From Escherichia phage JLBYU08: a stretch of 64,000 nucleotides of DNA. The notes beneath the pieces were generated by a model. The model was not told the DNA's origin. It was given only the letters and a program-made list of their open reading frames with translations, and made no database searches. The translations under genes and the position numbers were made by a program. The DNA is taken from sequence record OK272482.1; one strand, written 5' to 3'. Shown piece after piece: positions 1 through 64,000 of the stretch (positions are counted from its first letter, which is position 1; each line of letters opens with the position of its first letter).

Positions 1-309
1 ATGTACAAGCATTCCAGAGATCTTGAAAAAGATGCTGTGTTTGGCGACCAGATGAAGGAGCTGATCAAACTTATAGGTAGAATGGAAGATAAGTTTGACA
101 CTAAAATCTACATCGATAGCAAGATCTTCAACCACAAAATATGGACAAATGTGTGTGTTGGGCTACATGGTGATAAAGATATTGTAAATTTGGTTGTAAT
201 AAAGTTCATAGTGTGGCAGAATAGGACTATACGTTATTCCGATCCACACTTACTTGTTTATCCTATAAAAGACCTACTACAGAAGGAGGACTGCAATGCC
301 GTTATTTAA
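1..309 (+). CDS. hypothetical protein (may be 5'-truncated at window edge)
   Basis: Open frame from position 1, co-directional with downstream genes; no recognisable motif. Confidence 0.35.
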   Translation: MYKHSRDLEKDAVFGDQMKELIKLIGRMEDKFDTKIYIDSKIFNHKIWTNVCVGLHGDKDIVNLVVIKFIVWQNRTIRYSDPHLLVYPIKDLLQKEDCNAVI

Positions 310-565
310 TCTTGCTAAACCTGTAGAAGCACACCAGTTTGATGGAAGCTCTTCATCAGTATCTGATCTGCAACGGTGGATTGATACAGGTGTGTTTACA
401 TCGTCACCTGTTCGGACCAGAGATATTCGTCGCATGTGTGAGCTTGTTGAGCCGTTTGGCAACTTGGTTTTGTACCAGGGAGATTGGTTAGTTGACTTTA
501 TGGGAGACTGGTTGGTAATGAGTAAAGAAGAGATGTTTAAAATTTTTAAGGAAGAGGCCGAGTAA
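296..565 (+). CDS. hypothetical protein
   Basis: 89-aa ORF, stop overlaps ligase start (ATGA-type coupling). Confidence 0.4.
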   Translation: MPLFNLAKPVEAHQFDGSSSSVSDLQRWIDTGVFTSSPVRTRDIRRMCELVEPFGNLVLYQGDWLVDFMGDWLVMSKEEMFKIFKEEAE

Positions 566-1848
566 TGCATCAAATCAAAACAACACTGTACGCACTGAAC
601 AAAGATGGCAGCTACCAACAGTGGAAAGTATTCACTGATGGCGAAAAGGTTATCGTAGAGTTTGGCAAGCTTGACGGTAAATTGCAGTACAAAGAGACGG
701 TATGTACACCTAAAAACGTAGGTCGTGCCAACGAGACTACAGCTGAGCAACAGGCCGAGCTTGAGGCTATCAGCAAGTGGGAAAAACAAGTCCGTCTGGG
801 GTATGTTGAAAACATGGAAGATTGCGAGCAGGGTGTTGATCTTTTACCTATGCTGGTGCATGACTACCTGAAGCGTGGCAAGGCACTTAAATTACCTTGC
901 TGGATCTTGCGTAAGTTAGATGGCCTTCGTCTGCTTGTTGTTTTCCAAAATGGTGAGCCTAAATTTATTTCCCGTGGTAATAAGTCCTACCCTATTCAAG
1001 GAAAGCTTTTAGAGCAACTTCGTTCTTTCCATTCTACCACTGGGATTAAACAACTTGATGGGGAACTATACATTCATGGTCTTCCTTTGCAGAAAATAGT
1101 GTCTCTTGCTAAACGGTGGCGCACACAGGAAGAGATTCAGGCCGAGATCGATAAAGACTATGAGGCAGATAAAAAACGCCGTCATGCAGCAATTAAGGCA
1201 GGCTTATCAACATACAAAAACTTCAACAAGGTAGATATTCCTGTCGATGTTGAGCCTGTTCGTGATGATTTGCGTTACGGTGGATACTGTAGCTACGATC
1301 TGGAGTATCACATTTTTGATATTCCTAGCGACAAGGTGTGGTGGGATCCAGAAACAGAGTCTGGACGCTGCAAGGATCTTATGGATGCAGAGGATACCGT
1401 TACCACTCTGATGCTTGATCATATCAAGGTTGTTGACGCAGAGCTTGCGTACACAGTTGATCATTGCGAAGAATCTGTTGGTATATTCATGTCCGAAGGA
1501 TATGAAGGTACTATCATGCGTAATTTCTGCGGTAAATATGAGTATGGTCAGCGAACATCTGAAGCATTGAAATGGAAAAAGTTCAACGACGCAGAGGTGA
1601 AAGTTATTGACGTTGAGAAAGATAAGAATGATGAAGGTGTTCTTATCTGTGTTGACAAGGAAGGTGTTGTTGTTAAAATGAAGATGAAAGGCACGCACGA
1701 GGAGCGTAGCTATGACAGGATGCAGGAAATGATCGGCAAGTTTGTCACCTTCAAATACCAAGCAAGGACAGAAGACAACAACTACCAATTCCCTGTCGGT
1801 ATCTGCGTCCGAAATGTTAACCCAGACACTTGGGAGGTGCTTGAATGA
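565..1848 (+). CDS. ATP-dependent DNA ligase
   Basis: Adenylation motif I KxDGxR (LRKLDGLRLL); size and layout like T4/T7 ligases. Confidence 0.85.
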   Translation: MHQIKTTLYALNKDGSYQQWKVFTDGEKVIVEFGKLDGKLQYKETVCTPKNVGRANETTAEQQAELEAISKWEKQVRLGYVENMEDCEQGVDLLPMLVHDYLKRGKALKLPCWILRKLDGLRLLVVFQNGEPKFISRGNKSYPIQGKLLEQLRSFHSTTGIKQLDGELYIHGLPLQKIVSLAKRWRTQEEIQAEIDKDYEADKKRRHAAIKAGLSTYKNFNKVDIPVDVEPVRDDLRYGGYCSYDLEYHIFDIPSDKVWWDPETESGRCKDLMDAEDTVTTLMLDHIKVVDAELAYTVDHCEESVGIFMSEGYEGTIMRNFCGKYEYGQRTSEALKWKKFNDAEVKVIDVEKDKNDEGVLICVDKEGVVVKMKMKGTHEERSYDRMQEMIGKFVTFKYQARTEDNNYQFPVGICVRNVNPDTWEVLE

Positions 1849-1971
1849 TGTAGGAAGGTTCAGTAGGTAACGGTAGCCAATTGAATGATGGTTTTCAATC
1901 GGCACCTACATAACCACACTGTGTAGTGTTGTTGATCGTGTTAGTTATGAGTAAACTGGAGAGTATGAAAA

Positions 1972-2442
1972 ATGAAACTTGATAAAAATGTTCAACGAAA
2001 AGCTTTCTTGGACATGATCGCATATTCGGAAGGCACAGATAATGGTAGGCAACCCACTAAGGATCGGGGATACGATGTCATAGTTGGTGGCAAGCTGTTT
2101 AGCGATTACAGCAAGCATCCAGGTGTGTACGTTAAGCTAAATGCTAAACTTACCTCCTCCGCTGCTGGTCGTTACCAGGTTTTGGAGAAGTTTGCTAAAC
2201 ACTACATGGAACAGTTAGGATTGCCAGATTTTGGCCCCGCCAGTCAGGACAAGATTGCGTTGCAACTGATCCGTGAGTGCAAGGCTCTCGCCGACATTGA
2301 CGAAGGGCGTATCCACGAGGCTATCCATAAATGCCGTTCCCGCTGGGCTTCGTTACCTGGTGCTGGATATGGTCAGCATGAACAGAAGATCGAGAAGTTG
2401 ATCGAGGTGTTTAAAAAGGCAGGCGGTGTTGTCCTTGATTGA
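1972..2442 (+). CDS. endolysin, lambda R-like lytic transglycosylase
   Basis: Blocks QRKAFLDMIAYSEGTDNGRQ, GYDVIVGG, AGRYQVL, WASLPGAGYGQ match phage lambda R almost residue for residue. Confidence 0.9.
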   Translation: MKLDKNVQRKAFLDMIAYSEGTDNGRQPTKDRGYDVIVGGKLFSDYSKHPGVYVKLNAKLTSSAAGRYQVLEKFAKHYMEQLGLPDFGPASQDKIALQLIRECKALADIDEGRIHEAIHKCRSRWASLPGAGYGQHEQKIEKLIEVFKKAGGVVLD

Positions 2443-2505
2443 TCATTGACATAACCACACGGACGTGGTATTGTTACCTCATAAAATGTTTAGGAGGGCT
2501 TAACC

Positions 2506-2712
2506 ATGAAAGATTTTCTGTTGGCAATTTTGTTCATGGTAGCATGTCTGTCCTGTGGTGTCGTGTTTGCAGGTGAAACAGCGTATCTTGTCGATGTATA
2601 TCGGGACAATGGTAAACGTATTTGCCTTTATGAGACAAGTCAAGGTGAGCTCTACGAGCTTGTGAAACAAGGTGAGGCAGGTTCCTGCCCTCGCACCCAT
2701 TTCTTTGAATGA
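2506..2712 (+). CDS. small membrane/secreted protein next to endolysin (holin or spanin candidate)
   Basis: N-terminal hydrophobic segment LLAILFMVACLSCGVVFAG; immediately downstream of endolysin. Confidence 0.4.
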   Translation: MKDFLLAILFMVACLSCGVVFAGETAYLVDVYRDNGKRICLYETSQGELYELVKQGEAGSCPRTHFFE

Positions 2713-2740
2713 GGGAGAACACGTGGAAGACGGACGTTTA

Positions 2741-3187
2741 ATGAAGTCTGAACGCAGGCTTATTGTGCAACTGATCCCAGAAACAGCTTGGTATAATAAC
2801 CTCCGAAACGCTGTGAAGAAGAGTGAGTGGGATAAGATACGTAAGAAGTGCTATAGAGAAGCCAACTACACTTGTGAGGTGTGCGGCGGTAAAGGCAGCA
2901 AACACCCAGTGGAGTGTCATGAACTTTACACTTTCGAAGAGGGAGTGATCCGGCTTGTCGGACTGATAGCACTGTGCCCGGATTGTCACACATCGGTGCA
3001 TCCTGGGTTAGCAAATATCCGTGGAAAGTATGCTCAGGCAGTTAATCAGTTGGCTAAGGTGAATAAGATCACCAAGAGTATGGCAGAGGCGTATTACCGA
3101 GACTGCTTTGCAGAGTGGCGTGAGCTTAGTAAAGTTCCAGAATGGAAGACTGACTTTTCGTGGATAGAGGGTTACCTTGATGGCTAA
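2741..3187 (+). CDS. HNH-like zinc-finger endonuclease
   Basis: CxxC ... H ... CxxCH arrangement (CEVCGG, ECHE, CPDCHTSVH); start chosen at ATG 2741 to avoid overlap. Confidence 0.5.
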   Translation: MKSERRLIVQLIPETAWYNNLRNAVKKSEWDKIRKKCYREANYTCEVCGGKGSKHPVECHELYTFEEGVIRLVGLIALCPDCHTSVHPGLANIRGKYAQAVNQLAKVNKITKSMAEAYYRDCFAEWRELSKVPEWKTDFSWIEGYLDG

Positions 3188-3470
3188 GAGACCTGTAAAA
3201 GAGAAATTCGATAAGACAGCTTTTGTATTCGATACACCTCTGGACGACATCATTAGAGGTATGCAATCATTGTATCGGAAGGCTGAATCTGAGCAGCTGT
3301 CGGAATCAGAACTTTACTGGCTCGGTTGGTGGGAGTTAAACCTGCCTAAAGCTGAAAGTTCTTCTCTGAGAACTGTTAAAACGTGCGCCCAAGAAAACGC
3401 TGCACTTGGAATCTACCACAAAAGGAAAAGATCAACAAAAAGCTCTCCAAGAAAGACTAAAAAGTCTTGA
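3177..3470 (+). CDS. hypothetical protein, basic C-terminus
   Basis: 97-aa ORF, lysine/arginine-rich tail. Confidence 0.4.
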   Translation: MMAKRPVKEKFDKTAFVFDTPLDDIIRGMQSLYRKAESEQLSESELYWLGWWELNLPKAESSSLRTVKTCAQENAALGIYHKRKRSTKSSPRKTKKS

Positions 3471-3496
3471 CAAAAGTGTTATTAATCTGATATTAT
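3467..3496 (+). promoter_or_regulatory. sigma70-like promoter (TTGACA-N18-TATTAT)
   Basis: Consensus -35 and -10 hexamers upstream of RBS AGGAG and ATG 3530. Confidence 0.55.
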
Positions 3497-3529
3497 CGGT
3501 CAGATATCTATAAACTAGGAGAACTAGAT

Positions 3530-3838
3530 ATGCTTAAAATTTTTATTGTTGAAGATAAAGATATTGTCCAGTTGTATGCAAACGAGAATCATAAAGGTAT
3601 GATTCTGAAGAAGGCAAGCAACCTTCATGAAAACACAATTCAACCTGGCGATGTAATTAAGATCTGTGGTTATATGATACCAGACTCCTTGATGAAAATA
3701 ACCCACCACTGGGGGTCTAATCCGTTCCTTTTTGAAAAGTATTGGGATGTTGAGTCACTTATTGCAGAGAGTGATGATGCATTCCATTACAGCATCCAAC
3801 CATCTTGCAGAATAACTAACAGGAGGGTCTTTGAGTAG
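3530..3838 (+). CDS. hypothetical protein
   Basis: ORF with RBS (ctaggagaactagatATG) downstream of promoter. Confidence 0.5.
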   Translation: MLKIFIVEDKDIVQLYANENHKGMILKKASNLHENTIQPGDVIKICGYMIPDSLMKITHHWGSNPFLFEKYWDVESLIAESDDAFHYSIQPSCRITNRRVFE

Positions 3839-4970
3839 AGAATATCCACTTATTGAGTCCATAGATTGTCTGGCTGATCTTCTTGAACCTGACGCTATAG
3901 TTTATTATGACTTCGATCAGGTTGCATATCAAGCTGCAGCAAGTTGTGAAAAAAGGACAATTGAGGTAACACACAAAGCCTCCGGACGTAAGAAGATGTT
4001 TAAAACACGAACAGAGTTCTGGGGGCGGCAGAAGAACACAGTTGGTGGTTGGTTAAAAGCTGAGAATACCAACCGTGAAGCTGCATGTAAAAAGGCTGGC
4101 AAGGAGTTTATTCCGTGGACACGAGAAGATTTCGATGTCTTGGATATCCAAACCCCTGATCCTGTAGAGAACTGCTTGCACACAATTAAGTGTAAAGCGA
4201 ATGCAGTCCTTAATTATCTCGGTATTCCGGAAGATCGGTGCGTGGGGGTACTTGGAGGCACAGGTAATTTCAGACTAGATCTTCCCATGCCGGAAAGATA
4301 TAAAGCCAACCGTAACAATACTCTTCGACCACTGCTGCTTGGAGATGCAAGACAGTATCTCCAAAAGCAGTATAATGCTCAAGTGATCAACGGTATCGAG
4401 GCTGACGACTGGTTAGCTATCCAGCAATTTGAAGGTTGGAACCACTACCAAAAAACAGGTAAGTTCAACAAGTTTATTATCTCTATTGATAAGGACCAAA
4501 GAACACTGCCGGGGCTTGTGTTCGATCCCATGCGAAACGATAAGGGAGATTTTGTAAGGGAAACCCCCATGCTGATCGATAACGGTATGGGGAACATCTT
4601 CATGAAGCCTAATGGAGAGGTTGGTGGTTACGGAATGCTGTTCTTCGGATACCAAATGCTGTGTGGTGACTCTGCCGACAATATCAAGCCGTATCAAGGA
4701 CTTATCGGTAAGGGTAAGTTCGGGGATGCCTCAGCATTCTACCTACTGTCTCAGTGCAGCACTCCAAAGGAGATGTGGGTGGCTATTATTGATCAGTACA
4801 AGAAGTGGTTCCCGAAAGGTGTTGTTAAGTATACTGACTTCAATGGTGTTGATCGTAGAATTTCCGTAGGTCAATGGATGAGTATAATTTTTGACTGTTT
4901 GTATATGAAGCGAACATTCAATGATCAAACAAAACTTGTTAACGTTCTTAGAAATGTTGGAGCAATTTGA
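3831..4970 (+). CDS. 5'-3' exonuclease / flap endonuclease (T7 gp6 / T5 D15-like)
   Basis: FEN-family acidic motifs GIEADDW, ISIDKD, CGDSADNIKP. Confidence 0.75.
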   Translation: MSREYPLIESIDCLADLLEPDAIVYYDFDQVAYQAAASCEKRTIEVTHKASGRKKMFKTRTEFWGRQKNTVGGWLKAENTNREAACKKAGKEFIPWTREDFDVLDIQTPDPVENCLHTIKCKANAVLNYLGIPEDRCVGVLGGTGNFRLDLPMPERYKANRNNTLRPLLLGDARQYLQKQYNAQVINGIEADDWLAIQQFEGWNHYQKTGKFNKFIISIDKDQRTLPGLVFDPMRNDKGDFVRETPMLIDNGMGNIFMKPNGEVGGYGMLFFGYQMLCGDSADNIKPYQGLIGKGKFGDASAFYLLSQCSTPKEMWVAIIDQYKKWFPKGVVKYTDFNGVDRRISVGQWMSIIFDCLYMKRTFNDQTKLVNVLRNVGAI

Positions 4971-5302
4971 TGACTAAAAATTCTGTAGATAGTGCAATTA
5001 TGGAAGCTGTTTTTGAGGATGATCATACAACAGGGACACTTAAAACAAAAAATACATTCGTTGTTGCCACAGGTATGTGGCGGTTGTATGAAGATGACAC
5101 CATTTCATACATCCTGTACACTGATGATTACGCAGATGACCGTGTATGGTCTGCTGTTTTAAAAGAGGATTGTGAACTGATTGAGGGCGAGCGGTTATGC
5201 ATGTTCACCAGTGTGGAAACAGATGTTAAGCTTTGCTCTCTCGTCTTGTTCAAAGATAAGGCTTATGCTCCTGATGAAGGAGAGGAGGATGAGGAAGTAT
5301 GA
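4967..5302 (+). CDS. hypothetical acidic protein
   Basis: 111-aa ORF, acidic C-terminus (EGEEDEEV). Confidence 0.45.
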   Translation: MMTKNSVDSAIMEAVFEDDHTTGTLKTKNTFVVATGMWRLYEDDTISYILYTDDYADDRVWSAVLKEDCELIEGERLCMFTSVETDVKLCSLVLFKDKAYAPDEGEEDEEV

Positions 5303-5928
5303 GAGAGCGTCTATTATCCATAGACCAGTCGTTGACACACACAGCTTGCGTTGTATGGGACGATGGAAAGCCTGTTCATAAGGTTGTGTTACGAACTCAA
5401 AGCTCATCTGCAAAAGAGAAGAAACCAGGGACGGTTTCTTTTGCAACAGCTGCTGAGCGTATTGACTGGATCTGCAAACAGGTCAGATATTATATCCACA
5501 CGCACGGAGTTGACACCGTGGTTATGGAAGGACTTTCCTTCGGATCTCGCGGGGATGCCACACGTGAACTGGCTGGGTTGTTTTACGGTCTCGAAGTTAT
5601 GCTTTGGGATGCTTTAGCTGATTGTGAAAATGACGGCCTGTTTAAGGTTCACACAGTGACACCAACAACTGCCAAAAAGTTTGCTCGTAGTCATCTTCCT
5701 GAAGAACTTGCTTTTGAGGAGAAGAAAAAGCTTGACAAAAAGACAGGTAAAGAGCATACTGTGAAGAAACCTGTTACGATGGATAAAAAGTTGATGGTTA
5801 AGGCCTGCGAAGTATCTGAACCAGGGTTCCTAGATGGGATCAATTTGGTACAAGGTAAGGCCGATCTCGCAGATGCTTATTGGATAGGCAGGGCGCATCT
5901 GGAGGGGTTATCGCAAAGCGTAAAATAA
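5299..5928 (+). CDS. RuvC-like Holliday junction resolvase (putative)
   Basis: N-terminal LSIDQSLTHTA (catalytic Asp), VVMEGLSFG (Glu), ADAYWIG (Asp) in RuvC-like order. Confidence 0.5.
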   Translation: MRERLLSIDQSLTHTACVVWDDGKPVHKVVLRTQSSSAKEKKPGTVSFATAAERIDWICKQVRYYIHTHGVDTVVMEGLSFGSRGDATRELAGLFYGLEVMLWDALADCENDGLFKVHTVTPTTAKKFARSHLPEELAFEEKKKLDKKTGKEHTVKKPVTMDKKLMVKACEVSEPGFLDGINLVQGKADLADAYWIGRAHLEGLSQSVK

Positions 5929-6485
5929 GAAAGAAAGCTGTCAAAGCCCCCGTTCATAGCGGGTGGCTAAAAGATTCTAAGGACATAGCCAACTTTCGAA
6001 AAGAATTGTCAGAGGAGCAGGATGGTCTTGATCCGATCTTGTGCGAGCCACTTCGTAAGCCTTGTTTAGATCATGATCATCTGACTGGTCGTTGCAGGGG
6101 TGTTTTGTCTCAGTGCACTAATACCTTTGAGGGGTATGTGCTTAAATACTGGATGAAATACTGTAACGAGTATACAGATTGCAGTTTATCAGAGGCGTTG
6201 CGCCGGATGGCTGACTATCTGGAGAAAGACTACAGCGACTTCCCGCTCCACAAAAACTACAGAGATGATATGACAAAGTTCTTGAGGAGATGCTCTAAAG
6301 CTACGATTATTGCACGAGCAGAATCAGATCTCAATCTTGTCATTAATCCAGAGTGCACCAAGCATGAGGCTATTGAGTCCTACATGCAGGAGTTTATAAA
6401 GAAAACTGAGGAGAGAGATTTCTATGGGGATGAAAAAGGTATTCAATCCTTGCGACTCAGTCCTGATCAGGATGAAATACCGTAA
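5880..6485 (+). CDS. recombination endonuclease VII family protein
   Basis: CLDHDHLTGRCRGVL..CTN..EG zinc/His motif typical of T4 endo VII; true start uncertain (overlaps upstream gene). Confidence 0.7.
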   Translation: MDRQGASGGVIAKRKIRKKAVKAPVHSGWLKDSKDIANFRKELSEEQDGLDPILCEPLRKPCLDHDHLTGRCRGVLSQCTNTFEGYVLKYWMKYCNEYTDCSLSEALRRMADYLEKDYSDFPLHKNYRDDMTKFLRRCSKATIIARAESDLNLVINPECTKHEAIESYMQEFIKKTEERDFYGDEKGIQSLRLSPDQDEIP

Positions 6486-6645
6486 CTGGAAAGGTGTTGT
6501 TGCAGATCGCTGCGTTACTGAGCCTAATTTATGGTTTGGCTCTACAGAGTATCATAAAGAAGAGCAGTGGTTGATGCATGCCTTTGATGTAGACAAGGGC
6601 GAATATCGTGACTTCGCTTTAAAAGACATTCTTCAGTTTTACTAA
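6424..6645 (+). CDS. hypothetical protein
   Basis: 73-aa ORF, overlaps endo VII 3' end in another frame; may be spurious. Confidence 0.3.
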   Translation: MGMKKVFNPCDSVLIRMKYRNWKGVVADRCVTEPNLWFGSTEYHKEEQWLMHAFDVDKGEYRDFALKDILQFY

Positions 6646-6651
6646 GGAATT

Positions 6652-7641
6652 TTGACGATGATGACAAAGTTAACTCTTGAGCAAATTTTAACACTAAAGC
6701 AGCAGGGATACACTAATAGACAAATTGCTCGTGAATTTTTAGGCCGTGAGTCACGTGAGAGTTGGATCCGACTACAGCTTAAACGTGCACAAGAGAATAT
6801 GTCAGAGATTGTAGGAGAAGCAACGGAGCGCTTCCTTGAAGAACACAAAGGAGCTAAAGTTTGGGTGTATGATACAGAAACATCACCAACAAACGGCTGG
6901 TTCTTTGGGCACTATAAGACCAACATTCAAACCTGCGGTATTGAAATTATGCCCTATATGCTAACTTTCGCAGGTAAGTGGTTAGACAGTCCTAGTGTGG
7001 TTGACTGCGCTCTTCCCGATTACAAAATGTGGGATGAGGATATTCACAATGACCTCGAATTGATTCAGGACTTGTGGTATTATCTGGATAAATGTGATGT
7101 CGCAGTAGCCCACAATTCAGGTTTTGACTGTGGGTGGGCAAACCAACGATTTGCATTTCACGGGTTGCCTCCAACAAGCCCATACAAAGAGGTTGACACC
7201 CTTAAAATGATCAAGAAGGCATTCCGTTTGAATGCAAACACTTTGGAGTATGCATGCAAATACTTCCAACTTGCCAGACAGAAACTGATTGACCACACAT
7301 TTGAAATGTGGATCAAGTGTGTTCATGGTGATCTTGAGGCGTTTAAACAGATGCGGGAGTACAATGTTGGTGATATCCTATCTCTGGAAGGCCTGTATTT
7401 GCTGGCACGCCCGTTTGCTAAGCAGCACCCCAACATGTCATTGTACTACCAGGATGAGGAGCCAAAAGTTCGTTGCCCACGCTGCGGTGGAGAACACCTT
7501 CACGAGGAAGAAGCTTTGGCGTATACTCAACTGAGTGCATTTAAAACATATCGCTGCGAAGGTTGTGGATCTGTTGTTCGTGACCGTAACAACATCCGTA
7601 CCAGAGAAGAAATGAAAAACACCCTGATTAAGATAATCTAA
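6652..7641 (+). CDS. DnaQ-like 3'-5' exonuclease with C-terminal zinc ribbon
   Basis: VYDTETS (Exo I), VAHNSGFDCGW (Exo II), C-terminal CPRCGG...CEGCGS. Confidence 0.6.
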   Translation: MTMMTKLTLEQILTLKQQGYTNRQIAREFLGRESRESWIRLQLKRAQENMSEIVGEATERFLEEHKGAKVWVYDTETSPTNGWFFGHYKTNIQTCGIEIMPYMLTFAGKWLDSPSVVDCALPDYKMWDEDIHNDLELIQDLWYYLDKCDVAVAHNSGFDCGWANQRFAFHGLPPTSPYKEVDTLKMIKKAFRLNANTLEYACKYFQLARQKLIDHTFEMWIKCVHGDLEAFKQMREYNVGDILSLEGLYLLARPFAKQHPNMSLYYQDEEPKVRCPRCGGEHLHEEEALAYTQLSAFKTYRCEGCGSVVRDRNNIRTREEMKNTLIKII

Positions 7642-7650
7642 TCAAGTATA

Positions 7651-7678
7651 GGGAGGCTTGCGCCTCCCTTTTCCTTTT
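7651..7678 (+). terminator. rho-independent terminator
   Basis: Hairpin GGGAGGC-TTGC-GCCTCCC followed by TTTTCCTTTT. Confidence 0.7.
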
Positions 7679-7687
7679 GGAGGCACT

Positions 7688-8506
7688 TTGAGCAAGAAAG
7701 AGTCCAACGACAAATATTACACAAACCCTGAGTATGCAGAATATCTTGTTGGTAAAGTAAAAGATAAGTATGGAAATTGTGCATACGTTGAGCCTTCTGC
7801 TGGAAGGGGTTCTTTTTCAAAACTATTTTCAGAGATACTGTCTTACGATCTAGTACCAGATCCTGAATTTGAAGGACCAACACCGTGCATTCAGGCAAAC
7901 TTCTTGGAGGTGCATCCCAAGGCAGATGTCTTCATAGGTAACCCACCATTTGGCAAGAATTCATCTTTAGCTTGCAAATTCTTTAACCATTGTGCATCAT
8001 TGCTAGAGCTTGGAGGGGCTATAGCCTTCATCTTGCCACGGACATTTGAAAAAATATTTTTTGCAAACAAACTGGACATGTCGATGCACCTTGTCTACAG
8101 TGAAAGGTGCCCTAAGAACTCGTTTCTACTTAATGGCAAACCTTATGACGTGCCGTGTGTTTTCCAAATTTGGGAGAAAAAGGCGTGCAACAGGGATCCT
8201 GTAGAGATTGGGGAGAATAAGTTATTTTCTTTTAGCACTCCAGATGACTACGACTTCTGTGTAAGACGTGTTGGGTATAATGCTGGAAAAGTATTGGGGG
8301 AGGATGACCCAAAATCTGAAGAATCAACATATTTCATAAAATCTTTAGTTGACGGTGTTGACAGAGTGTTTGCTGAATGCTATTCTTCTTTTCAAGAAGA
8401 AGCAGGTAAGACTGCCGGAATGAAGAGTATAGGTAAGAAAGAACTACAATACATTTTGGAGACTAGGTATGATCAAAAGCATAGACTTGACCAAAGAACT
8501 TACTGA
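7688..8506 (+). CDS. DNA N6-adenine methyltransferase
   Basis: Motif I VEPSAGRGSF then motif IV FIGNPPFG; start set at TTG 7688 after GGAGG (track start 7658 lies inside terminator hairpin). Confidence 0.6.
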   Translation: MSKKESNDKYYTNPEYAEYLVGKVKDKYGNCAYVEPSAGRGSFSKLFSEILSYDLVPDPEFEGPTPCIQANFLEVHPKADVFIGNPPFGKNSSLACKFFNHCASLLELGGAIAFILPRTFEKIFFANKLDMSMHLVYSERCPKNSFLLNGKPYDVPCVFQIWEKKACNRDPVEIGENKLFSFSTPDDYDFCVRRVGYNAGKVLGEDDPKSEESTYFIKSLVDGVDRVFAECYSSFQEEAGKTAGMKSIGKKELQYILETRYDQKHRLDQRTY

Positions 8507-8927
8507 TGCAAAAGCTTTTGGTGAGACAGCGGTACAAAGGGGGCAGGCGATGGGACTGGCACTACCTTTCGTATTAAAAGAGCACTTTACAGATTTTCAA
8601 CTTATCAAGGGTGATAAGGGAATGCTTATCCTGGAGCATAAGTTGAGTAAGAAACGCTATAAAGTTGTTTTTAATTCTAAAGCTCCAACAAAACTGGGAT
8701 TCAGAACTTACAATCTTAACCCATCCTACACTAAGGGTGTTGGAAGGGTAGAACAACAGCATTTCAGTGCCAGAGCTTCTTTAGCCCCTTTGATGCTAAA
8801 TTTCTCAGGGGTGGCTTTAGGATACCTTGATAAGAAAAGAGTTCTTCATGTCCGTTTAACAGACTTTGTAACGCTTCTAGCCAACAACGAGGTTGATGAA
8901 AAGGGACGTGTAAAAACAAACTTCTAA
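8469..8927 (+). CDS. hypothetical protein
   Basis: 152-aa ORF, no recognisable motif. Confidence 0.4.
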   Translation: MIKSIDLTKELTDAKAFGETAVQRGQAMGLALPFVLKEHFTDFQLIKGDKGMLILEHKLSKKRYKVVFNSKAPTKLGFRTYNLNPSYTKGVGRVEQQHFSARASLAPLMLNFSGVALGYLDKKRVLHVRLTDFVTLLANNEVDEKGRVKTNF

Positions 8928-8954
8928 TAACGCATAGTATGATTGGAGAACGCA

Positions 8955-9146
8955 ATGACACTAAAGTTAACAATTCCAGACAGCTTTTCAGAAGACTTTA
9001 TCCCAGAAATGATGGGTAAGATGCGATCATTGCTTGATCAGATCGAGGAAGCTGTTTGGGAAGACGATGCTGTAGTGGCTAACGAGCTGGTAGATAAGTG
9101 TAAAAGTATTATTGATGCAGTTGAAGAATACCACGGAGGTTTTTGA
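8955..9146 (+). CDS. hypothetical acidic protein
   Basis: ATG 8955 in frame with track ORF 8943. Confidence 0.4.
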   Translation: MTLKLTIPDSFSEDFIPEMMGKMRSLLDQIEEAVWEDDAVVANELVDKCKSIIDAVEEYHGGF

Positions 9147-9760
9147 TGGATATTATTGTTCTTAACGCCCCACCCAGCAGTGGTAAGGATCACATTGCAG
9201 ATCTCTTGTTGGAAGCTATTCCTAACTCACACCACCGTGAGGTTAAGGAGATGCTCTTCAGTGTGGCAATTAAGGCAGCTGGTGTAACTCCTCAACTCTG
9301 GAATGCACTTTATGACCGCCACTACAAAGAAGAGCCTTGCCCTTTCTTAATGATAGACGGCAAGCATGTTTCTCCGCGAGAATGGATGATCCATTGTAGT
9401 GAAAATCTGATTAAACCTATCTTTGGTGAAGATGCTTTCGGTAAAGCCGCAGTCGCATCTTTGAAGAAAGATTTCCCTAAAGGTAAAGGGGTTGTTGTTT
9501 ACTCCGATGGTGGATTCAAAGAGGAGCTGGCATGCCTTAGCGAGTACGCGTACAGCACAGGTGGAGATCTGTTGTTGTTCCGTATTCACCGTGTCGGATA
9601 TGACTGGGGAAATGATTCCAGAACCTATCTAAGTCTGGAAAAGAACGGAATAAAAGGAATTGAGTTCGATGTTGTAAACCCTGAAGGTGCACCTTGGGAA
9701 TGTGCATCGGAGATTGTGTGCAAGTATATTGATGCTAAAGAGGCCCAAGAAGAATGTTAA
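9143..9760 (+). CDS. P-loop kinase, dNMP kinase-like
   Basis: N-terminal NAPPSSGKDHIADLL resembles T4 gp1 LSGVKRSGKDTTADF. Confidence 0.5.
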   Translation: MMDIIVLNAPPSSGKDHIADLLLEAIPNSHHREVKEMLFSVAIKAAGVTPQLWNALYDRHYKEEPCPFLMIDGKHVSPREWMIHCSENLIKPIFGEDAFGKAAVASLKKDFPKGKGVVVYSDGGFKEELACLSEYAYSTGGDLLLFRIHRVGYDWGNDSRTYLSLEKNGIKGIEFDVVNPEGAPWECASEIVCKYIDAKEAQEEC

Positions 9761-10347
9761 TCGGTATTGATGTAGATTTGACACTGGTAGATTCAGGAAC
9801 AGCATGGTGGGAGTGGTTGGAGCGTTTATATGGTCCAGCCAGTAAGACAGTCACTAAACCTTCTAATGGGTTAATGTATTACGATCTGTCAAAGTATTGG
9901 CCTGATCGCCCCAAAGAAAACATCATAGGGCCTTTTGATTTCTGGAGTGACCCGTTCCTCTACGACTTTCTTAAGCCTGAAGAGGGGGCTATTGAGGTTA
10001 TGAAAGATTTGGTGGCTCGTGGTCACAAGCTTGCATTTATCTCGGTATGCAAGAAAGGTCACCTTGCATCTAAATCAAGGTTCTTAAAGCGTTGGACTAG
10101 TGATTTTATGGATCTGGACGATCACACCCAGGGTCACGGCTTCTACGCCACGCATTTCAAGGGAAATGTGGCTGTAGATGTTATAATTGACGACAGGCAT
10201 GAATACCTGAACCAATTCGCTTCACGCCCTGAAGTTATTAAAATCCTAAAAGATACGCCTTATGAGCAATTTGAGGAGTTAAAGGTTAGTGTTGACTATA
10301 CCGCTAATAGCTGGTATAAAATAGGAAAGTTTTTAGAAGGTATTTGA
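9754..10347 (+). CDS. HAD-superfamily phosphatase, 5'(3')-deoxyribonucleotidase-like
   Basis: HAD motif I GIDVDLTLV at N-terminus, IIDDR motif near C-terminus. Confidence 0.6.
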   Translation: MLIGIDVDLTLVDSGTAWWEWLERLYGPASKTVTKPSNGLMYYDLSKYWPDRPKENIIGPFDFWSDPFLYDFLKPEEGAIEVMKDLVARGHKLAFISVCKKGHLASKSRFLKRWTSDFMDLDDHTQGHGFYATHFKGNVAVDVIIDDRHEYLNQFASRPEVIKILKDTPYEQFEELKVSVDYTANSWYKIGKFLEGI

Positions 10348-10348
10348 A

Positions 10349-10549
10349 ATGGGCAGATGTTCTAAAGGTGGCGATCCTGTAGTCAGATACGGTGACTGGC
10401 TAGAGGTGTATGATCTGGGAGGTAAGCTGGTGTATGCCTCCAGGATCACCCAAGACATGTGCTCCGATATGTTCAACAGATACCTTGCATTTAAGGCCAA
10501 CATAAACCCAGACGAAATTTCCAAAATTAAAACAAGGAGAGCTAAATAA
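10349..10549 (+). CDS. hypothetical protein
   Basis: 66-aa ORF, stop overlaps thyX start. Confidence 0.4.
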   Translation: MGRCSKGGDPVVRYGDWLEVYDLGGKLVYASRITQDMCSDMFNRYLAFKANINPDEISKIKTRRAK

Positions 10550-11532
10550 TGCTAAAACTGTGCACTGCAAAGATCATTGCTGACAGCATTTCCGAGAAAG
10601 GTAAGCGCATCACAACTTTTGAGCTAGAGTATCCTCGAATTATTCACTCAGAGCTTATGACGCACCGAGTGTTCAGCCGAAACGCCATGTCTTCCCGTGC
10701 AGTGCCTGTCGGAAAGATGCTACAACAGATTGTGGAGAATCCGGCAATGCCAGTTCGCTTCGGTGTAAATAAGCGAGGAATGGAAGATGGTGGGGAACAC
10801 GATCAAAAGATCCGTGTAGAGTACACTGATATGGAGCTAACTCCGGAAGAGTTTTGGAAAGAAGCTGCAAAAAACGCCGCTTGGCATGCAGAGAAGTTTG
10901 CCCTTGCTGGTTACCATAAGCAAGTATGTAACCGCTTAGTGGAGCCTTTTCAGCGCATGAAAACAGTTGTAACAAGCACCGAGTGGAATAATTTTTTCCA
11001 CCTCCGTTGCTGGCACGATGCGGATCCTACGATTCAGATGTTAGCTAATTGTATGTGGGAGGCTCTTGTGAATAGCACTCCTGAAATCCTTAAACCGGGT
11101 CAATGGCACACTCCATATGTAGAGCACGTTTATTTGGACGGGGAGTTTAACTACGCTGTACGTGACACAGAAGGAAAGCTCTGCATTCTCGATACTAAAG
11201 AAGCTCTGTCTATCAGTGCTAGTTGCTGTGCACAAGTATCTTATCGAAATATTGACAGCACGTTTGAAAAGGCAGACAGTGTGGCTAAAAAATTGATTGG
11301 TGGGGATCGTATTCATGCAAGCCCTTACGAGCACCAGGCAACACCTATGGATCACGATAACGCAATGGAACGTTTAAACTACTACCTGTCTTCATGTGAA
11401 ATCACACAAGACATCAGTACTTGGCAGGAAGGTGTAACCCATCAAGACCGTGATGGTAAATTCTGGTCTGCCAACTTTTGTGGGTGGGTTCAGCACAGAC
11501 AACTGCTTAATAACCACTTCGTGAAAGGTTAA
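10549..11532 (+). CDS. thyX: flavin-dependent thymidylate synthase
   Basis: ThyX signature RHRxxxxxxxS (ELMTHRVFSRNAMSSRA). Confidence 0.8.
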   Translation: MLKLCTAKIIADSISEKGKRITTFELEYPRIIHSELMTHRVFSRNAMSSRAVPVGKMLQQIVENPAMPVRFGVNKRGMEDGGEHDQKIRVEYTDMELTPEEFWKEAAKNAAWHAEKFALAGYHKQVCNRLVEPFQRMKTVVTSTEWNNFFHLRCWHDADPTIQMLANCMWEALVNSTPEILKPGQWHTPYVEHVYLDGEFNYAVRDTEGKLCILDTKEALSISASCCAQVSYRNIDSTFEKADSVAKKLIGGDRIHASPYEHQATPMDHDNAMERLNYYLSSCEITQDISTWQEGVTHQDRDGKFWSANFCGWVQHRQLLNNHFVKG

Positions 11533-11561
11533 TCCTATCACAGCGATAGGTAACTTTTGTG

Positions 11562-11590
11562 TTGACTAATAGTATTAGATAATCTATAAT
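11562..11590 (+). promoter_or_regulatory. sigma70-like promoter (TTGACT-N17-TATAAT)
   Basis: Consensus hexamers in thyX-downstream intergenic. Confidence 0.55.
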
Positions 11591-11618
11591 AATGGCTCAC
11601 TTTGTTGGTGAGCCAGAA

Positions 11619-12092
11619 ATGGAGACAGATATGAGTAATGTTATGATTCCTAAAAAGACATTTATTTCAGTTACTTTGGATTTCCTATCTACCGTTCCCG
11701 GGTTTAACGTTCGCACACGAAACGGTCTCCGAGCTGCACTCTTTGCCGTAGGGTTTGATTTAAAAAGTATTGATGTTCTTCGTGGAAAAAACGTTCGATG
11801 CAAAAATAAGCCAACACATTATCGAAAGGCAGATGTATTTGCTGGTGTCATGCGTGCAGACTTTAGATACCCGCAAATGTATAACGGTGTAGATATTTTA
11901 GATGTGGATAAAGCACCTGGTGAGGCAATGCTTGTTCAAGATCTTCCGTATGATATTCCTGTAGAGGATCGTGTTAATGTAAGAAAGTATACAAAACAAT
12001 CTGAAAAGGCTGAAGATATTCATATTGTTGATGAACCTTTCAATTTTGAAGATCTGCATCGCCTGGAAAAATTATTCGGTATTGAAAGCTAA
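11619..12092 (+). CDS. hypothetical protein
   Basis: ORF; start set at first ATG downstream of promoter (alternative 11631). Confidence 0.45.
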   Translation: METDMSNVMIPKKTFISVTLDFLSTVPGFNVRTRNGLRAALFAVGFDLKSIDVLRGKNVRCKNKPTHYRKADVFAGVMRADFRYPQMYNGVDILDVDKAPGEAMLVQDLPYDIPVEDRVNVRKYTKQSEKAEDIHIVDEPFNFEDLHRLEKLFGIES

Positions 12093-12102
12093 GGTGGTGA
12101 AG

Positions 12103-12333
12103 ATGAGTCATAACTCCAAGTGGAAGGATCTTGGTTTTGCAAGTCGGTCAGAGTATGTTGGTTGGCTTTGGTTCAACGGCCTGACAAACGATATTAAAAT
12201 GTATGATGATGTTTATTATGACGAGTATACAGGCAAAATTATAAATATCTCTGTAGAAGAGGATACCTTTATCCAGCAAGATACTGATACCTGCCTTGAT
12301 AAATACGTTGATGAAGTGGAGGAAGCAAATTGA
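12103..12333 (+). CDS. hypothetical acidic protein
   Basis: ATG 12103 preceded by GGTGGTGAAG. Confidence 0.4.
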   Translation: MSHNSKWKDLGFASRSEYVGWLWFNGLTNDIKMYDDVYYDEYTGKIINISVEEDTFIQQDTDTCLDKYVDEVEEAN

Positions 12334-14645
12334 TCACCAAGGTAATTAAAAGCAACGGATGTGAAGTGGCATTCGATCCAGAACGTTTAAATAAGGCAGC
12401 TATTTTCGGTGACGACGGTAACGGCAATTGGTCACATATTGCACTGGATGCATACAAACGACTGTATGATGGATGTACAACCAAAGAAGTTAACCAAGCT
12501 ATCATAGACTCCTGTGTTAGCCGTAAAGACGAAGCACATTCCCGTATGGCTGGTCGTGTTCTTATTGGTCAGATTTATAAAGAGGCTTTTGGAGGGTTTA
12601 CAAAGATCCCTTCCTTACCATCATTTTACAACGACATGGTTGAGAAAGGGTATTGGGAGGATATGGGATATAGCTTTACCGAGCTAAACACTTTAGACGC
12701 TGTTATTGACCACAGTAAAGATCTCGGTTATGGCTATGCAGTCCTTAAACAGTTTCGCGACAAATACGGGATCAAGGATACTCTTAAAGACACCTTGTTT
12801 GAATCTCCCCAGATGATGTTTATGGGGATAGCAATGGCTGTCATGAAGAATATGCCGAAAGAACGTCGTATCAACGATGTTGTAAAATTATACACTTATC
12901 TGTCCGACTTAAAGATCAATGCCCCGACACCGTACTTAAACGGGCTGCGCACAGGTAAGACAGGGTATGCATCTTGTTGTGTAATAAAAGCTGACGATAC
13001 AGCAAAATCTATTGGTGTGGCACGTGAAGTTGCGTACACAATGACGGTTAACCAAGCAGGTATCGGCTACTATTTATCATCAAGATCTGCAGGTGATGGT
13101 GTTCGCGGTAACACTATTAAACACATGGGTAAGATTCCATATTATCGAGGTATTGATGCTGGTGTTAAGGAGAACAGACAACAATCACGTGGCGGTTCTG
13201 CAACAGTATCATTCCTTGCACTGGACCCGCAGATTGATGAGCTAATCCGTTTGAGAAACCCTATGACTGTTGCTTCAAAAAGAATCAACACCATGGACTA
13301 CTCCATCGGTATTAATAGGTCGTTTATCAACCGTGTGGCTAAGAATTTAGATTGGATGCTTGTTTCTTATAAGCACGCTCCTCAACTGCATGAGGGTATC
13401 TTCACCATGTCTATGGAGGAGTTCGATGCAGAGGTTGAGCGTATTGCTAAAGATGACAGTATTCCTAAGACATGGATCCGGGCTAGAGATCTTGCTGTTG
13501 AGCTGATCACGCAGCGTACTGAGGTGGGAAGGCTGTACGTATACTGGACAGATGAGATGAATAGACATACACCTTTTAAAGATGTGATCTATTCAAGCAA
13601 CCTGTGTGCAGAAATAGCCCTCCCGACAAAAGGCTATTCAGATATGCGTAATATCTTCAAGTACGATGTTGATGATGGTGAGGTTGCATTGTGCTTCCTG
13701 TCATCTCTTGTAGCTGGAAGGGTTACCCCAGAGGAGTATGAGGATGTTGCATACTACACGGTGCTTATGATTGACAATGTTATGGAAATCATGACATATC
13801 CGTATGAAAACATGGAGAGTACTGTTAAAAAACGCAGATCCATCGGGGTTGGCCTTACCAATGTTGCACATTTTATTGCCAGCCACAAGGTTACTTACGG
13901 ATCTCCTGAAAGTAAACAGCTTGTTCACGATCTTGCAGAACTTCACAGCTACAGCTTGCATAAGGCAAGTTTACGGTTGGCAAAAGAGCGTGGTGTCTGC
14001 GAGTGGATGTATAAAACAAAATATCCAGAAGGTTGGTTACCAATCGACACTTATAACAAAGAGGTCGATAGTGTGGTGAAAGATCCTTCTCTTAAACAGG
14101 ATTGGGAAGGGTTACGTAAAGAAATCATTGAAAATGGTGGGCTACGTAATAGCGTTCTTGAAGCATATATGCCTAATGAAAGCTCTTCGCTGGCAACAAA
14201 CACCACTAACGGGGTTTATCCTGTCCGTGAGCACATTATCTTTAAAAAGTCGCCACAAGGGCAGGTGCTGTTTATCGTTCCTGAATACGATGAGTTGAAA
14301 GAGTATTACACTTCGGCTTGGGACGTTGATACTAACGACATGATCGATATGTATGCTGTGATTCAAAAATTCACAGGTCAGGCAATCAGCGCGGATTTAT
14401 ACATAGACTACACCAAGTTGAAAGATGGTAAAATTTCAATGAAGGAGCAGCTAGGGTACCTTATCCGTGCCACTAAATTCGGGATGAAGACATGGTATTA
14501 TTTAAACTCTAGGGTTGGTGCTGGTGACTCCTTGGCAGAGGAACTTCATGCCAAGAAACAGGCTGAAGATGAAACCAGAAAGAACTATCCTTTGATTGCA
14601 GATAGTTCAGTTGAAGATCCGTATTGCGAAAGCTGTGCACTATAA
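12330..14645 (+). CDS. nrdA: ribonucleotide reductase class Ia large subunit
   Basis: ATP-cone at N-terminus, NLCAEI active-site block, C-terminal tail with Cys pair (CESCAL). Confidence 0.9.
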   Translation: MITKVIKSNGCEVAFDPERLNKAAIFGDDGNGNWSHIALDAYKRLYDGCTTKEVNQAIIDSCVSRKDEAHSRMAGRVLIGQIYKEAFGGFTKIPSLPSFYNDMVEKGYWEDMGYSFTELNTLDAVIDHSKDLGYGYAVLKQFRDKYGIKDTLKDTLFESPQMMFMGIAMAVMKNMPKERRINDVVKLYTYLSDLKINAPTPYLNGLRTGKTGYASCCVIKADDTAKSIGVAREVAYTMTVNQAGIGYYLSSRSAGDGVRGNTIKHMGKIPYYRGIDAGVKENRQQSRGGSATVSFLALDPQIDELIRLRNPMTVASKRINTMDYSIGINRSFINRVAKNLDWMLVSYKHAPQLHEGIFTMSMEEFDAEVERIAKDDSIPKTWIRARDLAVELITQRTEVGRLYVYWTDEMNRHTPFKDVIYSSNLCAEIALPTKGYSDMRNIFKYDVDDGEVALCFLSSLVAGRVTPEEYEDVAYYTVLMIDNVMEIMTYPYENMESTVKKRRSIGVGLTNVAHFIASHKVTYGSPESKQLVHDLAELHSYSLHKASLRLAKERGVCEWMYKTKYPEGWLPIDTYNKEVDSVVKDPSLKQDWEGLRKEIIENGGLRNSVLEAYMPNESSSLATNTTNGVYPVREHIIFKKSPQGQVLFIVPEYDELKEYYTSAWDVDTNDMIDMYAVIQKFTGQAISADLYIDYTKLKDGKISMKEQLGYLIRATKFGMKTWYYLNSRVGAGDSLAEELHAKKQAEDETRKNYPLIADSSVEDPYCESCAL

Positions 14646-14652
14646 TTTTAAA

Positions 14653-14672
14653 GGGGCTTCGGCCCCATTTTA
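14653..14672 (+). terminator. weak terminator/attenuator between nrdA and nrdB
   Basis: Hairpin GGGGC-TTCG-GCCCC then ATTTTA. Confidence 0.4.
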
Positions 14673-14683
14673 GAGGTAGAATA

Positions 14684-15772
14684 ATGGCTGTATTTAATGC
14701 TGAGAACACCGCTCATAAAACTGGTGACTATCCGCTGTTTCTGGGACAGCAAATGGGTATGTACGACTCTATCAACAAAAAATATCCACAACTGTTTGAA
14801 CTATACAAAAAACAAAAAGAGCAAGATTGGGCAGAGGATGAAGTGGATTTGTCGCAATCTATTTCAGATTTTGTAACATGCTCAAAGTCAACTTATGACG
14901 TGATGGTGCAGACCTTGATGTGGCAATGGGAGGCTGATAGCGTTGCGGCAAGATCGATCATCTGCCTCTTTTCACCATTCATCACTAATAGTGAGCTTTT
15001 CACTCTATTGATGAAACAGTCAGAGATTGAAGTTCTTCACGCACTAACTTACTCAGAGATTGTTAGACAATGCCTCCCCAATGCCCGTGAGATTATAGAA
15101 GAGATTCAGGAAAACCAAAACGTTCTGAGCAGATCCGGCGTTATTGTCAAATACATGCAAGAGCTTGAGGTTATTGGTGCAAAATACCGACTGGATCCTT
15201 CTAGTGTTGAAGAAGATATTGTGCGGAAATGCATTCTTAGAGCGCTTTTTGCACTTTTAGCCCTGGAAAGTATTGAGTTTATTGCAAGTTTTGCATGCAC
15301 TTTCGCAGTAGCTGAACAGGGTATTTTTGTTCAGGTGGCGCAGCTTGTTCAAAAAATCATGCTTGACGAAATGCTACATTCGAAAGGTGATTTTGCCATC
15401 ATTGATATCTTGCTTAACGATCCCGCATGGGAGAAAAGCTTCCTGGAGATAAAAGGGGAGTTAAAAGAGATTCTTGATGAAGTACGAACCAAAGAGTACG
15501 GTTGGAGTGACTATATTTTCAGCGAAGGAAGAGCGATTATAGGTCTTAACTCACCGTTGCTTAAAGAATGGGTTGACTATAACTGTTCACCGATTTATGA
15601 TTACTACGACATCGACAAAGACTTTGTGCCGCCAACAAAGGACCCGCTACCGTTTATGCAGGTGTGGATGAAACCTTCATTGCAACAGACGGCGAACCAA
15701 GAAATGTCGAACACTGACTACCGCGTCAACACAACTGTTAACGACGCTGAAGAAGAAATTTGGGAGTTTTAA
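14684..15772 (+). CDS. nrdB: ribonucleotide reductase class Ia small subunit
   Basis: Ferritin-like di-iron protein follows nrdA; RBS GAGG before ATG 14684; C-terminal acidic tail (EEEIWEF). Confidence 0.85.
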   Translation: MAVFNAENTAHKTGDYPLFLGQQMGMYDSINKKYPQLFELYKKQKEQDWAEDEVDLSQSISDFVTCSKSTYDVMVQTLMWQWEADSVAARSIICLFSPFITNSELFTLLMKQSEIEVLHALTYSEIVRQCLPNAREIIEEIQENQNVLSRSGVIVKYMQELEVIGAKYRLDPSSVEEDIVRKCILRALFALLALESIEFIASFACTFAVAEQGIFVQVAQLVQKIMLDEMLHSKGDFAIIDILLNDPAWEKSFLEIKGELKEILDEVRTKEYGWSDYIFSEGRAIIGLNSPLLKEWVDYNCSPIYDYYDIDKDFVPPTKDPLPFMQVWMKPSLQQTANQEMSNTDYRVNTTVNDAEEEIWEF

Positions 15773-15775
15773 TAT

Positions 15776-16054
15776 ATGAGCTGCGAAAAATCTTTTTTCA
15801 TCATCATTTACGGTAAGGATAACTGCCCACATTGTGTCAGAGCAAAAGAATTTGCAATCAGCAAAGGTCTGCCTTTTGTATATAAGACACTTGGCGAGGG
15901 ATACACAAAAGAAGAGCTTATTGAGAAGTGTAGTCCAATCGTCCCCAGAACGTTGCCGCAGATCTTCTTAGAAAGCGATCTTGACAGTATCCATATAGGC
16001 GGTGCCGACGATTTCATCTCTTTTGTTAAGAATGGTTTTGGAGAGAAAAAGTGA
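15776..16054 (+). CDS. glutaredoxin/thioredoxin-like redoxin
   Basis: CPHC active site in MSCEKSFFIIIYGKDNCPHCVRAKE; sits between nrdB and nrdD. Confidence 0.75.
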   Translation: MSCEKSFFIIIYGKDNCPHCVRAKEFAISKGLPFVYKTLGEGYTKEELIEKCSPIVPRTLPQIFLESDLDSIHIGGADDFISFVKNGFGEKK

Positions 16055-18174
16055 AAGTTGTAAAACGGGACGGTAGAGAAGAGTTCTATAACGGAATTAA
16101 GGTGATCAAGGCGGCAGAGTCCGCCTTACTTGAGTCTGGACATACTGAAGAAGAAGCTTACCGGATCGCTTGTGCGGTTAATGAAGTTGTTGCTAACAAT
16201 CTACCAACCGACCAGTGCACGATCTCTGTAAAAAATATCCATATCCTTGTTGAAGATGCTCTTATGGATATGGGTTTAAAATGTGCAGCCAGAGAATACA
16301 TCCAGTATAGACAGACAAGAGATAATAACAGAGAGGCAGGTGGAAAACTGCTTGCAGATATTAGTGGCTTCTTGGATCGAACTTGTGATGAATTTACAAA
16401 AGAAAACGCAAATAAGCCTACCAATCATGTACACACTCATCGTGACCTGCTTGCAGGCATCCTTAGCAAACACCTTGCATCAACACAGATCCTGCCAGAC
16501 CGTGTCTCAGAAGAGCACAATAAAGGCTTCATCCATGTGCATGATCTTGACTACTTGATCAGTCCGTTAACAAACTGTTGTTTGGTAAATTATCCAGATA
16601 TGTTGGAAAACGGATTCAACATTGGTAACGCCCATGTCAGTAAGCCGAAGTCAATAGGGGTTGCAACAACAATCCTTAGCCAAATCTCTAGTGCGGTAGC
16701 TAGTGCTCAATATGGGGGTCAGACTATGAGCCATATTGATCATTATCTGGCACAGTATGCTGAGGCGACTTATGAGAAGAACCTTAAATTTTGCCAGGAA
16801 CATTGGTTGCCAGATGCTGAGACTGTTGCAATGCAGATGACAGATAAAGACGTATTTGACAGCATGCAGACTTTACTCTATCAAATCAATACGTTAACTT
16901 CTGTCAACGGGCAAACCCCATTCATCACATTAAGTTTAGGTCTGGACACCTCAGTCTTTGGTAGAATGATTACCAAAAACTACTTGAAAGTCCACAAAAT
17001 GGGTCTTGGTGAAGAACGTATCACACCTGTGTTCCCTAAAGTGTTGTTCTTCCTAGAAGAGGGTGTCAACATGAACCCTGGAGATCCTAACTATGATTTG
17101 AAACGATTAGCTCTGGAATGCTCTGCAGAGCGGATTTATCCTGACTTTGTTTCTGTTCCACTAAATCGTAAAGTGACAGGCTCGACAGATGGTAAAGTAA
17201 CGAGCATGGGTTGCCGGAGTTTTCTTAGCAAATACAATGACTTGGAAACAGGCGAGGAGAAATACCTTGGCAGATTTAACTTAGGCGTTGTTAGCCTTAA
17301 TCTGCCAATGATTGCGGCAAAAGCTAAAACGGAAGGTGTTGATTTCTTTGCAGTTCTTGACGAATACCTAGATCTTGCATACGAGGCTCACCTTGTAAGG
17401 GTTGATCGTCTAAAAGGGACAAAGGCAGGGCAGAACCCTATCATGTGGTGTGAAGGCGCTCTTGCTCGCCTGGACCCTGAAGAGAGTATTGATAAACTCT
17501 TCTACGACGGGTACGCTTCCATCAGTATTGGGTATATTGGTGTGTATGAAACCTGTCAGATTTTGGGCAGGGAGGGTGACAAGGCTTTAGCTCTTGGAAT
17601 ACTTCAGCACATGAGAGATGCTTGTGAGAGATACAAGAAGGAAAGTAGACTAGCGTTTAGCTTGTACGGCACCCCTTCTGAGAGTCTATGCTATAAAGCT
17701 GCAACCTGTCTGGATCGTGAATATCCTGAAGTGTTGAAGCACGAGCATGAATATCTCACCAACAGTTTCCATCAGCCAGTATGGATCAATAGCTCTCCTT
17801 TTGATAAGTGGGAGTATGAGGAAGGTTTTGCTATGATCTCCTCTGGTGGCAACATCGGATACGTAGAGACACCAAATCTGAAAAAAAACTTAGATGCTTT
17901 GGAAGCTCTTGTTGATTTCGGATATAAACACATTATGTATTTTGGTATCAACCAGCCTGTGGATAAATGTCTCAAGTGTGGTTTCTCTGGTGAGTTCAGT
18001 GCAACAGCTAAAGGCTTTGTATGCCCAGAGTGTGGAAACCATGAAGAGGGAACGATCAGCGTAATTCGACGTGTGTCTGGATACCTTTCCAGTCCTAACT
18101 CTCGTCCTTACAATAAAGGTAAGCAAGCGGAAGTTATCGAGCGAGTTAAGCACTACGGAAGTTGTGGTTGCTGA
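16051..18174 (+). CDS. nrdD: anaerobic ribonucleotide reductase class III
   Basis: N-terminal ATP-cone, C-terminal glycyl-radical motif RRVSGYL and zinc ribbon CLKCG...CPECG. Confidence 0.9.
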   Translation: MKVVKRDGREEFYNGIKVIKAAESALLESGHTEEEAYRIACAVNEVVANNLPTDQCTISVKNIHILVEDALMDMGLKCAAREYIQYRQTRDNNREAGGKLLADISGFLDRTCDEFTKENANKPTNHVHTHRDLLAGILSKHLASTQILPDRVSEEHNKGFIHVHDLDYLISPLTNCCLVNYPDMLENGFNIGNAHVSKPKSIGVATTILSQISSAVASAQYGGQTMSHIDHYLAQYAEATYEKNLKFCQEHWLPDAETVAMQMTDKDVFDSMQTLLYQINTLTSVNGQTPFITLSLGLDTSVFGRMITKNYLKVHKMGLGEERITPVFPKVLFFLEEGVNMNPGDPNYDLKRLALECSAERIYPDFVSVPLNRKVTGSTDGKVTSMGCRSFLSKYNDLETGEEKYLGRFNLGVVSLNLPMIAAKAKTEGVDFFAVLDEYLDLAYEAHLVRVDRLKGTKAGQNPIMWCEGALARLDPEESIDKLFYDGYASISIGYIGVYETCQILGREGDKALALGILQHMRDACERYKKESRLAFSLYGTPSESLCYKAATCLDREYPEVLKHEHEYLTNSFHQPVWINSSPFDKWEYEEGFAMISSGGNIGYVETPNLKKNLDALEALVDFGYKHIMYFGINQPVDKCLKCGFSGEFSATAKGFVCPECGNHEEGTISVIRRVSGYLSSPNSRPYNKGKQAEVIERVKHYGSCGC

Positions 18175-18237
18175 TTCTTGACAAAAGCCACAAGGATGTG
18201 GCATATTATTGACACACAGTGAGCTAGGAGGTGCAGT

Positions 18238-18354
18238 ATGTCATCAGGTATTTATAAAATTTGCAAGTGCGGCTGTAGTTGTAATCTTCGTTGGTGCAAG
18301 GCACTAGACGATTTTATTTGGCATTGCCCTAAATGTGATGCGGAGTATCTATGA
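18238..18354 (+). CDS. 38-aa zinc-ribbon micro-protein
   Basis: Strong RBS AGGAGG 8 nt before ATG; CKCGCSC...CPKCD; stop overlaps nrdG start (ATGA). Confidence 0.45.
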   Translation: MSSGIYKICKCGCSCNLRWCKALDDFIWHCPKCDAEYL

Positions 18355-18824
18355 ACATTGCTGGATACACAGAAATATCTTACACCGAAGGACCAGGTAT
18401 TAGAACTGCCTTGTGGGTATCTGGGTGCCCACACGCTTGCCATGGTTGCTTTAATCAGGCATTTTGGTCAAAAGATAAGGGGAGGAAGTTCACTGAAGAA
18501 GACTTGCAAAAAATCTTGTCAGATTTAGATAACCCGTTTGTGTGCGGTATCTCTCTACTGGGTGGAGAACCCTTAGCATACTATAATGAGCCAGATATTA
18601 TTAGCCTGATGGAGAAAATTAAGGAAAAATTTGGTGACAAGAAAACTATTCTTGTATATACTGGGTTCACATTTGACCATATCTCTAGTGATGTTCTTAA
18701 ACTGGCTGATATCATCATTGACGGTAAGTATGTAAAAGATTTACCAACCAAGAAACCGTTCCGAGGCAGTGATAACCAAAGAATGTTTAAAAAAGTATCA
18801 GGCGGTTGGGTTCAGGTAGACTAG
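18351..18824 (+). CDS. nrdG: anaerobic RNR activating enzyme (radical SAM)
   Basis: CPHACHGCFN cluster motif; directly after nrdD. Confidence 0.85.
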   Translation: MNIAGYTEISYTEGPGIRTALWVSGCPHACHGCFNQAFWSKDKGRKFTEEDLQKILSDLDNPFVCGISLLGGEPLAYYNEPDIISLMEKIKEKFGDKKTILVYTGFTFDHISSDVLKLADIIIDGKYVKDLPTKKPFRGSDNQRMFKKVSGGWVQVD

Positions 18825-18827
18825 TTG

Positions 18828-18857
18828 TTGACAAAGCTTTGTTGAGTTGGTTATAAT
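18828..18857 (+). promoter_or_regulatory. sigma70-like promoter (TTGACA-N17/18-TATAAT)
   Basis: AGTTGTTGACA -35 context shared with promoter at 20219. Confidence 0.55.
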
Positions 18858-18886
18858 TGCCGTAATGAAAGCAGAGGAGGTGCCAA

Positions 18887-19000
18887 ATGGCTAAAAAAGC
18901 CTTGAAGAAGGCGTACAAGAAAGAGATTGCGCTTGAGCTTAAGAAAAAACACAAGCGCGAAAAGAAACATCATGAAGATGAAGAGGGGGTGCAACAGTGA
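18887..19000 (+). CDS. small basic protein (37 aa)
   Basis: RBS GAGGAGG before ATG 18887; MAKKALKKAYKK... Confidence 0.4.
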   Translation: MAKKALKKAYKKEIALELKKKHKREKKHHEDEEGVQQ

Positions 19001-19347
19001 CACAAGAACGTATCGATTTGGCTAATAAGTTTGTAGATCTCATTTTGCCACGGTTAGTTACTCAACATGCAGATGCTATTTCTACTAATCTTGATGGCTT
19101 ACGCCTAATGCTGAATCGCACAGATGACCCTCGTATTCGGGCTGATTTAGAAGCCTCTGCCAACAAACTGGAAAAGTTCTTGCAAGTAGACACGCAAGAA
19201 GCCTTGCACAAGATTATGGTGGAAGGTTTCTCTAAAGAATTTACCATTAAAGAGCTTAAGGAGCTGATCCACCAAGAAGAGATGAATATCCGAGTTCAGG
19301 CTGTTGCAAGCAGCATGGAAGCGGCTATTGAAAAACTGTTGCAGTAA
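18997..19347 (+). CDS. hypothetical protein
   Basis: 116-aa ORF, predicted helical. Confidence 0.45.
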   Translation: MTQERIDLANKFVDLILPRLVTQHADAISTNLDGLRLMLNRTDDPRIRADLEASANKLEKFLQVDTQEALHKIMVEGFSKEFTIKELKELIHQEEMNIRVQAVASSMEAAIEKLLQ

Positions 19348-19385
19348 AAGTACTTGGCACATCTCAATCTGAAAGGAGTCCCAAC

Positions 19386-20174
19386 ATGGGTCGAGCTAAA
19401 GAAACAAAACGCATGCGTGATGAAGCTAGAGAGGCTCGCAAATCTGATCGCCTGCGTAAGGCTGCTGAGAAATTTGCTGACGAAAGAGAGCACACCGCTC
19501 CAGCTCTCCGACCAATGAATAAGAAGCAGCAAAAGTATCTTGATTATCTAGGGTCACGTAAGATTATTATTGTAAACGGTGTGTTTGGATCCGGTAAGAC
19601 ATTCATGGCATCTGCATATGCAGGTGATCTTCTGCGTAAGAACGAGATTGATAAGATTATTGTTGCACGTCCTTACGTTCAGACAGGAAAGACTTCAGGA
19701 TTTAAACCTGGAAATGCAATGCAGAAACTGTGGCCCTATCTTCGAAGCATGATGGACACGATTTGTCGTCGTGTTGGCAAAGGTGCTTTTGCCGCAATGC
19801 TGGGAGACGGTCAGAACAGCCGTATCGAGATTTGTGAAGTTGAAAGCATTCGTGGTCGTAGTTTCGATGAGCGATGCTTTGTCCTGATTGACGAGGCACA
19901 GCAAACTAACCCTGAAGAAATGTTGTCAATTATCACAAGGATCTCTGATCAAGCCACCCTTGTAATTATGGGTGATAATAGCCAACGTGACATCCCTGGT
20001 AAATCTGGCCTTGCATGGGTGACGGATTTCTTTACTCGTCATCCAGATCCTGAGGTTGGAATGATCAGCTTTGATAGTCCAGACGATGTCGTTCGTTCTG
20101 GGTTGGGTCGTCAGATCGCACTCAATCTTATTGAGGATCGTGCAAATCATATTTGGACCCCTGTTTCCGAGTAA
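19386..20174 (+). CDS. phoH: PhoH-like ATPase
   Basis: Walker A GVFGSGKTF and PhoH-like layout. Confidence 0.85.
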   Translation: MGRAKETKRMRDEAREARKSDRLRKAAEKFADEREHTAPALRPMNKKQQKYLDYLGSRKIIIVNGVFGSGKTFMASAYAGDLLRKNEIDKIIVARPYVQTGKTSGFKPGNAMQKLWPYLRSMMDTICRRVGKGAFAAMLGDGQNSRIEICEVESIRGRSFDERCFVLIDEAQQTNPEEMLSIITRISDQATLVIMGDNSQRDIPGKSGLAWVTDFFTRHPDPEVGMISFDSPDDVVRSGLGRQIALNLIEDRANHIWTPVSE

Positions 20175-20218
20175 TACAGAAGGGTGGTTATTCCACCCTT
20201 AAATATCTAAAACAGTTG

Positions 20219-20247
20219 TTGACAAATAGGTAAGCTTTAGATATTAT
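20219..20247 (+). promoter_or_regulatory. sigma70-like promoter (TTGACA-N17-TATTAT)
   Basis: Consensus hexamers after PhoH stop and hairpin 20181-20199. Confidence 0.55.
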
Positions 20248-20275
20248 TATCGGACAAAACAGAGAGAAGGACAGT

Positions 20276-20587
20276 ATGGCTACAATACAAGAGAAACTGA
20301 ATAAAATATACTGCCTGTTTGTCTATAACGGCGAGACAATTTTGGCAAATAAGGGATCCAAGAATGTGTGGACCAAGGACAGCGGTGGTAATATAATTAA
20401 CTTAGCGTTGCTACGTGAGCGCCGACACAGATTCTTTATCGAGTCTCGAATTATTGAAAGCAGCACTTGCTACAGAACAGGCGATAAAGTAATTGTTGAC
20501 AATGATACGTGGTATGTGGTAGACTGGCAATCATTGAGTTGTGATGCTTCTGACAATCGTAAGTATTCCATAGTGATTGCTAAATAA
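20276..20587 (+). CDS. hypothetical protein
   Basis: 103-aa ORF downstream of promoter. Confidence 0.5.
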   Translation: MATIQEKLNKIYCLFVYNGETILANKGSKNVWTKDSGGNIINLALLRERRHRFFIESRIIESSTCYRTGDKVIVDNDTWYVVDWQSLSCDASDNRKYSIVIAK

Positions 20588-20647
20588 AGGTAAATGTGAA
20601 TCAGGTTTAAATAAATAGCTTTCAACTTCCAATATTAAGGATTTCTC

Positions 20648-21697
20648 ATGAATTTAACACCTCGCAGAACCATGGTACACGGCATGAAAGAAAAACAGAA
20701 CGGTTTCGAACCTATGAGTAATAAAATGTTTGGTATGCCGGGCGGTATCATGGAAACATACAGCTACCCAACACCTGTTGTTGACCACGTTCTTTATATC
20801 GACGATTTGGAAGACTTACAAGATCATATGTCTCGTCTGCAGACGATCCGTATGGCTCAGCCGGAAGAAAGCATTCGGGTGATCATCAATAGCACTGGGG
20901 GTTGCGTGCACATTGCAATGGCTTATCTGCAGGCATTCCGAGAGTCTCAGGCAAGCGTTGTTGCACATGCTGAAGGGATGTGCTGCTCTGCTGGAACAAT
21001 CTTATGGCTTGGTTGTAAAGAACGTACTGTGGCTCCGGACACAGAGTTTATGTTCCACTACTATCAAGGTGGCACTTATGGTAACGGTGTGAACATGAAT
21101 ACTCAGGTCAGCTACTGGAAAAAACGTTTTGAACGCCTGATCGAAAAATACTACGGTGGGGTGCTGACAGAAGATGAGATCGCATCCATCACAGCTGGTG
21201 GCGAAGTGTGGTTGGACGGAGAAGAGCTGGCAGCACGCACTGGAGCTATTATTCTGGATGAAGGCAACATACAACGCATCCAGAACGGACAAAAACCGAA
21301 AAATCTTCTGGCAAAAGGTGATGAAGAAGGCGTGTTAGGTGAAGCAGGTCTTCCGGAGATTCACCAGTGCACATCTTTAGATGAGTTAGTTCATGCTGTT
21401 GAATCTGCAAAAGCGGGTGGTTCGAAAGGTGATGTTCACACTGTGTTCCTGAATCTGCAGATGGAAAGTGGCGAGACCGTCAGAATTGCCCTGAGTGAGA
21501 TTACTTCAGAAGATCTGCAGAGATTCTCTGTCGTTGAACTTCAGGATATTCTGTCTCAATTGAAGACTACTCTGAACGGCGGTGAAGAGGTTAAGGTGAA
21601 AGATAAGACTCGCAAGCGTCTGGTGGACAATATTATTAAAACAGCAAAAGAGCTCAATGAAAAAATCCTGGGTGCAGGAATTGTCGAAGAAGCTTAA
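20648..21697 (+). CDS. ClpP-like serine protease with C-terminal extension
   Basis: GMCCSAGT (ClpP Ser block GQAASMG analogue) and FMFHYYQGG (His block); about 150 aa acidic C-terminal extension. Confidence 0.6.
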   Translation: MNLTPRRTMVHGMKEKQNGFEPMSNKMFGMPGGIMETYSYPTPVVDHVLYIDDLEDLQDHMSRLQTIRMAQPEESIRVIINSTGGCVHIAMAYLQAFRESQASVVAHAEGMCCSAGTILWLGCKERTVAPDTEFMFHYYQGGTYGNGVNMNTQVSYWKKRFERLIEKYYGGVLTEDEIASITAGGEVWLDGEELAARTGAIILDEGNIQRIQNGQKPKNLLAKGDEEGVLGEAGLPEIHQCTSLDELVHAVESAKAGGSKGDVHTVFLNLQMESGETVRIALSEITSEDLQRFSVVELQDILSQLKTTLNGGEEVKVKDKTRKRLVDNIIKTAKELNEKILGAGIVEEA

Positions 21698-21748
21698 ACA
21701 TTAATTCTAAAGCCCTCTTCGGAGGGCTTTTATGATCTGGAGATTTGC

Positions 21749-22282
21749 ATGACTTGTGCTAGAAAACCTGATGAACAACGTAACGCCTACGATGAGTATG
21801 TGACACCGGAGTGGTGTGCAGAAGGGCTGTATGACCTTATTCCGTTCCCAGAAGACTGGACCTACTTAGAGCCTTGCAGGAATAGTGCCTCAGGTGTGTT
21901 CTACTCCCGTATGCCGTTAGGATCTGCATGGGGAGAAATACAAGAAGGTGTTGACTATCTGAATACAGAATACAACCATGTTGACTGTATTATCACCAAC
22001 CCACCATACAGCCTGGCTCGTGAGTTTGTAGACAAGGCGTTGAAAGATGCTGACGTAGTTATTATGCTTTTGCGTCTTAATTTTCTGGAAAGCAAAGCCA
22101 GATTTGAATGGTGGCTTGATAATGCACCTACTACTGTGATCACAATATCTAAGCGTCCATCATTTCAATCAAACGGCAGAACTGACGGGCAAGCATATGC
22201 ATATTTTGTGTGGGATAAGAAAAACCGTTTAGACTTGCCGCCGTTTATGTGGTTGGCACCCCCAGAGGTAGACCTGAAATGA
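21749..22282 (+). CDS. phage-type DNA N6-adenine methyltransferase
   Basis: DCIITNPPYS catalytic motif in a small (177 aa) protein. Confidence 0.6.
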   Translation: MTCARKPDEQRNAYDEYVTPEWCAEGLYDLIPFPEDWTYLEPCRNSASGVFYSRMPLGSAWGEIQEGVDYLNTEYNHVDCIITNPPYSLAREFVDKALKDADVVIMLLRLNFLESKARFEWWLDNAPTTVITISKRPSFQSNGRTDGQAYAYFVWDKKNRLDLPPFMWLAPPEVDLK

Positions 22283-22563
22283 AAATGAGTGCTAAGGACA
22301 AATTACACCAGTTAGCGCTAAAACGCCCTGTAACGCTCCCTGACGAGCTTAACTCCATTTATGATGCGATTGTAGGGGAGATACAAAATAAAGCGTTAGC
22401 AGGCTTTCTGGGGTGCGGATTTTCGATAAATCTACCCTCGCATCTCTCAGATTACTTCCCGCACATTGTTGGAGATTTAAGGGCAGGAGGTCTGCAGGTA
22501 GATGTTGTTGGCATCTCCCCAGAGAAAAATAATACGGTTGCCTACTTGACAGTAACCTGGTAG
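22279..22563 (+). CDS. hypothetical protein
   Basis: ATG 22279 overlaps MTase stop (ATGA). Confidence 0.45.
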   Translation: MKMSAKDKLHQLALKRPVTLPDELNSIYDAIVGEIQNKALAGFLGCGFSINLPSHLSDYFPHIVGDLRAGGLQVDVVGISPEKNNTVAYLTVTW

Positions 22564-22599
22564 TTGTGTATTGTTGTTTTCAACAAGAGGGGGTCATTT

Positions 22600-22839
22600 A
22601 TGTACAAGTCATTTTCAATCTACTCAAGACAGGCGAAACACTACACAGAGATCCTGATCACTCAGAAAAAATCTGTGGAAGGTGAGTGGGAATATCACCA
22701 TAAAATGTTGCGTCCAGACTGGGTTTTTGATAGACTTATTGCTATGATCCCTCTCGGAGAAGTATACCCTCTGACAGCCCATCGCGATGCTTGGGATTTA
22801 ATTGATTACATAGATTCATTTAAGGAGCCTAGATTATGA
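22600..22839 (+). CDS. hypothetical protein
   Basis: ATG 22600 after GAGGGGG. Confidence 0.45.
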   Translation: MYKSFSIYSRQAKHYTEILITQKKSVEGEWEYHHKMLRPDWVFDRLIAMIPLGEVYPLTAHRDAWDLIDYIDSFKEPRL

Positions 22840-23234
22840 AGATTGAGATTACTAAAGAAGGTAAGAAAGTGTCCGGCAACTATGCAACAGTAATTCGGGA
22901 TTTAATGTTTGAAGCCACCAAGATCGGTACATCTAAAGTTGGTCAAACTGTTAGTGTGAAAAGTAATATCTCCACAGGAGAGAAGGTATTCATTGTGGTC
23001 AAAGGGCAGGATCCCGTGGAAGGAACAGTGGGCCGAGGTGGCTACCTGTGCATTTCTGAAGAGCCGCGTATGTTAGTGGCTGACGCTACTATGGGTGGGA
23101 AACGTGTGTGCGAGGCGGATGAGGTAATGATTATCCAACCTGTTGATCCAGATGACCCAGCAACTTGGGTGGTAGGAAATGAAATCTTCTCTTTAGAAGA
23201 GTTATCCTTCCCAGCACCGCGCTCTGTTCAGTAA
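22836..23234 (+). CDS. hypothetical protein (MKIEIT family-like N-terminus)
   Basis: 132-aa ORF; N-terminus MKIEITKEG resembles the small acidic paralog family. Confidence 0.45.
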   Translation: MKIEITKEGKKVSGNYATVIRDLMFEATKIGTSKVGQTVSVKSNISTGEKVFIVVKGQDPVEGTVGRGGYLCISEEPRMLVADATMGGKRVCEADEVMIIQPVDPDDPATWVVGNEIFSLEELSFPAPRSVQ

Positions 23235-23271
23235 TAATTTATCTTACCAGGGACGGTAGGTAGGAGGTAGC

Positions 23272-23505
23272 ATGAAAGTTAAATTTCTTACAGATTTAGG
23301 GTACCCTTCCTTGGTTGACTGTGTTGGTAAAATTGTGGAAGCAAAACGGCTATCTGCAAACGAGAATGTTGTCCTGGTTAAAGGGAAGGATTTACTAGCT
23401 GCAGGTGCAGAGTCTGGCAGGATCTCTCCTGATTATATGTATTACCTATCTTTAAGTAATCTGCCAGAGCGAGGCGGTAAAGGCCTTGAAGTTGTGGAGG
23501 AGTGA
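23272..23505 (+). CDS. small acidic protein, MKVK paralog family
   Basis: MKVKFLTDLGYP...GKDLLAAGA...EVVEE; same pattern as 26922 and 27139. Confidence 0.5.
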   Translation: MKVKFLTDLGYPSLVDCVGKIVEAKRLSANENVVLVKGKDLLAAGAESGRISPDYMYYLSLSNLPERGGKGLEVVEE

Positions 23506-23510
23506 CAGGT

Positions 23511-24047
23511 ATGCTTCTGATTAACTGGGAAGACCTCTATGGGGACAAAGACCCTGTTGCGTTTGTTGATCGTAGGTGGAGATACACTGAAGAACAACTG
23601 GCGGCAAAAAATTTAACTGCAAAACGCAGAAAGATCATCCAGTGCAAGTACAAATACGCACAGTTTGCTGCAAAAGTGTCTCCACAAATCGAGAGCTTTG
23701 TGCTTAAATTGTATGACGAGTACCTCAAATTCAAATTGGATTTTGTGCAGGTGTACCGTGCACAGGTACGACCAGATACCAACATATGTAGATGGAAGGT
23801 TGTTTGTGAAGGTAAAGATTTGCCGCTCAGCTTGACAATTGAGTGGCGTTATGGGTATCATGAGTGTGGTCTGTATGATATTTGGGATGTCATTGTAGAT
23901 CCTGCTAAGCATCTGAACACAGAGGAGCTGGAATATATCAATAAGGTTATTCTCGATATGTTTTTCAGCTACACACATGAAAACTCTGAGAAAGAACGGG
24001 ATAATTTTCTTGACACCCTCAGCGACCATTTGCAGTGTACAATTTAA
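23511..24047 (+). CDS. hypothetical protein
   Basis: ATG 23511 in frame with track ORF. Confidence 0.45.
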   Translation: MLLINWEDLYGDKDPVAFVDRRWRYTEEQLAAKNLTAKRRKIIQCKYKYAQFAAKVSPQIESFVLKLYDEYLKFKLDFVQVYRAQVRPDTNICRWKVVCEGKDLPLSLTIEWRYGYHECGLYDIWDVIVDPAKHLNTEELEYINKVILDMFFSYTHENSEKERDNFLDTLSDHLQCTI

Positions 24048-24065
24048 CCTACAAAGGGAGGACCA

Positions 24066-24293
24066 ATGAGTATAAATGTTGTGCTAATAGCTTACCTGGT
24101 AATGTCCGTTATAACAGCGGTATTCTTGACAGGTGTATGCATCGTGTCCAGACGAAGGGTGAAGTTTGATGATTTTATCACCATCATTACTGCTGCACCT
24201 TTTTGGCCTGTTGTTATCTTCATCGTAATAATGTGCCTAGTTTATTACTACAAGAATATCAGGAAGGAGAGTAGAGATGGAGACCGCACCTAA
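24066..24293 (+). CDS. small membrane protein (2 TM)
   Basis: Two hydrophobic segments. Confidence 0.45.
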   Translation: MSINVVLIAYLVMSVITAVFLTGVCIVSRRRVKFDDFITIITAAPFWPVVIFIVIMCLVYYYKNIRKESRDGDRT

Positions 24294-24512
24294 AACTATC
24301 TATACTGTTCTTAAAGAGATTGCGTTCTACGCAGATCTTAGCCAGGCACCTTTATGGGAAAAGAGCATGTATTTAAAATGGTGCGTTAATTTAGGGAGAC
24401 CTTCTAGTGTTTCAAGCCATGTTTATTGAGATGCTATCTGGGATATTGTTACTGGTAGCCATCTTAGGTGGTGCAGTTCTGATGTATAACTATCTTGAAA
24501 AAGGAGACAGCA

Positions 24513-24698
24513 ATGGCAAAAAATAAATCTTTAGAGCAGGCTGAAAACCTTCTCCACGAGCTGGTAAAGGAGTGGAAAGTTGAATACTTAGATTTTAATG
24601 CACGAGAGGGTGAAGATTATTGGCCTACGGAGCGCTCAGAGGGCGAATGGTATCAAGATTTCATAGAGTGGTTATATCAGACGTGCGATGAGGGGTGA
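24513..24698 (+). CDS. hypothetical protein
   Basis: RBS AAGGAGA before ATG 24513. Confidence 0.45.
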   Translation: MAKNKSLEQAENLLHELVKEWKVEYLDFNAREGEDYWPTERSEGEWYQDFIEWLYQTCDEG

Positions 24699-25156
24699 CG
24701 ATGTTTGTTAAATATGTAAAAACGTGCCTCAACAATCTTGGTAGAGAGCATTGGTACACCTTGCTTGAAAAAGGAGAAATTTTAACAAAATCTGGAAAGA
24801 TAACTTTAATACCCTTGGACGATAAAGACCCGTCACTACTTATCATAGATGATTACGTTACAGGTGTGTCGTACGAGGTCTCTGTGGGGAGGTTAATACG
24901 CAGATCTGGAGGTCCTTATGACCGAAGAGAGTATGTTTTCGATTCTATTACAGAGAAGGAAGATCCGTCTCTAATGTTTAGGATGGTAATCAGAGATATG
25001 AAATCATCTATAAATAGGATCGTAAAGGACATTAAGGAACCTTTTAGAGTAAAAGTTAAGAAGTTTTTCGATTCTAAGATTAACATACTCGCCGTTGCAC
25101 TAGGTGTAGTTCAACTTCTGTTAATTTTGCACTATTTTGGACTACTATTTAAGTAG
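24695..25156 (+). CDS. hypothetical protein with C-terminal TM anchor
   Basis: 153 aa; C-terminal hydrophobic segment. Confidence 0.45.
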   Translation: MTMFVKYVKTCLNNLGREHWYTLLEKGEILTKSGKITLIPLDDKDPSLLIIDDYVTGVSYEVSVGRLIRRSGGPYDRREYVFDSITEKEDPSLMFRMVIRDMKSSINRIVKDIKEPFRVKVKKFFDSKINILAVALGVVQLLLILHYFGLLFK

Positions 25157-25218
25157 TGGTTGAGATATGGCACAAAGGATGTGCCATAGTGAAATAAACT
25201 AAGAAAGAGGTAGAGAGA

Positions 25219-25566
25219 ATGCCAAAGATTAAAACGTTATTAATGTGGGTAGCTGTTTTAGCTTTTATAGGGTACTGGACTTGGGAAACTGAATTAAAAG
25301 ATATCGGATATACCAGTCTTGAGAGCAAGGCGTGCATTGGTATAACCGATGCATTCAGGCAAAATGCTATGGATCACGAATGTGTTGATGCAGATATAGA
25401 TGAGAAACTGTCTAAGGACAAGGATTTTTACCATGGGCATGCTTTGCTTGATAGTGGTGACACTGTAGAGTTCTGGTCGTGGTTCCGTGAAGATGGAACA
25501 ATAAAAACAGCAGTAAAGATCTCTAACAAAGAGTTAATGCTGTTGCAGCAGAAGGAGGCTCAATGA
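25219..25566 (+). CDS. hypothetical membrane-anchored protein
   Basis: N-terminal TM (LMWVAVLAFIGYW). Confidence 0.45.
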   Translation: MPKIKTLLMWVAVLAFIGYWTWETELKDIGYTSLESKACIGITDAFRQNAMDHECVDADIDEKLSKDKDFYHGHALLDSGDTVEFWSWFREDGTIKTAVKISNKELMLLQQKEAQ

Positions 25567-25850
25567 TCTGGATATCCTATACTGATGGCACCATGCTGTA
25601 TACTGCAGGTACCCGATATGAGGTTCAGGAGGACGATAAAAAATTTATCGTAAAAACATTTGACAAGGACGACAACCTTTTGCTAGAATTGACTTACAAG
25701 GTTGGAGAGGTATCCGATATCCAATTGGATTGTGGTCATAAAGATAATCCACTCAAAAAACCTGGAATAGGCAAGGCTTCAGAAGAACGTTTGTCTCGTA
25801 TTGCAGAAAGCGTTTCTCCCCAAAAATCTAAGAAGAGGAGTAGAAAATGA
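25563..25850 (+). CDS. hypothetical protein
   Basis: 95-aa ORF, overlapping stop/start with neighbours. Confidence 0.45.
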   Translation: MIWISYTDGTMLYTAGTRYEVQEDDKKFIVKTFDKDDNLLLELTYKVGEVSDIQLDCGHKDNPLKKPGIGKASEERLSRIAESVSPQKSKKRSRK

Positions 25851-26047
25851 GTGACAAAATTCTTAAATTTAATACCTACTATGAGAATGATTTGAACGAT
25901 CTGTATTATATAGTGCGTAGCGAAAACCCGAATGTAGTACTGTTTTGCCGAGAACCTTTCAAAGGAGAGGAGATTGAATCTACCATGAATGTGGATCAGA
26001 TTTCACACCTGCTGCTCCTTGGATCATTAAAAGAGGCAGTATTCTAA
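25847..26047 (+). CDS. hypothetical protein
   Basis: 66-aa ORF. Confidence 0.4.
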   Translation: MSDKILKFNTYYENDLNDLYYIVRSENPNVVLFCREPFKGEEIESTMNVDQISHLLLLGSLKEAVF

Positions 26048-26066
26048 ACCAGGATGGAGGGTTTTT

Positions 26067-26252
26067 ATGAAGCACTATTGTCTGTCTGGTAGGATGGGTG
26101 CAGATTGTGATTGGGTTTTCTTAAAACTTGTCAGTATTCGAGAGTTCATTCCAGAGGAAGAGCAAGAAAGTGAGCTGATGTCATGGATCAACCATTACGG
26201 TAACACTTTTCGGCATGTTAAGGTGGAAGAGTTGCCAAGCGAGGCTGATTGA
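26067..26252 (+). CDS. hypothetical protein
   Basis: 61-aa ORF. Confidence 0.4.
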   Translation: MKHYCLSGRMGADCDWVFLKLVSIREFIPEEEQESELMSWINHYGNTFRHVKVEELPSEAD

Positions 26253-26347
26253 CTATGATTGCATCAATATTAACGTTTATGGGTGGCGTGGCATTCGGAT
26301 TCATTGTTTGCCTGTTTATAGTGATTATGTCTATGCGAGGCTGAATT

Positions 26348-26641
26348 ATGAAACTTTTTGAGTGGTTTAAAAAGTTTAAATATAAAGCTGTAGCCATCGT
26401 GCCGTGGTCCATTCAGTGGGTGGACGATGATGGATTACCAATTCCAGGTGATAAAGACACGGGATACTGGATCATGCTTGAGAACGGGTTCGGTAAACGG
26501 AAATATTCCTGCACGGATACCTCAGGAGCATCTTTTAGGAGAATTCCTGGGTATAAATGTATGATTGTGTGGAAGATGTCTGGTGTACCTCCGGCCAATG
26601 CACAATATCTTACTACCAATCCAACCACAGAAGAGGACTAG
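26348..26641 (+). CDS. hypothetical protein
   Basis: 97-aa ORF. Confidence 0.45.
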   Translation: MKLFEWFKKFKYKAVAIVPWSIQWVDDDGLPIPGDKDTGYWIMLENGFGKRKYSCTDTSGASFRRIPGYKCMIVWKMSGVPPANAQYLTTNPTTEED

Positions 26642-26643
26642 TA

Positions 26644-26925
26644 ATGAAAAAGATTTGCGATACAGATGTGGAGTTCAAGGTGTGTAGTAAGGAGACCTAT
26701 TGGGAAGTGAGACAAAAGGTATATTTGTTTGGACTTATCCCATATTGGTCTAAATTCTACTGGGGAGCAGATGAATTAGGGAGATATGCCACCAAAGCTA
26801 TGGCGCTTATAGGTATAGCTGAATATATTGCTGCTAGGGACAGGGCTGGAAAAACCTGCTACTACACTGCTGACGAGATTCGTAACAGTGTTTACGTCCC
26901 ACAACCACCTGATGGAGACCGTTGA
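26644..26925 (+). CDS. hypothetical protein
   Basis: ATG 26644 right after upstream stop. Confidence 0.45.
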   Translation: MKKICDTDVEFKVCSKETYWEVRQKVYLFGLIPYWSKFYWGADELGRYATKAMALIGIAEYIAARDRAGKTCYYTADEIRNSVYVPQPPDGDR

Positions 26926-27149
26926 TGAAAGTTAAAGTTTTAGATTCAAGCTTCTATATTGGTCAGGAGCCTTTAGTAGGGAAAGTGTTTACTGCTGTCC
27001 CTAACGAAGATTACCCTGACCTTTTAAAAATAAAAGGGGCAGATCTTATTGCCGCTGGTGCATCTCAGGACTGCTTTGACAGCCAGTGGGACTACAACTT
27101 TGCCCTAGGTGAGGATGTAGAGATAGTGGAGGACGATCATGAAGGTTAA
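26922..27149 (+). CDS. small acidic protein, MKVK paralog family
   Basis: MMKVKVLDSSFYIGQ...LIAAGA...VEIVEDD. Confidence 0.5.
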   Translation: MMKVKVLDSSFYIGQEPLVGKVFTAVPNEDYPDLLKIKGADLIAAGASQDCFDSQWDYNFALGEDVEIVEDDHEG

Positions 27150-27393
27150 AATTCTTGATTCTAACGTCTACTTGGGGCAATCCTTCCTGAAAGGAAAGGT
27201 CGTCCCTGCGGTATACTTTGAAGGGTTGCCGTGGGATGATCCTGTGCGGCAACATCACAGTTATGTAGGCCACAACGTGGTGTTTATTTTAGGATCAGAC
27301 CTGATCACCGCTGGTGCACCTGAATATTATTTCGGGGAAGAGTCCTATTATGCCTTTGGGGTAGGGTCAGATGCAGATATTGTAGAGCTGTGA
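27139..27393 (+). CDS. small acidic protein, MKVK paralog family
   Basis: MKVKILDSNVYLGQ...LITAGAPE...DIVEL; paralog of 26922. Confidence 0.5.
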   Translation: MKVKILDSNVYLGQSFLKGKVVPAVYFEGLPWDDPVRQHHSYVGHNVVFILGSDLITAGAPEYYFGEESYYAFGVGSDADIVEL

Positions 27394-27405
27394 TGGGTAA
27401 CCGTT

Positions 27406-27804
27406 GTGAAAAATAAACTGTTCAAAGTTACAATGAAAATTCGCGGAGCTTGGAGCGTAAAGCAAGGGCGTATCCCAGAATTTGAGAAAGACTTCTACGT
27501 AGTCTCCACCTCGGAGGAGGCTGCATGCTGGCAGGCTGGCTATGCCTATGCAAGAACCTGGTACGAAGGATACCAGACTGGGGGCTATGACGGAGAAATT
27601 GTCAGCAAGGGTGTAGAAGAAATTAATGTGTTGACAAGTGAAAAAGTTTTTGTTATAGTGCATCCAGATTCCAGAGTGAAGCATTACTGGAATGCCAGAA
27701 CAAAAACTTGGACACCGTTTGCAGATTCTGCTACTCCACTTTTAAACCAGAAAGCTCTTGACTCTACCCCAAGTTATGGGGTTGTTGAAGAAAAGCTAAA
27801 CTGA
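27406..27804 (+). CDS. hypothetical protein, paralog of 29615..30010
   Basis: Shares HPDSRVKHYWNARTKTWTP versus HPHSNIAYYWDVLNNEWTP; GTG start assumed. Confidence 0.45.
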   Translation: MKNKLFKVTMKIRGAWSVKQGRIPEFEKDFYVVSTSEEAACWQAGYAYARTWYEGYQTGGYDGEIVSKGVEEINVLTSEKVFVIVHPDSRVKHYWNARTKTWTPFADSATPLLNQKALDSTPSYGVVEEKLN

Positions 27805-27821
27805 AACAGTGAGGTGTCACC

Positions 27822-28112
27822 ATGATGGATTTAATTCTAAATATTGATAACGCAGGAGAGTTTAAAGACGATGGTGTAACAAGCATGGACAAACCCTGCT
27901 CTGCTAAGGTTGACTCAAAATGGACCTATAAGTTTGATGGAGAGATCTTCGCAAATGATGAGAAGGTTGTAGATGCTGCAGCCATTTTGAACGCTCTAGG
28001 TTACGACCCTGTGAATTCTTTGATCAAGGATCCTGTTGAGTTTGCGGAGTATGTTCGAAAAATGGCAGATCTTGCTGTAGATATTTTAAAAACTATCGAC
28101 AACAAGCTATAA
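27822..28112 (+). CDS. hypothetical acidic protein
   Basis: 96-aa ORF. Confidence 0.45.
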   Translation: MMDLILNIDNAGEFKDDGVTSMDKPCSAKVDSKWTYKFDGEIFANDEKVVDAAAILNALGYDPVNSLIKDPVEFAEYVRKMADLAVDILKTIDNKL

Positions 28113-28117
28113 AACTG

Positions 28118-28146
28118 TTGACACAATGCTTCAGCTATAGTATTAT
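28118..28146 (+). promoter_or_regulatory. sigma70-like promoter (TTGACA-N17-TATTAT)
   Basis: Consensus hexamers immediately upstream of the HPF homolog. Confidence 0.55.
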
Positions 28147-28198
28147 TGTTTTCAAAGAGAGATGGTTGTTACTCTCTCTTCCTTAAAAGGAGCACGTT

Positions 28199-28516
28199 AT
28201 GCAAATTGAAATCACTGGCAACGTAGAAATCACTGAAGGTATGGTGTCTTTCATTTCCCACAAAATGTCTAAGCTGGAGCGTTTGCACCCCTCTGCCAAC
28301 TATGCACGTGTGAGTGTAAAAGTTGAAAATGATCACCAGGAAGTTATGGCGTTCATTTTTGACAATTCTGGAAAAGAAGTTATTGCCAAGGCTAAAGGCA
28401 GTGATGCTTACGAGGCAACTGACCGTATGGTAGATGTTGCAGCACGTCAGCTGGCTAAATGCGGTGGAAAGAAAGGTAAGGGGAAAGGCAAAGTAAAGAT
28501 TGACTTTGGAGAATGA
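28199..28516 (+). CDS. hpf: ribosome hibernation promoting factor / RaiA-like protein (S30AE family)
   Basis: MQIEITGNVEITEGM...KLERL...VKVEN...GKEVIAKAKGSDAYEATDRMVDVAARQLAK aligns along its length with E. coli HPF; own promoter and RBS AAAGGAG. Confidence 0.7.
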   Translation: MQIEITGNVEITEGMVSFISHKMSKLERLHPSANYARVSVKVENDHQEVMAFIFDNSGKEVIAKAKGSDAYEATDRMVDVAARQLAKCGGKKGKGKGKVKIDFGE

Positions 28517-28653
28517 GGTGCTACAATGGGTGTGATTAAGAAATTAGCCCCAAATGTAGAGATTGCATGCTTTGAAATTATGTTTGCAATCGCAGTTGTA
28601 GTTAATGTGTTAGGTTACGGCTATTAATATCAAATAATTGAGGAGACCTCTAA

Positions 28654-28923
28654 ATGAAAATTAAATTATTCCAAACTGAGCTGGCAGACAAAAATTGTGG
28701 ACTGGTTGAAGGCATGATTGTTGAAGCACAACCAGTGGACTATATGAAGGTGGTTCGTGATGCCCTAGGTGAAGGTTTTGATCTGATGGAGCCAGCTCTG
28801 CGAGAAGATGTTATCGAGATGGCTAAAAAGCACACACCTGAAGGTTTGGTGGTGTTTGTTGCACCGGGTAACGGAGAAGAGTTGATTGTAACTCCCGATG
28901 TGTATGAGATTGTAGAGGAATAA
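28654..28923 (+). CDS. small acidic protein, MKxK paralog family
   Basis: MKIKLFQTEL...YEIVEE. Confidence 0.5.
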   Translation: MKIKLFQTELADKNCGLVEGMIVEAQPVDYMKVVRDALGEGFDLMEPALREDVIEMAKKHTPEGLVVFVAPGNGEELIVTPDVYEIVEE

Positions 28924-29014
28924 TCCTGCTTGGATTAGCATACTTCCTCGCTAAGGAAGATTTGTAATTATTTGTGGGAAAGGAGTCCCAATCTCTTACC
29001 AGAGGTGATACTAT

Positions 29015-29278
29015 ATGATTGTTTATTTTAAAACTTCAGGTGGATACCCTGATTCTCAAAGCTTGATCGGAAAAACGTGCACAGCATACTCACCTCTTGA
29101 TGAGGAGGTAAGCGATATTTTACGAAATATGTATCGGATTGACCCCCAAGAAGCCTTTGATCAAAACCTTGTATTTGTCAAGGGCTCGGATATGAAGTCT
29201 TTGGGAGCATTCCCTGAAGCAGATGATGATGCCGTTTATTCGTTCATGACTCCTTTTGAAGCTATGGTTGTTGGGTGA
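29015..29278 (+). CDS. small acidic protein, paralog family
   Basis: ...FVKGSDMKSLGAFPEADDD...; related to 23272 and 26922. Confidence 0.45.
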   Translation: MIVYFKTSGGYPDSQSLIGKTCTAYSPLDEEVSDILRNMYRIDPQEAFDQNLVFVKGSDMKSLGAFPEADDDAVYSFMTPFEAMVVG

Positions 29279-29282
29279 TAAT

Positions 29283-29615
29283 ATGAAAGTACGCTTTATT
29301 GGTGAAACAATTCCTGTGCATCTCCGGTCGCCTGAGGATTCTGCAGATCTTGCATCTCAAAAGGCGAGAGGTTATGATAAGAAAGTAACCTCAACCGATG
29401 TAGTGCTTGAGGCTACTAGTCTACCTGACCCTGCTGCATTCTTTAATCATTATGGGTACTATTTCAGCAATCTGATGAATATCGGTGAGCTTGTGTTTAT
29501 TAGTGGTGGAGAAATTGTTAGCAAGCTTGGCGGCGATCCGGATATCTTTCATGAAACCTGTCCTTTTGCATTTGTGGTAGGTTCAGATGTGGAAGTTATT
29601 GAGGAGGTGCGGTAA
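29283..29615 (+). CDS. small acidic protein, paralog family
   Basis: MKVRFIGE...VEVIEEVR; ATG 29283 chosen. Confidence 0.45.
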   Translation: MKVRFIGETIPVHLRSPEDSADLASQKARGYDKKVTSTDVVLEATSLPDPAAFFNHYGYYFSNLMNIGELVFISGGEIVSKLGGDPDIFHETCPFAFVVGSDVEVIEEVR

Positions 29616-30010
29616 TGGTAAGCCTATACCGTGTTGAGTATAGCTCAGATACTGTATACAACGTAAGAAGCAAAGATCGCAGCGACAGAGTGCAAGAAAT
29701 GTATGTTCTTGCCGACAGTCCGTTATCTGCAGCGTTCAAGGCAGGGGCTCTTGCATCTCGTTGGAAATTTGAAGGTGGATCTTCCTATGAAGAAACCCTT
29801 GAAGATTCTGTTGTTATTTCTTCTGTAGAGGTTTCAGATGACTACGAAGGGAAAAAGTTCGTAATGCGGCACCCACACAGCAACATTGCGTACTACTGGG
29901 ATGTTCTGAACAACGAGTGGACCCCAGATCTTCAGAAGGCTACTGTGCTAACACCGTTTTTGGCAGATAAGTTCCCACCAGAAGGTAATTTATCCGCACT
30001 GTTTCAGTAA
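29615..30010 (+). CDS. hypothetical protein, paralog of 27406..27804
   Basis: Shared HPxS...YYW...WTP block. Confidence 0.45.
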   Translation: MVSLYRVEYSSDTVYNVRSKDRSDRVQEMYVLADSPLSAAFKAGALASRWKFEGGSSYEETLEDSVVISSVEVSDDYEGKKFVMRHPHSNIAYYWDVLNNEWTPDLQKATVLTPFLADKFPPEGNLSALFQ

Positions 30011-30089
30011 TTTTCTTGCACACAGGTGTTGACAACGCCAACCCTGTGTGAAATAATACCTTCATCTTAATAAGACAGGGGACCGATTG

Positions 30090-30347
30090 ATGAAGATTAA
30101 ATTGAAAAACCTTGAAACGGCAGAGATTCAGGACGGTGTTGATTTCCGTTCTAAAGATGGTGACATCTTAGAGGTAAATATTCCAACCTACGAGCTGATT
30201 AAAGGTTTTGGCAACGTTCCGGAAGAGGATATTACAGAAATTCTTATGATGTTGATTCTTGACGGAACTGTGTTTGTAGGTGAAGGTGAGAACGCTATTG
30301 CAATCCCAGGCCATTTTTATGAAGTAGTTGACGAAGAGGTGCTGTAA
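30090..30347 (+). CDS. small acidic protein, MKxK paralog family
   Basis: MKIKLKNLE...YEVVDEEVL. Confidence 0.5.
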   Translation: MKIKLKNLETAEIQDGVDFRSKDGDILEVNIPTYELIKGFGNVPEEDITEILMMLILDGTVFVGEGENAIAIPGHFYEVVDEEVL

Positions 30348-30698
30348 ATGAAAGTAGAAATTACCGGTTTTGATGTGAATGTGGTTCCGGAAGATATTTT
30401 AGCTAAACTTCCAGAAGGTTTTGGTAACGGCGTTGTGGTGGATGCTGTTCCTCCTACCAAAGACATTCTGCTGCAGTATGGTGTAGCAGAGGAAGATGTC
30501 GATAAAGTTCTTACAATGATGGCAATCGATCGTGTTGTCGTTGTTAAAGGTCTCGATAATTTTGAGAGTGATCCCCTGATTATTCGTGGAGATGACTACA
30601 AAATCATCGATAATGAAGGCCAAGAGTTCTATGAACCTTGTGCAGAAGATATTCTTAACTTATTACTGGAAGCAGGTACCGAAGAGGAGGACGAATAA
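30348..30698 (+). CDS. small highly acidic protein, paralog family
   Basis: MKVEITGFD...; C-terminal EAGTEEEDE. Confidence 0.5.
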   Translation: MKVEITGFDVNVVPEDILAKLPEGFGNGVVVDAVPPTKDILLQYGVAEEDVDKVLTMMAIDRVVVVKGLDNFESDPLIIRGDDYKIIDNEGQEFYEPCAEDILNLLLEAGTEEEDE

Positions 30699-31027
30699 TG
30701 AAGATTGACCCGTTACTGAAGGCTCGTGCAGAAAAAGCGTACACCATTAAGCTGACCAACCTGGTTCCTACTTGTCATCCAGATGTAGGTTGGCCTGAAG
30801 GTCTGGTAGAGGGGACTGTAACAGCTGCATACCTCCCTAACATCAAATACCTTATGGAAATCTTGGAGCTGGATGAGGAAACGGCAGAAGAGTTCCAGTT
30901 GGACATGAAACAAAGTGGGACTCTGGTTATTCACGGGTGGTATAATACTAAAGACGCAGAAGACCCTCTTGTAACTTCTAATCTGGCATATGAAATCTTA
31001 GGACCTTTGAACCTGGGGGAAGACTAA
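30698..31027 (+). CDS. hypothetical acidic protein
   Basis: 109-aa ORF. Confidence 0.45.
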   Translation: MKIDPLLKARAEKAYTIKLTNLVPTCHPDVGWPEGLVEGTVTAAYLPNIKYLMEILELDEETAEEFQLDMKQSGTLVIHGWYNTKDAEDPLVTSNLAYEILGPLNLGED

Positions 31028-31314
31028 TGAAAGATCTGGTTAAGATTAAGATTAAAGATACCAACGGCGAACTCAGCCATTTTGGAATTAATGATGGTGA
31101 CGAGCTGATCGCACACCTGCCTACCAAGGAAGTTGTAAGCAAAGCAGTTGCCGGAGAAGAAGATGCAATGCAGGCTGCAGGTGTGGATGAAAACTATGTA
31201 GCCATGTGCATGTGCCGAGACCAGGTTGTTCTGTATAAAGCGTATCGACCAAACGGAGCCACGGAGTGGCTTGTATTCCGACCCGAAGGATATGAAATCT
31301 TAGAGGCACTATGA
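31027..31314 (+). CDS. hypothetical protein
   Basis: MKDLVKIKIKD...YEILEAL. Confidence 0.45.
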   Translation: MKDLVKIKIKDTNGELSHFGINDGDELIAHLPTKEVVSKAVAGEEDAMQAAGVDENYVAMCMCRDQVVLYKAYRPNGATEWLVFRPEGYEILEAL

Positions 31315-31403
31315 TAAATCTTGCCAAGGTTGCAACGGCACTGTTAATTATTTGCTGGTCAGTAACCTTAACACTGTGTCTTGTATTTCAGTAAGGTGCT
31401 TAT

Positions 31404-31667
31404 ATGAACATCCTGATGTGGGTTGTAGCAGTGGCGTTTGTTGCATGTTTTTGCTGCTGGGTTGCGGTGAGGATTTCTGTAGCTACCCTTCGGAAGTTGG
31501 GGTTCTCAGAGTGGGATATTAATATCCTTTCTTTTCGCAATGAAACAATCTCAGCCGCCCTGCTCTGTAAGAAATTCAAGTGGGAACCTTGCGAGGTCAT
31601 GAACTATCTAAGAACGGGAGATATCCCTGAAAGATTTAAAAAAGTTCTTGACGACAAGGATAAATGA
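31404..31667 (+). CDS. small membrane protein
   Basis: N-terminal TM MNILMWVVAVAFVACFCCWVAV. Confidence 0.45.
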   Translation: MNILMWVVAVAFVACFCCWVAVRISVATLRKLGFSEWDINILSFRNETISAALLCKKFKWEPCEVMNYLRTGDIPERFKKVLDDKDK

Positions 31668-31822
31668 TAGTATAGTGACTAACAAGAGGTGAGGAATGAC
31701 TGATTTTACTGAAGCTTTAATGATGGCCTTGTCTGTTTTAGCGCTATCGGTGTGTTTTGGGGCGTTATTCACATCTCTGGTTAAAGTTTTACATACAGTA
31801 TTATTACCCAAGGAGCGCAGTA

Positions 31823-32074
31823 ATGATGAAGATTGACTTAAATGCCGGAGACCATGTTGTTGTCAAATGCATCGGAGATTATCTTGGATTCACAATCGGC
31901 AATACTTACGAGGCGGTAGTGGCGAAGGTTTACCATGATAAAGTCCTCAGTCTTGTATTTGACTGCGATGATGATGGGGATGACCGATACGTCTGTGAGG
32001 TGCTGGCACGAGACGATAGTGAAGACCAGAAATTCCTGGTTATTGAACTGAACGGTATTTTTGTAGAACGTTAA
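31823..32074 (+). CDS. hypothetical acidic protein
   Basis: RBS AAGGAG before ATG 31823. Confidence 0.45.
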   Translation: MMKIDLNAGDHVVVKCIGDYLGFTIGNTYEAVVAKVYHDKVLSLVFDCDDDGDDRYVCEVLARDDSEDQKFLVIELNGIFVER

Positions 32075-32102
32075 TTTAAAACAACATAAGGAGACTCTTA
32101 CT

Positions 32103-32408
32103 ATGGCTAAATCTAAAGTTGAACTGTTCACCTCTCTTCCTTCTGACACTGCAGAACGTGATCGCCTTCGCAAAACAATCGAAGAACTGGTGGAACTCCA
32201 ACTTCAGATTAAAGATCTGAAAGATGCCATCAAGGATATCATTCTTGTTGAGAAGCAGGATCATCTGTATTCTCCTAAATTCATCAAATCTCTGGTGGCT
32301 ACCGAGTTCGATATTCGATATGAGGCTGAAAAACGTCGAGCTAAAATCGAAGAAGAGGTTGAGCACATGTCCGAGGCAGACATTCTGTTCAAACGCTCTG
32401 TAGAATAA
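32103..32408 (+). CDS. hypothetical coiled-coil protein
   Basis: RBS AAGGAGA; helical, charged. Confidence 0.45.
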   Translation: MAKSKVELFTSLPSDTAERDRLRKTIEELVELQLQIKDLKDAIKDIILVEKQDHLYSPKFIKSLVATEFDIRYEAEKRRAKIEEEVEHMSEADILFKRSVE

Positions 32409-32463
32409 TGACAAAGAGAGGGGCTTGGGCCCCTCTTTTTACTATCTATGAAGGAGATTTGAG

Positions 32464-32790
32464 ATGGGTATACCGATCACTGTAAAAGAATTGAATGAAC
32501 GTGATGCAGGCGGTCTATGGCCTGCACGAAAAATACGCTGTGTCTACATGAAAGAGAATCTTGAACATCTTGATCAACAGATCAAGGTCGGTGATATTTT
32601 CGAGGTCTTCTATTCCAATCGTCGCAACTGGGAAACCATTCAACCTTCTGGTTTTGTTCTTGCCAAACTTGACACTGGAGAAGTGATTATCCCAGGGTTG
32701 GATATTGTCTTCGAAATTATCCAGGAGTGGGATCCGGATAAGATTAGATACGAAGAGTTATTCGGTAAAGGTATTATCAAACCTGCGTGA
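32464..32790 (+). CDS. hypothetical protein
   Basis: RBS GAAGGAG before ATG. Confidence 0.45.
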   Translation: MGIPITVKELNERDAGGLWPARKIRCVYMKENLEHLDQQIKVGDIFEVFYSNRRNWETIQPSGFVLAKLDTGEVIIPGLDIVFEIIQEWDPDKIRYEELFGKGIIKPA

Positions 32791-32798
32791 GGTGGATT

Positions 32799-33098
32799 AT
32801 GTCTACAAAGGCGGCTAAATACTCCTACATGCCATCAACCTCTGCAGAGGTAGACTTTAGTTTCGATGTGTTTCCACTGTTTGAGGTGGTTCTGGCATAC
32901 CCAACAATACTATCTACTCCCGAATCACTTGTGCCTGTTAAGTTGCAGAACGCTATGCATTCTATGCACTACAACAATAAATGTAGGCACAGATGGTGTC
33001 AGGACGGGGAAAAAGATCTGGATAGTTTGAGAGATTTTGACAGTCACCTTTTGACACCTTTCAGCTACTCCAACCTTGATAAGCCCTCGTGGGTATAG
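32799..33098 (+). CDS. hypothetical protein
   Basis: ATG 32799 in frame with track ORF. Confidence 0.4.
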   Translation: MSTKAAKYSYMPSTSAEVDFSFDVFPLFEVVLAYPTILSTPESLVPVKLQNAMHSMHYNNKCRHRWCQDGEKDLDSLRDFDSHLLTPFSYSNLDKPSWV

Positions 33099-33123
33099 CA
33101 AAATATCAAATTTAAGACACCTA

Positions 33124-33150
33124 GGACGCTCTGTGGCGTCCTTTTCTTTA
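33124..33150 (+). terminator. rho-independent terminator
   Basis: Hairpin GGACGC-TCTGTG-GCGTCC followed by TTTTCTTTA. Confidence 0.65.
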
Positions 33151-33311
33151 TCTAGTGCACGATTGCATACCTTGGACAGGTAATCTCATTACAGAGCGTT
33201 TAAGAGCTTTCTGCAAACAACTCCATATTTCGAGCGTAGCGAGAACGCACGTCCGTTTTGACCCAAATCACCATACGCTCGGATTTTAACCAAACCCTCG
33301 CGGCGTTTCTG

Positions 33312-33340
33312 TTGACACATTACCGCCCTCGTGATATTAT
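33312..33340 (+). promoter_or_regulatory. sigma70-like promoter (TTGACA-N17-TATTAT)
   Basis: Consensus hexamers. Confidence 0.55.
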
Positions 33341-33458
33341 CCACACATCGTTTAGAGAATATAGGATACACAATGAGAACATTGTCCGAAGTTTTAGTGG
33401 TGATCCTGATGATCATTACGTCCATAGCGGCTGTTGCCGGAATACTCACGGGTGGAAC

Positions 33459-33671
33459 ATGATCAACACACCTGTATCTGAAGAGACATTCAAAGAAGTG
33501 ACCATATGTCCCTTGGCTGAGCCAGGGAAAGAGGAAAACTTCGATTCTGAAGATTCTCCATCTTCGCTACAGGTAGATCCTGAGGCTGATGACCTGACGT
33601 GGGAGGACATCGTAGATATCTGGTTCTCTATTATGCCTGAGCACGAAGAGTTCAGGGGTGGTAGACTATGA
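33459..33671 (+). CDS. hypothetical acidic protein
   Basis: ATG 33459 downstream of promoter; track ORF start lies upstream of promoter. Confidence 0.4.
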   Translation: MINTPVSEETFKEVTICPLAEPGKEENFDSEDSPSSLQVDPEADDLTWEDIVDIWFSIMPEHEEFRGGRL

Positions 33672-33791
33672 AGCACCGAGCACACACAGGTTCCTCATGC
33701 TAAAGCATGGCCTGAAGAGGCAAACGTGCATAATTCCTGTGCATTGTGACGTATAAAACCCGTCCACACTCTCATTTTCAGAGGAGATTTC

Positions 33792-34007
33792 ATGAAGATA
33801 GAAATATTTGGTGGAGCTGACAACACTCGTGGCCTGATTTACCTTGAATTCGATGAATCATACCTGCCAGAGGTGTTAAATATAGACTCTGTTGCGGAGG
33901 CTTTGGGAGTAAACCCTAAAGAACTCCACTCTTGTGCTGAGATCGATGGTTGGGAAGAGACCATGAACATTGATTTCAGTGAAGTAGAGGATGAACCGCT
34001 GGACTGA
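33792..34007 (+). CDS. small acidic protein, MKIEI paralog family; last gene of plus-strand arm
   Basis: RBS AGAGGAGA; MKIEIFGGAD... Confidence 0.5.
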   Translation: MKIEIFGGADNTRGLIYLEFDESYLPEVLNIDSVAEALGVNPKELHSCAEIDGWEETMNIDFSEVEDEPLD

Positions 34008-35536
34008 CACACAATTAGCTGCCCGGCTAAAGTGCTGGAAGCACCTATAACACATCTTTCAACTAAATTTCCTACAACCACAATCACTTACCTCCCACAC
34101 ATGACTGTTTGCTTGTTTAGTGAGCAGTCATGCCTTGACATTCTTGCCTATCCTGATAAAATTAAGTTCTTCTCTTTTCTTTTACCGAGTAATTCGGGTT
34201 TTCTGTTCTCTTCGGTTTGAAGGGGTATGGAGATACACCTGAGTGAACAGGGTGAACAACCGAACATTTGGCTATGGCATTAGCATGGCGAAGCGGACGG
34301 GTGACGAAAGAGGGGCCGGAGGACACCAGTCACTGCCATATGATATATGGGTGATAACCTGAAGAGTCTGAATAAGTGTTTAAGTACCAGTCAGAGGAAA
34401 AGGTGAATGGTAGCCGAAGGGGGAGGGGGGGTTTCTTGTATCTTTAATTTGTATATTATGTATACACTTGTAAACCAATCTCATTTGAATTTGTTTACCA
34501 CACAAAGGGGATAGAGACAAATATTATCTATTAAACTTGAATTATTTATAGAAAATACCACAACACCACTTAAGTCTTTGATTTTACACACAAATCCTAC
34601 AGATATTCACCCTCCATATTTAACATACCTGTAACATATTCCATACCCTACCTGTCTGATCAATTCACCCAACCACACCCTCCATATTTTCCCTGTCTGT
34701 ACCACCCCTGCCCCGCCGGGAGTCCCGTCATATCTGGCTTTCCAGCAAATATCACACCCACAAATATCATTGCCTGAAGAGGGTTTCATCCCATAATACC
34801 TGCCTTACCTGAAGAGCGCTTCATATACCCCGTAAATTTTTTTAATTGACCTCCTCCCCGCCGCCGGAGGGGTCGGCTTTTCCCACACAGGCCTGAAGAG
34901 TCAGCCAGAAATATTTGAACAGGTCCAGTTATACCACGATTTTGACCTGACCGACAGGGAGGCCCGAAGGGTCTAGCTTTCAGCTAGAGTCCTTGCAGGA
35001 CCTACAGGAGCGCTGCCAGGCGGACGAAATGGGAATACTTCTCATTCTTATAACAATTCTCAAATATCAAGGCAGTGAGGCAAATTAATAGGTGAGGCCG
35101 TTCACATAGTGGCACAACATTTGCAATCTATTTTGTGTGGGGGAATGAGAATACATATCATTGTGAGAACCATTATCATTACGGGCAATTTAACATAATA
35201 CCCATTATACGCACCACTGACGATACATACAGGGATTGATAACATGGGTTACTGTTTACGCATATAACAATTATATTTCTTACTATTTGTGTGGGATATA
35301 GTTAGCAGCCGATAGATTAGATATTGACCTGCGGACTTCTGACCGTCTAGACGTCTAAACGCCCACACAACAAGGCTTATACATACATCGCTGAATGTAA
35401 ACAGGGCCGCAAAAATGCTACCATACCAGATTGTAAATTTTTCATGCAGCACTTGACAAAGAGGAGAAAAACTTGTCTGACACAATATGACATACTGGGC
35501 ACATTAAACACACTTTAGACTTAATTGACATGCCTG

Positions 35537-35660
35537 ACTGTTTACGCTGTCACTATTCACGCTATTACTATTCACTCCCTTTACTGTTCACGCTCTTACT
35601 GTTTACATGCTTAATGGTTTACATGCTTAATATACTGCATGTCTAATAGTTTACATAGCT
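35537..35660. repeat. iteron-like array, about 7 tandem copies of CT(G/A)TT(T/C)AC(R) with alternating 14/16-bp spacing
   Basis: ctgtttacgct / ctattcacgct / ctattcactcc / ctgttcacgct / ctgtttacatgcttaat / tggtttacatgcttaat / tagtttacatagc read directly. Confidence 0.6.
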
Positions 35661-36509
35661 AACTATTTATACAGATATGATAAGCCATGCCATTCGTTTG
35701 CATGTTAATAATTTATGACATAATATAAAAGCAGGGCAACTATTAGCAGATCTATAGTTGCCTTGCTTGTCATGTCATGATTAACTAAATACAAGGCAAC
35801 TATGATCTGATTAATAGTTTGCAGACAAACTATCACGGGGGTGATGGTTACTGCTTTTATATTATGTCGCGACTCCGTCGCGCCATGCCATTCGTTTGCA
35901 TAGTTGCCTTATTGTTACAGATAAAATAATTGTATTGTTAATTATTTCTTATCTTTCTCTTAGTCATCTAATGATTCCAGTTAGTATAGTAATGTACAGT
36001 AAACATTAGACGACTAAAGATTTATATGCTTATAATAACTTACAGTGACAATTTCGGACTGTTTACGAAAAATGTTGACACCTGAGCCGATTTATGTTAT
36101 GCAGTTTACACGAATAATTATTTTATGCAGGTATTGACTATTCCGTTATTCCATGGTTGGAATAAATACTTAGCAGTCTATAGAATGGTGACGCTACGTG
36201 AATTCTGGAATTTAGTGGCTATAGTTATACTCGATTTTTCACGTAGAACACGCTTTTGTTAGTGTGTAAGTGTATGACTTATAAAGATTTTTAGTTGTTG
36301 ACAAGATACTGAAGATATGCATCAGGTTAAATTTTGTGCAATAGCGGCATTACGTGCAATTTTGGGAGAGAAAACGGGCAAAAATGGCCTTGCTACCACA
36401 CAATGAAAAATTATGCAATAGTTATTTTCCATGTATATTTGTACAGTGTGTGGGATTAATGGCTAGTCAATTATTCCACTTGCCAGGTAGGGCCGTTTAT
36501 GGTAGGAGA

Positions 36510-36542
36510 AGAGCAGACAAAAAGAAAGGGGCCTAAGCCCCT
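36510..36542 (-). terminator. rho-independent terminator ending the minus-strand arm
   Basis: Hairpin AGGGGC-CTAA-GCCCCT; on minus strand followed by TTTCTTTTTGT. Confidence 0.65.
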
Positions 36543-36561
36543 TGATAATTCAGTTAAAAAA

Positions 36562-36981
36562 TTATAATGATTCGTATATTTCAAAAATCCGATTTGCCAG
36601 GTCGTTACGGTAGCGGAATTTTTCCTCACGTTTGATCATAAGATCTTTATAGCCGTACTCTTTAAGCACTTCATTAACTTTATGGCGGCATACTTTCATA
36701 TTATCCTGCGCGTCACCAATAAATCTGTTGCTATGGTGCATGGCTTTAATTTCTTCTTCCAGGACCAGGGCAACTATGCGGACCGGATCAAGCTGATAGG
36801 CGGTAACATCCATGCGGCATTGTAGACGGCTTTTAACGTCCGCCACCGGATATACTGCAACCTCTTCCCCGTCAACATTGACAATAATTAGTTTACCATC
36901 GATTTCGAATCCTTTCGCCGCCGGACCGTGACAAAAAGCGTTATCAAAGCTATATGCCGGATTATCAGATTTAATGTTCAT
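36562..36981 (-). CDS. hypothetical protein
   Basis: 139-aa ORF with RBS GAGAGG; promoter at 37033-37061. Confidence 0.5.
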   Translation of the reverse strand: MNIKSDNPAYSFDNAFCHGPAAKGFEIDGKLIIVNVDGEEVAVYPVADVKSRLQCRMDVTAYQLDPVRIVALVLEEEIKAMHHSNRFIGDAQDNMKVCRHKVNEVLKEYGYKDLMIKREEKFRYRNDLANRIFEIYESL

Positions 36982-37032
36982 GGTGTTTTTTTACCTCTCA
37001 GTTAATTTTCTTACAACTTCCCTTCAAAAAAG

Positions 37033-37061
37033 AATATAGCAAAACTGCCGATCCCTGTCAA
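37033..37061 (-). promoter_or_regulatory. sigma70-like promoter (TTGACA-N17-TATATT)
   Basis: Read on minus strand: TTGACAgggatcggcagttttgcTATATT. Confidence 0.5.
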
Positions 37062-37127
37062 CCAAGGATAGCATAATTTTTATGTGATCAAGGGGCTTTA
37101 TTGCCCCTGACCATGTAACTTGTTGTA

Positions 37128-37391
37128 TTATTTGTTGCTCATCCAGTTTTCCCAAGCTGCCTGATAATCTGCCTCACTACGGCGGATCTCTTCTTGTTCT
37201 TCAAGTCGGATCTCTTCTTCCAGGTACCCCAAGATGTCAGCCTTTTTGGTCTGGCGTAGCATCCAGTCATCTTTTTTGCGGGTAAAGATCTTATAAGCTT
37301 TCTCGCAAACCTCTTTTTTGCTACCTTTCTGGACTTCCAGAACACGATAAGCCATATATTGAACTAGTTTGAGCTGGTCAAGACGTTTCAT
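37128..37391 (-). CDS. hypothetical protein
   Basis: 87-aa ORF. Confidence 0.45.
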   Translation of the reverse strand: MKRLDQLKLVQYMAYRVLEVQKGSKKEVCEKAYKIFTRKKDDWMLRQTKKADILGYLEEEIRLEEQEEIRRSEADYQAAWENWMSNK

Positions 37392-37453
37392 GATGTTTTT
37401 CCTCTTTATGTGGTTTTTGTTTAGTGGGCCTTTTGGCCCGTGTCATTATCTTA

Positions 37454-37726
37454 TTACTTACGGCGGCAGAATTCAAGCGTTTTTAATTGATAATCTTCCT
37501 CAGCCTGGAGTACAACCGCCTCGATCATTTCGTTGGCATTGTTGAAGCCATACCCTTTAGCGAACTCATCCGCACCACCTTCGTGATCATGTTCTGCGTT
37601 CATCGCTTCCACGAAATGGAATTCAAGATTATTGAGATAAGGGCTTGATGTTCCGTCCTCTTTTTCGATGAGATCCCAAATAGCATTAAAACGTGATTCG
37701 ACTTCTTGATTAATCCAGCTTGACAT
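37454..37726 (-). CDS. hypothetical acidic protein
   Basis: 90-aa ORF. Confidence 0.45.
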   Translation of the reverse strand: MSSWINQEVESRFNAIWDLIEKEDGTSSPYLNNLEFHFVEAMNAEHDHEGGADEFAKGYGFNNANEMIEAVVLQAEEDYQLKTLEFCRRK

Positions 37727-37945
37727 AATGTTTTCCTCTCTTCTGGTTGTTGTGTGGGCACTTTTGCCCCTTCAAGATAAATGTTACCCCACCACCTGGC
37801 AGATGTCAACGGTTTTTATAGTTCTTATATGACAGGCAGGCCCGGTGATTGTCTCCCCCTGTTCCCAAGTGCCGCCCGTTTAATAAGAATAGCAAAAGGG
37901 GCCGAACAAGTCAACCCCCAAAATCAGTACCAAAACACTTTTTAT

Positions 37946-38257
37946 TTATACGGTCCGATCATTGGCCTTTGTCCAGGACCTGGCGATCCGTTTCCCGGTC
38001 ACCTGGAACGGAGACTGCATTGTGTGTAAGGAGTCCAGCGTAAGGGAGGACCGTTTACGGCGTATCTTCAGGATCGCTAACGTATTGTCCATCTCACGGC
38101 CAGGCCCTGGGCGGTATGGTGTGCCTCCAGCGTTAAGGTTGATGATCTCATGTATTGAGATCCGGCGTTGTTTTGCTTCCGCATCTTTGAAGATAGCCAG
38201 CGGAGGAGCTATGCGTTGCCGATACCAATCTAAAACGGTTGGCGTAATAGCGATCAT
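37946..38257 (-). CDS. hypothetical protein
   Basis: 103-aa ORF. Confidence 0.4.
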   Translation of the reverse strand: MIAITPTVLDWYRQRIAPPLAIFKDAEAKQRRISIHEIINLNAGGTPYRPGPGREMDNTLAILKIRRKRSSLTLDSLHTMQSPFQVTGKRIARSWTKANDRTV

Positions 38258-38445
38258 ATTTTACCCCCTATGTAGTCCGGTCGGTTTTTCTCTGTCATGC
38301 GCTTAAGCAATTCTTGCATATGGCTGATAGCTTGTAGCGTGTCTTCTTCCAGGCTTGAATCTACATAATCAGGATCGTCTATGACCTTTCTATGATTATG
38401 ATAACGCAGTACCGCCAATACCTTTCTAACTTGTTCAGTATTCAT
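38254..38445 (-). CDS. hypothetical protein
   Basis: 63-aa ORF. Confidence 0.4.
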   Translation of the reverse strand: MNTEQVRKVLAVLRYHNHRKVIDDPDYVDSSLEEDTLQAISHMQELLKRMTEKNRPDYIGGKI

Positions 38446-38461
38446 TTTACATCTCCCTTAC

Positions 38462-38752
38462 TTATTGTTGGCGGTTTACGTAAGCTTTACCGTTTACGGT
38501 GATGGGCAGATCTTCCAGGTCTGGATCTTCCTTAAGGTCGCGAGCAAGCTCACCGCACCGGATACCCTCAAATCCGTAGTACTCTGTTGTACCGTCATTA
38601 AAAGTTTTAGTGGCAAGGCATAAGCGATAAGTAACCCCGATTCGATTGACGGCATGAATATCCGTTAGATTAACCTCTTTTGCCAGCTCATTAGCCATTG
38701 CAGGCGCACTAAGTCCAACAACCAGGGCAACCACTGCGATCATCTTTTTCAT
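38462..38752 (-). CDS. secreted/periplasmic protein
   Basis: Signal peptide MKKMIAVVALVVGLSAPAMA. Confidence 0.5.
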   Translation of the reverse strand: MKKMIAVVALVVGLSAPAMANELAKEVNLTDIHAVNRIGVTYRLCLATKTFNDGTTEYYGFEGIRCGELARDLKEDPDLEDLPITVNGKAYVNRQQ

Positions 38753-38843
38753 TGTGTCTATCCTCTTTCTGCTACGTTTAAGGCGGCGGTAACCGCCTGT
38801 TTATGCTTTGTTGGTTAATTTTCGGGTATCGGTATAAATTAAA

Positions 38844-39059
38844 CTATGCTGTACGCTCAACTATAACAACGGTTTGGGGGATCTCCCCTTCCACCACTAG
38901 TAAGGCCTTTTTCTGCGTGATAGATATCTTTACCCGTTGCAGCGTGGCGGTGAAGTCTTTCATTTCGTCACGCGGTGTTTTAGTGCAGTACCAGATCTCA
39001 GGCTTGCCGATCTGTAAGTTGCGTAAAAATTCTGTTTTGCCTGTTTTGTTAGTGATCAT
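38844..39059 (-). CDS. hypothetical protein
   Basis: 71-aa ORF. Confidence 0.4.
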   Translation of the reverse strand: MITNKTGKTEFLRNLQIGKPEIWYCTKTPRDEMKDFTATLQRVKISITQKKALLVVEGEIPQTVVIVERTA

Positions 39060-39068
39060 TTGCCAACC

Positions 39069-39173
39069 TCACCCGATACCGTTGGAAGACAAGATCATAT
39101 TAGACATGGTTGCAATCAGGCCAATACCCAGGGCAATAACCAAGATCACTGCATCGATTAATTTCTGTTTCAT
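39069..39173 (-). CDS. 34-aa hydrophobic micro-protein (putative)
   Basis: MKQKLIDAVILVIALGIGLIATMSNMILSSNGIG; below ORF-track cutoff. Confidence 0.3.
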   Translation of the reverse strand: MKQKLIDAVILVIALGIGLIATMSNMILSSNGIG

Positions 39174-39250
39174 AGTGTTTATTCTCTTCTGTTAGTAACC
39201 TTATTCATGGGGCCGCTACCACAGCCCCAGGGTAAGGCGGCTATGTGCTT

Positions 39251-39496
39251 TTAGTGTTTCATTCCAACCATCGCGGCACGGATCGCCGTAGTGCTGTACT
39301 TGAAGCCGTCCGGGGTCTTATCTTGTCCGGTTAGCTCCAGAAAAAGCATCATATCCCGCGCCGCATCATTACGATCAGCATTAGCGTTAATAAATCCTTG
39401 GGCCAACCGGTACAATGACTCATCGTTATTAATCCAAAGGCTTACATTCCAATGAGTTTTGTTTTTGTAACCGTTATAACCTTTATTGCTTTTCAT
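39251..39496 (-). CDS. hypothetical protein
   Basis: 81-aa ORF. Confidence 0.45.
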   Translation of the reverse strand: MKSNKGYNGYKNKTHWNVSLWINNDESLYRLAQGFINANADRNDAARDMMLFLELTGQDKTPDGFKYSTTAIRAAMVGMKH

Positions 39497-39587
39497 GGTG
39501 TTTACCTCTTCTTTGTTCCGGGTGGCGGATCATTCCACCACCTTATGTATTATGCTTTGTTAGATGGTTGTTTGTTGTCAAACTATT

Positions 39588-39767
39588 TTAACGATAATCA
39601 TCGTACGCTTTATTAACCTGGCGAATATAACATTCAAAAGCTAGATCAATAGATTCATATTCACGGATATACTCACCATAGGAAACCACATACATTTCTA
39701 TAACTTCCTCATATGCGAGGAGAATAGAATCTAAGCCTACGATCTCGGTCTTTGCAATAATAGCCAT
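39588..39767 (-). CDS. hypothetical protein (59 aa)
   Basis: ORF just below track cutoff, preceded by promoter-like TTGACA and hairpin. Confidence 0.35.
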   Translation of the reverse strand: MAIIAKTEIVGLDSILLAYEEVIEMYVVSYGEYIREYESIDLAFECYIRQVNKAYDDYR

Positions 39768-39843
39768 GATTTTTTATCCTCTTTGTGGTTGGTGGGGCTT
39801 GTTGCCCCCTTTGATTTATATACTACAGTTTTATATGGTCATG

Positions 39844-40077
39844 TCAACTATTTTCAAAAAATTTTTCTGCTGTAATATTTTTCCCGGTAGGGTTCGCTAC
39901 TTTCAAAATTTTATCATGCACTGGACGCCCAAAAGAATAAGCGCCGTACACAGTGCACCAATAATCGCCGTCAGGCTGTACTATTACAGCCGCATAGGGT
40001 ACGCCTTTTTCGTTTTTGCTGACAAAATAGATCACGTTGCCATTAATAGCCTCGGCGCGTTTAATTTGTTCCATCAT
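39844..40077 (-). CDS. hypothetical protein
   Basis: 77-aa ORF. Confidence 0.45.
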   Translation of the reverse strand: MMEQIKRAEAINGNVIYFVSKNEKGVPYAAVIVQPDGDYWCTVYGAYSFGRPVHDKILKVANPTGKNITAEKFFENS

Positions 40078-40132
40078 GATGATTTGCCTCTCTTTATTTT
40101 CATAATTGGGGGCCTTTTCGGCCCCGCCAGGT

Positions 40133-40417
40133 TTATTTATTGATAGCGTGCAGCGGGAAAGGTACGCCAGGTTGATAGATAACTTTTACAACCTCATCAG
40201 AGCAAAAGAAATTACAAAATTCACCCTGATAAGCCTCATCCTCTTTTAATTCTTCATCAACATACTGGAAAAAGTAGTCAATGCTTGGATAATCCTGACC
40301 GGGATTATATTCAACCATGGTTAATAACAATTCTTGATCATTCCGTATGATATGCATACCAGCTTTTAAGTATTTGGCTTCCATTTCTACTACATCGCCA
40401 ACGGTAACAATAGCCAT
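40133..40417 (-). CDS. hypothetical acidic protein
   Basis: 94-aa ORF. Confidence 0.45.
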   Translation of the reverse strand: MAIVTVGDVVEMEAKYLKAGMHIIRNDQELLLTMVEYNPGQDYPSIDYFFQYVDEELKEDEAYQGEFCNFFCSDEVVKVIYQPGVPFPLHAINK

Positions 40418-40547
40418 GGTTTTAACTCCTATCTATCCGGTTAATGATTGGAGGCCTCACCGCCCCCGACACCCTTTATTATCCATATTGTAGGACTTGA
40501 TGCAAGTACTTCTTTAAAAATTTTTTAAGCGCCTTGGGGGCCGCTGT

Positions 40548-40587
40548 AACGCCAAAATAATAAAGGCTATGCAACCGCATAGCCTTT
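40548..40587 (-). terminator. rho-independent terminator
   Basis: Hairpin AAAGGCTATGC-AACC-GCATAGCCTTT; minus strand followed by ATTATTTTGG. Confidence 0.55.
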
Positions 40588-40622
40588 ATGTGATTATATC
40601 GCTGCAGGCCCTGCCAGGGACC

Positions 40623-40973
40623 TTATTTTGCATTCTTTCCTATATTGCCGCTACGGTACCAGCGTTTACGGTGAAAATGGTAATAATCACCATCGGCATT
40701 GAACATCAGATGATTTTCAATAACCAGCTTACGAAGGTGGGCCGGATCTTGTTCCATTCTTGCCAGATTCTGGCGGCTGTTACGTAAGCGGATAAATTCT
40801 ATATTCAGGCCGTTGATTGCAGCATGGATGTCAAAGTAACCACCTTTGAGACGTTCACGCATGGCGTTAAGCTCAACACAATATACAGATTTCTCACAAA
40901 TCAAGGTATTAGCCAGGGCGCGGACCTGGGCAAGGGGGTTAAGCTCATTAAGGTAATATAGTTTTACTTTCAT
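40623..40973 (-). CDS. hypothetical protein
   Basis: 116-aa ORF. Confidence 0.45.
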   Translation of the reverse strand: MKVKLYYLNELNPLAQVRALANTLICEKSVYCVELNAMRERLKGGYFDIHAAINGLNIEFIRLRNSRQNLARMEQDPAHLRKLVIENHLMFNADGDYYHFHRKRWYRSGNIGKNAK

Positions 40974-40990
40974 AAAATCACCTGCTGAAA

Positions 40991-41296
40991 TTAGTTTGAG
41001 AAAACATCGTTCACAATAGCGATCACAATGCCGCCCACCTTGTCACGGTCAACAATGCACAAATCACCATAGATCATGTGGTAGTCTGGATGATCTTTGA
41101 CGGAATAGTCGATAAGTGTTTTCTTGTCATCCAGCTTACTAACTTCCATTCTCATAACGATATGAGAATCATCAAAGGCATTATTCCGAAAAGTCATAAC
41201 CTGACCGCCAGGGCACCCGGTGATTTCCACCTCCACGCCGTCTACGATCTGACCATCAAAGAAATAAAGATTATTAGCCTGGATAAACATGATCAT
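40991..41296 (-). CDS. hypothetical protein
   Basis: RBS AAAAAGGAG before ATG 41296. Confidence 0.45.
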   Translation of the reverse strand: MIMFIQANNLYFFDGQIVDGVEVEITGCPGGQVMTFRNNAFDDSHIVMRMEVSKLDDKKTLIDYSVKDHPDYHMIYGDLCIVDRDKVGGIVIAIVNDVFSN

Positions 41297-41334
41297 TACT
41301 CCTTTTTGCACTGATTATTTTAACAAGGTTTAAA

Positions 41335-41378
41335 TTTACTTTATTGATGGCCCTGGAGTCAAGGCCATCTAAAAATAA
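41335..41378. repeat. 44-bp intergenic palindromic element, copy 1 of 3
   Basis: TTTACTTTATTGATGGCCCTGGAGTCAAGGCCATCTAAAAATAA. Confidence 0.7.
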
Positions 41379-41381
41379 ATT

Positions 41382-41582
41382 TTACAGGCCTACAATCTCT
41401 TTAATTCGTTTTACTGCTGCCTCAGCGCCTTGAGGGTAAAAATTATGGTAACCAATCACGCGAGTGATACTAATCGCCGTTTGATGATCTTCATAATCAC
41501 CTTTAAAGATTTCTTGACCGTCAATCAGCACGGCAATTTTTTCTTCTTTTTTGAAGTTAATAACGCGGATATTGTTGCTCAT
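41382..41582 (-). CDS. hypothetical protein
   Basis: 66-aa ORF. Confidence 0.4.
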   Translation of the reverse strand: MSNNIRVINFKKEEKIAVLIDGQEIFKGDYEDHQTAISITRVIGYHNFYPQGAEAAVKRIKEIVGL

Positions 41583-42063
41583 TTTGTTTCTCCTTTTGGA
41601 ACTTTGTCTATGCGGTGGGGAGTGTCTCCCCGTTGATTGTTATTATCCATATTCTGGATCGGATTGCAACACTCAGGGAGAAAAAAATTTGAAAAGTTAG
41701 GCCCCCATGATCGGGGGGCCGTTCTTAGTTACTTACAGCGATAAAGTACATCCCTACGCCTAGCAATATTTCAAGGGCGATAATCTCAAGCCATACCATA
41801 ACGCGGCGCACCTTATCGGTGCATGGCTTATCCTTGGTTGTCATCGTCTCCCCCTTTCCTTCTGGTAGTAGTGACGCGATCTACAATGGCCCCCAGGAGT
41901 CCTATCCCGACACACACCACAAGAAAAATTATCTCCGCTGTTGTTCGATCCATTGTTATAAAATTCCTCAAGATCAGGCCTGAAAATAAAGCGTTCGTTA
42001 TTGAATCCATCCCGCCAGGCGGCTGGCTTCAAATCTTCACTAAAGGGATTAATTAACGTGGCA

Positions 42064-42435
42064 TTATTTAAACGGCTGGTCCACATATTTTCTATTCCTC
42101 TCAAATAGGCGATCCGCCTCAGTTAAACAAATCTCATGGGCGTGATCTCTGGTTTTAGCTTCATCGAAAACCTGTTGTGCAAGGCTGCAACGTAGGGAGA
42201 CTGGAAGATCACTATAATAGGCGTTGACAAACGTTTGAGCGTCGTACAGGTCTGAAAATACTTTACCCTTTCTATTATTCCCCTTGTCAACAATTGCAAG
42301 GATAACCAATACAATAGTTGCAACCACCCCCAGGAAAATAGATATAATAAACCATAAAAAGGCGGATCTTCCCATCTTGCCAGCGATCCAGGCGTTAAAC
42401 AAGGCAACCAATACAGCCAAAATAATAAATTCCAT
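42064..42435 (-). CDS. membrane protein
   Basis: Two TM segments; RBS AAGAGG before ATG 42435. Confidence 0.45.
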   Translation of the reverse strand: MEFIILAVLVALFNAWIAGKMGRSAFLWFIISIFLGVVATIVLVILAIVDKGNNRKGKVFSDLYDAQTFVNAYYSDLPVSLRCSLAQQVFDEAKTRDHAHEICLTEADRLFERNRKYVDQPFK

Positions 42436-42499
42436 TCTATGTACCTCTTTTACAGTTCTGATTAACAATAAGGCGGCAAATATGCCGCCTGCTACCTGA

Positions 42500-42880
42500 T
42501 TAAAAATTATCGCCGTAAATCTTTCCGCTTTCTACCCATACCACCACGCGAGGCATACTATCCCACACGTCTTGTTTTAGATTGAGCGCGTGCAATTCTT
42601 CGGTGGTGCTCATACCGGGCACGGGCTGATTGTATACTGCAAAACGACCGCCTGCATAATCATAGGCCAGGGTTAAATCACACTGGATCATCTTTTTGAT
42701 CATGGTATTAAGCATGGCGTTAGCCGCATATTGATCACGTTTTAAAGGCAACTCTTTGATTAGTTTGCGATAGTTTTCGATATGGTCGCACACTGTTTCA
42801 CGAGGAAGATCTTTCATATCTTCACGGAATGTAACCAGGTTAAACATAACGGTGTCAATAGCCTTGGTAGTGTTTTTCAT
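42500..42880 (-). CDS. hypothetical protein
   Basis: 126-aa ORF. Confidence 0.45.
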   Translation of the reverse strand: MKNTTKAIDTVMFNLVTFREDMKDLPRETVCDHIENYRKLIKELPLKRDQYAANAMLNTMIKKMIQCDLTLAYDYAGGRFAVYNQPVPGMSTTEELHALNLKQDVWDSMPRVVVWVESGKIYGDNF

Positions 42881-42970
42881 GATGTTATCCTCTTTGTTTT
42901 GTGTTGGGGCAAACGTCTTGCCCCCTTGAGTTTTAATATAGCAGGTTTTTAGGTTATTGCAACACTTTAT

Positions 42971-43594
42971 TTATGAAAAAGTCATCTCACCATATTCATC
43001 GACATCAAACCGCCAATCATTGGCCTCGATAAGGCCGATCAGGTTTTCTGCGGTGAACTGTTCTAGATAGGCCTCCTCCAGGTCTACGTAAACCTTGCGG
43101 GATAGCTCCCGTACCGTCTCGGTGATCAGTTCTTCCAGGTCTTCCACTTTGTTTTCTTGTTTGGCGGTCAGATCTAGCCAAGTGGTATCAATGTACCCGC
43201 TTACAGTGTTTTCATGGCTGTAATGGCTGTACTTGTCGCGTTCAACACTGGCTGATAACTCGCCATCGTGCATTGTGCCGAACAAGTGACGAATTGATCG
43301 GAACTTGGTCAGGGCCTTTACTTTACGCAAAAATTTTTCTAAATCCACGTTTTCAGCACTGATTGACGCGCCGTCACCCTGGCACCAAAAGCCTGACCAA
43401 TGTACTTCGGTATCTTCAAGGCCATACTCTGGAAAAACATATTCTTTATAGTATTCAATTACACTTTCTGCAAAAAAGTTATCCCCGCTGTGTTCTTCTC
43501 TTTCGCGGACCATTTCAACGGCTTTTTCTTTTTGTTCGTCGGTCAGCACGTCGAAAGATAAATTGTAACCTGCGGTAATGTTAACGGTGGTCAT
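42971..43594 (-). CDS. hypothetical acidic protein
   Basis: 207-aa ORF; promoter and hairpin upstream. Confidence 0.5.
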   Translation of the reverse strand: MTTVNITAGYNLSFDVLTDEQKEKAVEMVREREEHSGDNFFAESVIEYYKEYVFPEYGLEDTEVHWSGFWCQGDGASISAENVDLEKFLRKVKALTKFRSIRHLFGTMHDGELSASVERDKYSHYSHENTVSGYIDTTWLDLTAKQENKVEDLEELITETVRELSRKVYVDLEEAYLEQFTAENLIGLIEANDWRFDVDEYGEMTFS

Positions 43595-43651
43595 GATATT
43601 TTCTCCTATTTTCTTTGTTAGTGGCGGGAAGTTTTCCCGCCTGTGTGTTTA

Positions 43652-43679
43652 AGTATACTTATTGAGGCTTACTTGTCAA
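43652..43679 (-). promoter_or_regulatory. sigma70-like promoter (TTGACA-N16-TATACT)
   Basis: Minus-strand hexamers followed by hairpin GGCGGGAAAACTTCCCGCC in the leader. Confidence 0.45.
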
Positions 43680-43929
43680 CACTATTTTTTAAATTATTGT
43701 GGCGCAAAATGTTTAAAATCTCCTCAACGTCATCAACACGGCGGCAATTTTTAAACGCTACCAATTGCCCCATGATTTTAATCACTGGGCGGCCTTGCCA
43801 GTGCCCTTGAATAAAGCGCGCCTTAACCTTATCGGTGGAACTATCCCGCCACCAAACGGCTTTATTATTGCAGTAGTAAAAATTATTTAGGACAACATCG
43901 ACTTTATCAAAATTTTTCAATTTACGCAT
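43669..43929 (-). CDS. hypothetical protein
   Basis: 86-aa ORF. Confidence 0.4.
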   Translation of the reverse strand: MRKLKNFDKVDVVLNNFYYCNNKAVWWRDSSTDKVKARFIQGHWQGRPVIKIMGQLVAFKNCRRVDDVEEILNILRHNNLKNSVDK

Positions 43930-44112
43930 GGCGTTTACCCCCCTTACTTCTCGCTTTGATGTGATTAGTATAGCTAACCTGTTGACGATGTCAATGATAT
44001 TTTTAACGCCATGAAACGGCCCTGGGCGATGTTTTCAGGTTAAAGGGGGCGATTGCATAGGTGGGGGCCTTTTTGGCGCTTACAGGGCCAACCAGGGGCG
44101 CTATTCGTAGGA

Positions 44113-44144
44113 TAGAAATAAAAAGCCCCGCACAATGGCGGGGC
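44113..44144 (-). terminator. rho-independent terminator
   Basis: Hairpin GCCCCG-CACAATGG-CGGGGC; minus strand followed by TTTTTATTT. Confidence 0.7.
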
Positions 44145-44152
44145 GTTGGTTG

Positions 44153-44374
44153 TTATTTGTCTTTATGGCGGTATCGTTCTGCCTGTCGTTCACGTTCCAA
44201 AAGTAGGCCGGGCAATTTACGATCATAATGATTACGCCAGATCTTCCCAAACCTTTTTGGCTTATTCAGTTTATTGTTACGCTGGCGGCGTTCTGGCAGC
44301 TCTTCGGAATCATGAGGGCGCTTTACAATTTTCTCGAAATTAATTTTCATATATTCCCCCCTTGCTAACTTCAA
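44153..44374 (-). CDS. small basic protein
   Basis: 73 aa, Arg/Lys-rich. Confidence 0.4.
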   Translation of the reverse strand: MKLARGEYMKINFEKIVKRPHDSEELPERRQRNNKLNKPKRFGKIWRNHYDRKLPGLLLERERQAERYRHKDK

Positions 44375-44693
44375 TATTGGCCTGAATAGCCCGGATACGG
44401 CGCTTTATAACTTCCTGATCTGTGTGGTCGTATCCCCAAAAGTCTACAATTTTTGCGCCCCCCGCCTCCAGGCGGTATAGTGTTTCCTGCATTTTGTAAG
44501 CCGGGATCGGTCGCGGTGTTACTTGGTCACCTTCTTTATTTTTATACTTTATAATATAATCTTCGTTATCGTTGAATGCCCAAAATGGATATTCTGCAAG
44601 GGCGGTACTTCCTCTTTCCTTTTTATCCTGGATCTTATTTACAATTAAAGCCGTAGCAATAGCGCCAATAATAAAACTTGCCCCGCTGATCAT
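44340..44693 (-). CDS. membrane-anchored protein
   Basis: N-terminal TM ISGASFIIGAIATALIV. Confidence 0.45.
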   Translation of the reverse strand: MISGASFIIGAIATALIVNKIQDKKERGSTALAEYPFWAFNDNEDYIIKYKNKEGDQVTPRPIPAYKMQETLYRLEAGGAKIVDFWGYDHTDQEVIKRRIRAIQANIEVSKGGIYEN

Positions 44694-44767
44694 GTACTTT
44701 CTCCTTTCATGGTGTTAATAAATTATCTTTATAGATGGCCCTGCAACCAGGACCACCGAAAAAATAA

Positions 44768-45013
44768 CTATTTCACAATGCCTACAAAACAGATCCCGCC
44801 TTCACCTATATAAGCAATATCGGTCACTTTATAACTTGTCAAGATCTGCTTATTTAGTTCATTAATAAAATCGGTCATTGCGTTGGTGTAGTTGTCTTCC
44901 GTGTCTAAGGCATAATCCCAGGTGTACACCTTTTTACGTCCGAAGCCTTTTACCATGATACGGGCGCTTTTGGTGTTGGTAGGGGCATAATATTTGGTGA
45001 TTAGTGCTGCCAT
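44768..45013 (-). CDS. hypothetical protein
   Basis: 81-aa ORF. Confidence 0.45.
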   Translation of the reverse strand: MAALITKYYAPTNTKSARIMVKGFGRKKVYTWDYALDTEDNYTNAMTDFINELNKQILTSYKVTDIAYIGEGGICFVGIVK

Positions 45014-45046
45014 GGTTTTAACTCCTATGCATTAGTTCAGTGTTAA

Positions 45047-45090
45047 CAGTATAAAGTTTACTTTATTGATGGCCCTGGTGTCAAGGCCAT
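45047..45090. repeat. 44-bp intergenic palindromic element, copy 2 of 3
   Basis: TTTACTTTATTGATGGCCCTGGTGTCAAGGCCATCTAAAAATAA. Confidence 0.7.
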
Positions 45091-45102
45091 CTAAAAATAA
45101 GC

Positions 45103-45444
45103 TTACTCGTTTTCTTCCAGCTCCGCAAGCTCTTCTTTTGCTTCTTCTAACTCTGTCTGTAATTCCTGGTATTCTTCATCGTCCTCAATATCCAGGCTGT
45201 CGATGTAGTCGCTAAATCCGCAGCGGTAAGCGATAGGATCTAGCTCCTTGAGGATACGCGACGGAAGAAAAGAAATGTTTCCGATCATAATTTCGCCGTA
45301 GATCTCGTCTAACCATTCATCATAGTTTTCGTCGTACTTGTCCTCGTCGATTTCAAAGTTATCGATCTTATTCTCAAGGTCTGCGATCTGTTTTTTCAGT
45401 TCAGCGATCTGCATAGCTTTTTCTGAGGCGGTCATAGTAGTCAT
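45103..45444 (-). CDS. highly acidic coiled-coil protein
   Basis: 113 aa, strongly acidic (DIEDDEEYQELQTELEEAKEELAELEENE). Confidence 0.5.
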   Translation of the reverse strand: MTTMTASEKAMQIAELKKQIADLENKIDNFEIDEDKYDENYDEWLDEIYGEIMIGNISFLPSRILKELDPIAYRCGFSDYIDSLDIEDDEEYQELQTELEEAKEELAELEENE

Positions 45445-45495
45445 GGTGTTTTTCTCCTTTTGTGTGTTCTGGGAAGTTTTCCCGTTTATGTGCTT

Positions 45496-45523
45496 ATTAT
45501 ATCGATTTAAGTTAGCTTGTCAA
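45496..45523 (-). promoter_or_regulatory. sigma70-like promoter (TTGACA-N16-TATAAT)
   Basis: Minus-strand consensus hexamers; hairpin GGGAAGTTTTCCC in leader. Confidence 0.5.
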
Positions 45524-45643
45524 TTAAAAGTTTAAGAAAAATTTTGCGACACCGTTGGCGCTACCCATCAACATTTGCGCCAGGATGTACCCAATGATGC
45601 AAACGATGATGGTTACCTTTGTGTGCTGGCGTGTAGTGCTCAT
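45524..45643 (-). CDS. 39-aa hydrophobic micro-protein (putative)
   Basis: MSTTRQHTKVTIIVCIIGYILAQMLMGSANGVAKFFLNF. Confidence 0.3.
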   Translation of the reverse strand: MSTTRQHTKVTIIVCIIGYILAQMLMGSANGVAKFFLNF

Positions 45644-45677
45644 CTTTAAGCCTCCTTTTCCGCTCAACTGTGGTTAG

Positions 45678-45721
45678 TTTACTTTATTGATGGCCCTGGT
45701 GTCAAGGCCATCTAAAAATAA
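45678..45721. repeat. 44-bp intergenic palindromic element, copy 3 of 3
   Basis: Identical to copy 2. Confidence 0.7.
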
Positions 45722-45723
45722 AC

Positions 45724-46119
45724 TCAATAAGTTTTTAGTACTTTCCCGTCCAATCTGTCAAGCTGGATCTCGATAGCTGCAGAAAACCTATTGTAAACCA
45801 CATCGCCCAGGGAGTCCAGCCAATCTATGACGTTATATACCTGCTCTTTATTCTTGCAAGTCCGGATCCGTTTCATTACGTAAGACGGATCAATATTAGC
45901 GCTCTCGTTGTTGTGGTCCTGCGCCTGGCCTGCTGCGCTAGTTATAGATTTTACAACCACCTGAAAGGGCTTTAAGGTGCCTTTTGCGTTCATCTCACGC
46001 GCTTTTGCGGCGCGGTTGTTATATGTTACACAACGGCGGCAAATGTTGACCAAATGCATATCAATAATTTTTTCATCGTTTGCCAGTTCGTTCATGATGC
46101 GGCGTACGTTCTTATTCAT
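45724..46119 (-). CDS. hypothetical protein
   Basis: 131-aa ORF. Confidence 0.45.
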   Translation of the reverse strand: MNKNVRRIMNELANDEKIIDMHLVNICRRCVTYNNRAAKAREMNAKGTLKPFQVVVKSITSAAGQAQDHNNESANIDPSYVMKRIRTCKNKEQVYNVIDWLDSLGDVVYNRFSAAIEIQLDRLDGKVLKTY

Positions 46120-46201
46120 GATCTTTTTCCTTTGTGCTGGCGGGAAACATTCCAGCCTTTTGTGTCTAGTTTACTTAAATTTTGCAGCGTGTCAATGATT
46201 T

Positions 46202-46600
46202 TTATTCGTGGGCGCATGTTACAATGTGTTTTTTATAGCCCAGGTGGTCAGCAAGTGCCGACAAAAACTCTTCTTCGTAGATCCAGCCGTCGGCAGTGAT
46301 CCCCATAGCATTTAATGCGCTCTCAAGTGCTGCGTTAGCTTTATCGTAACCGTGACCGCTCGCCTTGCCGCCAGTATAACCGTACTTATTGTTCTTGTTG
46401 TCGTGAATCCAAAACACGCAGTAGTGAGTGTTCCCGCTGGCGGCGGCATAATACCGGATCTCAGCTACTTCGTGCAAATTATTGTCATCGTCCAGGCCCA
46501 CCAGATTATAAGCCTTGTAAAATCCACGATCACGGCGGCAGTTCTTGACATCAGAAAAAGAAAAGTCTGCATTATCAAAATTAAAGGTAGTGGTTTTCAT
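46202..46600 (-). CDS. hypothetical protein
   Basis: 132-aa ORF. Confidence 0.45.
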   Translation of the reverse strand: MKTTTFNFDNADFSFSDVKNCRRDRGFYKAYNLVGLDDDNNLHEVAEIRYYAAASGNTHYCVFWIHDNKNNKYGYTGGKASGHGYDKANAALESALNAMGITADGWIYEEEFLSALADHLGYKKHIVTCAHE

Positions 46601-46664
46601 GATTTTATCCTCTTAGTGTCTTTTGTGCTTTTAGTGTATTTGGTGTCGGACTGTATGTCAATAC

Positions 46665-46862
46665 TTATTTTTTATTAAACCAGTGGTTGATCTGACCTTT
46701 TGTCAGGGCGCAACGATTAAGCTGTTGCAGGGTATAGCTATGACCGCGACGAAATTTATAAAGGCCTTGCCCGTTGTTGATGGTTACATCCACCCGGCAA
46801 ATCACTTGATTGGTGACCACCTGGCGAGTGTTGCGACGTACTTTGATCCCGTATGCGTTCAT
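46665..46862 (-). CDS. small basic protein (possible DNA-binding)
   Basis: ATG 46862 with RBS AAAGAGGA; first gene after the 47-48 kb gap. Confidence 0.4.
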   Translation of the reverse strand: MNAYGIKVRRNTRQVVTNQVICRVDVTINNGQGLYKFRRGHSYTLQQLNRCALTKGQINHWFNKK

Positions 46863-46912
46863 AAATTTATCCTCTTTACTGGTTAGTGCGGTGTTGTTCA
46901 CCTTGTAGGGTA

Positions 46913-46940
46913 ATAATACCATGATTAACCTTGTTGTCAA
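46913..46940 (-). promoter_or_regulatory. sigma70-like promoter (TTGACA-N16-TATTAT)
   Basis: Minus-strand consensus hexamers. Confidence 0.5.
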
Positions 46941-47257
46941 CGACTATTTTAAATTATTTTTATGATAGAATCCACCTGCCGTCCCCGCCAGGTTAACCAC
47001 CATTTTTCGTACTCTTCTTTATGTTCCAACGCTCCCGCCATAGCCTTTTCAACCAGGGCGATAGCCTCAGAGTCATTAATAGCTACATTTTCCAGGGGGG
47101 ATCATATCATTTTTGTACCTCCTCTTCAATTGTTACCTATCCTGTAGCATAGGCCCACCAGGTTTACAAGCCTTCATTCTCCCCTACCTGGTCAGTTAGG
47201 TCCTGCCAGGCTGGCCCCGCCAGGTGGCACAATATACCTATCGAAAGGACGGCAGGC

Positions 47258-47475
47258 ACCGGTGACGGGGGAGACAACCACCGGGGATGGGCGCTGCATA
47301 AAATGAGAACGGTTATCATTATCATTTAAAAATTTATGCAAAAAAAAAAATCCTTGCTTTCTTTGTCCTGTGTGATACTATAATAACAAGCCGGGGCAAC
47401 AGGGGCCGGGAGACAATCACCGGGCCTGCCCGTTATTCTGCAAACGAGAATGATTATCATTCAAAATTCTAAATG
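47258..47475. repeat. two about 75-bp direct repeats sharing core GGGAGACAAYCACCGGG and GAGAAYGRTTATCATT
   Basis: Copies at about 47258-47335 and 47399-47475; inverted core copy at 37838-37872. Confidence 0.55.
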
Positions 47476-47578
47476 AGAACTCCTCGCATTTAATAAATTT
47501 AATTAGCACGCTAATTACCCTCCGTAACAATTTACTATAAAATAGTATCCACTAAAATATTCCCATATAGAAATTTTA

Positions 47579-47761
47579 AAAATCCATTTCTGAAAACGAA
47601 AAATCGATTTCGTCCCCAAAAATTTCAGGTTGAGAGCCGGAACGATTTCCAGAAAATCCGATTCAGAAAACGAAAAACAGATCGAGTACTGAGAAATTTA
47701 TCGAGAAAAATTTTCAGAAAATCCAAGCCCTGAAATGAAAAGTAGATCGAGTACCTGGAAA
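47579..47761. repeat. degenerate tandem repeats (CAGAAAAYCC ... AGATCGAGTAC units)
   Basis: TTCAGAAAA(C/T) four times and AGATCGAGTAC twice at about 65-bp spacing. Confidence 0.5.
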
Positions 47762-48066
47762 GCTGCACCGCAACTTCAAGATAGCGGTTAGATTGTTACC
47801 ATAGAAGGTCAAGGGTAAGTGGAGGAAGTTCTAGTAGAGAGAGGTTAGCATGTGTGGGAAATCTATAATGGTGGCCTGGAATATGGTGCAAACGATAGGA
47901 TGAGTTATTCAGCTTGTCGCGCCTACTCTGAAAAATCCATTTTAGTTTTCGATCCATTTTCTGATTTTCTAAGAATTTTAAAATATCCAGCCCGGTGAAA
48001 TATCAAAAGGAGGAAATCCATTTTAGAAATCCCCCTTATACTTGATATGCCAGAAATTTTCAAGTA

Positions 48067-48396
48067 TCAGTTGTCTTTGTTTTTAGGTTTGTACATGCGC
48101 AGAGGTATGGTCTTTGTAACATTCCATTTCCTCAACCCTTCCCAGCTCCAGTTGTGGGCGTGGTATCCGGTTATGCATGCACTACTGGAGTGATCGTAAG
48201 CATAAGAGAACGCTAAGCGCACCAGGTGGGGCCAGTCCTTCCATGGTTGTGGACCGTAAGCTTTTCTCCAACACCGACACAAACTAAATGTCTCAAGGAT
48301 AGGAAGGATAACAAACCCATACACTGTCACCAAAATAGCCAGTGCAATGATTGTCAGGAATACATACCCTGCAGTTGAAATGATGATCTCTGTCAT
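48067..48396 (-). CDS. membrane protein
   Basis: N-terminal TM. Confidence 0.45.
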   Translation of the reverse strand: MTEIIISTAGYVFLTIIALAILVTVYGFVILPILETFSLCRCWRKAYGPQPWKDWPHLVRLAFSYAYDHSSSACITGYHAHNWSWEGLRKWNVTKTIPLRMYKPKNKDN

Positions 48397-48656
48397 TTGT
48401 CCTCCCCTTTCTTACGAATATAGATGTGAGATCCTGCCTGTATATAAATTTCTCGACCATCTTCTGCAAAGATATGAAATACACGATCACCTTCGTACTC
48501 GATACGAGATATTTTCATAATGGTCTTTCCACCTGGGATACGGATCTCGTCCCCCACAGCGATGTTCCATGCAGATTTAAGCTTAAACATCTGCACCTTC
48601 CTTTGGGAGCTCGAACTCTGGCATAGCCATATACGCCACAACAGGGTTGTAATCAA
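48393..48656 (-). CDS. hypothetical protein
   Basis: 87-aa ORF. Confidence 0.4.
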   Translation of the reverse strand: MITTLLWRIWLCQSSSSQRKVQMFKLKSAWNIAVGDEIRIPGGKTIMKISRIEYEGDRVFHIFAEDGREIYIQAGSHIYIRKKGEDK

Positions 48657-48828
48657 AGTAGAAATGACCGTTAATTATCCCAGTTTTGTGAGCATAGTCA
48701 CCAGATCCTGCAAGAACAACCTCGCAAACTCCGAAATCAACCTTGCCATTCTCATCTGCCATGGCTACAATATACTTTCCTAGAGGCATGTTTTTAACGC
48801 CGTCTACAAATGTCCACCCTTTGTTCAT
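48583..48828 (-). CDS. hypothetical protein
   Basis: 81-aa ORF, overlaps neighbour; start uncertain. Confidence 0.35.
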   Translation of the reverse strand: MNKGWTFVDGVKNMPLGKYIVAMADENGKVDFGVCEVVLAGSGDYAHKTGIINGHFYFDYNPVVAYMAMPEFELPKEGADV

Positions 48829-48849
48829 AACTTTATCTCCTGGACTTTC

Positions 48850-49182
48850 TTAAGGTAACCAGTAAACAATTTCGCCTTTCAGTTCCATGTCGTTACCGAC
48901 ATAGATTTTCCAGCCATCCATTTTAGCCACTGCAGGAGTGAAGTCCGAAGAACCACTAACCTCTTTCCAAGTCCCGTAGTCAGGTTGCCAGATATAGAAT
49001 CCACCTTCCTTGTCCCATGCTCCATATACCACATCGAGCAGGTTGCCCATTGCAACAATAGTAGGCCGTGGGAATAATACACCTACAGATGCACCACAAT
49101 TTCGGGTAGATTTTAAATTACAATCCCAAAAGATGTCTGCCAGTGTGGCGGCAATAGCTTTACGTCTTTCCAATGTTACCAT
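48850..49182 (-). CDS. hypothetical protein
   Basis: 110-aa ORF. Confidence 0.45.
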   Translation of the reverse strand: MVTLERRKAIAATLADIFWDCNLKSTRNCGASVGVLFPRPTIVAMGNLLDVVYGAWDKEGGFYIWQPDYGTWKEVSGSSDFTPAVAKMDGWKIYVGNDMELKGEIVYWLP

Positions 49183-49192
49183 GGCACGATAC

Positions 49193-49384
49193 TCACTTGT
49201 TGTTAAGAAGTTCTAAAACTTTCTGTTTTACTTTGTCAAGGTCTGTGGATTCAAAAACTGTACGATATCCCCAACTTTGCCCATAGGAGTGACTGCAATC
49301 CCCGTAGCACCATTGCTCAATTTGATAGTATTCAAGGAAGGGGTGCTGTCTAACTATGATACCATCCCGGTTAAAAATTACCAT
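49193..49384 (-). CDS. hypothetical protein
   Basis: 63-aa ORF. Confidence 0.4.
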   Translation of the reverse strand: MVIFNRDGIIVRQHPFLEYYQIEQWCYGDCSHSYGQSWGYRTVFESTDLDKVKQKVLELLNNK

Positions 49385-49447
49385 AATACATCACTCTCTG
49401 TTAGTTTATGCATATATTATACACTGCAGTTTTCAGATGTCAATCTT

Positions 49448-49699
49448 TTACAGGTTACTCCAGTATAATCGGCATTTACATTTTGGGCAATGAGGTTCTT
49501 TTATGTAATAACCATCAGTCTTTGGAACACTTTTTGGTGCAGTTTTAAGATTGTACCTGGTAAAACATCGGAAGCAGGTTACCTCTCCCACCTGTTGATC
49601 GTTGATCCACTCACCAGAGTAAAGCTCTTTCTTGTTTCTCATAATTCTCTCCCAAATCCTCTGCAATCTTATACCAAAATCTCCAGCCAGAAAGCACAC
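49448..49699 (-). CDS. zinc-ribbon protein
   Basis: CFRC ... CPKCKC Cys pairs. Confidence 0.4.
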   Translation of the reverse strand: MCFLAGDFGIRLQRIWERIMRNKKELYSGEWINDQQVGEVTCFRCFTRYNLKTAPKSVPKTDGYYIKEPHCPKCKCRLYWSNL

Positions 49700-49893
49700 G
49701 GGAACACCTTGAGGATTGAATCTTTACTTGGCTCGGAAGTTCTTTTTCCGTATGGTAGGTAGAAATACCCCCCTGCAGATTCGAATATAGCTCCTTCGGT
49801 TGTATCTACCACAGCAAGAATTAAGATTTTAGTCTCCACAGTGCTCTCCTCTCTTAGTTGTTGTGGAAACTATATCACCTCAGAAGATGGTCG

Positions 49894-50352
49894 TCAACAC
49901 TTTTTGTACTCTACTACAACCACATCAATATCTGTGGTTGCAAGATTAATTACATCTTCTACATGTTCCCACTTTAGACCGCCAATACCGCATCCAATTT
50001 TAGGAATGTAGAACGGCAATGACACACCTTTGAATACCTCGTTGACTCGCTCAAAACCTTTCATTATTGAGAAGTATTCAGCATTGGGCCCTGGGTAGAA
50101 CTGGGTATACAGGTTGATTCCATATACGACCCTGTTCTTGGCAAAATGCTCCCAACAAGAAAACATACCCAGCTTGTCCAGATTACCATAGGCAGTCTCT
50201 TTGTCGGCTGCCAGTGCTTGAGGGAACTCACGGGCAATATCTTTCGCTATGCCTGCACCCATTGTATGAAAGCAGTTACAACCGTGGATCAGGTGACCAG
50301 CACCGCTCTTAAAAAGGGAGATTAAATCTCCCGCTACAGTATCAATAATCAC
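49894..50352 (-). CDS. macro-domain protein (ADP-ribose binding/hydrolase-like)
   Basis: IHGCNCFHTMGAGIAKDI and IPKIGCGIGGL blocks fit macro-domain glycine-rich motifs. Confidence 0.55.
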   Translation of the reverse strand: MIIDTVAGDLISLFKSGAGHLIHGCNCFHTMGAGIAKDIAREFPQALAADKETAYGNLDKLGMFSCWEHFAKNRVVYGINLYTQFYPGPNAEYFSIMKGFERVNEVFKGVSLPFYIPKIGCGIGGLKWEHVEDVINLATTDIDVVVVEYKKC

Positions 50353-50767
50353 GGTATGTTAGCTCCTCTTCCGCAATTTCAAAAAACTCATCCCAACCTT
50401 GTGGCATATTTGAGTTGCCGAAGTGGCTTTCATAGTAAAGGTTCTCACCACTTGGGAGATAGAAATCTGTTACCTCGTAGAATCCACAATCGTCGCACTC
50501 GCCTTCTTCAAACTTGGCCTCAACCTTAATACCTAGGAAGGTGAAAAGTTTATGGATATCTTCAGTTTCGAACTCCCAGAAGATATTGTTTTCCGCATCG
50601 GTGTAGAACTGGATCAGCAGACCATTATCCAGTTTACCAAAATATTCTGTGAAGTAACTACCTTCCCAGAAATCTTTATGACAAATAATATCCATGCGCT
50701 TGCCCATGATAAAGGTGTGGGCGTTTTGGGCATCGTCACGAATCAGTTTTGGCATTTCATAGATCAT
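50342..50767 (-). CDS. hypothetical acidic protein
   Basis: 141-aa ORF. Confidence 0.45.
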   Translation of the reverse strand: MIYEMPKLIRDDAQNAHTFIMGKRMDIICHKDFWEGSYFTEYFGKLDNGLLIQFYTDAENNIFWEFETEDIHKLFTFLGIKVEAKFEEGECDDCGFYEVTDFYLPSGENLYYESHFGNSNMPQGWDEFFEIAEEELTYRDY

Positions 50768-50835
50768 CTTAGTTCTCCGGGTTCAACAGGTGGGGGTGCT
50801 ACAGGAAGATCATAAAACATAGCTATCACAGTCTC

Positions 50836-51033
50836 TTACACAGGAATTGCTTCAAACAGGCCGTTATCTATACCGTCCTTCAGATAGAGATTATATTCTA
50901 TGTCGGTATCTGTATAAAGGGCAGCATCCAGCATTCTATCTGTGAGTCCATCCATTGGGTGGAGAAACCACCACCCACGCCAGTCAAAGTAACAGCCTGG
51001 TGCATCTTCTCTTACACGGATTCGATAAATCAT
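50836..51033 (-). CDS. hypothetical protein
   Basis: 65-aa ORF. Confidence 0.4.
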   Translation of the reverse strand: MIYRIRVREDAPGCYFDWRGWWFLHPMDGLTDRMLDAALYTDTDIEYNLYLKDGIDNGLFEAIPV

Positions 51034-51129
51034 GGGCAGTGGCCTCCTGTTAGTTATACATCCCAGTTTTCTTCGTTCATCACGTCCTCCCGTTCTATGA
51101 AGTTATAATTGCACACCTTTCCACCTGTG

Positions 51130-51546
51130 TCAACAGAAAACTTCAACAAACTCTTCCACAGTTTTAATGTCGTGGGAAAAAGGTTTACGGCTATAACGGG
51201 CAATAGCACTATCAACCACCGCCCGGTACTCCAAATCTTCAGAATATTTCATGAAGCATTGCAGCGTCTCTGGGCAGATAGCTAAATAGCTCCACCACCC
51301 TTCTTCAGATTGGTAGTCGAATCCCATACTTTCCAACCATGAAGCATATACTCCTGCACCCTCAAGCCAGTGAGTATTTTCATCCAGAAACTTGTTAATA
51401 GACATGTGAGCTTCTAAGCATTTATCCAGCTCTTTTCCGTTAACCAGCCACGCACTGACCGTGGCGCATCCAAGGTCTACAGATTGAGTTGACAGGTTGT
51501 ATTGGTCATAGTTCTCAGGTTTAACAATGATATCTTCTAATGTCAT
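51130..51546 (-). CDS. hypothetical protein
   Basis: 138-aa ORF. Confidence 0.45.
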   Translation of the reverse strand: MTLEDIIVKPENYDQYNLSTQSVDLGCATVSAWLVNGKELDKCLEAHMSINKFLDENTHWLEGAGVYASWLESMGFDYQSEEGWWSYLAICPETLQCFMKYSEDLEYRAVVDSAIARYSRKPFSHDIKTVEEFVEVFC

Positions 51547-51608
51547 TTTTTAGATCTCCTTATACAAAAATGCCCCACCCTTTCGGGCAGGGCTATGTTA
51601 ACTAAATG

Positions 51609-52835
51609 TTAAAATGGGATGTCATCATCAAAGACGTACTGTGCTGGATTCTGATCCATTGGGTCATCTTCCGCATCATTTACAGGAGGAGCGTCTACAG
51701 TGTTTTGCTGTGGAGCTGCTTCCTGTTTGGCAGCCTGAGGTTCTTGATGGTCAGTGGACTCAGCACCGTTCTTGATCCAATCGTACAACGGCTCAGCTAG
51801 ATTAGTCAAGACATCTTTTGCTTCTGCAGTAATTGCCACTGCAAAATCATCAACTTTCGTTTTCTTGTCAATACGGCGACAAGCGTTCAACACCGCATTA
51901 CCGACACTGGCACCTACTTCATCTTCAGTTCGGTTGGTGGCTTGAGCATACTCTTTCTTAAGCTCAATGGTGACTACGTGCAGTGTTTTAGCCACGCCCA
52001 GTGGGTCGTCTACCTTAAACCCGCGATCCAGGATGATCTGCAACGCATTGATGCTATGCCCCGTTTCCACACCGATAGGGTCGTAAGAGGATTTACGCTT
52101 GCCACCAGAGCCTTGAGTGCCGTTCTCTGCCTTAGGGGGATAGGCCTTGAAACCACTGATAATGTTTCCGGTGTCTTTGTCAACAATGGCTGCAACACGA
52201 CCACCTACCACCAGGTCTTTAAGCTGCTCATCAGTTACAACCATAGCACCTTCGCCAATCTTGTGGTCATTAACAGTAACCACGTTGCCAACAATCTGAG
52301 TCACATCACCATAGATGCGTAAAACGTCCTGATTGGCATTCTGCTGAGGTTTCTGCTTCTGGCCTTGTGATTGTGCACCTTGTTGCTGTTTTTGCTGCTG
52401 AGTCGCTGCTGGAGCCTCTCCTGCACCCAGCTTAACCATCTTAGCCAGTGAGCCCTTGTAATAGGTCTTACCGTTATGCTCGTTTGCCTTCAAAGGGATA
52501 TTTACGATCCATCCTGGCGTTACGGTTTCCCACTTGTCATCAATCTTAACAGAGACAGAGTCTTGATGACCTGGTTTAAGCAGCTTATCACCCATGCTGA
52601 TCCAGACTTCTTCACCACCTTGAAGCAGGTTATCAGAGGAATCCAGTTCAGAAATCAGTAAAGAGATGGTGTGGCTGGATTCAATTTTCTTACCTTGCCA
52701 CACAGTGGTTTTAATACCTGTTGTAGGATCAGCACCTTTGATAGGCTTAATGCTAACACGTTTAATCATGCCGTGAGCCAGTAAAACAGTTTCACGCGGA
52801 TTCATTGGGTTAGCGAATTGTTGAATAACGCTCAT
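51609..52835 (-). CDS. ssDNA-binding protein-like, with bacterial SSB C-terminal tip DDDIPF
   Basis: Gln/Gly-rich linker, acidic tail ending ...FDDDIPF identical to the E. coli SSB tip; sits beside Pol A and primase-helicase. Confidence 0.5.
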   Translation of the reverse strand: MSVIQQFANPMNPRETVLLAHGMIKRVSIKPIKGADPTTGIKTTVWQGKKIESSHTISLLISELDSSDNLLQGGEEVWISMGDKLLKPGHQDSVSVKIDDKWETVTPGWIVNIPLKANEHNGKTYYKGSLAKMVKLGAGEAPAATQQQKQQQGAQSQGQKQKPQQNANQDVLRIYGDVTQIVGNVVTVNDHKIGEGAMVVTDEQLKDLVVGGRVAAIVDKDTGNIISGFKAYPPKAENGTQGSGGKRKSSYDPIGVETGHSINALQIILDRGFKVDDPLGVAKTLHVVTIELKKEYAQATNRTEDEVGASVGNAVLNACRRIDKKTKVDDFAVAITAEAKDVLTNLAEPLYDWIKNGAESTDHQEPQAAKQEAAPQQNTVDAPPVNDAEDDPMDQNPAQYVFDDDIPF

Positions 52836-53200
52836 TATTTATCTCCTTGTTCTTCGTTAGTGTTTGCCGTGTGTGCAAACCCTGCTTGAATTAATTTGTC
52901 CTGAACTTGAGCCAACAGGCCCATTGCAAAACTTGTGGTCCCAGAGAGGGCCATTAGCATATCTCGTTGTTGAGCTACCCAACCTAAGGCATAGTCCAAA
53001 CGACGATATTTTTCTTCTTCGCGCAGAGCCTGAAATAATTGTTCAGCCTCCGGTTGTTGTGTGAGCTCCTGAAGTCTTCCCATGAAAGAAGAAAGCACTA
53101 GCAAAAGAGACACTTGATCTTTACTTAACCCTAAGAAAAATTCTTGAGGTTGTTCTTGCTCGTTCATCGCAACCGACTCTTGATCGTTCATTTGTTCCAT
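52835..53200 (-). CDS. hypothetical acidic protein
   Basis: 121-aa ORF. Confidence 0.45.
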   Translation of the reverse strand: MEQMNDQESVAMNEQEQPQEFFLGLSKDQVSLLLVLSSFMGRLQELTQQPEAEQLFQALREEEKYRRLDYALGWVAQQRDMLMALSGTTSFAMGLLAQVQDKLIQAGFAHTANTNEEQGDK

Positions 53201-53283
53201 TATGGAATCTCCGATTTTATTTGAACAACATAGAAGGAGACACTATTTTAGCATCCCCTTCTGTAAATTACAATAGGTATTTG

Positions 53284-53529
53284 TTAGTCAATCACTTCAA
53301 AAGTTCCCCAATTCCCGTCCAGCAGGCAGGTGATCGGATCCCCATCGTCGTCAAAGATTTCAAAGTTCTCAGCATCCAGGATGTGGCCCTCGAACACAAT
53401 ACTTTCGTCGCCACCACCAGAAATAACAGCGTATTCCTTACCTTGAGTCAAGTTTTGACATCCTTTGCCACCAAAACCTACTTCAACACAACGTACTTTC
53501 TGTCCTGCGCGAGCAACTACTTCAGTCAT
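53284..53529 (-). CDS. hypothetical protein
   Basis: 81-aa ORF. Confidence 0.45.
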   Translation of the reverse strand: MTEVVARAGQKVRCVEVGFGGKGCQNLTQGKEYAVISGGGDESIVFEGHILDAENFEIFDDDGDPITCLLDGNWGTFEVID

Positions 53530-53546
53530 CTTAAGGTCTCCTGATA

Positions 53547-53867
53547 TTAATCGTCAAGTTCAAAATAGATTTTAACAGCTTCATCAAAGATTGGAATCCC
53601 GATGTTGTTGATAAGCTGCCAAACTACCATATCTTTGCCTGGGTCTGGGAGAATGTCAACCTTTCTCCATGCGCTGTATATCCAGTTTGGACCACCTTCT
53701 GCACTAACTGGCAGATTTTCACCAGCCTCCTGCAGATACTTATACAGCAAAAGATATTCTGGATACTCTAGAACACTGTCCTCTGTAGTATATAGCAGTT
53801 CACGGTATACTTTTAAGAACCCTGCTGGGGTGATGTTTTCAGTCTTCATTTGCTGCTTCTCCCGCAT
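53547..53867 (-). CDS. hypothetical protein
   Basis: 106-aa ORF. Confidence 0.45.
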   Translation of the reverse strand: MREKQQMKTENITPAGFLKVYRELLYTTEDSVLEYPEYLLLYKYLQEAGENLPVSAEGGPNWIYSAWRKVDILPDPGKDMVVWQLINNIGIPIFDEAVKIYFELDD

Positions 53868-54231
53868 TCATCAGATCTGCCATAGCGTCACCCACGAAGA
53901 GAACAACCACATCGTTTACCGCGTCAGCATCATCTTTGTTGACGTTGCTGAATTTAGGACACACAGCAATAATCATATAGACACCGTTACCAACCTGAAC
54001 TGTCCGTGTGGTGCACATCATGGTGGTATTTGTGCCTTCTTTGAAGGCGAAGCCTTGAAGACGCTCCTCTAAAGTGTTACCGGTAGATTTCAGAAGCGCC
54101 AGCTCGTCCAAGGCATAGATGATATCTCCGGAAGTTAGTGTTGCCTTGCCATCAGACACCATAATAACTCCATCAGCACCGTCAAGCTTAGAGGCTTCAA
54201 AGATATCAATATCCCAAATATTTTTCATCAC
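53839..54231 (-). CDS. hypothetical protein
   Basis: 130-aa ORF. Confidence 0.45.
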   Translation of the reverse strand: MMKNIWDIDIFEASKLDGADGVIMVSDGKATLTSGDIIYALDELALLKSTGNTLEERLQGFAFKEGTNTTMMCTTRTVQVGNGVYMIIAVCPKFSNVNKDDADAVNDVVVLFVGDAMADLMNAGEAANED

Positions 54232-54548
54232 GCTTCCTCGTCGTCTAAAGAGTTGAAGATTTCACCGAAGTATTCTAAGACTTCTAGCTCCCGTGTGGTG
54301 CAGAAAACACAGTCACCGTTGTCATCCTCGATAACGGCCTCTTTACCCAGCACATCTACTTCAAGTTTATCGTTCAACAGGACAGCCCCTGTGTAAACTT
54401 TGTCGGCTGTGCAGTCCCGAAAAGCAGAGTCTTTCTCCAGATAGTCTGGCTTAACCTTGGCTTTAATTCGTTGGTATTGTTTGGTCATTGCTGTGGTCCC
54501 CTTTCGTTTTGATAGGGCCATTATATTAGGCTCCATCACTGTTGTCAA
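54228..54548 (-). CDS. hypothetical protein
   Basis: 106-aa ORF. Confidence 0.45.
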   Translation of the reverse strand: MTTVMEPNIMALSKRKGTTAMTKQYQRIKAKVKPDYLEKDSAFRDCTADKVYTGAVLLNDKLEVDVLGKEAVIEDDNGDCVFCTTRELEVLEYFGEIFNSLDDEEA

Positions 54549-54551
54549 GTA

Positions 54552-54779
54552 TTAATGTTCAGGTTTTACAAAAACTACTTCATTAACAGTGCACCAGACA
54601 GAGTCTCCTTCATCATCTTTAAAGGTAAGGCACTGTGCTGAGTTTTCCAGCTCATCGATCTCTTCTTGTGATAAAGGGGCCCCTTCTTCCAGGAGGGCTT
54701 TTACCAGGGGGGTTCTCACAAAACTCTGCTTCATAAATTGCACCGACTGTGCAATCTTTAAAAGCTCGGTCATTTGCAA
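54552..54779 (-). CDS. hypothetical protein
   Basis: 75-aa ORF. Confidence 0.4.
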   Translation of the reverse strand: MQMTELLKIAQSVQFMKQSFVRTPLVKALLEEGAPLSQEEIDELENSAQCLTFKDDEGDSVWCTVNEVVFVKPEH

Positions 54780-54883
54780 CGCATTCTGACTTCAAAGTAA
54801 TTTTCATCTTGGCAGTCTCCTTAGTTATTTAAAAATCAACGCTCTGTTTGTGTGAAACATCTTATATCTAATCTTACTTCTTG

Positions 54884-55282
54884 TCAATGACTATTTTCAA
54901 TCAGCCACACAGGGTCGAGGTAAATTTGTTGGCGTGTTGCCCAATGACAAACTTCATTGTACATCTGAACCTCTTTGTCTGTCAATTCACGAATAGGCTC
55001 ATCTATACCCTCATTTTTGTGGTAATCCCAGTCGGCATCGATTTCCCACAGCCATGACTTGTTGTCACCACGCTTACGCACACAGAAGTCACCAGGACGG
55101 CCTGCCAGTGCATTTAAGAACTCGTTCTCTGCTCGCTCCTGAAGAATGCTAAGGAGCAAAACGTTAGAACATGACCGTAGAATATGCTTCAGCTCACAAT
55201 CATCAATCTCAACTTCAATACGCTGTTTGACTGTGTGAGTACCTTTTACTAACATCCTGCCTCCCCTATACAAACTCTGCAA
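54884..55282 (-). CDS. hypothetical protein
   Basis: 132-aa ORF. Confidence 0.45.
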   Translation of the reverse strand: MQSLYRGGRMLVKGTHTVKQRIEVEIDDCELKHILRSCSNVLLLSILQERAENEFLNALAGRPGDFCVRKRGDNKSWLWEIDADWDYHKNEGIDEPIRELTDKEVQMYNEVCHWATRQQIYLDPVWLIENSH

Positions 55283-55460
55283 GTGTTGTGTTGTTCACTG
55301 CACCGCAGTAAATGGAGTATCCCAGCCCATTAAAGTGCAGAAACCACGGCGTGCCGGAATTATCTTTCACGTAGACATCGCCGTTGCTTGTAAAGGGCCA
55401 ATATTCTTCACCAAGGGTGAAATACCTACTCATACCCTCAGCCAGATACTTTACTTTCAT
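55266..55460 (-). CDS. hypothetical protein, member of a three-gene paralog run
   Basis: GTPWFLHFNGLGYSIY block. Confidence 0.45.
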   Translation of the reverse strand: MKVKYLAEGMSRYFTLGEEYWPFTSNGDVYVKDNSGTPWFLHFNGLGYSIYCGAVNNTTLAEFV

Positions 55461-55684
55461 AGGCCCTCTTCAACAGCTACAAACTTGGCAAGCAGGGTGG
55501 TTCCGTAGATATGATACTCACCGTTTGCCAGATGGGAGATAAACCAGGCAATCCCTTCCTCGTCTTTAATCATCTTGTTTGCACGATTTTTATCGTAATA
55601 AACCTCGTAGGTCTTTCCTTCTTTAAAGAATGACAGGTCTGTCATCTTTTCTTCTACAAAGGTAGCTTTAACCAAAGTCGTCAT
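55457..55684 (-). CDS. hypothetical protein, paralog
   Basis: GIAWFISHLANGEYHIY block. Confidence 0.45.
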   Translation of the reverse strand: MTTLVKATFVEEKMTDLSFFKEGKTYEVYYDKNRANKMIKDEEGIAWFISHLANGEYHIYGTTLLAKFVAVEEGL

Positions 55685-55998
55685 TGATCGGTCTCCTTCT
55701 TGTTAAGTCTGAATACTGCAATAATAGCATTCCCAAGGTGCAGTGTCAAGTCATTTCCAAGATACCACAGCATCCCACGGTCATCTTTAATGAAAGGGTA
55801 ACAATCTGGTGCCTTCCAGACATTGTACACTTTCCCAACCTGAAAGAAATCAGGCCCTGTTGGGATTTTGGTGCCAGGCCACACTTGAGATACCTGAACA
55901 CACTCCACCTGCATAATAACAGGAATGGTCATGGATGTAAATGTTTTTGTTGGCTCTACTACCATAAAAGTCTCCTCTTTGCTCAACAACACTTCCAT
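55681..55998 (-). CDS. hypothetical protein, paralog
   Basis: GMLWYLGNDLTLHLGNAI block; start moved to ATG 55998 to clear Pol A exon 2. Confidence 0.4.
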   Translation of the reverse strand: MEVLLSKEETFMVVEPTKTFTSMTIPVIMQVECVQVSQVWPGTKIPTGPDFFQVGKVYNVWKAPDCYPFIKDDRGMLWYLGNDLTLHLGNAIIAVFRLNKKETDQ

Positions 55999-56014
55999 GT
56001 GTTGATAGTTTACA

Positions 56015-56368
56015 TTAGTGACAATCACCCCAATTACGACCACACAAGTATTCACCTGTGATCTGGAACGGGACTCCCATCATTTTAGAAGCTTGCCAGA
56101 AGCAATGTACCACCATTTCGCCCACAGGACTCCAGATAAGTTCAAGCTTTCCGTCATCGTTCAAGATAGGATCGTACACCGTGTTTCCGTCTCTGTCAAC
56201 CACTTCGTTTCCGTTTTCATCCTTGCGTGCCTTTTTGTACTTATGACCGTCGAACACATGAAGTTTGGCCTCCTGCTCTGCCTTAAATGCTTCCAATTCT
56301 TCAATTGTGTCGAAGGTGTACACAGTCTTATACTTCGGTGTGTCAGGTACTTGAAGCTGATATTCATC
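56015..56368 (-). CDS. DNA polymerase family A, exon 2 (C-terminal part including motif C Asp-Glu)
   Basis: Begins DEYQLQV and ends ...GEYLCGRNWGDCH, like the T7 gp5 C-terminus ...TEGKMGPNWAICH. Confidence 0.65.
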   Translation of the reverse strand, partial: DEYQLQVPDTPKYKTVYTFDTIEELEAFKAEQEAKLHVFDGHKYKKARKDENGNEVVDRDGNTVYDPILNDDGKLELIWSPVGEMVVHCFWQASKMMGVPFQITGEYLCGRNWGDCH

Positions 56369-56697
56369 CATCTGTTCAGGTAGGTCGTTAAGCTACCCCG
56401 CACCATTACGTGCATAGCCATACAGTTTCCTGTATGGATCGGACTACCTCACTGCCTTGGTAACAAGGCACCTCCCATTTCGACCGCACTTGCTGGCCTA
56501 CTCTACTCGCTTCTTCACACCAACCTATGTTGGAGCTATGCTTTCGATAGTCTCTGAACGTTCATCCTCTCGGATGCTTCGCTGCGGATTAGCATATTGA
56601 GCTTTTACCATACTCAGGTGTAAAAGTCAACTTAGCTTTCCCGTCAATTAAAGAGGTTATTCGACATAGATCACTCTATGAAGCCACAATGTTATTT
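56369..56697 (-). other. group I self-splicing intron (no internal ORF)
   Basis: Minus-strand core elements P AATTGACGGGAAAGC, Q AATCCGCAGC, R GTTCAGAGACTA, S GTAGTCCGATCC; exon 1 ends in U, intron ends in G; boundaries inferred. Confidence 0.7.
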
Positions 56698-59121
56698 ATG
56701 GTAATAGATAATACGACGGACACCTTCATCGTACCACCCACGCTTCACCATTTGGTGGTGCATGAGTATCCCAACTAAGTCACACAACGATGCACCACCA
56801 TTTTGTTGGTATGCATTAAGTAAAGAGTGTTTAGATCGGGTCCAGATGGCATGACCATCAAAAGAGTATATAAACTTCTTACCAGTTGCTTCCCAGAATT
56901 TCTCCAGATCCTCTTTACGCCCCTTAAGACCAGGGTTGGCATCCCAAAGCGCATCGATTACCCTTTGCCCCAACTCTGGAGAGATATCCAGCATGTCTGC
57001 AACTTTATCTTTTTGTGCCCCGTACATAACCCCATACGTGATAGGTTTACCGTCGTTACGGGACACCTCTCTGCCTGCTACTTTTGTATATGCCTCAGCA
57101 TTGTTTTGGTGTGCGTCCCCGTTACTTACAACATCATAATACAAGCCGTTGTCGAACTCAAAGGCACCCCAAGCCCCGATAAGCTGCTCTAAGTTGGACC
57201 CGTCAATACCGATCTCAAAGTATCCTGGAGGAACACCCCACAGACTACGCATCTCTTTACCCATAACCACTTTAGGAGATGGTTTAGGCATGTTTGCACA
57301 AATACTGTGTTTCTGTCGGGAAGTGTTTGTTAGCCCAGAACTTTTAGCAGGAAGCTTATGGTCAATCTTCAAACGTGGGTGATTAAGAAGACCAGTATCA
57401 ACCTTATCCTCCTTGATTGGATCAAGGACCGATCTGCGGTTTCGCAATGATAACCACAAGACGATATCTTTAGCCATCTCTCCGTTCAATTTTTCAAGAT
57501 TTGGGCATAGGTGTCCAAACGTATCTTTCAGCTGCGGAGAAGTAATAAGTGCTCTGGCTTTTCTACGTATTTTCCCGAATACTTCCTTTTTAATCCTTTC
57601 GGAGTTAGGAAAGCTTCGGAACTTGTGCACGGTTGTCTGAAACTTAGCATCAGTTTTGTTCCAGAAGTTGATAATCAGGTCACAATACTCTGACTCTAAA
57701 AGCTCGTCCATGTATGCATATACTCGTGCATCAACATCTGCATCAGGTAGAGCTTTCTTCTTGCTGTCTTTAGTTACATCCTTAGTTCTCCACATTGTCG
57801 GAAGCCAACCAGCACTGATCAGGTATCGCTTAATGTCGTCCTGATTGCTGATTTTCATAGGTATCTTGCAGTCCGGCATTCGCTTCTGCTGTAGATCACT
57901 TATTGCCTGATCCATCAGCTCTTTAGGTAAAGGTTGTGGTGTGGAAGTGCCCTTAATATAGCCTCTCAAGAAATCAGCCATCTTATCAGGGTCTTTGCAG
58001 CCCATCTCTTCACACCATTTTATCCCCATCTTGCTGACATCTCCTGTGGAGGTAAATGCTCGCTTAGGCGGGGCTTTGAACTCCAAAGCACTCATGTCCA
58101 CAGGATAGCCAAGCTTATCTTTTAACCATTTCCAACCATTGTTGGAGATTGTCCCATCTTGGTTAAACGGCTTTTCAGGGAACTTGGGCCGCTGAGACAT
58201 TGACAGCTCTTTTAAAGGAAGTTGAGGTTCAACACGATCAGCGATTTCTTTCATCCACGCATCGCAACGGTCACGTAAAGCAATAGCTCCATCTATGTCG
58301 AAGTATACACCCTGACGGGCCTGCAGCTCCATCAGGAAGTGCTGCAGCATGCCTCGACGTAGTGCGTTCTTCCAGGTGATCTTCTTGAACCCTTTCGGCT
58401 TCTCTTTGGCTGGATCGTACATAAAGTTCTGCATGTCAGATTTGCCGTAGAATACACCTTTTGATTCCGCTACCAGCTCTTTCCAGAGCAGCTCCTGGAT
58501 GATAACGTCCTCGAATACACGATCCACATACTTCCACAACGGAAGATCGCGCCAGTCATCAATTTGAACTTTCTGGTTACCAAGGGCGTAGCCCCATGCC
58601 ATAAGGCCGTGAGGACCAACAGGCTGCATTTTCTTAGTAACCGGGTTGAATACAGAGTCCGGACAACCTTTTGGTAAAGGGCGATCAGGCCACAAGATTC
58701 GGCTCATCGCCAACGTATCAAACAGGTTAACCTGGTGGTCGTTGATAGTCCCCATACATTTAGGATCACGGAACATATCAAAATGAATACCGGATAATCT
58801 CTCCATCAGCATAAAGTCATAACTGTAGCAGTTATGGCAGTTCAAAGCTGTTGGTGACCAGTCGGAATTGCCTGTAAGCCAACCCTCCAACTCTGAAAAA
58901 TCTGCTATGCGAACTTCAAAATCTTTATAAAAAGTTTTCTTTGCCAGAATAAAGTTCTTAGCCTTCTCTATATCCTCTTCGGAGTAGTGTGTGCGGTCAT
59001 TTAGAGGAAGGAACAGCATAAAACGGTTCTTATTCAGCTCTTTAAACAGGCCGCAGTGATAATAAAGATCTGGGTCTTCCAGCAAACCGGATGACTCAAA
59101 ATCGAACGACCACATGCTCAT
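56698..59121 (-). CDS. DNA polymerase family A, exon 1 (3'-5' exo and polymerase domains to the His of motif C)
   Basis: Exo I DFESSG at N-terminus, motif B KPITYGVMYGAQ; uninterrupted frame would stop 2 codons after the inferred splice site. Confidence 0.8.
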
Positions 59122-59179
59122 ATACAGTTCTCCTTAAAGGGGAGGTGGTTGTACTACCCCTCCCACTCTTTGTTAAACA

Positions 59180-61258
59180 TTAAAAAGGTGTTTCATCATC
59201 CTCAAAACCAGGGACCGGATCAGAGGATGGATCATCGTATTGGAGGTCTTCCTGCGTGTCAATAGGCTTGACAGTGGGTGTTACAACCTTATCAGCCACA
59301 ACCTTGCCCATAGGTGTTTCTACAACTGCATGCTCCTGATCCTCAAACATAGCCTGAGGTCTCCAAACAACCTCCCCACCTTCTCCGTCTGTGAACATCT
59401 GCATTTCTTTGTCCCAGTACCAATTACTGGCATCATAGAACTTACCTGTATGCGGATCCATAACTAAAGTGTCAGCAATACCTAAAGTTTTTGCTGGACG
59501 GTTTTTAAGACCTACCAGACGGACACGTCCACGAGAACGATCCACCATTTCTTCGGCCTCGACACCTATGACTACCCAACTCAACTGTTCAAGCCCAGCC
59601 GATCCTCGCAAATTCTCTTTTCGCACAGGATACCAGAAAGGTAATGGGTTACCATCCTTGTCCTTAGGGGGCACAATCTCTGTACGTTTGAGGTGAGCGA
59701 TCACCAAGATAAACACGTTAAACTGCTTACAAAACGCAGCCAGTTGGGTCATAGCCATGTCCAGTTCTTTTCGCTCATCCTTAACATTAAGCCCTGAAAT
59801 TACCATGGACAGGTGATCCAGCACAATATAACGACAATGGTACAGGCAAACCATTTGCTTAAGCTTGGTAATCAACTCGTCCACTGGAATAGACCCGAAA
59901 TGTTTGAACACTTTGATTTTTCCAGCTTTTGCCCATGATTGGTGAATCTCTGCGTGTTCTTGATCAGTTAAAAACTGGCTAGGATCTTCAACAAACTCTT
60001 TAACATCAAACCCTAACTGGTTTGCATACAAGGAGTTAATTGCTTCCTCTGGGTCCTCCTCAAGATGAATCATGCATAGACGATCATCCTCTTCATAGTC
60101 ATCGGCCTTCGGGCATGTCGGGTCCATTAGGTATCTTGCAATACAGTGTTCCAGTTTTTTAGCCACGGTTGTTTTACCGCCGCCTGATGGACCTGTAAGC
60201 ATTACAAGTGTCCCTTTGTGCAAGCCTTTTAGCATTTTTTGCAGTTTTGGGAACTCTGCACTGATATCTACCCCGTTGGAAGTCTTTTTCCGCAAAGACT
60301 CGATAGAGAAGTCTTCTAAATCCGACACAGCATCAGGCACATATTTAACAGGGTGCCGGAACATGTTGACAATATCTTCCAGCTTTTTAGCCTTCAGCAT
60401 GTCTCGGATATCTTTTACACCGTCAGGGTCATTTACTTCACCAGGGTATTCTACGTGGTAAACGTTATCAGCCATCAAAAATGCTGCGATATTGTGCGTG
60501 GCCTCAACACCTTTAATGACGTGTTTTTGCTTCTCTACCTCGTTAGCTGCATCGTTATCCATTGCCAGCACAACTGTTCCATAGCTACGGATAAACTTCT
60601 CATTGTTTGCAAAAGTATCTACTGCGTTTGCACATCCACAGTTAATTCCAACAAAAGGCAGGCAGGGTTTTCCTGCCAGATCACCACCGTTGATAACTGC
60701 GTCGATCCCGTCCTGGACCTCTTTAGCCCACTGCTTCACCTTTGCCGGGGCTTTAGCGTTGGTGAGAATCCCTTTTACTTGTATCTGATATGCAGCCTGC
60801 CATGCTGCAATAACATCACCTTCTCCCTCACAAACGTTAATCTGCTTACGGTTGTTGGAAGATGCACACAGCTTTTGACCAAACATCTGGGAGTTGGCCT
60901 TTACGATACCAACAACGGAGAAATGGCCCCTTTGCTCTTTAGGAATAGTCCAGTCACGCTTTTTGAAACCAGACAGATTTCCGTAGCGGTCGTAATATGG
61001 GAAATATGTTGCAGTGACTGTCACACCGTCTTCTTGGGACAATGCTGATCGCACACCAAAATATTGTGCAGCCATCAGACCGATATTTTGTTGTGGGACA
61101 GGGACAATTTTAGTATTTTCTAAAACAGTCTCTACAGTTTCAACTTCTTTTTCATCACGATAGTCTCGTTTCACACTTCCCCCACTTTTATACTTAGTTT
61201 CTTTCGGGTTTGGCTCACCGAAACGGTTGTATGCAGATGCCATAAATTTACTTCCCAT
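59180..61258 (-). CDS. DNA primase-helicase (T7 gp4-like)
   Basis: TOPRIM CEGEGD and MDNDAANE, Walker A LTGPSGGGKTT, Walker B IVLDHLSM. Confidence 0.85.
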   Translation of the reverse strand: MGSKFMASAYNRFGEPNPKETKYKSGGSVKRDYRDEKEVETVETVLENTKIVPVPQQNIGLMAAQYFGVRSALSQEDGVTVTATYFPYYDRYGNLSGFKKRDWTIPKEQRGHFSVVGIVKANSQMFGQKLCASSNNRKQINVCEGEGDVIAAWQAAYQIQVKGILTNAKAPAKVKQWAKEVQDGIDAVINGGDLAGKPCLPFVGINCGCANAVDTFANNEKFIRSYGTVVLAMDNDAANEVEKQKHVIKGVEATHNIAAFLMADNVYHVEYPGEVNDPDGVKDIRDMLKAKKLEDIVNMFRHPVKYVPDAVSDLEDFSIESLRKKTSNGVDISAEFPKLQKMLKGLHKGTLVMLTGPSGGGKTTVAKKLEHCIARYLMDPTCPKADDYEEDDRLCMIHLEEDPEEAINSLYANQLGFDVKEFVEDPSQFLTDQEHAEIHQSWAKAGKIKVFKHFGSIPVDELITKLKQMVCLYHCRYIVLDHLSMVISGLNVKDERKELDMAMTQLAAFCKQFNVFILVIAHLKRTEIVPPKDKDGNPLPFWYPVRKENLRGSAGLEQLSWVVIGVEAEEMVDRSRGRVRLVGLKNRPAKTLGIADTLVMDPHTGKFYDASNWYWDKEMQMFTDGEGGEVVWRPQAMFEDQEHAVVETPMGKVVADKVVTPTVKPIDTQEDLQYDDPSSDPVPGFEDDETPF

Positions 61259-62042
61259 TAATTCTGCTCCTTACTGCAGGCTCGTTTGCTAAGAATACGG
61301 CTTTTGCCCAGCCACGTGGTGTGAGGCTTCGGATCATCTTCGTTCTTGCACTCTTTCCACCCAGCTTGGCGTGTTGCATGGAATACCCGCTAACCGCGTC
61401 AACTATTTGCTGGACAGGTTTTGTGGCCGGGATTATAAATCCATTACCTATCCAGCCGCAAGTTATTTTTGGATAGGCATCACGTGGAGCTATAAATTCA
61501 GGAAACCAGGGGTTTACATCATCCTCCGGTAAATACCCGCCATAGTCAGAAGGGTGAAAACGGTAATCAGGTTTGCGCCACAGTGTGGACATAACACCCA
61601 CAGGATTCTCTACATGCCACGGGCAATCGTAAATCTCTCCCAACTCTTCTGCAACCCGAGCATCCTTTACAGCATTAATCTGGATCAGCGGGTCCTTAGC
61701 CAGCTTCTTCTTAAAGTGTGCAGCACCTGACACCGCTAAGTGGGTGCACGGAGGAAATGCAAGAACAAAGTCCGGAGCTGGGTACATGCAGAAAGTTTCC
61801 TGAGGGAACCATGGATCAATCCAATAATCTACATAGTGAATATTTGGATGATCGGTGATCACCTCTGCATAACTGCCGTGGTCAGCACCTTCTGCGTTAA
61901 AGCACAGGCACAGATATCCAGCTTTTGCCCAGTCAATGACTGCACCGCCAGATCCGTCAAATAGACTCCACACAACACCTTTGTGGTAGTGTTCTTTATA
62001 GATAAATTTCAATTTGCTGTCTCCTAATGCAAAAAGCCCCAC
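61248..62042 (-). CDS. DNA cytosine-C5 methyltransferase-like protein
   Basis: Motif I LFDGSGG, PC motif FPPCTHLAVSG, ENP motif VENPVG; short for a C5 MTase so assignment is tentative. Confidence 0.45.
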   Translation of the reverse strand: MGLFALGDSKLKFIYKEHYHKGVVWSLFDGSGGAVIDWAKAGYLCLCFNAEGADHGSYAEVITDHPNIHYVDYWIDPWFPQETFCMYPAPDFVLAFPPCTHLAVSGAAHFKKKLAKDPLIQINAVKDARVAEELGEIYDCPWHVENPVGVMSTLWRKPDYRFHPSDYGGYLPEDDVNPWFPEFIAPRDAYPKITCGWIGNGFIIPATKPVQQIVDAVSGYSMQHAKLGGKSARTKMIRSLTPRGWAKAVFLANEPAVRSRINGK

Positions 62043-62063
62043 CCTTTCGGGCAGGGCCTAGTG

Positions 62064-62546
62064 TTAAACCCGGATACCTATTGTATACTCGGTGGATACC
62101 AATGTCAAATCTAAATTTAAAATTTCTTGCATCTCATAGTATGCATCCAGGGTGAGATACATTTCCCCATCCTTTTCTACATACTTGTCAAGGTGTTTGA
62201 GGCACTTTGGATAACTATTAAGGGCAGCCTTTAGGCACTCAAACTCTGTGCTGTTGATGAATCCTTCCATCTTGGCTACCCGTTCTGGGGTAACGATAGC
62301 ACTGTAGTGAGATTTAGCTTCCTGAATGCAATGGGTCCAAGCATCAACTTTCTCTTCGAAAAGTCCGAAGAACTTCTTTTTGGTGAGCTTCAGATTCTTT
62401 AAGTGCTTAAGCACTCGGTTGCCGATCACAGATACATCACGAAACTTAAAGATCACTTTGTCAATATCCTCGCGGCCTATTTTTACAAAGCAAGCCTCGC
62501 ACATTTCAGGAGAGGCATAACCTACTTTCCACATAAAATCTGACAT
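62064..62546 (-). CDS. hypothetical protein
   Basis: 160-aa ORF. Confidence 0.45.
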   Translation of the reverse strand: MSDFMWKVGYASPEMCEACFVKIGREDIDKVIFKFRDVSVIGNRVLKHLKNLKLTKKKFFGLFEEKVDAWTHCIQEAKSHYSAIVTPERVAKMEGFINSTEFECLKAALNSYPKCLKHLDKYVEKDGEMYLTLDAYYEMQEILNLDLTLVSTEYTIGIRV

Positions 62547-62558
62547 AACACTCTCTCC

Positions 62559-62954
62559 TTATTCCTGAAAAGCAACGATATCATATGCACTTACCAATGA
62601 TTCCGGTGAAGAATGACTCCAGTCCAGGTTATCAGAGTATCCAGCGTGCTGTGCACCGCTACGTAGTTTGTATTTTACCCACTTACCTGGTGCAGGGTTT
62701 TCACCACCTTCCCATGCTTCCCAGTCTTCTGACAGGCCGTCCTGAGAGCAGTCATCCACTTCACTGATAATCTTAGGGTTTGGCACCAAGATCCCTGCAG
62801 GCTCCTCCTTCCGGATAAGTGTCCACACAGCGTAGGTGTCTGAGCAGGCGCATGATAGCAAAGTATATCCACTATTTAGAACTTCTGCAAGCTCTTTTTC
62901 AGCATCTTCCAATTTGGTTAAGTGGTATTGGATAATCTTCACACCTGTAATCAT
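62559..62954 (-). CDS. hypothetical protein
   Basis: 131-aa ORF. Confidence 0.45.
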   Translation of the reverse strand: MITGVKIIQYHLTKLEDAEKELAEVLNSGYTLLSCACSDTYAVWTLIRKEEPAGILVPNPKIISEVDDCSQDGLSEDWEAWEGGENPAPGKWVKYKLRSGAQHAGYSDNLDWSHSSPESLVSAYDIVAFQE

Positions 62955-63298
62955 CAGAAACCTCCCACTTCTTCAGCAAATGCAGCTGCTGTCGTCGCTG
63001 CATCCAGATAGGACTCTAGTTCACGAGCTGCACGTTTGTAAATTGAGTGGCGAATATCGTTTGGCAGTTGGTGGAAGTCCACCTCTTCACCGTTGCGGTA
63101 AACATGCACATCAGTGATCTGTCTAAATCCGTAATAGTCAACATCAGAATCACGGCACTCCGGGTCTGGCAACTGGACAACTGCCTGAGCTTCTACAGTG
63201 AACATATCGTCAAGTTCGAAATCGATTTCAAAAGTGTATGGTTTATAACGTTTCATCATTTGATTGTACTCTTTATTGATCAGACTTATCTTTCGCAA
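62954..63298 (-). CDS. hypothetical protein
   Basis: 114-aa ORF. Confidence 0.45.
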   Translation of the reverse strand: MRKISLINKEYNQMMKRYKPYTFEIDFELDDMFTVEAQAVVQLPDPECRDSDVDYYGFRQITDVHVYRNGEEVDFHQLPNDIRHSIYKRAARELESYLDAATTAAAFAEEVGGF

Positions 63299-64000
63299 TT
63301 AAGGTCGGGGCAAGTTTGTAATAACGGAAGCCACCACCACCTTGCCAGTTTACAGACTTAGAAATACCACCTTGATCTTCACCGTCGATCACTTTTTCCA
63401 AGCGCGGAATAATATGGGTATGACAATGATCACCTAGCTCGATTGAGATCCAACATCTTTTCATCTTGTGAGCTACAGCGGCGGTAGTTCCCGAACCACC
63501 GAATGAATCCAATACCAAATCACCTTCTCGCGTACACATTTCGAAAATCCGCTTCAAAAGCGCTTCCGGTTTTTTCCCATTTTTGAAACTAACGCCGCCT
63601 TCATTTGCTATTCCATTCCAACTAATGTCTGTCCAAACATCAGTTATCAGTTCCGCAGGTTGCATCTCACCATCAATTTCCAAAAGCCTGTTGGAGTAAA
63701 AGACCATTTGCCTACCATTTGCGATATAAAATCCTTCAACATCCTCATTTGGATGTACATAAACCTTATCTCTATCTTTCTTTGACTTCTCTATAGTTTC
63801 TTTTCTCTTTATTTTAGCACCACCACCAATTGCAACAGATTGAAATACACGTTCTGCATTATCAATTGCGAATTGTGCTAATTCATCATCGAATGTATTA
63901 GGCAGTTTTTTCTTGGCTTCTTTTGCATCTTTATAGCCATTGGCCTTTGCAAACGCATCGGCAATACCGCACCACGTCCAATTTTTATAATGGTCGTCCG
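63273..64000 (-). CDS. beta-class DNA methyltransferase (N4-C/N6-A), 5' end beyond window
   Basis: KPEALLKRIF...LVLDSFGGSGTT (motif I at C-terminus); frame stays open to position 64000. Confidence 0.6.
   Translation of the reverse strand, partial: DDHYKNWTWCGIADAFAKANGYKDAKEAKKKLPNTFDDELAQFAIDNAERVFQSVAIGGGAKIKRKETIEKSKKDRDKVYVHPNEDVEGFYIANGRQMVFYSNRLLEIDGEMQPAELITDVWTDISWNGIANEGGVSFKNGKKPEALLKRIFEMCTREGDLVLDSFGGSGTTAAVAHKMKRCWISIELGDHCHTHIIPRLEKVIDGEDQGGISKSVNWQGGGGFRYYKLAPTLIAKDKSDQ

Follow-up and report, generated by a model that had tools for sequence, protein, structure and literature searches.

Promoters of the sigma70 type have already been predicted for phage rV5 (Kropinski et al. 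2013, Table S4; PMC3606486), in a study that also noted sites of this kind in the late region, and the rV5 record NC_011041 annotates orthologues of the sites described below as 'Sigma70-type promoter' ('regulatory/promoter' features). No transcription-start or polymerase-binding experiments for any Vequintavirus were found in the literature searched, and promoter function is accordingly one that we infer.

In the genus Certrevirus, also of the subfamily Vequintavirinae, the early/middle promoter reads AAAA(N3-4)TGTTGAC(N17-19)TATAAT (Buttimer et al. 2020, PMC7344957). Part of the sites of the present study appear to resemble it in the succession of an A-tract, a TG ahead of the -35 hexamer and then the -10 hexamer, and the set shares its concentration in a small-ORF region and in the neighbourhood of genes for replication and nucleotide metabolism; dependence on the host polymerase was likewise deduced there (PMC7344957). 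Certreviruses do, however, form another genus with another host, and no more than about one in three of all sites here has TG before TTGAC. The early promoters of T4 and T5 are reportedly near-consensus sigma70 sites with A-rich upstream sequence, and the present sites share with them near-perfect hexamers, an A-rich region around -43, a frequent extended -10 and the provision of many promoters, each for a short unit of small early genes, although these phages belong to an unrelated lineage. Known switch proteins (ADP-ribosylation Alt/Mod, MotA/AsiA and others) were not identified here. A further point of comparison is offered by T4-type phages and their promoter-early stem-loop (PeSL) cassettes (Arbiol et al. 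2010, PMC2839356; Comeau et al. 2014, PMC4122927).

The DNA analysed, a stretch of 64,000 nt referred to as the window, covers half the genome of a Vequintavirus, an rV5-like phage of E. coli that is 96-99% identical to phage EdH4. In the plus-strand arm of the window (1-34 kb) lie genes for nucleotide metabolism and repair as well as small genes, the minus-strand arm (37-64 kb) holds many small ORFs and the replication genes, and 15% of the window is non-coding. A sequence-only reading had flagged seven plus-strand sites as host-type promoters. These are genuine, conserved, near-perfect host promoter signals; the finding is correct but ordinary, as the rV5 orthologues had already been predicted and annotated. 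The whole set of sites most probably (at a probability of roughly 0.87) comprises promoters for the E. coli sigma70 RNA polymerase in a phage without an annotated polymerase of its own. No RNA polymerase gene is present in the annotation tables of EdH4 (whole genome) or of the rV5 and slur16 regions.

Predicted promoters of the plus-strand arm

The predicted promoters and associated features of this arm are as follows.

2446..2474, plus: TTGACA-N17-TATTGT, 10/12, promoter-like; orthologue of rV5 P90, precedes a small membrane-protein gene at 2506
3467..3496, plus: promoter TTGACA-N18-TATTAT; rV5 P93, with upstream A-tract CTAAAAAGTC
3530-7641, plus: predicted P93 unit (exonuclease, endonuclease, polymerase-exonuclease subunit), ending at terminator 7650
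7650..7669, plus: intrinsic terminator closing the P93 unit; rV5 t099
11562..11590, plus: promoter TTGACT-N17-TATAAT; rV5 P106/P107, precedes ORF107 and nrdA/nrdB
18178..18207, plus: TTGACA-N18-CATATT, 10/12, weaker; hairpin in spacer, downstream of nrdD
18828..18857, plus: promoter TTGACA-N18-TATAAT, 12/12; rV5 P118, precedes small ORFs and a PhoH-like gene
20219..20247, plus: promoter TTGACA-N17-TATTAT; rV5 P121, precedes ORF121 and a ClpP-like protease gene
22546..22574, plus: candidate promoter TTGACA-N17-TATTGT, 10/12; 26 nt upstream of the gene at 22600
27631..27659, plus: TTGACA-N17-TATAGT, intragenic, promoter-like; 163 nt upstream of the gene at 27822
28118..28146, plus: promoter TTGACA-N17-TATTAT; rV5 P144, precedes a RaiA/HPF-like gene (Pfam Ribosomal_S30AE)
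30029..30057, plus: promoter TTGACA-N17-AATAAT; rV5 P150
31648..31676, plus: TTGACG-N17-TATAGT, 10/12, promoter-like; matches the rV5 P156 sequence in Table S4 (by sequence match, not by alignment)
33312..33340, plus: promoter TTGACA-N17-TATTAT; rV5 P162, the last plus-arm unit before an ORF-free region

All seven flagged sites (3467, 11562, 18828, 20219, 28118, 30029 and 33312) were recovered at these coordinates, while the uniform TTGACA-N17 architecture ascribed to them required adjustment: the -35 hexamer is TTGACA in six and TTGACT (5/6) at 11562, and the spacer is 17 bp in five and 18 bp at 3467 and 18828. The shared context AGTTGTTGACA that had been attributed to several of them is exact at 18823 and 20214 but carries one mismatch at 30024 and two at 28113, and an additional exact copy at 36293 is not followed by a -10 hexamer. 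Plus-strand sites at 1652, 23832, 25660, 27631 and 34135, together with those scoring 10/12 at 2446, 18178, 22546 and 31648, had not been listed. Hairpins accompany several promoters, one lying at 11534-11550 immediately upstream of 11562, a terminator-like one near 20181-20198 upstream of 20219, and another within the 5' UTR of the 28118 unit.

Predicted promoters of the minus-strand arm

The family had been described as one of the plus strand; it is real there, but the minus strand contributes about as many sites again, all at 37-62 kb.

37033..37061, minus: promoter TTGACA-N17-TATATT; rV5 P164, in a promoter-plus-ORF module missing from slur16 and EdH4
37781..37809, minus: promoter TTGACA-N17-TAACAT; rV5 P168, upstream A-tract and 5' hairpin
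39820..39847, minus: promoter TTGACA-N16-TAGTAT; rV5 P174, upstream A-tract and 5' hairpin
41333..41381, minus: copy of a 49-nt promoter cassette, TTGACT variant
43652..43679, minus: promoter TTGACA-N16-TATACT; rV5 P185, upstream AAAAAATAGTG, 5' hairpin GGCGGGAAAACTTCCCGCC
43967..43994, minus: promoter TTGACA-N16-TATACT; absent from the rV5 list
45055..45103, minus: 49-nt promoter cassette, TTGACA-N18-TAAACT; palindrome GATGGCCTTG/CAGGGCCATC spanning the -35 hexamer
45496..45523, minus: promoter TTGACA-N16-TATAAT, 12/12; rV5 P192
45676..45724, minus: second promoter-cassette copy, 98% identical over 49 nt
46168..46195, minus: promoter TTGACA-N16-TAAACT; rV5 P194
46633..46661, minus: promoter TTGACA-N17-TACACT; rV5 P195
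46913..46940, minus: promoter TTGACA-N16-TATTAT; upstream AAAATAGTCG
49416..49443, minus: promoter TTGACA-N16-TATAAT, 12/12; rV5 P205, with an indel breakpoint versus phage Gotham 6 nt upstream
49869..49897, minus: TTGACG-N17-TATAGT, 10/12, promoter-like; upstream ACAAAAAGTG
51105..51133, minus: TTGACA-N17-AATTAT, 10/12, promoter-like
54520..54548, minus: promoter TTGACA-N17-TATAAT, 12/12; absent from the rV5 list
54859..54887, minus: promoter TTGACA-N17-TAAGAT; rV5 P220, upstream GAAAATAGTCA
55721..55749, minus: promoter TTGACA-N17-TATTAT; rV5 P224
62080..62108, minus: promoter TTGACA-N17-TACAAT; rV5 P231, precedes methylase, helicase and polymerase genes

Enrichment and genomic position

The strict pattern TTGACA-N16-18-TATWAT, in which the spacer range is fixed by the design of the scan, was found 10 times in the window against 0.09 expected, and 22 sites on both strands attained a hexamer score of at least 11/12 compared to 1.6 ± 1.2 expected from 60 first-order Markov simulations, the highest simulated count being 4. 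Five of the strict matches and 10 of the sites scoring at least 11/12 belong to the minus strand at 37-62 kb. Within the latter class the -35 hexamer is a perfect TTGACA in 21 of 22 cases; the -10 hexamer retains A2 and T6 at all listed sites and varies as TATAAT, TATTAT, TATACT, TATAGT and AATAAT. All 22 sites run in the same direction as the genes around them (p = 2e-7) and 13 are located in non-coding DNA (p = 3e-6); 29-58 nt separate the intergenic sites from the next start codon, and further downstream one can see a ribosome-binding site and ATG. Intragenic sites of this class include 1652, 23832, 25660 and 54985; at 25660 the encoded protein alone can account for conservation.

It might be argued that base composition or codon usage generates such matches as a by-product and that they play no part in transcription. 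The TTGACA hexamer alone does favour the sense strand fourfold (66 versus 17), so that part of the strand bias may stem from coding or from uncounted weak promoters, and weak matches of 9/12 barely exceed shuffles. Against this stand the 14-fold to 100-fold excess over dinucleotide-preserving or Markov controls, the intergenic enrichment, the fixed distance to the start codon and the conservation of hexamers next to variable spacers. The by-product explanation is thus contradicted by enrichment, position and hexamer conservation, and we assign it virtually no probability.

Signals outside the hexamers and the proposed mode of action

Positions that had played no role in site selection were tallied over 27 sites. 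The region from -45 to -39 is approximately 80% A+T, with A the commonest base at -45, -43, -42, -40 and -39; the trend is evident at about half of the sites. An upstream A-tract, strongest in the minus arm, is likewise present at about half. The proximal UP subsite, bound by the polymerase alpha subunit's C-terminal domain, is an A/T-rich tract, mainly of A, at about -46 to -38 (PMC4390567). A G occupies -36 in 13 and -14 in 15 of the 27 sites, and after the -10 hexamer the sixth base is C in 14 and the seventh is A in 17. TG directly before the -35 hexamer is found at six of the seven flagged sites, compared with only 9 of the 27 in the full tally.

From these signals the following mode of action may be proposed. 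Sigma region 4 would recognise the near-invariant TTGACA and sigma region 2 the TAtaaT element 16-18 bp further downstream, with the G at -14 serving as a partial extended -10 at around half of the sites and the A/T-rich tract at -45 to -39 offering, at many of them, a contact for the alpha C-terminal domain in the manner of a proximal UP subsite. The predicted first transcribed base is the A of a C-A step, located 7 nt past the -10 hexamer, yielding a leader of 25-55 nt that would be followed by a Shine-Dalgarno sequence and ATG. The promoters would divide both non-structural arms into numerous short units, each comprising one or several genes and a number of them ending at an intrinsic terminator, a layout that would permit unmodified host polymerase to express the early and middle genes once the DNA enters the cell. 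Polymerase binding, start sites and timing are features that we infer, and early and middle classes of promoter are not separable by sequence. The earlier proposal that the sites are host sigma70-RNA-polymerase promoters of short units appears well founded, as strand, position, unselected signals, conservation and distribution agree with it.

Conservation and distribution in related phages

Alignment with rV5 revealed orthology and conserved, identical or near-identical hexamers for all seven flagged sites, which correspond in order to rV5 P93, P107, P118, P121, P144, P150 and P162, while rV5 P164-P231 correspond to most of the minus-strand sites. The window nevertheless represents a different isolate: some -10 hexamers are one base apart (TATTAT here versus TATCAT or TAGTAT in rV5), and 43994, 54548 and the 49-nt cassettes are without counterpart in the rV5 list.

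When the sites were compared with four relatives (rV5, slur16, EdH4 and L004, an IMG/VR contig of greater divergence), 2.1% of hexamer positions differed as opposed to 7.6% in spacers and 4.6% in flanks; for hexamers versus spacers the Fisher p-value is 1.7e-4, and such conservation p-values are indicative only, because related genomes are not independent samples. In the diverged relatives L005-L007, whose genes share 65-77% nucleotide identity, each 20.8 kb contains 10-12 such sites in the coding orientation and 0-1 in the opposite one. Sites are present there at gene junctions orthologous to 11562, 18828 and 20219 with partly or fully different spacers, the orthologue of 18828 (at 9364) keeping the 18-nt spacing with a partly diverged spacer. 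At 27631, too, diverged relatives retain the hexamers and have a different spacer. A whole-genome scan of EdH4 identified 25 co-oriented sites in approximately 88 kb of non-structural DNA versus two co-oriented and two opposite sites, near chance, in the 47.5 kb structural module.

Inverted repeats and hairpins at promoter regions

Inverted repeats enclose the -35 hexamer at 30029 (an 8-bp repeat, CACACAGG/CCTGTGTG), at 37061 and in the cassettes at 45055 and 45676, with z-scores of -3 to -6 versus shuffles, and the cassette variant at 41333 constitutes a fifth such region. A terminator-type hairpin follows 34135 and 62108 within about 15-25 nt, the one behind 62108 being strong, within ~15 nt and equivalent to rV5 t232. 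These features raise the possibility that a subset of the promoters is regulated and not constitutively early, either through repression or activation by a phage protein that binds the -35 palindromes or by terminator gating just past the start. The four or five promoter regions with strong repeats and the hairpins close behind 62108 and 34135 speak for such regulation, as do a gene annotated as 'transcriptional regulator' at 32103-32408 and a Srd-like anti-sigma candidate that rV5 encodes outside the window. Palindromes, however, occur in only 4 of 29 promoter regions, with a mean z-score of -0.8, the 'regulator' at 32103-32408 has no Pfam match, and the hairpins may simply belong to the 3' end of the gene upstream. 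Regulation of a subset is on balance unlikely.

Repeated cassettes and gene-sized indels

The 49-nt cassette, with a palindrome spanning its -35 hexamer, forms a single family of four copies. Hairpins 5' in the transcript follow only about 8 of 27 promoters, no more often than in the controls. Phage magaca possesses one cassette copy in place of the 45055 and 45676 copies and the intervening ~570-620 bp, which hold two ORFs and a promoter. The P164 module (promoter 37061 and ORF 36562-36981, that is, ORF164) is bordered by a hairpin copy on either side; in slur16 and EdH4 the module is missing and a single hairpin is left. Other indels have flanking repeats of 17-32 nt.

The hexamer-bearing intergenic elements could be imagined to persist mainly as PeSL-like recombination cassettes that shuttle small genes in and out, their promoter role being secondary, and the single magaca copy where the window has two, the absence of the hairpin-flanked P164 module from slur16 and EdH4, the repeats flanking other indels and the fact that small ORFs of the minus arm are common to unrelated phages all accord with this. 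Hexamers and an A-tract are all that most of the promoters share, however, and this leaves too little homology for recombination; there is just one repeated family, of four copies, and no such indels are seen at the seven plus-arm sites. The two roles are, moreover, compatible, since PeSLs themselves act as functional promoters (PMC2839356). That recombination is the principal role seems improbable, and host promoter function remains the favoured explanation.

As a separate observation, the small-ORF arm exhibits gene-sized insertions and deletions flanked by repeated promoter and terminator cassettes, to be compared with the PeSLs of T4-type phages. PeSLs combine strong sigma70-like promoters and stem-loops amid small non-essential ORFs, a combination that the window may share, and in both systems repeated cassettes bound the gene-sized indels between close relatives. 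The window differs in containing a single repeated cassette family and a few hairpin repeats, most of its promoters being unique.

Promoter family and its arrangement

All seven plus-strand promoter-like sites named by the sequence-only reading (3467, 11562, 18828, 20219, 28118, 30029 and 33312) were found in the window, with the proposed TTGACA hexamer at every site except 11562, which has TTGACT, and the proposed 17-nt spacer at all but 3467 and 18828, both of which have 18 nt. The supposedly shared context AGTTGTTGACA was exact at only two of these sites, and its ‘AGTTG’ portion is the proximal end of an upstream A/T-rich signal. The ORF-free region contains a third exact copy of AGTTGTTGACA (36293), which was rejected as a promoter as it is not followed by a -10 hexamer at 16–18 nt.

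The combination TTGACA-N16-18-TATWAT occurs 10 times in the window against 0.09 expected from dinucleotide shuffles, while 22 sites match at least 11 of the 12 bases of the TTGACA and TATAAT hexamers at a spacing of 16–18 nt (hereafter strong sites), compared to 1.6 ± 1.2 in first-order Markov simulations. The plus-strand family represents only half of this set, with 12 strong sites, all below 34.2 kb; the other 10 occupy the minus strand beyond 37 kb. The initial observation is confirmed, albeit incomplete and slightly imprecise.

This distribution follows the layout of the genome. More than 100 Vequintavirus (rV5-like) genomes matched a 6-kb sample of the window at 90–99.8% identity, and that of phage EdH4 (MK327930) aligned over the whole window at 96–99% identity, running from its position 100703 through the record end to position 27814. 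Genes are encoded on the plus strand from 1 to 34 kb and on the minus strand from 37 to 64 kb, the GC skew being positive to approximately 33 kb and negative thereafter. The arms meet at ~34200–36500 in a ~2.3-kb stretch poor in ORFs, which the rV5 paper (PMC3606486) shows as a ‘non-coding’ box. EdH4 carries an exact direct terminal repeat of 459 bp, and since both ends of its record (~480 bp each) map to window positions 34999–35497, the physical genome ends lie in the ORF-poor stretch, especially at 35019–35477; transcription of both arms runs towards the genome termini. Several short direct and inverted repeats are also present at 35.0–35.9 kb.

Evidence for host sigma70 promoters

The interpretation of these sites as host sigma70 promoters is backed by every sequence-level test performed. 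All 22 strong sites are oriented in the direction of the local genes (p = 2e-7), and 13 of them fall within the non-coding 15% of the window (p = 3e-6), where the distance from the end of the -10 hexamer to the start codon is 29–58 nt, with a Shine-Dalgarno sequence ahead of the codon. Positions outside the hexamers used for selection were assessed in the 27 sites that have a gene shortly downstream: the -45 to -39 interval is approximately 80% A+T, mainly A; G is preferred at -36 and at -14 (G-14 in 15 of 27, a partial extended -10); and after the -10 hexamer the sixth base is C in 14 and the seventh A in 17 of the 27, the usual start-site step. These unselected positions appear as would be expected of sigma70 promoters.

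Conservation points in the same direction. Across rV5, slur16, EdH4 and a more diverged IMG/VR contig (L004), 2.1% of aligned positions differ in the hexamers, 7.6% in the spacers and 4.6% in the flanks, and the -35 hexamer displays no change at all. In three diverged metagenomic relatives (L005–L007), with 65–77% identity within genes and intergenic DNA that is not alignable, the coding strand harbours 10–12 strong sites per 20.8 kb and the opposite strand 0–1. Promoters are present there at the gene junctions equivalent to those of 11562, 18828 and 20219, with the spacing kept and the spacer partly diverged at 18828, the spacing kept and the spacer unrelated at 20219, and just the position and hexamers retained at 11562. 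As regards intragenic sites, at 27631 the hexamers are kept in diverged relatives while the spacer has changed, and protein conservation alone can account for the conservation of 25660. A scan of the whole EdH4 genome identified 25 co-oriented sites in the non-structural DNA (~88 kb), while the structural module (47.5 kb) held only two co-oriented and two opposite sites, which is near chance.

No RNA polymerase gene was identified in the annotation tables of EdH4 (whole genome) or of the rV5 and slur16 regions retrieved. The literature searched contained no experimental transcription-start or RNA-seq data for rV5-like phages, the RNA-seq studies found being concerned with other phages or a defence system.

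Predicted transcription units

Based on these features, the unmodified host sigma70 holoenzyme would bind the near-consensus promoters, probably aided at many sites by the alpha C-terminal domain on the A-tract and by TG or G at -15/-14, and would initiate at the C-A step, producing transcripts of short units that each span one to several genes, with several units closing at intrinsic terminators. The following terminators were deduced from sequence scans together with the EdH4 and rV5 annotations.

Intrinsic terminators
7650–7669: intrinsic terminator
~20181–20198: intrinsic terminator
33123–33142: intrinsic terminator
36526–36543: intrinsic terminator, at one of the two minus-strand hairpin copies flanking the promoter 37061 module
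37897–37919: intrinsic terminator
51572–51593: intrinsic terminator

Two promoters, 62108 and 34135, are near-consensus and are each followed, within some 15–25 nt, by a terminator-type hairpin with a T-run.

Promoters followed by a terminator-type hairpin
62036–62108, minus strand: promoter and hairpin (-20 kcal/mol), equivalent to rV5 P231 and t232
34135–34197, plus strand: promoter and hairpin

The P231/t232 hairpin directly precedes the methylase, helicase and polymerase genes, and these two hairpins could act as an attenuator-like gate on replication-gene expression or give rise to a very short RNA.

Genes downstream of the promoters include those for an exonuclease, an endonuclease, ribonucleotide reductases, a PhoH-like protein, a ClpP-like protease and a RaiA/HPF-like ribosome factor, in addition to many small unknown ORFs and the methylase/helicase/DNA polymerase block. 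This gene content would fit an early or middle programme, between which the sequence does not discriminate. When the first genes after the promoters were scanned against Pfam, the RaiA/HPF-like domain (Ribosomal_S30AE) was the sole match, and the annotated ‘transcriptional regulator’ was without a match. An out-of-frame ORF of 29 codons lies shortly downstream of promoter 33312 (33373–33462, plus strand); it has a good ribosome-binding site, encodes a strongly hydrophobic peptide, MRTLSEVLVVILMIITSIAAVAGILTGGT, and overlaps the first part of the conserved ORF162 frame (homologue at 33366–33668).

Several additional elements were assessed. A GC-rich 5′ hairpin after the start site was rejected as a family trait, being confined to a subset of approximately 8 of 27 promoters; the mean 5′ folding energy is -5.1 kcal/mol for promoters against -5.5 kcal/mol for random 40-nt windows, with 22% and 18%, respectively, at or below -8 kcal/mol. 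Palindromes enclosing the -35 hexamer were likewise dismissed as a general trait (z < -2 in just 4 of 29 regions), strong examples being those of 30029, 37061 and a 49-nt cassette. A common hairpin motif, CGGGAAAACTTCCCG, occurs in 2–3 places only, which is not significant. The rV5 ‘late’ motif TGGTAAAATA has no exact copy within the window, where one-mismatch copies are modestly enriched (17 vs 7).

Comparison with published predictions

Thirty-three sigma70-like promoters and 20 terminators were reported for the rV5 genome (PMC3606486), and Table S4 of that paper includes the orthologues of the seven plus-strand sites (P093, P107, P118, P121, P144, P150 and P162) as well as most of the minus-strand sites. 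The rV5 RefSeq record (NC_011041) holds these promoters as ‘Sigma70-type promoter’ features, and promoters are annotated in the same arm of the Gotham record. In Certrevirus, the sister genus, a consensus AAAA(N3-4)TGTTGAC(N17-19)TATAAT with -10, -35 and UP elements was described that clusters in the early region of small ORFs and around replication genes, with dependence on the host polymerase inferred (PMC7344957). Given the rV5 and Certrevirus publications, both the promoters and the way they are interpreted here have been published before as predictions, and the finding is known for the rV5-like phage group.

Near-consensus host-type promoters are a standard early strategy among large lytic coliphages, and with these sites already annotated in rV5 nothing conceptually new is presented in that regard. 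The current analysis adds quantitative support in the form of statistics, orientation and conservation, the symmetry of the family across two arms that meet at the genome terminus, its near-chance frequency within the structural module, and evidence for repeated regulatory cassettes as borders of gene-sized indels. For annotation, the promoters are reliable landmarks: in this half-genome they delimit approximately 30 short transcription units, and in any phage of the rV5-like group, which is widely used in therapy and biocontrol collections, they indicate where the non-structural (early/middle) portion lies. Modest novelty attaches only to the reading of cassette-mediated shuffling and to the possible operator-like palindromes.

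Promoter cassettes and possible module exchange

The window contains four copies of a 49-nt promoter cassette, which carries a near-perfect 10-bp palindrome, GATGGCCTTG/CAGGGCCATC, across the -35 hexamer.

Copies of the 49-nt promoter cassette
41333–41381: intact
44721–44769: degenerate
45055–45103: intact
45676–45724: intact

The copies at 45055 and 45676 share 98% identity across their 49 nt, including a core of 43 nt without differences, and all three intact cassettes are kept in EdH4 and slur16. Comparison of the minus arm with seven relatives revealed that phage magaca has, at a clean junction, one cassette in place of the 45055/45676 pair and is without the ~570–620 bp between them, corresponding to two ORFs and promoter 45523 (45496–45523, minus strand). 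Similarly, the module comprising promoter 37061 (37033–37061, minus strand; rV5 P164) and ORF 36562–36981 is bracketed by two hairpin copies, AGGGGC...GCCCCTT, at 36525–36543 and ~37090–37110 on the minus strand; it is missing from slur16 and EdH4, where a single hairpin and T-run is kept. Other minus-arm indels are flanked by 17–32-nt repeats in translation-start or intergenic regions. The evidence on indels consists of flanking repeats in a handful of cases rather than a survey; the position of breakpoints relative to regulatory elements was set aside as a criterion, as nearly all would be intergenic under selection anyway. Three imperfect 57-nt repeats with a spacing of 65–74 nt were also noted in a minus-arm gap with few genes (47566–47761), together with a long weak hairpin (47586–47623).

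The rV5 annotation notes a similarity of several small ORFs to hypothetical phage RB49 proteins, and a small-ORF block at ~39258–39781 exhibits 80–87% nucleotide identity with unrelated phAPEC8-like, phi92-like and jumbo phages, suggesting that small early genes recently moved horizontally between unrelated phage groups. It is conceivable, if rather unlikely, that promoter/terminator cassettes in the small-ORF arm double as recombination points at which promoter-ORF modules are inserted, deleted and swapped, and that the -35 palindromes of a subset form the operator of a putative phage repressor timing early shut-off. Recombination at these cassettes would, if true, represent a case beyond the T4-type phages of a mechanism resembling that of their promoter-early stem-loop (PeSL) cassettes, and no extension of the PeSL-type idea to rV5-like phages was found in the literature searched.

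Intron and other gene-content differences

An Rfam scan of the window returned only a group I intron and nothing tied to the promoters. The intron is complete (56419–56707, minus strand; RF00028, 72.5 bits, E = 2e-16) and sits inside the DNA polymerase gene (~55.7–59.1 kb), which is annotated as split in rV5. The 332-bp insert is missing from slur16 and EdH4 and present in many other Vequintavirus genomes; in FFH2 and FV3 the intron has ~500 extra bp in which an HNH homing endonuclease is annotated, while the copy in the window is ORF-less. The nrdD gene of slur16 is split by an HNH endonuclease gene that the window does not contain. Finally, the L004 contig (~86–89% identity) is missing the aerobic ribonucleotide reductase block of window positions 12250–16284, with ~360 bp standing in for most of nrdA, nrdB and the glutaredoxin gene.

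Follow-up and report, generated by a model that had tools for sequence, protein, structure and literature searches.

Sets of several methyltransferase genes have already been published for large myoviruses related to the phage of this study: the phi92-like phage BME3 harbors four such genes and the Certrevirus CB7 two (PMC12210895, PMC7344957). Their inventories are of the same kind as the one discussed here, but function was derived in those papers from BLAST or from one ClaI digest, and motifs were not assigned per gene (PMC12210895, PMC7344957). The window analysed here, a stretch of 64,000 nucleotides from Escherichia phage JLBYU08 (OK272482.1), is that of a Vequintavirus, an rV5-like E. 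coli myovirus, and has 96-99% identity to FFH2, EdH4 and the BASEL phages Bas51-58. The sequence-only reading had claimed four DNA methyltransferases of different classes in it. All four reading frames are indeed open and contain the motifs claimed for them, and their PHROG matches are far above chance; the classes, however, are only three, as MTase A and MTase B both display the gamma motif order X-I-IV, MTase C is of the C5 type and MTase D of the beta class. The classes of A, B and C were assigned from PHROGs, profile searches and fold searches, and no Pfam or NCBIfam score of these three proteins reaches the gathering threshold. The four stand-alone genes are already known from the annotation of near-identical relatives: the equivalent region of Bas51 holds all annotated methyltransferases of that phage, exactly four, and the methyltransferase label is present on all four genes in the BASEL and RefSeq/GenBank records of the relatives. 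The set is ordinary for the group, and the finding of four methyltransferases as such adds nothing to the existing annotation. The best explanation of the whole, to which we give a probability of about 0.8, is that four orphan SAM-dependent DNA methyltransferases, sited among replication and nucleotide-metabolism genes, modify the phage's own replicating DNA and would offer it motif-limited protection, but no general shield.

The best described counterpart is that of MTase B (21749..22282, plus strand, 177 aa), a gamma-class protein without a separate recognition domain, which carries the motifs YVTP (21797-21808), EPCRNSASG (21869-21895) and NPPY (21998-22009). It matches phrog_799 at 8e-67, and its family profile matches M.TaqI at 5e-5. 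The orthologue from Bas51 (WalterGehring), bas51_0176, likewise follows the ClpP-like protease gene in its genome and differs from B by one amino acid (176/177 residues identical, 99.4%). Among the methyltransferases of Bas51 it is the only one that has D69, D79 and T83, the positions at which retron escape occurs. The methylome data come from Bas51, a near-identical relative of the window phage, and were obtained by nanopore sequencing with a single 6mA model, an adenine being counted as methylated at a call frequency above 60%. In wild-type virions methylated adenines were reported at 1405 GATC, 509 GTAC and 576 other positions (PMC12548924, S4 table), and in the T83P mutant at 35 GATC, 511 GTAC and 349 other positions (PMC12548924). 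We counted 703 GATC and 258 GTAC sites in Bas51, so that the published calls set against our own site counts correspond to 1405 of 1406 GATC adenines (approximately 100%) and 509 of 516 GTAC adenines (approximately 99%). Thus bas51_0176 leaves virtually no GATC adenine unmethylated, and Dam of the host is no substitute for it there. The assignment of B as an N6-adenine enzyme with an NPPY motif is borne out by this loss of GATC methylation in the mutant orthologue (PMC12548924). Methylation calling on virion DNA, which the earlier reading had proposed as a check, likewise finds the DNA of this relative anything but unmethylated at adenine.

By analogy with its 99.4%-identical orthologue, MTase B of the window is probably GATC-specific and a functional analogue of Dam, the activity itself being known from Bas51 and not from the window phage. 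The product would be the same as that of the classical enzymes (E. coli Dam, T4/T2 Dam), namely G(6mA)TC on both strands. However, classical Dam proteins belong to the alpha class (PF02086), whereas B is a gamma-class protein of 177 aa with the X-I-IV order and no separate DNA-recognition domain. It does not match PF02086, and its scores against PF05869 (19.2 vs 28.1), TIGR01712 (16.1 vs 97) and PF13651 are all below threshold. Membership of the classical Dam family is therefore ruled out, since no curated profile scores above threshold, and B is an analogue in function only. An enzyme of 177 aa without a recognisable recognition domain can thus be highly sequence-specific. The bas51_0176 protein is toxic when expressed alone and triggers the retrons Asa1 and Squ1, which sense it through methylation of their RT-DNA (PMC12548924). 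The marks therefore carry a cost, because the activity of B is what these two retrons sense.

The methylation of GTAC persists in the mutant of the B orthologue, and therefore a second phage enzyme makes this mark. This second, B-independent activity would be responsible for the methylation of approximately 99% of GTAC adenines. GTAC is also the second most depleted 4-mer (observed/expected ratio 0.59), while the ratio for GATC is 0.99. The candidates for the writer of GT(6mA)C are the two other predicted adenine methyltransferases, A and D.

MTase A (7688..8506, plus strand) is an orphan protein of 272 aa which starts with TTG and has a GGAGG Shine-Dalgarno sequence upstream. Its motifs YYTNP (nt 7715-7729, aa 10-14), EPSAGRGSF (7790-7816, aa 35-43) and NPPF (7940-7951, aa 85-88) are invariant or nearly so across 30 relatives and follow the gamma-class order X (Y.TP), I (EP..G.G.F) and IV (NPP[YF]). 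The PHROG match has an E-value of 2.5e-129; the score against Pfam PF07669 (Eco57I) is 15.5 bits, below the cut-off of 25.3, and no NCBIfam match was obtained. The two-domain model superposes, over 228-249 of the 272 residues, only on M.BseCI, CamA, MmeI and M.TaqI, all of which are DNA m6A methyltransferases, and the modeled catalytic and C-terminal DNA-recognition domains are arranged as in M.TaqI. With M.TaqI, M.BseCI and CamA the protein shares the motif order, the NPPF/NPPY catalytic loop and the two domains (superposition of 228-240 residues at 3.5-3.9 Å). However, those enzymes are of 421-579 aa and only 15-18% identical to A, which is far smaller and whose recognition domain measures just about 100 aa. 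Both motifs and model indicate that A is a TaqI-like gamma-class N6-adenine DNA methyltransferase with a compact C-terminal target-recognition domain, its activity being predicted; the claim of an N6-adenine enzyme with NPPF agrees with the motif, the gamma-class order and the two-domain fold.

One would argue that A is not a DNA methyltransferase, but a METTL5- or TrmN-like RNA m6A methyltransferase acting on rRNA or tRNA, as by fold comparison the nearest counterparts of its catalytic core are the rRNA methylase METTL5 and the archaeal homologues of METTL5, and some homologues of A are labelled "predicted RNA methylase". However, matches of the METTL5/TrmN type are limited to the Rossmann core of about 150 aa, whereas the whole model fits DNA methyltransferases only. 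The phage gene sits amid replication genes, and Bas51 has a DNA 6mA activity, at GTAC, which still lacks an assigned enzyme. In addition, the bacterial homologues of A form two-gene, IS-flanked modules that resemble restriction-modification loci: a conserved small operon partner is found at 16 of 80 loci, some of them flanked by IS1595. This makes an RNA substrate improbable. The partner, an unannotated downstream reading frame of about 215 aa with conserved E16, K20, D42, S-I-K58 and QRRLQCS, has no match in Pfam, NCBIfam or the PDB. It may be, although we regard this as speculative, that A is a miniature TaqI which writes GTAC, that the bacterial relatives and their partner constitute an undescribed mobile family of type II restriction-modification systems, and that the M gene was captured by the phage as an orphan antidote. 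Such a capture would fit a GTAC that is both depleted and fully methylated. Near the bacterial homologues the GTAC ratio is 0.68 with the partner frame and 0.78 without it, a depletion that is not significant.

MTase D (63273..64000, minus strand) is cut by the window end: the frame is open through nt 63998 and its 241 codons represent the C-terminal 241 of 441 aa. The full-length Bas51 orthologue is of 441 aa (L001:11515-12840) and is 98% identical. The window contains the FGGSGTT motif (63483-63503), while the catalytic DPPF lies outside it and is found as IDPPF at residues 72-76 of the 441-aa Bas51 orthologue. The protein matches Pfam PF01555 at 1.8e-19 (71 bits, gathering cut-off 26.7), with motif I following the TRD, and PHROG at 4.7e-29, so the beta-class enzyme with FGGSGTT proposed earlier stands, seen in its C-terminal part only. 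The full-length orthologue matches H. pylori Mod at 1.4e-28, EcoP15I Mod at 2e-24 and CcrM at 5e-9. With the type III Mod proteins (EcoP15I Mod, H. pylori Mod 6k0w) D shares significant sequence similarity and the order DPPF, TRD, FxGxG; however, those proteins are of 618-644 aa, compared to 441 aa for D. In both Bas51 and FFH2 the neighbourhood of the gene comprises a hypothetical gene of 114 aa, a DNA helicase gene and rIIB, and no res gene is annotated there. We therefore rejected a type III restriction-modification system, as no Res helicase-nuclease gene is paired with D, and D is an orphan because no Res gene is adjacent to it. From its sequence D is predicted to be a beta-class, type III Mod-like N6-adenine methyltransferase.

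Comparing the two candidates, which is a matter of judgement, we prefer A as the writer of GT(6mA)C, because TaqI-type DNA methylases are the only proteins on which its model fits with both domains, even though our confidence falls somewhat short of an even chance. D as the writer is a less probable alternative. Whichever of the two does not write GTAC would add a further adenine motif. The remaining probability falls to a cytosine mark made by MTase C and miscalled, or to other causes. Whether A or D writes GT(6mA)C is a testable question.

MTase C (61248..62012, minus strand, 254 aa) has its stop at 61248 and more likely starts with the TTG at 62012, which is preceded by an AGGAG Shine-Dalgarno sequence and annotated as the start in Bas51 and FFH2, than with the GTG at 62042 (264 aa). 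The reading frame 61248..62042 proposed earlier thus holds as regards the FPPC and ENP motifs, but not as regards its start. The motifs are FDGSGG (61944-61961, aa 28-33), FPPC (61746-61757, aa 96-99), ENP (61602-61610, aa 145-147) and TPRGWAKAV (61296-61322). Motifs I, IV and VI are kept in 30 relatives, where P97, P98, Cys99, Glu145 and ENP are invariant and a motif X-like C-terminal helix is conserved. The PHROG match is phrog_757 at 1.3e-86. Homologues form 3,522 phage protein clusters of 225-260 aa with conserved FDGSG, PPC, ENP and C-terminal TPRG.A.AV, and the family is present in 1,502 of 50,697 phage records (about 3%). The AF2 model (pLDDT 86) retrieved DNMT3A/B catalytic domains as all of its top 39 Foldseek matches in the PDB (E 1e-5 to 6e-4, TM 0.40-0.51), followed by the prophage C5 methyltransferases 3g7u and 3lx6. 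C resembles these proteins in the C5 fold, the I/IV/VI triad, the very small target-recognition region and the length of about 250-285 aa; however, the identity is 12-16% and the TM-score about 0.5.

The sequence-only reading had found C unusually short and suggested a different nucleotide-modifying enzyme, taken here as one that transfers a group other than methyl or acts on a substrate other than DNA. Relatives of the C5 methyltransferases of the DNMT2 type act on tRNA, the TM-scores of C are only about 0.5, and the short protein has no match at E <= 0.1 to Pfam PF00145, none in NCBIfam and no significant one among PDB sequences. However, FxGxG, PPC with Cys99, ENP with Glu145 and the motif X-like helix are all conserved in the 30 relatives, the 39 best fold matches are DNMT3A/B domains, equal to C in size, and the next ones are DNA C5 methyltransferases of prophages, a few homologues do reach PF00145 (a precomputed match in 3 among the 120 homologues listed), and the gene abuts a primase/helicase gene. 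The suggestion is thus unlikely, and the DNMT3A/B domains are equally short. From motifs and model, C is predicted to be a compact C5-cytosine methyltransferase with a DNMT3-like fold, which would make 5-methylcytosine at a short motif. CpG finds no support as the target, since the CpG odds ratio is 1.28 in HK578, which has a 52%-identical homologue. No published cytosine-modification data for any Vequintavirus were found in the literature searched. The motif read by this very widespread compact C5 family, which some 3% of the phage genomes sequenced contain, is a further testable question.

MTase C could also account for the GTAC signal, if it wrote GTA(5mC), or a cytosine mark like it, and this were miscalled as 6mA at the adenine beside it. 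In that case the DNA motifs of A and D would be weak, different or absent. Modified neighbouring bases are known to cause false positives in nanopore calling, and the Bas51 reads were called with a 6mA model only, so that a neighbouring 5mC or 4mC could in principle give the signal. The cytosine of GTAC adjoins the called adenine, and C has no assigned motif. However, the calls comprise both strands and approximately 99% of the GTAC adenines, at frequencies above 60%, which is unusually clean for a spill-over artefact, and two adenine methyltransferases would be left without a strong motif. We thus give this explanation little weight and retain A as the preferred writer of an adenine mark.

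As for the purpose of these marks, orphan phage methyltransferases commonly protect against cognate restriction enzymes. The earlier reading had gone further and proposed heavy multi-specificity self-methylation as an anti-restriction strategy. The first part stands for several adenine motifs (GATC and GTAC in Bas51), the general strategy does not. In favour of a broad shield formed jointly by the four enzymes as their main function one can cite the guarding against cognate enzymes for which a passage of PMC12210895 refers to Murphy et al. 2013, a GTAC that is depleted (0.59) and fully methylated, and the motifs of two further enzymes, which might match natural restriction-modification systems. 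However, the Vequintavirinae were "exceptionally susceptible" to such systems in the BASEL study and lacked "any effective protection" against EcoKI, EcoCFT_I, EcoRI, EcoRV, EcoCFT_II and EcoP1_I, so that all six tested systems were effective (PMC8594841). A general anti-restriction role is therefore not supported. As the type III systems EcoP1_I and EcoCFT_II still restrict these phages, D does not copy those specificities. In the Drexlerviridae methyltransferase content was not linked to restriction resistance (PMC8594841). The window contains 365 GATC, 134 CCWGG, 24 EcoRV and 77 EcoP1 sites, and no general avoidance of restriction sites was seen in it. The E. coli host is itself Dam+. Methylation of GATC is therefore of no use to the phage against restriction in Dam+ enterobacteria, and the restriction enzymes of E. 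coli cannot be what it is directed at. A broad shield is thus doubtful. GTAC alone has the appearance of a restriction target, being depleted to 0.59 with the remaining sites fully methylated, and GTAC-reading restriction would be a plausible selective pressure. The preferred reading is that of self-methylation whose marks would protect only against nucleases reading those particular motifs.

For rV5-like phages used in therapy or engineering the marks on virion DNA are worth knowing. Fully methylated GATC and GTAC decide the sensitivity to methylation-dependent nucleases and methylation-sensing retrons, as well as the protection from GTAC- or GATC-reading enzymes.

The methyltransferase inventory of the window is already annotated and one of its enzymes has already been characterised by experiment. 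Megablast searches against GenBank phages with 56000-64000 and 6000-24000 as queries returned more than 110 Vequintavirus records that match at 96-99.7% over the full length, including FFH2, EdH4, Murica and the BASEL phages WalterGehring (Bas51), JohannBauhin and EmilHeitz. All four genes, here called A to D, are named in the public annotation of matching records: the BASEL labels are "putative N6 adenine methyltransferase" for three and "Dcm-like C5 cytosine methyltransferase" for one, and RefSeq uses "DNA methyltransferase" or "methyltransferase". The whole Bas51 record holds exactly four methyltransferase genes, all in the region equivalent to the window, and similar sets of four are on record for phi92-like phages (PMC12210895). 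About 20-40 unannotated records named "Campylobacter phage" with C. jejuni as host (MG065635, MG065644, MG065659 and others) share 97-99% identity with the present E. coli Vequintavirus over many kilobases and are probably mislabelled or contaminant assemblies. A group I intron at 56419..56707 on the minus strand (Rfam RF00028, 72.5 bits, E 2e-18) interrupts the gene for DNA polymerase between the ORFs 56015..56371 and 56692..59121; it lacks the HNH homing-endonuclease ORF carried inside the FFH2 and Bas51 introns, and the 735-nt HNH gene found between polymerase and primase/helicase in these two phages is also missing from the window (59121 to 59180).

All four reading frames are open and contain every motif that the sequence-only reading had claimed. 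Gene A (7688..8506, plus strand) starts with TTG after GGAGG and encodes YYTNP, EPSAGRGSF and NPPF (nt 7940-7951), while gene B (21749..22282, plus strand) encodes YVTP, EPCRNSASG and NPPY (nt 21998-22009). Gene C, which ends at 61248 on the minus strand, contains FDGSGG, FPPC (61746-61757), ENP (61602-61610) and a C-terminal TPRGWAKAV; its more likely start is the TTG at 62012, which has AGGAG ahead and gives 254 aa as annotated, rather than the GTG at 62042 chosen earlier. Gene D runs on the minus strand from 63273 off the window end, so that the window contains just 241 C-terminal residues out of 441, with FGGSGTT (nt 63483-63503), and only the full-length orthologue shows the catalytic IDPPF. 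D is the sole gene above a curated threshold (PF01555, 71 bits against 26.7); A, B and C fall under every Pfam and NCBIfam cut-off and match PHROG families at about 1e-67 to 1e-129. Single-sequence PDB searches with A, B and C gave nothing useful, and only profile and fold searches worked. The enzymes had been described as belonging to four different classes, and several classes are indeed present; A and B are both gamma-class, therefore there are three. The pairwise comparison of A and B is marginal (E 0.026); the two are not recent paralogues.

The experimental knowledge comes from Bas51 mutants that escape the retrons Asa1 and Squ1 (PLoS Biology 2025, PMC12548924). All Asa1/Squ1 escape mutations lay in "the N6 adenine methyltransferase", of which D69G, D79G and T83P were rebuilt; nanopore 6mA calling on virion DNA yielded a GATC logo that was almost gone in T83P, and the enzyme expressed alone was toxic (PMC12548924). 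We translated all three Bas51 genes so annotated. B is predicted to be a GATC-specific DNA adenine methyltransferase, because only bas51_0176 carries D69, D79 and T83 together and B matches its product at 176 of 177 residues. Across the B family alignment T83, just before NPPY, never varies and D69 hardly does. What appears to be new here is which Bas51 gene the retron study dealt with, and its equivalence to B. With 177 aa B has no separate recognition domain, and its family profile matches M.TaqI at 5e-5. It gave no hit against the classical Dam family: it resembles Dam in function but stands outside that family. Six genes 3' of B, the "putative glycosidase" 23511..24047 (plus strand) is identical to bas51_0171 at 174 of 174 residues; a premature stop in that gene (R87*) lets Bas51 escape Asa1 and not Squ1 (PMC12548924).

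The source data of the same study (PMC12548924, Fig 4f) list 1405 methylated adenines at GATC, 509 at GTAC and 576 elsewhere in wild-type Bas51, and 35, 511 and 349, respectively, in T83P. In the Bas51 genome of 140,659 bp, put together from four pieces, there are 703 GATC and 258 GTAC sites, that is 1406 and 516 adenines. The new result is near-complete occupancy at two motifs: 99.9% at GATC and 98.6% at GTAC. The drop of GATC methylation to 35 in T83P shows that host Dam does not keep pace with phage DNA and that the marks are really self-methylation. The loss of B leaves GTAC methylation untouched (509 against 511). The methyltransferases of E. coli K-12 and B are Dam, Dcm, EcoKI or EcoBI and the silent YhdJ, and these strains are not known to have a GTAC methyltransferase. 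Therefore, GT(6mA)C must be made by a second phage enzyme, for which the retron study gives no attribution. It was the only report found in literature searches on Vequintavirus methylomes, 5mC data and GTAC enzymes, and the original rV5 paper makes no mention of methylation.

The most probable writer of the GTAC mark is A, at roughly 45% by our judgement. By sequence profile (30 aligned relatives) the nearest solved proteins to A, whose AlphaFold model has a pLDDT of 92, are the METTL5-type rRNA methylases Ta1320 and METTL5. A scan of bacteria with one genome per species found A homologues at 80 loci, and at 16 of these the methylase is followed by a co-directional ORF of 199-231 aa that abuts or overlaps its stop codon (-39 to +10 nt). 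Such ORFs (L009:6805-7404, L018, L023, L044, L049, L050, L052 and others in the alignment) form one conserved family of about 215 aa with E16, K20, D42, S-I-K58 and QRRLQCS conserved, for which Pfam, NCBIfam and PDB profile searches returned nothing. One methylase-partner pair is that of Poseidonibacter ostreae (L009:6001-7404). Several of the modules are bordered by IS1595 transposases. Such a layout is that of a mobile type II R-M pair, which argues that the A family acts on DNA, and the partner is a candidate new family of restriction endonucleases. Phage homologues of A are located among replication genes; of four homologues on large contigs, two lie on T4-like phage contigs among clamp-loader genes and the others are ambiguous. 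In the window A is an orphan, since the ORF 3' of it (8469..8927) is unrelated to the bacterial partner. The structural and contextual case would make A a miniature TaqI-type DNA methylase of an R-M-like family, a modest lead that is new here.

D is a clear relative of type III Mod subunits (H. pylori Mod 1e-28, EcoP15I Mod 2e-24) and has no Res gene among its neighbours. Mod enzymes usually read short asymmetric sites and GTAC is palindromic, so we consider D a less likely writer of the mark than A. Additionally, C might place a cytosine mark at GTAC that is miscalled as 6mA on the adjacent adenine, given that the GTAC calls on the nanopore reads come from a 6mA model only; we regard this as quite improbable. 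An assignment of GTAC to A through restriction-site avoidance was also tried and rejected: GTAC stands at 0.68 near bacterial homologues with the partner ORF and at 0.78 near those without it, and where the partner is present 108 sites were counted while the no-partner ratio predicts about 123, a difference of about 1.3 standard deviations that is not significant.

The short length of C had suggested a different nucleotide-modifying chemistry, a suspicion that our data do not bear out. Its family comprises at least 3,522 clusters of 225-260 aa and is found in 1,502 of 50,697 phage records, including Drexlerviridae, Dhillonvirus, Jersey-like phages and Klebsiella Webervirus; there is little or no variation in motifs I (FDGSG), IV (PPC) and VI (ENP) or in the C-terminal helix. 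For the C model (pLDDT 86), Foldseek listed DNMT3A/3B catalytic domains as all of the first 39 hits, followed by prophage C5 methylases. The DNMT3 domains, whose recognition region is likewise minimal, are for that reason about as small as C, and the length of C is therefore normal for the fold. In Bas51 CpG has an odds ratio of 0.68 and CA/TG one of 1.18, a pattern that resembles 5mC deamination and suggested CpG as the target, but a family-wide CpG target was rejected because in Dhillonvirus HK578, whose homologue is 52% identical, CpG reaches 1.28. The literature searches found no cytosine-modification data for Vequintavirus. In HK578 (25395..26976) a 161-aa small methylase and a 231-aa C-type C5 methylase lie side by side, beside a DNA helicase gene, so this combination is not peculiar to Vequintavirus. 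Between C and D, a 114-aa ORF (62954..63298, minus strand) matches phrog_4240, of unknown function, at 1.8e-32 and weakly phrog_1573, annotated "DNA methyltransferase", at 3.3e-5; at this size it would not make a methylase by itself.

The four methylases had been read as an anti-restriction strategy, a reading that holds only in part. Self-methylation at several motifs is borne out by the occupancies in Bas51, whereas a broad shield is ruled out by the plating of these phages on EcoKI, EcoCFT_I, EcoRI, EcoRV, EcoCFT_II and EcoP1_I in the BASEL study (PMC8594841), which found Vequintavirinae "exceptionally susceptible". None of these six systems reads GATC or GTAC, so motif-specific protection is not contradicted. 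Restriction sites in the window show no general avoidance. Oligonucleotide skews are strong in the Bas51 genome and the window: GTAC (0.59) ranks second among depleted 4-mers after CTAG (0.57), enrichment is greatest for the non-palindromic GTAG/CTAC (1.36), and among 5-mers CCWGG is depleted most, with 229 occurrences where 331 are expected.

Our four additions, namely the Bas51 gene of B, the occupancies, the second enzyme and the A family, are modest, testable leads and describe no new kind of system. The scarcity of GTAC together with methylation of the remaining sites is consistent with a long history of pressure from nucleases that read GTAC. For GATC there is no depletion (0.99), and E. 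coli is Dam+, so enzymes cutting unmethylated GATC cannot be carried; B therefore probably serves some role other than restriction protection in E. coli. It may shield fast-replicating DNA from MutH, protect the phage in Dam-negative hosts or interfere with Dam-dependent processes of the host, the last of which would fit the toxicity of the enzyme. The methylases also carry a cost, because the activity of B is the signal detected by the retrons Asa1 and Squ1.

Follow-up and report, generated by a model that had tools for sequence, protein, structure and literature searches.

The nucleotide-metabolism genes of the Vequintavirus JLBYU08 and their ThyX-like protein

The region 9143-18824 of the window, the 64,000-nt stretch of Escherichia phage JLBYU08 analysed here (OK272482.1), very probably represents a conserved nucleotide-metabolism gene block of an rV5-like virulent myovirus of the genus Vequintavirus. 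The block encodes a dNMP kinase-like protein, a HAD nucleotidase, a ThyX-like protein, both subunits of a class Ia ribonucleotide reductase (RNR), a glutaredoxin, and a class III RNR with its activase (Table 1). Profile searches against Pfam, NCBIfam and PHROG confirmed the eight gene identities and positions proposed in a preliminary description. The coordinates were taken from an open reading frame (ORF) listing combined with the inspection of starts and stops; all eight genes are uninterrupted and lie on the + strand, so their claimed co-directionality holds as well. The block is ordinary, and its dNTP genes are already known, since the same genes are annotated in records at least 90% identical to it, the rV5 genome paper lists the RNRs and the thymidylate synthase, and a 2013 survey links the combination of class I and class III RNR to phages whose hosts are facultative anaerobes.

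Table 1. Coding and signal features of the block and its downstream edge
Feature	Position	Strand	Supporting match or remark
dNMP kinase-like P-loop protein, 204 aa	9146-9760	+	PHROG 139 'dNMP kinase' 9e-45
HAD-superfamily 5'(3')-deoxyribonucleotidase, NT5C family, 197 aa	9754-10347	+	Pfam NT5C 4e-06
66-aa ORF	10349-10549	+	PHROG 4903 (unknown function) 5.6e-35; no Pfam match
ThyX-like flavin-dependent thymidylate synthase homologue, 327 aa	10549-11532	+	Pfam Thy1 3e-09
Terminator-like hairpin	11534-11550	+	consensus scan
Sigma-70-like promoter match TTGACT-17 nt-TATAAT	11562-11590	+	consensus scan
153-aa ORF	11631-12092	+	PHROG 5557 (unknown function) 8.3e-75; no Pfam match; hypothetical in relatives
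76-aa ORF	12103-12333	+	PHROG 5488 7.8e-41; no significant Pfam match
NrdA, class Ia RNR alpha subunit, 771 aa, TTG start	12330-14645	+	Pfam Ribonuc_red_lgC 3.5e-100
GC-rich hairpin GGGGC-TTCG-GCCCC, then ATTTT	14653-14666	+	between nrdA and nrdB
NrdB, class Ia RNR beta subunit, 362 aa	14684-15772	+	Pfam Ribonuc_red_sm 8e-30
Glutaredoxin, 92 aa	15776-16054	+	Pfam Glutaredoxin 3.4e-08
NrdD, class III anaerobic RNR, 707 aa, GTG start	16051-18174	+	Pfam NRDD 6.5e-161, Gly_radical, ATP-cone
38-aa cysteine-rich ORF, MSSGIYKICKCGCSCNLRWCKALDDFIWHCPKCDAEYL	18238-18354	+	PHROG 20137 4.7e-30; no Pfam match
NrdG, radical-SAM activase of NrdD, 157 aa	18351-18824	+	Pfam Fer4_12 4e-42, Radical_SAM
Perfect sigma-70 consensus match TTGACA-18 nt-TATAAT	18828-18857	+	consensus scan, 12/12 positions

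Relatives and host

The window derives from a Vequintavirus, that is, an rV5-like E. coli phage. In a nucleotide comparison with phage records, Escherichia phage EdH4 was 99.9% identical across all 9682 nt of the region; 115 records span at least 80% of it, and an identity of 90% or more is reached by 123. Gene order is identical in rV5 and in the Vequintavirus genomes EdH4, Murica, nomo and HeinrichReichert, at 95-99.9% nucleotide identity with the window, and the annotations of the latter four name the same gene set. More than 100 genomes keep this order, with identities of 95-99%.

The rV5 genome paper reported anaerobic and aerobic RNR subunits (gp109-112, gp117) and a thymidylate synthase (gp106), and stated that the same functions are grouped together in many phages (PMC3606486). 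An equal functional reading, including a glutaredoxin that supports the class I RNR, was given for the Vequintavirinae phage CB7; the class III genes are absent from some Vequintavirinae, and among Certrevirus only two members carry them (PMC7344957). According to the survey of Dwivedi et al., the combination of class I and class III occurs in 27% of RNR-encoding phages and in most phages of facultative anaerobes (PMC3653736). The earlier proposal of a facultatively anaerobic host is correct: the nearest relatives are Escherichia phages with 98-99.9% identity, and E. coli grows as a facultative anaerobe.

The two ribonucleotide reductases

NrdA contains the barrel and all-alpha domains recognised by Pfam and scores 500 bits against TIGR02506 (cut-off 341). 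The match to E. coli NrdA (8e-132) covers residues 12-735 and aligns the catalytic residues, and the conserved features comprise C216, N424/C426/E428, C455, Y723/Y724 and the C-terminal CESC at 766-769, a CxxC pair where E. coli NrdA has Cx4C. In the N-terminal region, Pfam recognised no ATP-cone, and S, V and N stand where E. coli NrdA has R10, E15 and H59, residues whose roles are taken from the E. coli literature. Because of these two features, the dATP feedback on the phage enzyme may be relaxed.

The top NCBIfam match of NrdB is the class Ia family NF006576 (5e-44), and its best PDB matches are likewise class Ia NrdB proteins (1e-33) with the ligand motifs aligned. It conserves D85, E116-x2-H119-x3-Y123, E195, E229-x2-H232 and the C-terminal tyrosine within DYRV 345-348. 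The glutaredoxin carries CPHC (17-20), TLP (59-61) and GGADD (75-79), with the NCBIfam GrxA family (4e-14) and E. coli glutaredoxin 1 (1ego, 1.4e-10) as its top matches. For each of these three phage proteins, the corresponding member of the E. coli NrdAB and glutaredoxin 1 system is the best or near-best solved match, and the catalytic residues are conserved.

NrdD scores 826 bits against NF006732 (cut-off 657), and the closest solved structure is T4 NrdD (1h78, 2.5e-166). Its features include the N-terminal ATP-cone (VKRDG), C176/C177 and C388, with CLKC (640-643) and CPEC (658-661) as its zinc ribbon and RVSGY (674-678) as its glycyl-radical motif. NrdG reaches 149.5 bits against TIGR02491 (cut-off 126) and contains the Cx3Cx2C motif CPHACHGC at residues 26-33.

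Introns and inserts

The block had been described as free of introns, in contrast to the polymerase. This applies to the window: at Rfam gathering thresholds no RNA family was detected within 9143-18824, and exactly one group I intron is present in the whole window (56419-56707, - strand, 72.5 bits). The polymerase contrast is borne out too, as that intron contains the end of an 809-aa ORF, which matches DNA_pol_A weakly. For the lineage, the statement does not hold. A group I-like insert is present in nrdD of 42 related phage records, at the Gly287/Gln288 codon boundary, either as a 797-bp version with an HNH gene (28 records) or as a short version (14 records). When mapped against the relatives, the corresponding site in the window (16911/16912) is empty. 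In ECML-10, the nrdD-nrdG spacer additionally holds an endonuclease gene of the T5orf172 type, 1.2 kb in length. The window differs from these records in its nrdD allele, which has no intron, and in its nrdD-nrdG spacer, which is empty. In T4, too, nrdD is interrupted by a mobile group I intron (PMC1865063).

The kinase-like and nucleotidase genes

In published Vequintavirus annotations, these two genes appear only as 'hypothetical' or 'P-loop NTPase'. The kinase-like ORF opens at a TTG at 9143, and the ATG at 9146 is the start annotated in relatives. The protein has a P-loop, PPSSGKD, at residues 9-15, and its closest fold is T4 gp1.

The HAD protein matches Pfam NT5C over nearly its full length with 27.3 bits (cut-off 24.8). 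NT5C is matched by 28 of the 29 family members, at best with 2e-21. The family profile recovers the mammalian mitochondrial and cytosolic deoxyribonucleotidases (mdN, cdN; NT5C) at 1e-12 to 1e-06, including the mitochondrial enzyme 1mh9 (1e-12), and the bacterial homologue 3bwv (2e-12). Features shared with mdN and cdN are the DxDxT nucleophile motif (DVDLT, 6-10) and the DD motif (IIDDR, 144-148); D6, D8, D147 and R148 are invariant in the family, and D146 is kept in at least 90% of members. The protein differs from them in being phage-encoded and in a single-sequence Pfam score barely above the cut-off. By its sequence family, an NT5C-type enzyme is predicted to be catabolic, hydrolysing dNMPs instead of making them.

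The ThyX-like protein

The ThyX fold is present in the product of the thyX gene, which scores 37.4 bits against Pfam Thy1 (cut-off 24.8) and 40 bits against the NCBIfam equivalog TIGR02170, below its cut-off of 87.9. Canonical ThyX proteins (T. maritima TM0449, M. tuberculosis Rv2754c, PBCV-1 A674R) have about 220 residues, whereas the phage protein has 327, including an added, conserved 60-residue C-terminal tail. Instead of the canonical motif RHR(x7)S, it carries THR(x7)S at residues 38-48, with T replacing R at the first position. The positions of T. maritima E86, Y91 and R165 are occupied by A, A and T; these substitutions and the THR motif are invariant in the family. The counterparts of ThyX H79, R80, S88, R90, R174 and H53 are kept. 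The N-terminal segment of canonical ThyX (residues 21-61) aligns to about 222-264 of the phage protein, downstream of the motif, and the segments therefore appear to be in permuted order. A literature search found no paper on a permuted ThyX segment order with the THR(x7)S motif.

Layout and proposed working of the block

Four small ORFs to which no function could be assigned lie among the named genes. The 66-aa ORF follows the HAD gene after a 1-nt gap and overlaps thyX by 1 nt, the 76-aa ORF ends 4 nt into nrdA, and the glutaredoxin stop overlaps the nrdD start by the same length. The 38-aa ORF is preceded by an AGGAGG Shine-Dalgarno sequence, and its stop overlaps the nrdG ATG; it is annotated in phages nomo and HeinrichReichert and not in EdH4. 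Such tight overlaps suggest the translationally coupled sub-blocks orf63-kinase-HAD-orf66-thyX, orf153-orf76-nrdA, nrdB-grx-nrdD and orf38-nrdG.

Terminator- and promoter-like signals located 3′ of thyX, nrdA, nrdD and nrdG divide the block into roughly four units, which may correspond to transcription units. The hairpin and promoter match downstream of thyX both fall within a 98-nt gap; the nrdA-nrdB hairpin looks like a terminator or attenuator, and a putative terminator is annotated there in EdH4; the perfect promoter match lies directly 3′ of nrdG, at the downstream edge of the block. These calls are consensus matches, and the 35 promoter-like sites of the scan compare with a chance expectation of 26.4. 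The genes had been called contiguous, and strict contiguity is lost with the small ORFs and the signal-separated units.

A working scheme can be proposed from the enzymology of the families. In the presence of oxygen, NrdA and NrdB, with a di-iron tyrosyl radical, would convert NDPs to dNDPs, and the adjacent Grx1-like glutaredoxin would draw on host glutathione to re-reduce the CESC pair of NrdA. When oxygen is absent, the glycyl-radical enzyme NrdD, activated by the radical-SAM protein NrdG, would reduce NTPs. The ThyX-like flavoprotein would produce dTMP by methylating dUMP, without using dihydrofolate reductase (DHFR) capacity, and the T4-gp1-like kinase would phosphorylate both the new dTMP and the dNMPs salvaged from host DNA. 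Removal of selected dNMPs by the NT5C-type phosphatase would create, together with the kinase, a substrate cycle trimming the pool. The host would supply dUMP, NDP kinase, glutathione, formate, flavodoxin and SAM. Calling the block self-contained was an overstatement, given that one member is a catabolic nucleotidase and neither a dUMP-producing enzyme nor an NDP kinase was found: in annotation look-ups, which for EdH4 covered roughly the window's extent, neither the block nor EdH4 showed a dUTPase, a dCMP/dCTP deaminase or an NDP kinase. The use of ThyX rather than ThyA, together with both RNRs, had also been taken to suggest replication across oxygen regimes. ThyX chemistry needs no DHFR, and the choice between the two enzymes is a matter of folate economy, uninformative on oxygen.

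The same logic is found in T4 (nrdA, nrdB, nrdC, nrdD, nrdG, td, gene 1), which combines an RNR of class Ia and one of class III with a phage redoxin, a thymidylate synthase and a dNMP kinase. In T4, the thymidylate synthase is ThyA (td), accompanied by a DHFR, a dCMP hydroxymethylase and a dCTPase of the phage's own, and the genes lie scattered. In contrast, the JLBYU08 genes are clustered and include a ThyX-type enzyme and an NT5C nucleotidase, and no DHFR was found.

Alternative readings

The block could be a syntenic run of early and middle genes, transcribed in several independent units, instead of a functional module, with the kinase and nucleotidase serving the salvage or sanitising of host-DNA breakdown products and not de novo dNTP synthesis. 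The signals between the genes, the four unrelated small ORFs, the catabolic nature of NT5C enzymes and the separability of the class III genes in other Vequintavirinae favour this reading. It is possible but rather doubtful in view of the gene order kept in so many genomes and the clustering of these functions in many phages, and it complements the explanation as a functional block more than it excludes it. It is, by comparison, very improbable that nrdD and nrdG are decaying passengers that do not work in JLBYU08. The frequent targeting of nrdD by selfish inserts in relatives and the absence of the pair from some Vequintavirinae would fit such decay, but the nrdD ORF is full length with its glycyl-radical motif, both catalytic cysteine sites, zinc ribbon and ATP-cone intact, both proteins score over their NCBIfam cut-offs, and NrdG keeps its cysteine motif.

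The ThyX-like protein might also be a flavin-dependent C5-pyrimidine methylase acting on another substrate (PolB-like, UMP), or an enzyme that yields another modified nucleotide, and not a dTMP synthase. Its altered motif, the invariant A/A/T substitutions, the sub-equivalog score and the apparent permutation point in this direction. Such a role is unlikely, as the six ThyX residues listed above are kept, the annotations of relatives name neither ThyA nor another thymidylate synthase over roughly the window's extent, and the reported exceptional susceptibility of Vequintavirinae to restriction-modification speaks against bulk pyrimidine hypermodification (PMC8594841). Within the otherwise ordinary gene block of these phages, the ThyX-like protein with its seemingly rearranged segment order is the sole unexpected feature.

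Organization of the module

ORFs were listed over 7.5–21 kb, and their starts, stops and spacing were then inspected. This confirmed the dNTP-synthesis module that the preliminary description had placed at 9143-18824, the ends of which are exactly those of the first and last of its eight named genes. All eight ORFs are full length relative to their nearest homologues. Over its 9682 nt, the region shares 99.9% identity with Escherichia phage EdH4 (Vequintavirus murica), whose feature table maps one-to-one onto the window coordinates, and 123 phage records, nearly all of them rV5-like E. coli phages, are at least 90% identical to it. The window is therefore assigned to a virulent, rV5-like myovirus whose host, E. 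coli, is a facultative anaerobe. Nineteen unannotated 'Campylobacter phage' records (MG0656xx) show 97.7–98.1% identity to the rV5-like module; their host labels appear doubtful, perhaps as a result of coliphage contamination of the preparations.

The preliminary description of the module was mostly right, and went too far in two terms. The genes had been called contiguous; the eight do lie in one run on the + strand, but ORFs without assigned function are interspersed among them. The module had also been called self-contained. However, look-ups in the annotation of the block and, over roughly the extent of the window, of EdH4 gave no dUTPase, no DHFR, no NDP kinase and no deaminase for dCMP or dCTP, and the module is therefore host-dependent.

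Stop codons that overlap or adjoin the next start mark out tight sub-blocks, in which the small ORFs are named by their length in amino acids: orf63-kinase-HAD-orf66-thyX, orf153-orf76-nrdA, nrdB-grx-nrdD and orf38-nrdG. The gaps between and after the sub-blocks contain consensus matches that would represent putative promoters and terminators.

Genes of the module and signal-like elements in its gaps
Feature	Position	Strand	Remarks
Kinase-like gene	9146-9760	+	ORF opens at TTG 9143
HAD gene	9754-10347	+	
ORF, no assigned function, 66 aa	10349-10549	+	
ThyX-like gene	10549-11532	+	
98-nt gap 3' of thyX			Hairpin, then TTGACT, 17 nt, TATAAT (consensus match)
ORF, no assigned function, 153 aa	11631-12092	+	
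ORF, no assigned function, 76 aa	12103-12333	+	
NrdA gene	12330-14645	+	TTG start
38-nt gap 3' of nrdA			GGGGC-TTCG-GCCCC, then T-run (consensus match)
NrdB gene	14684-15772	+	
Glutaredoxin gene	15776-16054	+	
NrdD gene	16051-18174	+	GTG start
63-nt gap 3' of nrdD			Hairpin overlapping promoter-like site (consensus match)
ORF, no assigned function, 38 aa, Cys-rich	18238-18354	+	
NrdG gene	18351-18824	+	
62-nt gap 3' of nrdG			Perfect TTGACA, 18 nt, TATAAT (consensus match)

Several genes flank the module on the same strand. Upstream lie a 329-aa ORF (6652-7641, +) with a weak RNase_T-like exonuclease match and a C-terminal zinc ribbon, and a 272-aa ORF (7688-8506, +) without a Pfam match, which is called 'putative N6-adenine methyltransferase' in relatives. 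Directly downstream is a PhoH-like ATPase (19386-20174, +; Pfam 3.6e-47), followed by a ClpP-like protease homologue (20648-21697, +; 1.2e-11). The position of phoH beside phage RNR genes was noted earlier in T5 and ICP1, and phoH adjoining RNR genes was noted by Dwivedi et al. (PMC3653736). Farther along the window, the GC skew turns from positive to negative at about 32000-34000, where the genes switch from the + to the - strand, and the change point coincides with a divergent or convergent transcription boundary.

Ribonucleotide reductases and glutaredoxin

At the level of sequence, the assignments of NrdA, NrdB, NrdD, NrdG and the glutaredoxin are unambiguous. NrdA matches the Pfam barrel domain Ribonuc_red_lgC (3.5e-100), TIGR02506 (500 bits, cut-off 341) and E. 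coli NrdA (8e-132). The catalytic residues of the ten-stranded barrel are conserved: the thiyl-radical cysteine (C426), the redox pair (C216/C455), the Asn (N424) and the Glu (E428) align with C439, C225/C462, N437 and E441 of the E. coli enzyme. The radical-transfer pair Y723/Y724 is located in WYYL 722-725, aligned to LYYQ (Y730/Y731) of E. coli, and the shuttle cysteine pair is found near the C-terminus as CESC 766-769. NrdB (Pfam 8e-30) has class Ia proteins as its top matches and class Ia NF006576 as its best NCBIfam model. Its D85, E116/H119/Y123, E195 and E229/H232 align to the class Ia ligand motifs: the pattern D, ExxH, E, ExxH of the di-metal site is present, and the radical Tyr lies four residues past the first His.

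At the N-terminus of NrdA, a Pfam ATP-cone was not reported at E<=0.01, and VIKSNG stands in place of VTKRDG; the alignment nonetheless starts at residue 4 with NF006578 and at residue 12 with E. coli NrdA. In this region (window 12330-12650), S, V and N are aligned to R10, E15 and H59 of E. coli. By contrast, the N-terminus of NrdD (16051-16330) has a canonical ATP-cone with VKRDG (Pfam 4e-13). Judged from the aligned residues, the substitutions in NrdA may relax the dATP feedback on the aerobic enzyme.

The glutaredoxin is above the cut-off of Pfam Glutaredoxin (3.4e-08), and its best PDB match is E. coli Grx1 (1.4e-10). It carries CPHC 17-20, TLP 59-61 and GGADD 75-79, which correspond to the CPxC motif and the TVP-like and GG-x-D glutathione-site motifs on a thioredoxin fold, and is predicted to be of the dithiol Grx1/GrxA type, with scores under the equivalog cut-offs of the NCBIfam GrxA models.

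NrdD (Pfam 6.5e-161, including the Gly_radical and ATP-cone domains) scores 826 bits with NF006732 (cut-off 657) and 2.5e-166 against T4 NrdD, with which the glycyl-radical motif at its C-terminus (RVSGY 674-678), the catalytic cysteines (C388 in MGCRS, C176/C177 in NCCLV) and the four-Cys zinc ribbon (CLKC and CPEC) align. NrdG scores 149.5 bits with TIGR02491 (cut-off 126.1) and has the features of a radical-SAM activase, its Cx3Cx2C cluster motif being CPHACHGC (residues 26-33). Decay of the class III genes was considered and rejected, because all of these motifs are intact. The 38-aa ORF between nrdD and nrdG contains eight Cys, including CPKC, and is preceded by an AGGAGG Shine-Dalgarno sequence, and its stop codon lies across the ATG of nrdG. 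This ORF belongs to the conserved PHROG 20137, is absent from the EdH4 annotation, and could encode a protein that binds zinc and acts together with NrdG or NrdD.

Kinase and nucleotidase

The remaining three assignments are weaker, and single-sequence PDB searches with the kinase-like, HAD and ThyX-like proteins returned nothing significant, so that the assignments relied on profiles or predicted structures. The P-loop of the kinase-like protein ends in GKD, and the fold of the protein is that of a dNMP kinase, as in T4 gp1. In the HAD protein, the nucleophile motif DxDxT is present as DVDLT 6-10 and the C-terminal DD motif as IIDDR 144-148. Its score is barely over the Pfam NT5C cut-off; an NT5C match is found in 28 of 29 relatives taken from 454 clusters, and the profile built from these 29 matches the solved 5'(3')-deoxyribonucleotidases mdN, cdN and 3bwv at 1e-12 to 1e-06. 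These results support the prediction of a T4-type dNMP kinase and an NT5C deoxyribonucleotidase for two genes that public records call 'hypothetical'.

Introns and homing sites

It had been claimed that no gene of the module is interrupted by an intron, in contrast to the polymerase gene. At Rfam gathering thresholds over the whole window, no group I intron (RF00028) was matched within 9143-18824. The sole match in the 64 kb, at 56419-56707 (-) with 72.5 bits, represents an ORF-less group I intron. The 5' exon ORF of the polymerase gene (56692-59121), which encodes 809 aa and matches family-A polymerases weakly, ends within this intron. The module is therefore uninterrupted and the polymerase is interrupted, as claimed, but the absence of an intron is specific to this isolate, since the nrdD genes of some relatives carry inserts. 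In EdH4, 99.9% identical in the module, the polymerase is annotated as one uninterrupted 2778-nt CDS, and the polymerase intron is therefore probably polymorphic as well.

When nomo, ECML-10 and HeinrichReichert, three related phages, are aligned to the window, the match is interrupted in nrdD at 16910/16911. The inserts are of two kinds, one of 797 bp that carries a gene for an HNH endonuclease and one of 257 bp that contains no ORF, and 42 records of the phage collection carry one (28 the long form, 14 the short). Rfam found no intron in them at gathering thresholds; in a permissive scan, the 257-nt HeinrichReichert insert scored 29.8 bits with Intron_gpI (RF00028) against a cut-off of 50, and the inserts are therefore termed group I-like rather than proven introns. 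The splice boundaries proposed from the nucleotide sequence, with U at the exon end and G at the insert end, would restore Asn-Gly|Gln-Thr and place the site at Gly287|Gln288 (window 16911|16912). A second element, a 1.2-kb gene for a T5orf172-type (treble-clef) endonuclease, is present in ECML-10 in the nrdD-nrdG spacer (window 18203-18226). Both homing sites are empty in the window. In the related phage CB7, both nrdA and nrdB were shown to contain introns that bear an HNH gene and are spliced (PMC7344957).

Architecture of the ThyX-like protein

The ThyX-like protein (327 residues) matches the family model and has the ThyX fold. The Pfam Thy1 match covers only profile positions 60-190, against residues 23-178, and the TIGR02170 score of 40 bits is below the equivalog cut-off of 87.9. 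The RHR(x7)S motif is present as THRVFSRNAMS (38-48), in which HR(x7)S is retained and the first Arg is replaced by Thr; this Thr is invariant in the 22 members of the family profile. The family has thus lost the first motif arginine, and it has gained a conserved 60-residue tail. A structure search of a viral library gave no entries other than phage 'thymidylate synthase'. The ThyX-like family is a large one: in one search it matched more than 7,500 clusters, formed at 90% identity and mostly from phage-sized contigs of ~130-150 kb.

The segments of the protein appear to depart from the canonical linear order, as the canonical N-terminal segment aligns to about 222-264. Against the PDB, the best that the family profile gave was an E value of 0.64, with ThyX of T. 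maritima, and the aligned pieces were out of order: query 224-267 corresponds to 21-62 of that enzyme, 20-50 to 60-90, and 126-175 to 152-201. The matching segments contain family-invariant residues on both sides. A228-Q-V-S231 and H256-A-S-P-(F/Y)-E-H262 of the ThyX-like family correspond to A27-R-V-S30 and H53-E-x-P-F-E-H59 of canonical ThyX, with almost equal spacing of the two motifs. When the profile was compared with a tandem copy of the canonical alignment, a single collinear alignment was obtained (query 23-270 to template 77-308), and its score of 37.5 exceeds those of the separate pieces (30.6 and 21.5). The C-terminal half aligns to the canonical N-terminal segment with a score of 30.3 (P 7e-4), which none of 1000 column-shuffled controls reached (maximum 29.8, mean 13.9); the canonical alignment used as template has low diversity.

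Placing residues 206-268 before residue 18 lets Pfam match profile positions 15-185 at 39.3 bits, a small gain of ~3-6 bits over a looser re-ordered construct (36.4) and a reversed-segment control (33.6), which by itself supports the permutation weakly. The C-terminal half alone has no Thy1 match in Pfam, and parts of it have pLDDT <50 in the predicted model. With about even probability, the family may have a ThyX fold that was circularly permuted or rebuilt by partial duplication, in which the helix-helix-HxxP(F/Y)EH segment lies ~200 residues after the motif, whereas it precedes the motif in all solved enzymes. No description of a permuted ThyX was found in the searchable literature, where the matches to 'permutation' were unrelated uses.

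Proposed working and significance of the module

The working of the module can be proposed from the enzymology of the families. With oxygen, NrdAB would produce dNDPs, and the Grx1-like protein would recycle the C-terminal cysteines of NrdA. Without oxygen, NrdD activated by NrdG would produce dNTPs. The ThyX-like enzyme would form dTMP without a requirement for DHFR. The gp1-like kinase would phosphorylate dNMPs and the NT5C enzyme would dephosphorylate some of them, so that the kinase and phosphatase together could set the composition of the pool. A ThyX-like enzyme making a hypermodified base is unlikely, given that the Vequintavirinae are reported to be exceptionally sensitive to restriction-modification systems (PMC8594841); on the same ground, the product is most likely ordinary dTMP.

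For the related phage CB7, a published account reads the functions in the same way and likewise has glutaredoxin supporting class I RNR (PMC7344957). Dwivedi et al. reported class I together with class III enzymes in 27% of RNR-encoding phages and in most phages of facultative anaerobes (PMC3653736). In view of these and other published accounts, the module, an annotated block of a much-sequenced phage genus, is already known; as a finding it matters little, the ecological interpretation of class I together with class III RNR as serving oxygen-switching hosts having been published in 2013.

The assignments for the two 'hypothetical' genes are of practical value. In this phage, nrdD is the unoccupied homing site of an intron-like element carried by about one third of its relatives, and the occupied and empty forms are a pair supplied by nature on which homing could be studied. 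Since ThyX enzymes are drug targets, a natural permuted variant, if true, would be of interest to enzymologists. The ThyX-like family would then constitute a structural class of flavin-dependent thymidylate synthases that has so far gone unrecognised, and its active site or oligomer might be remodelled.
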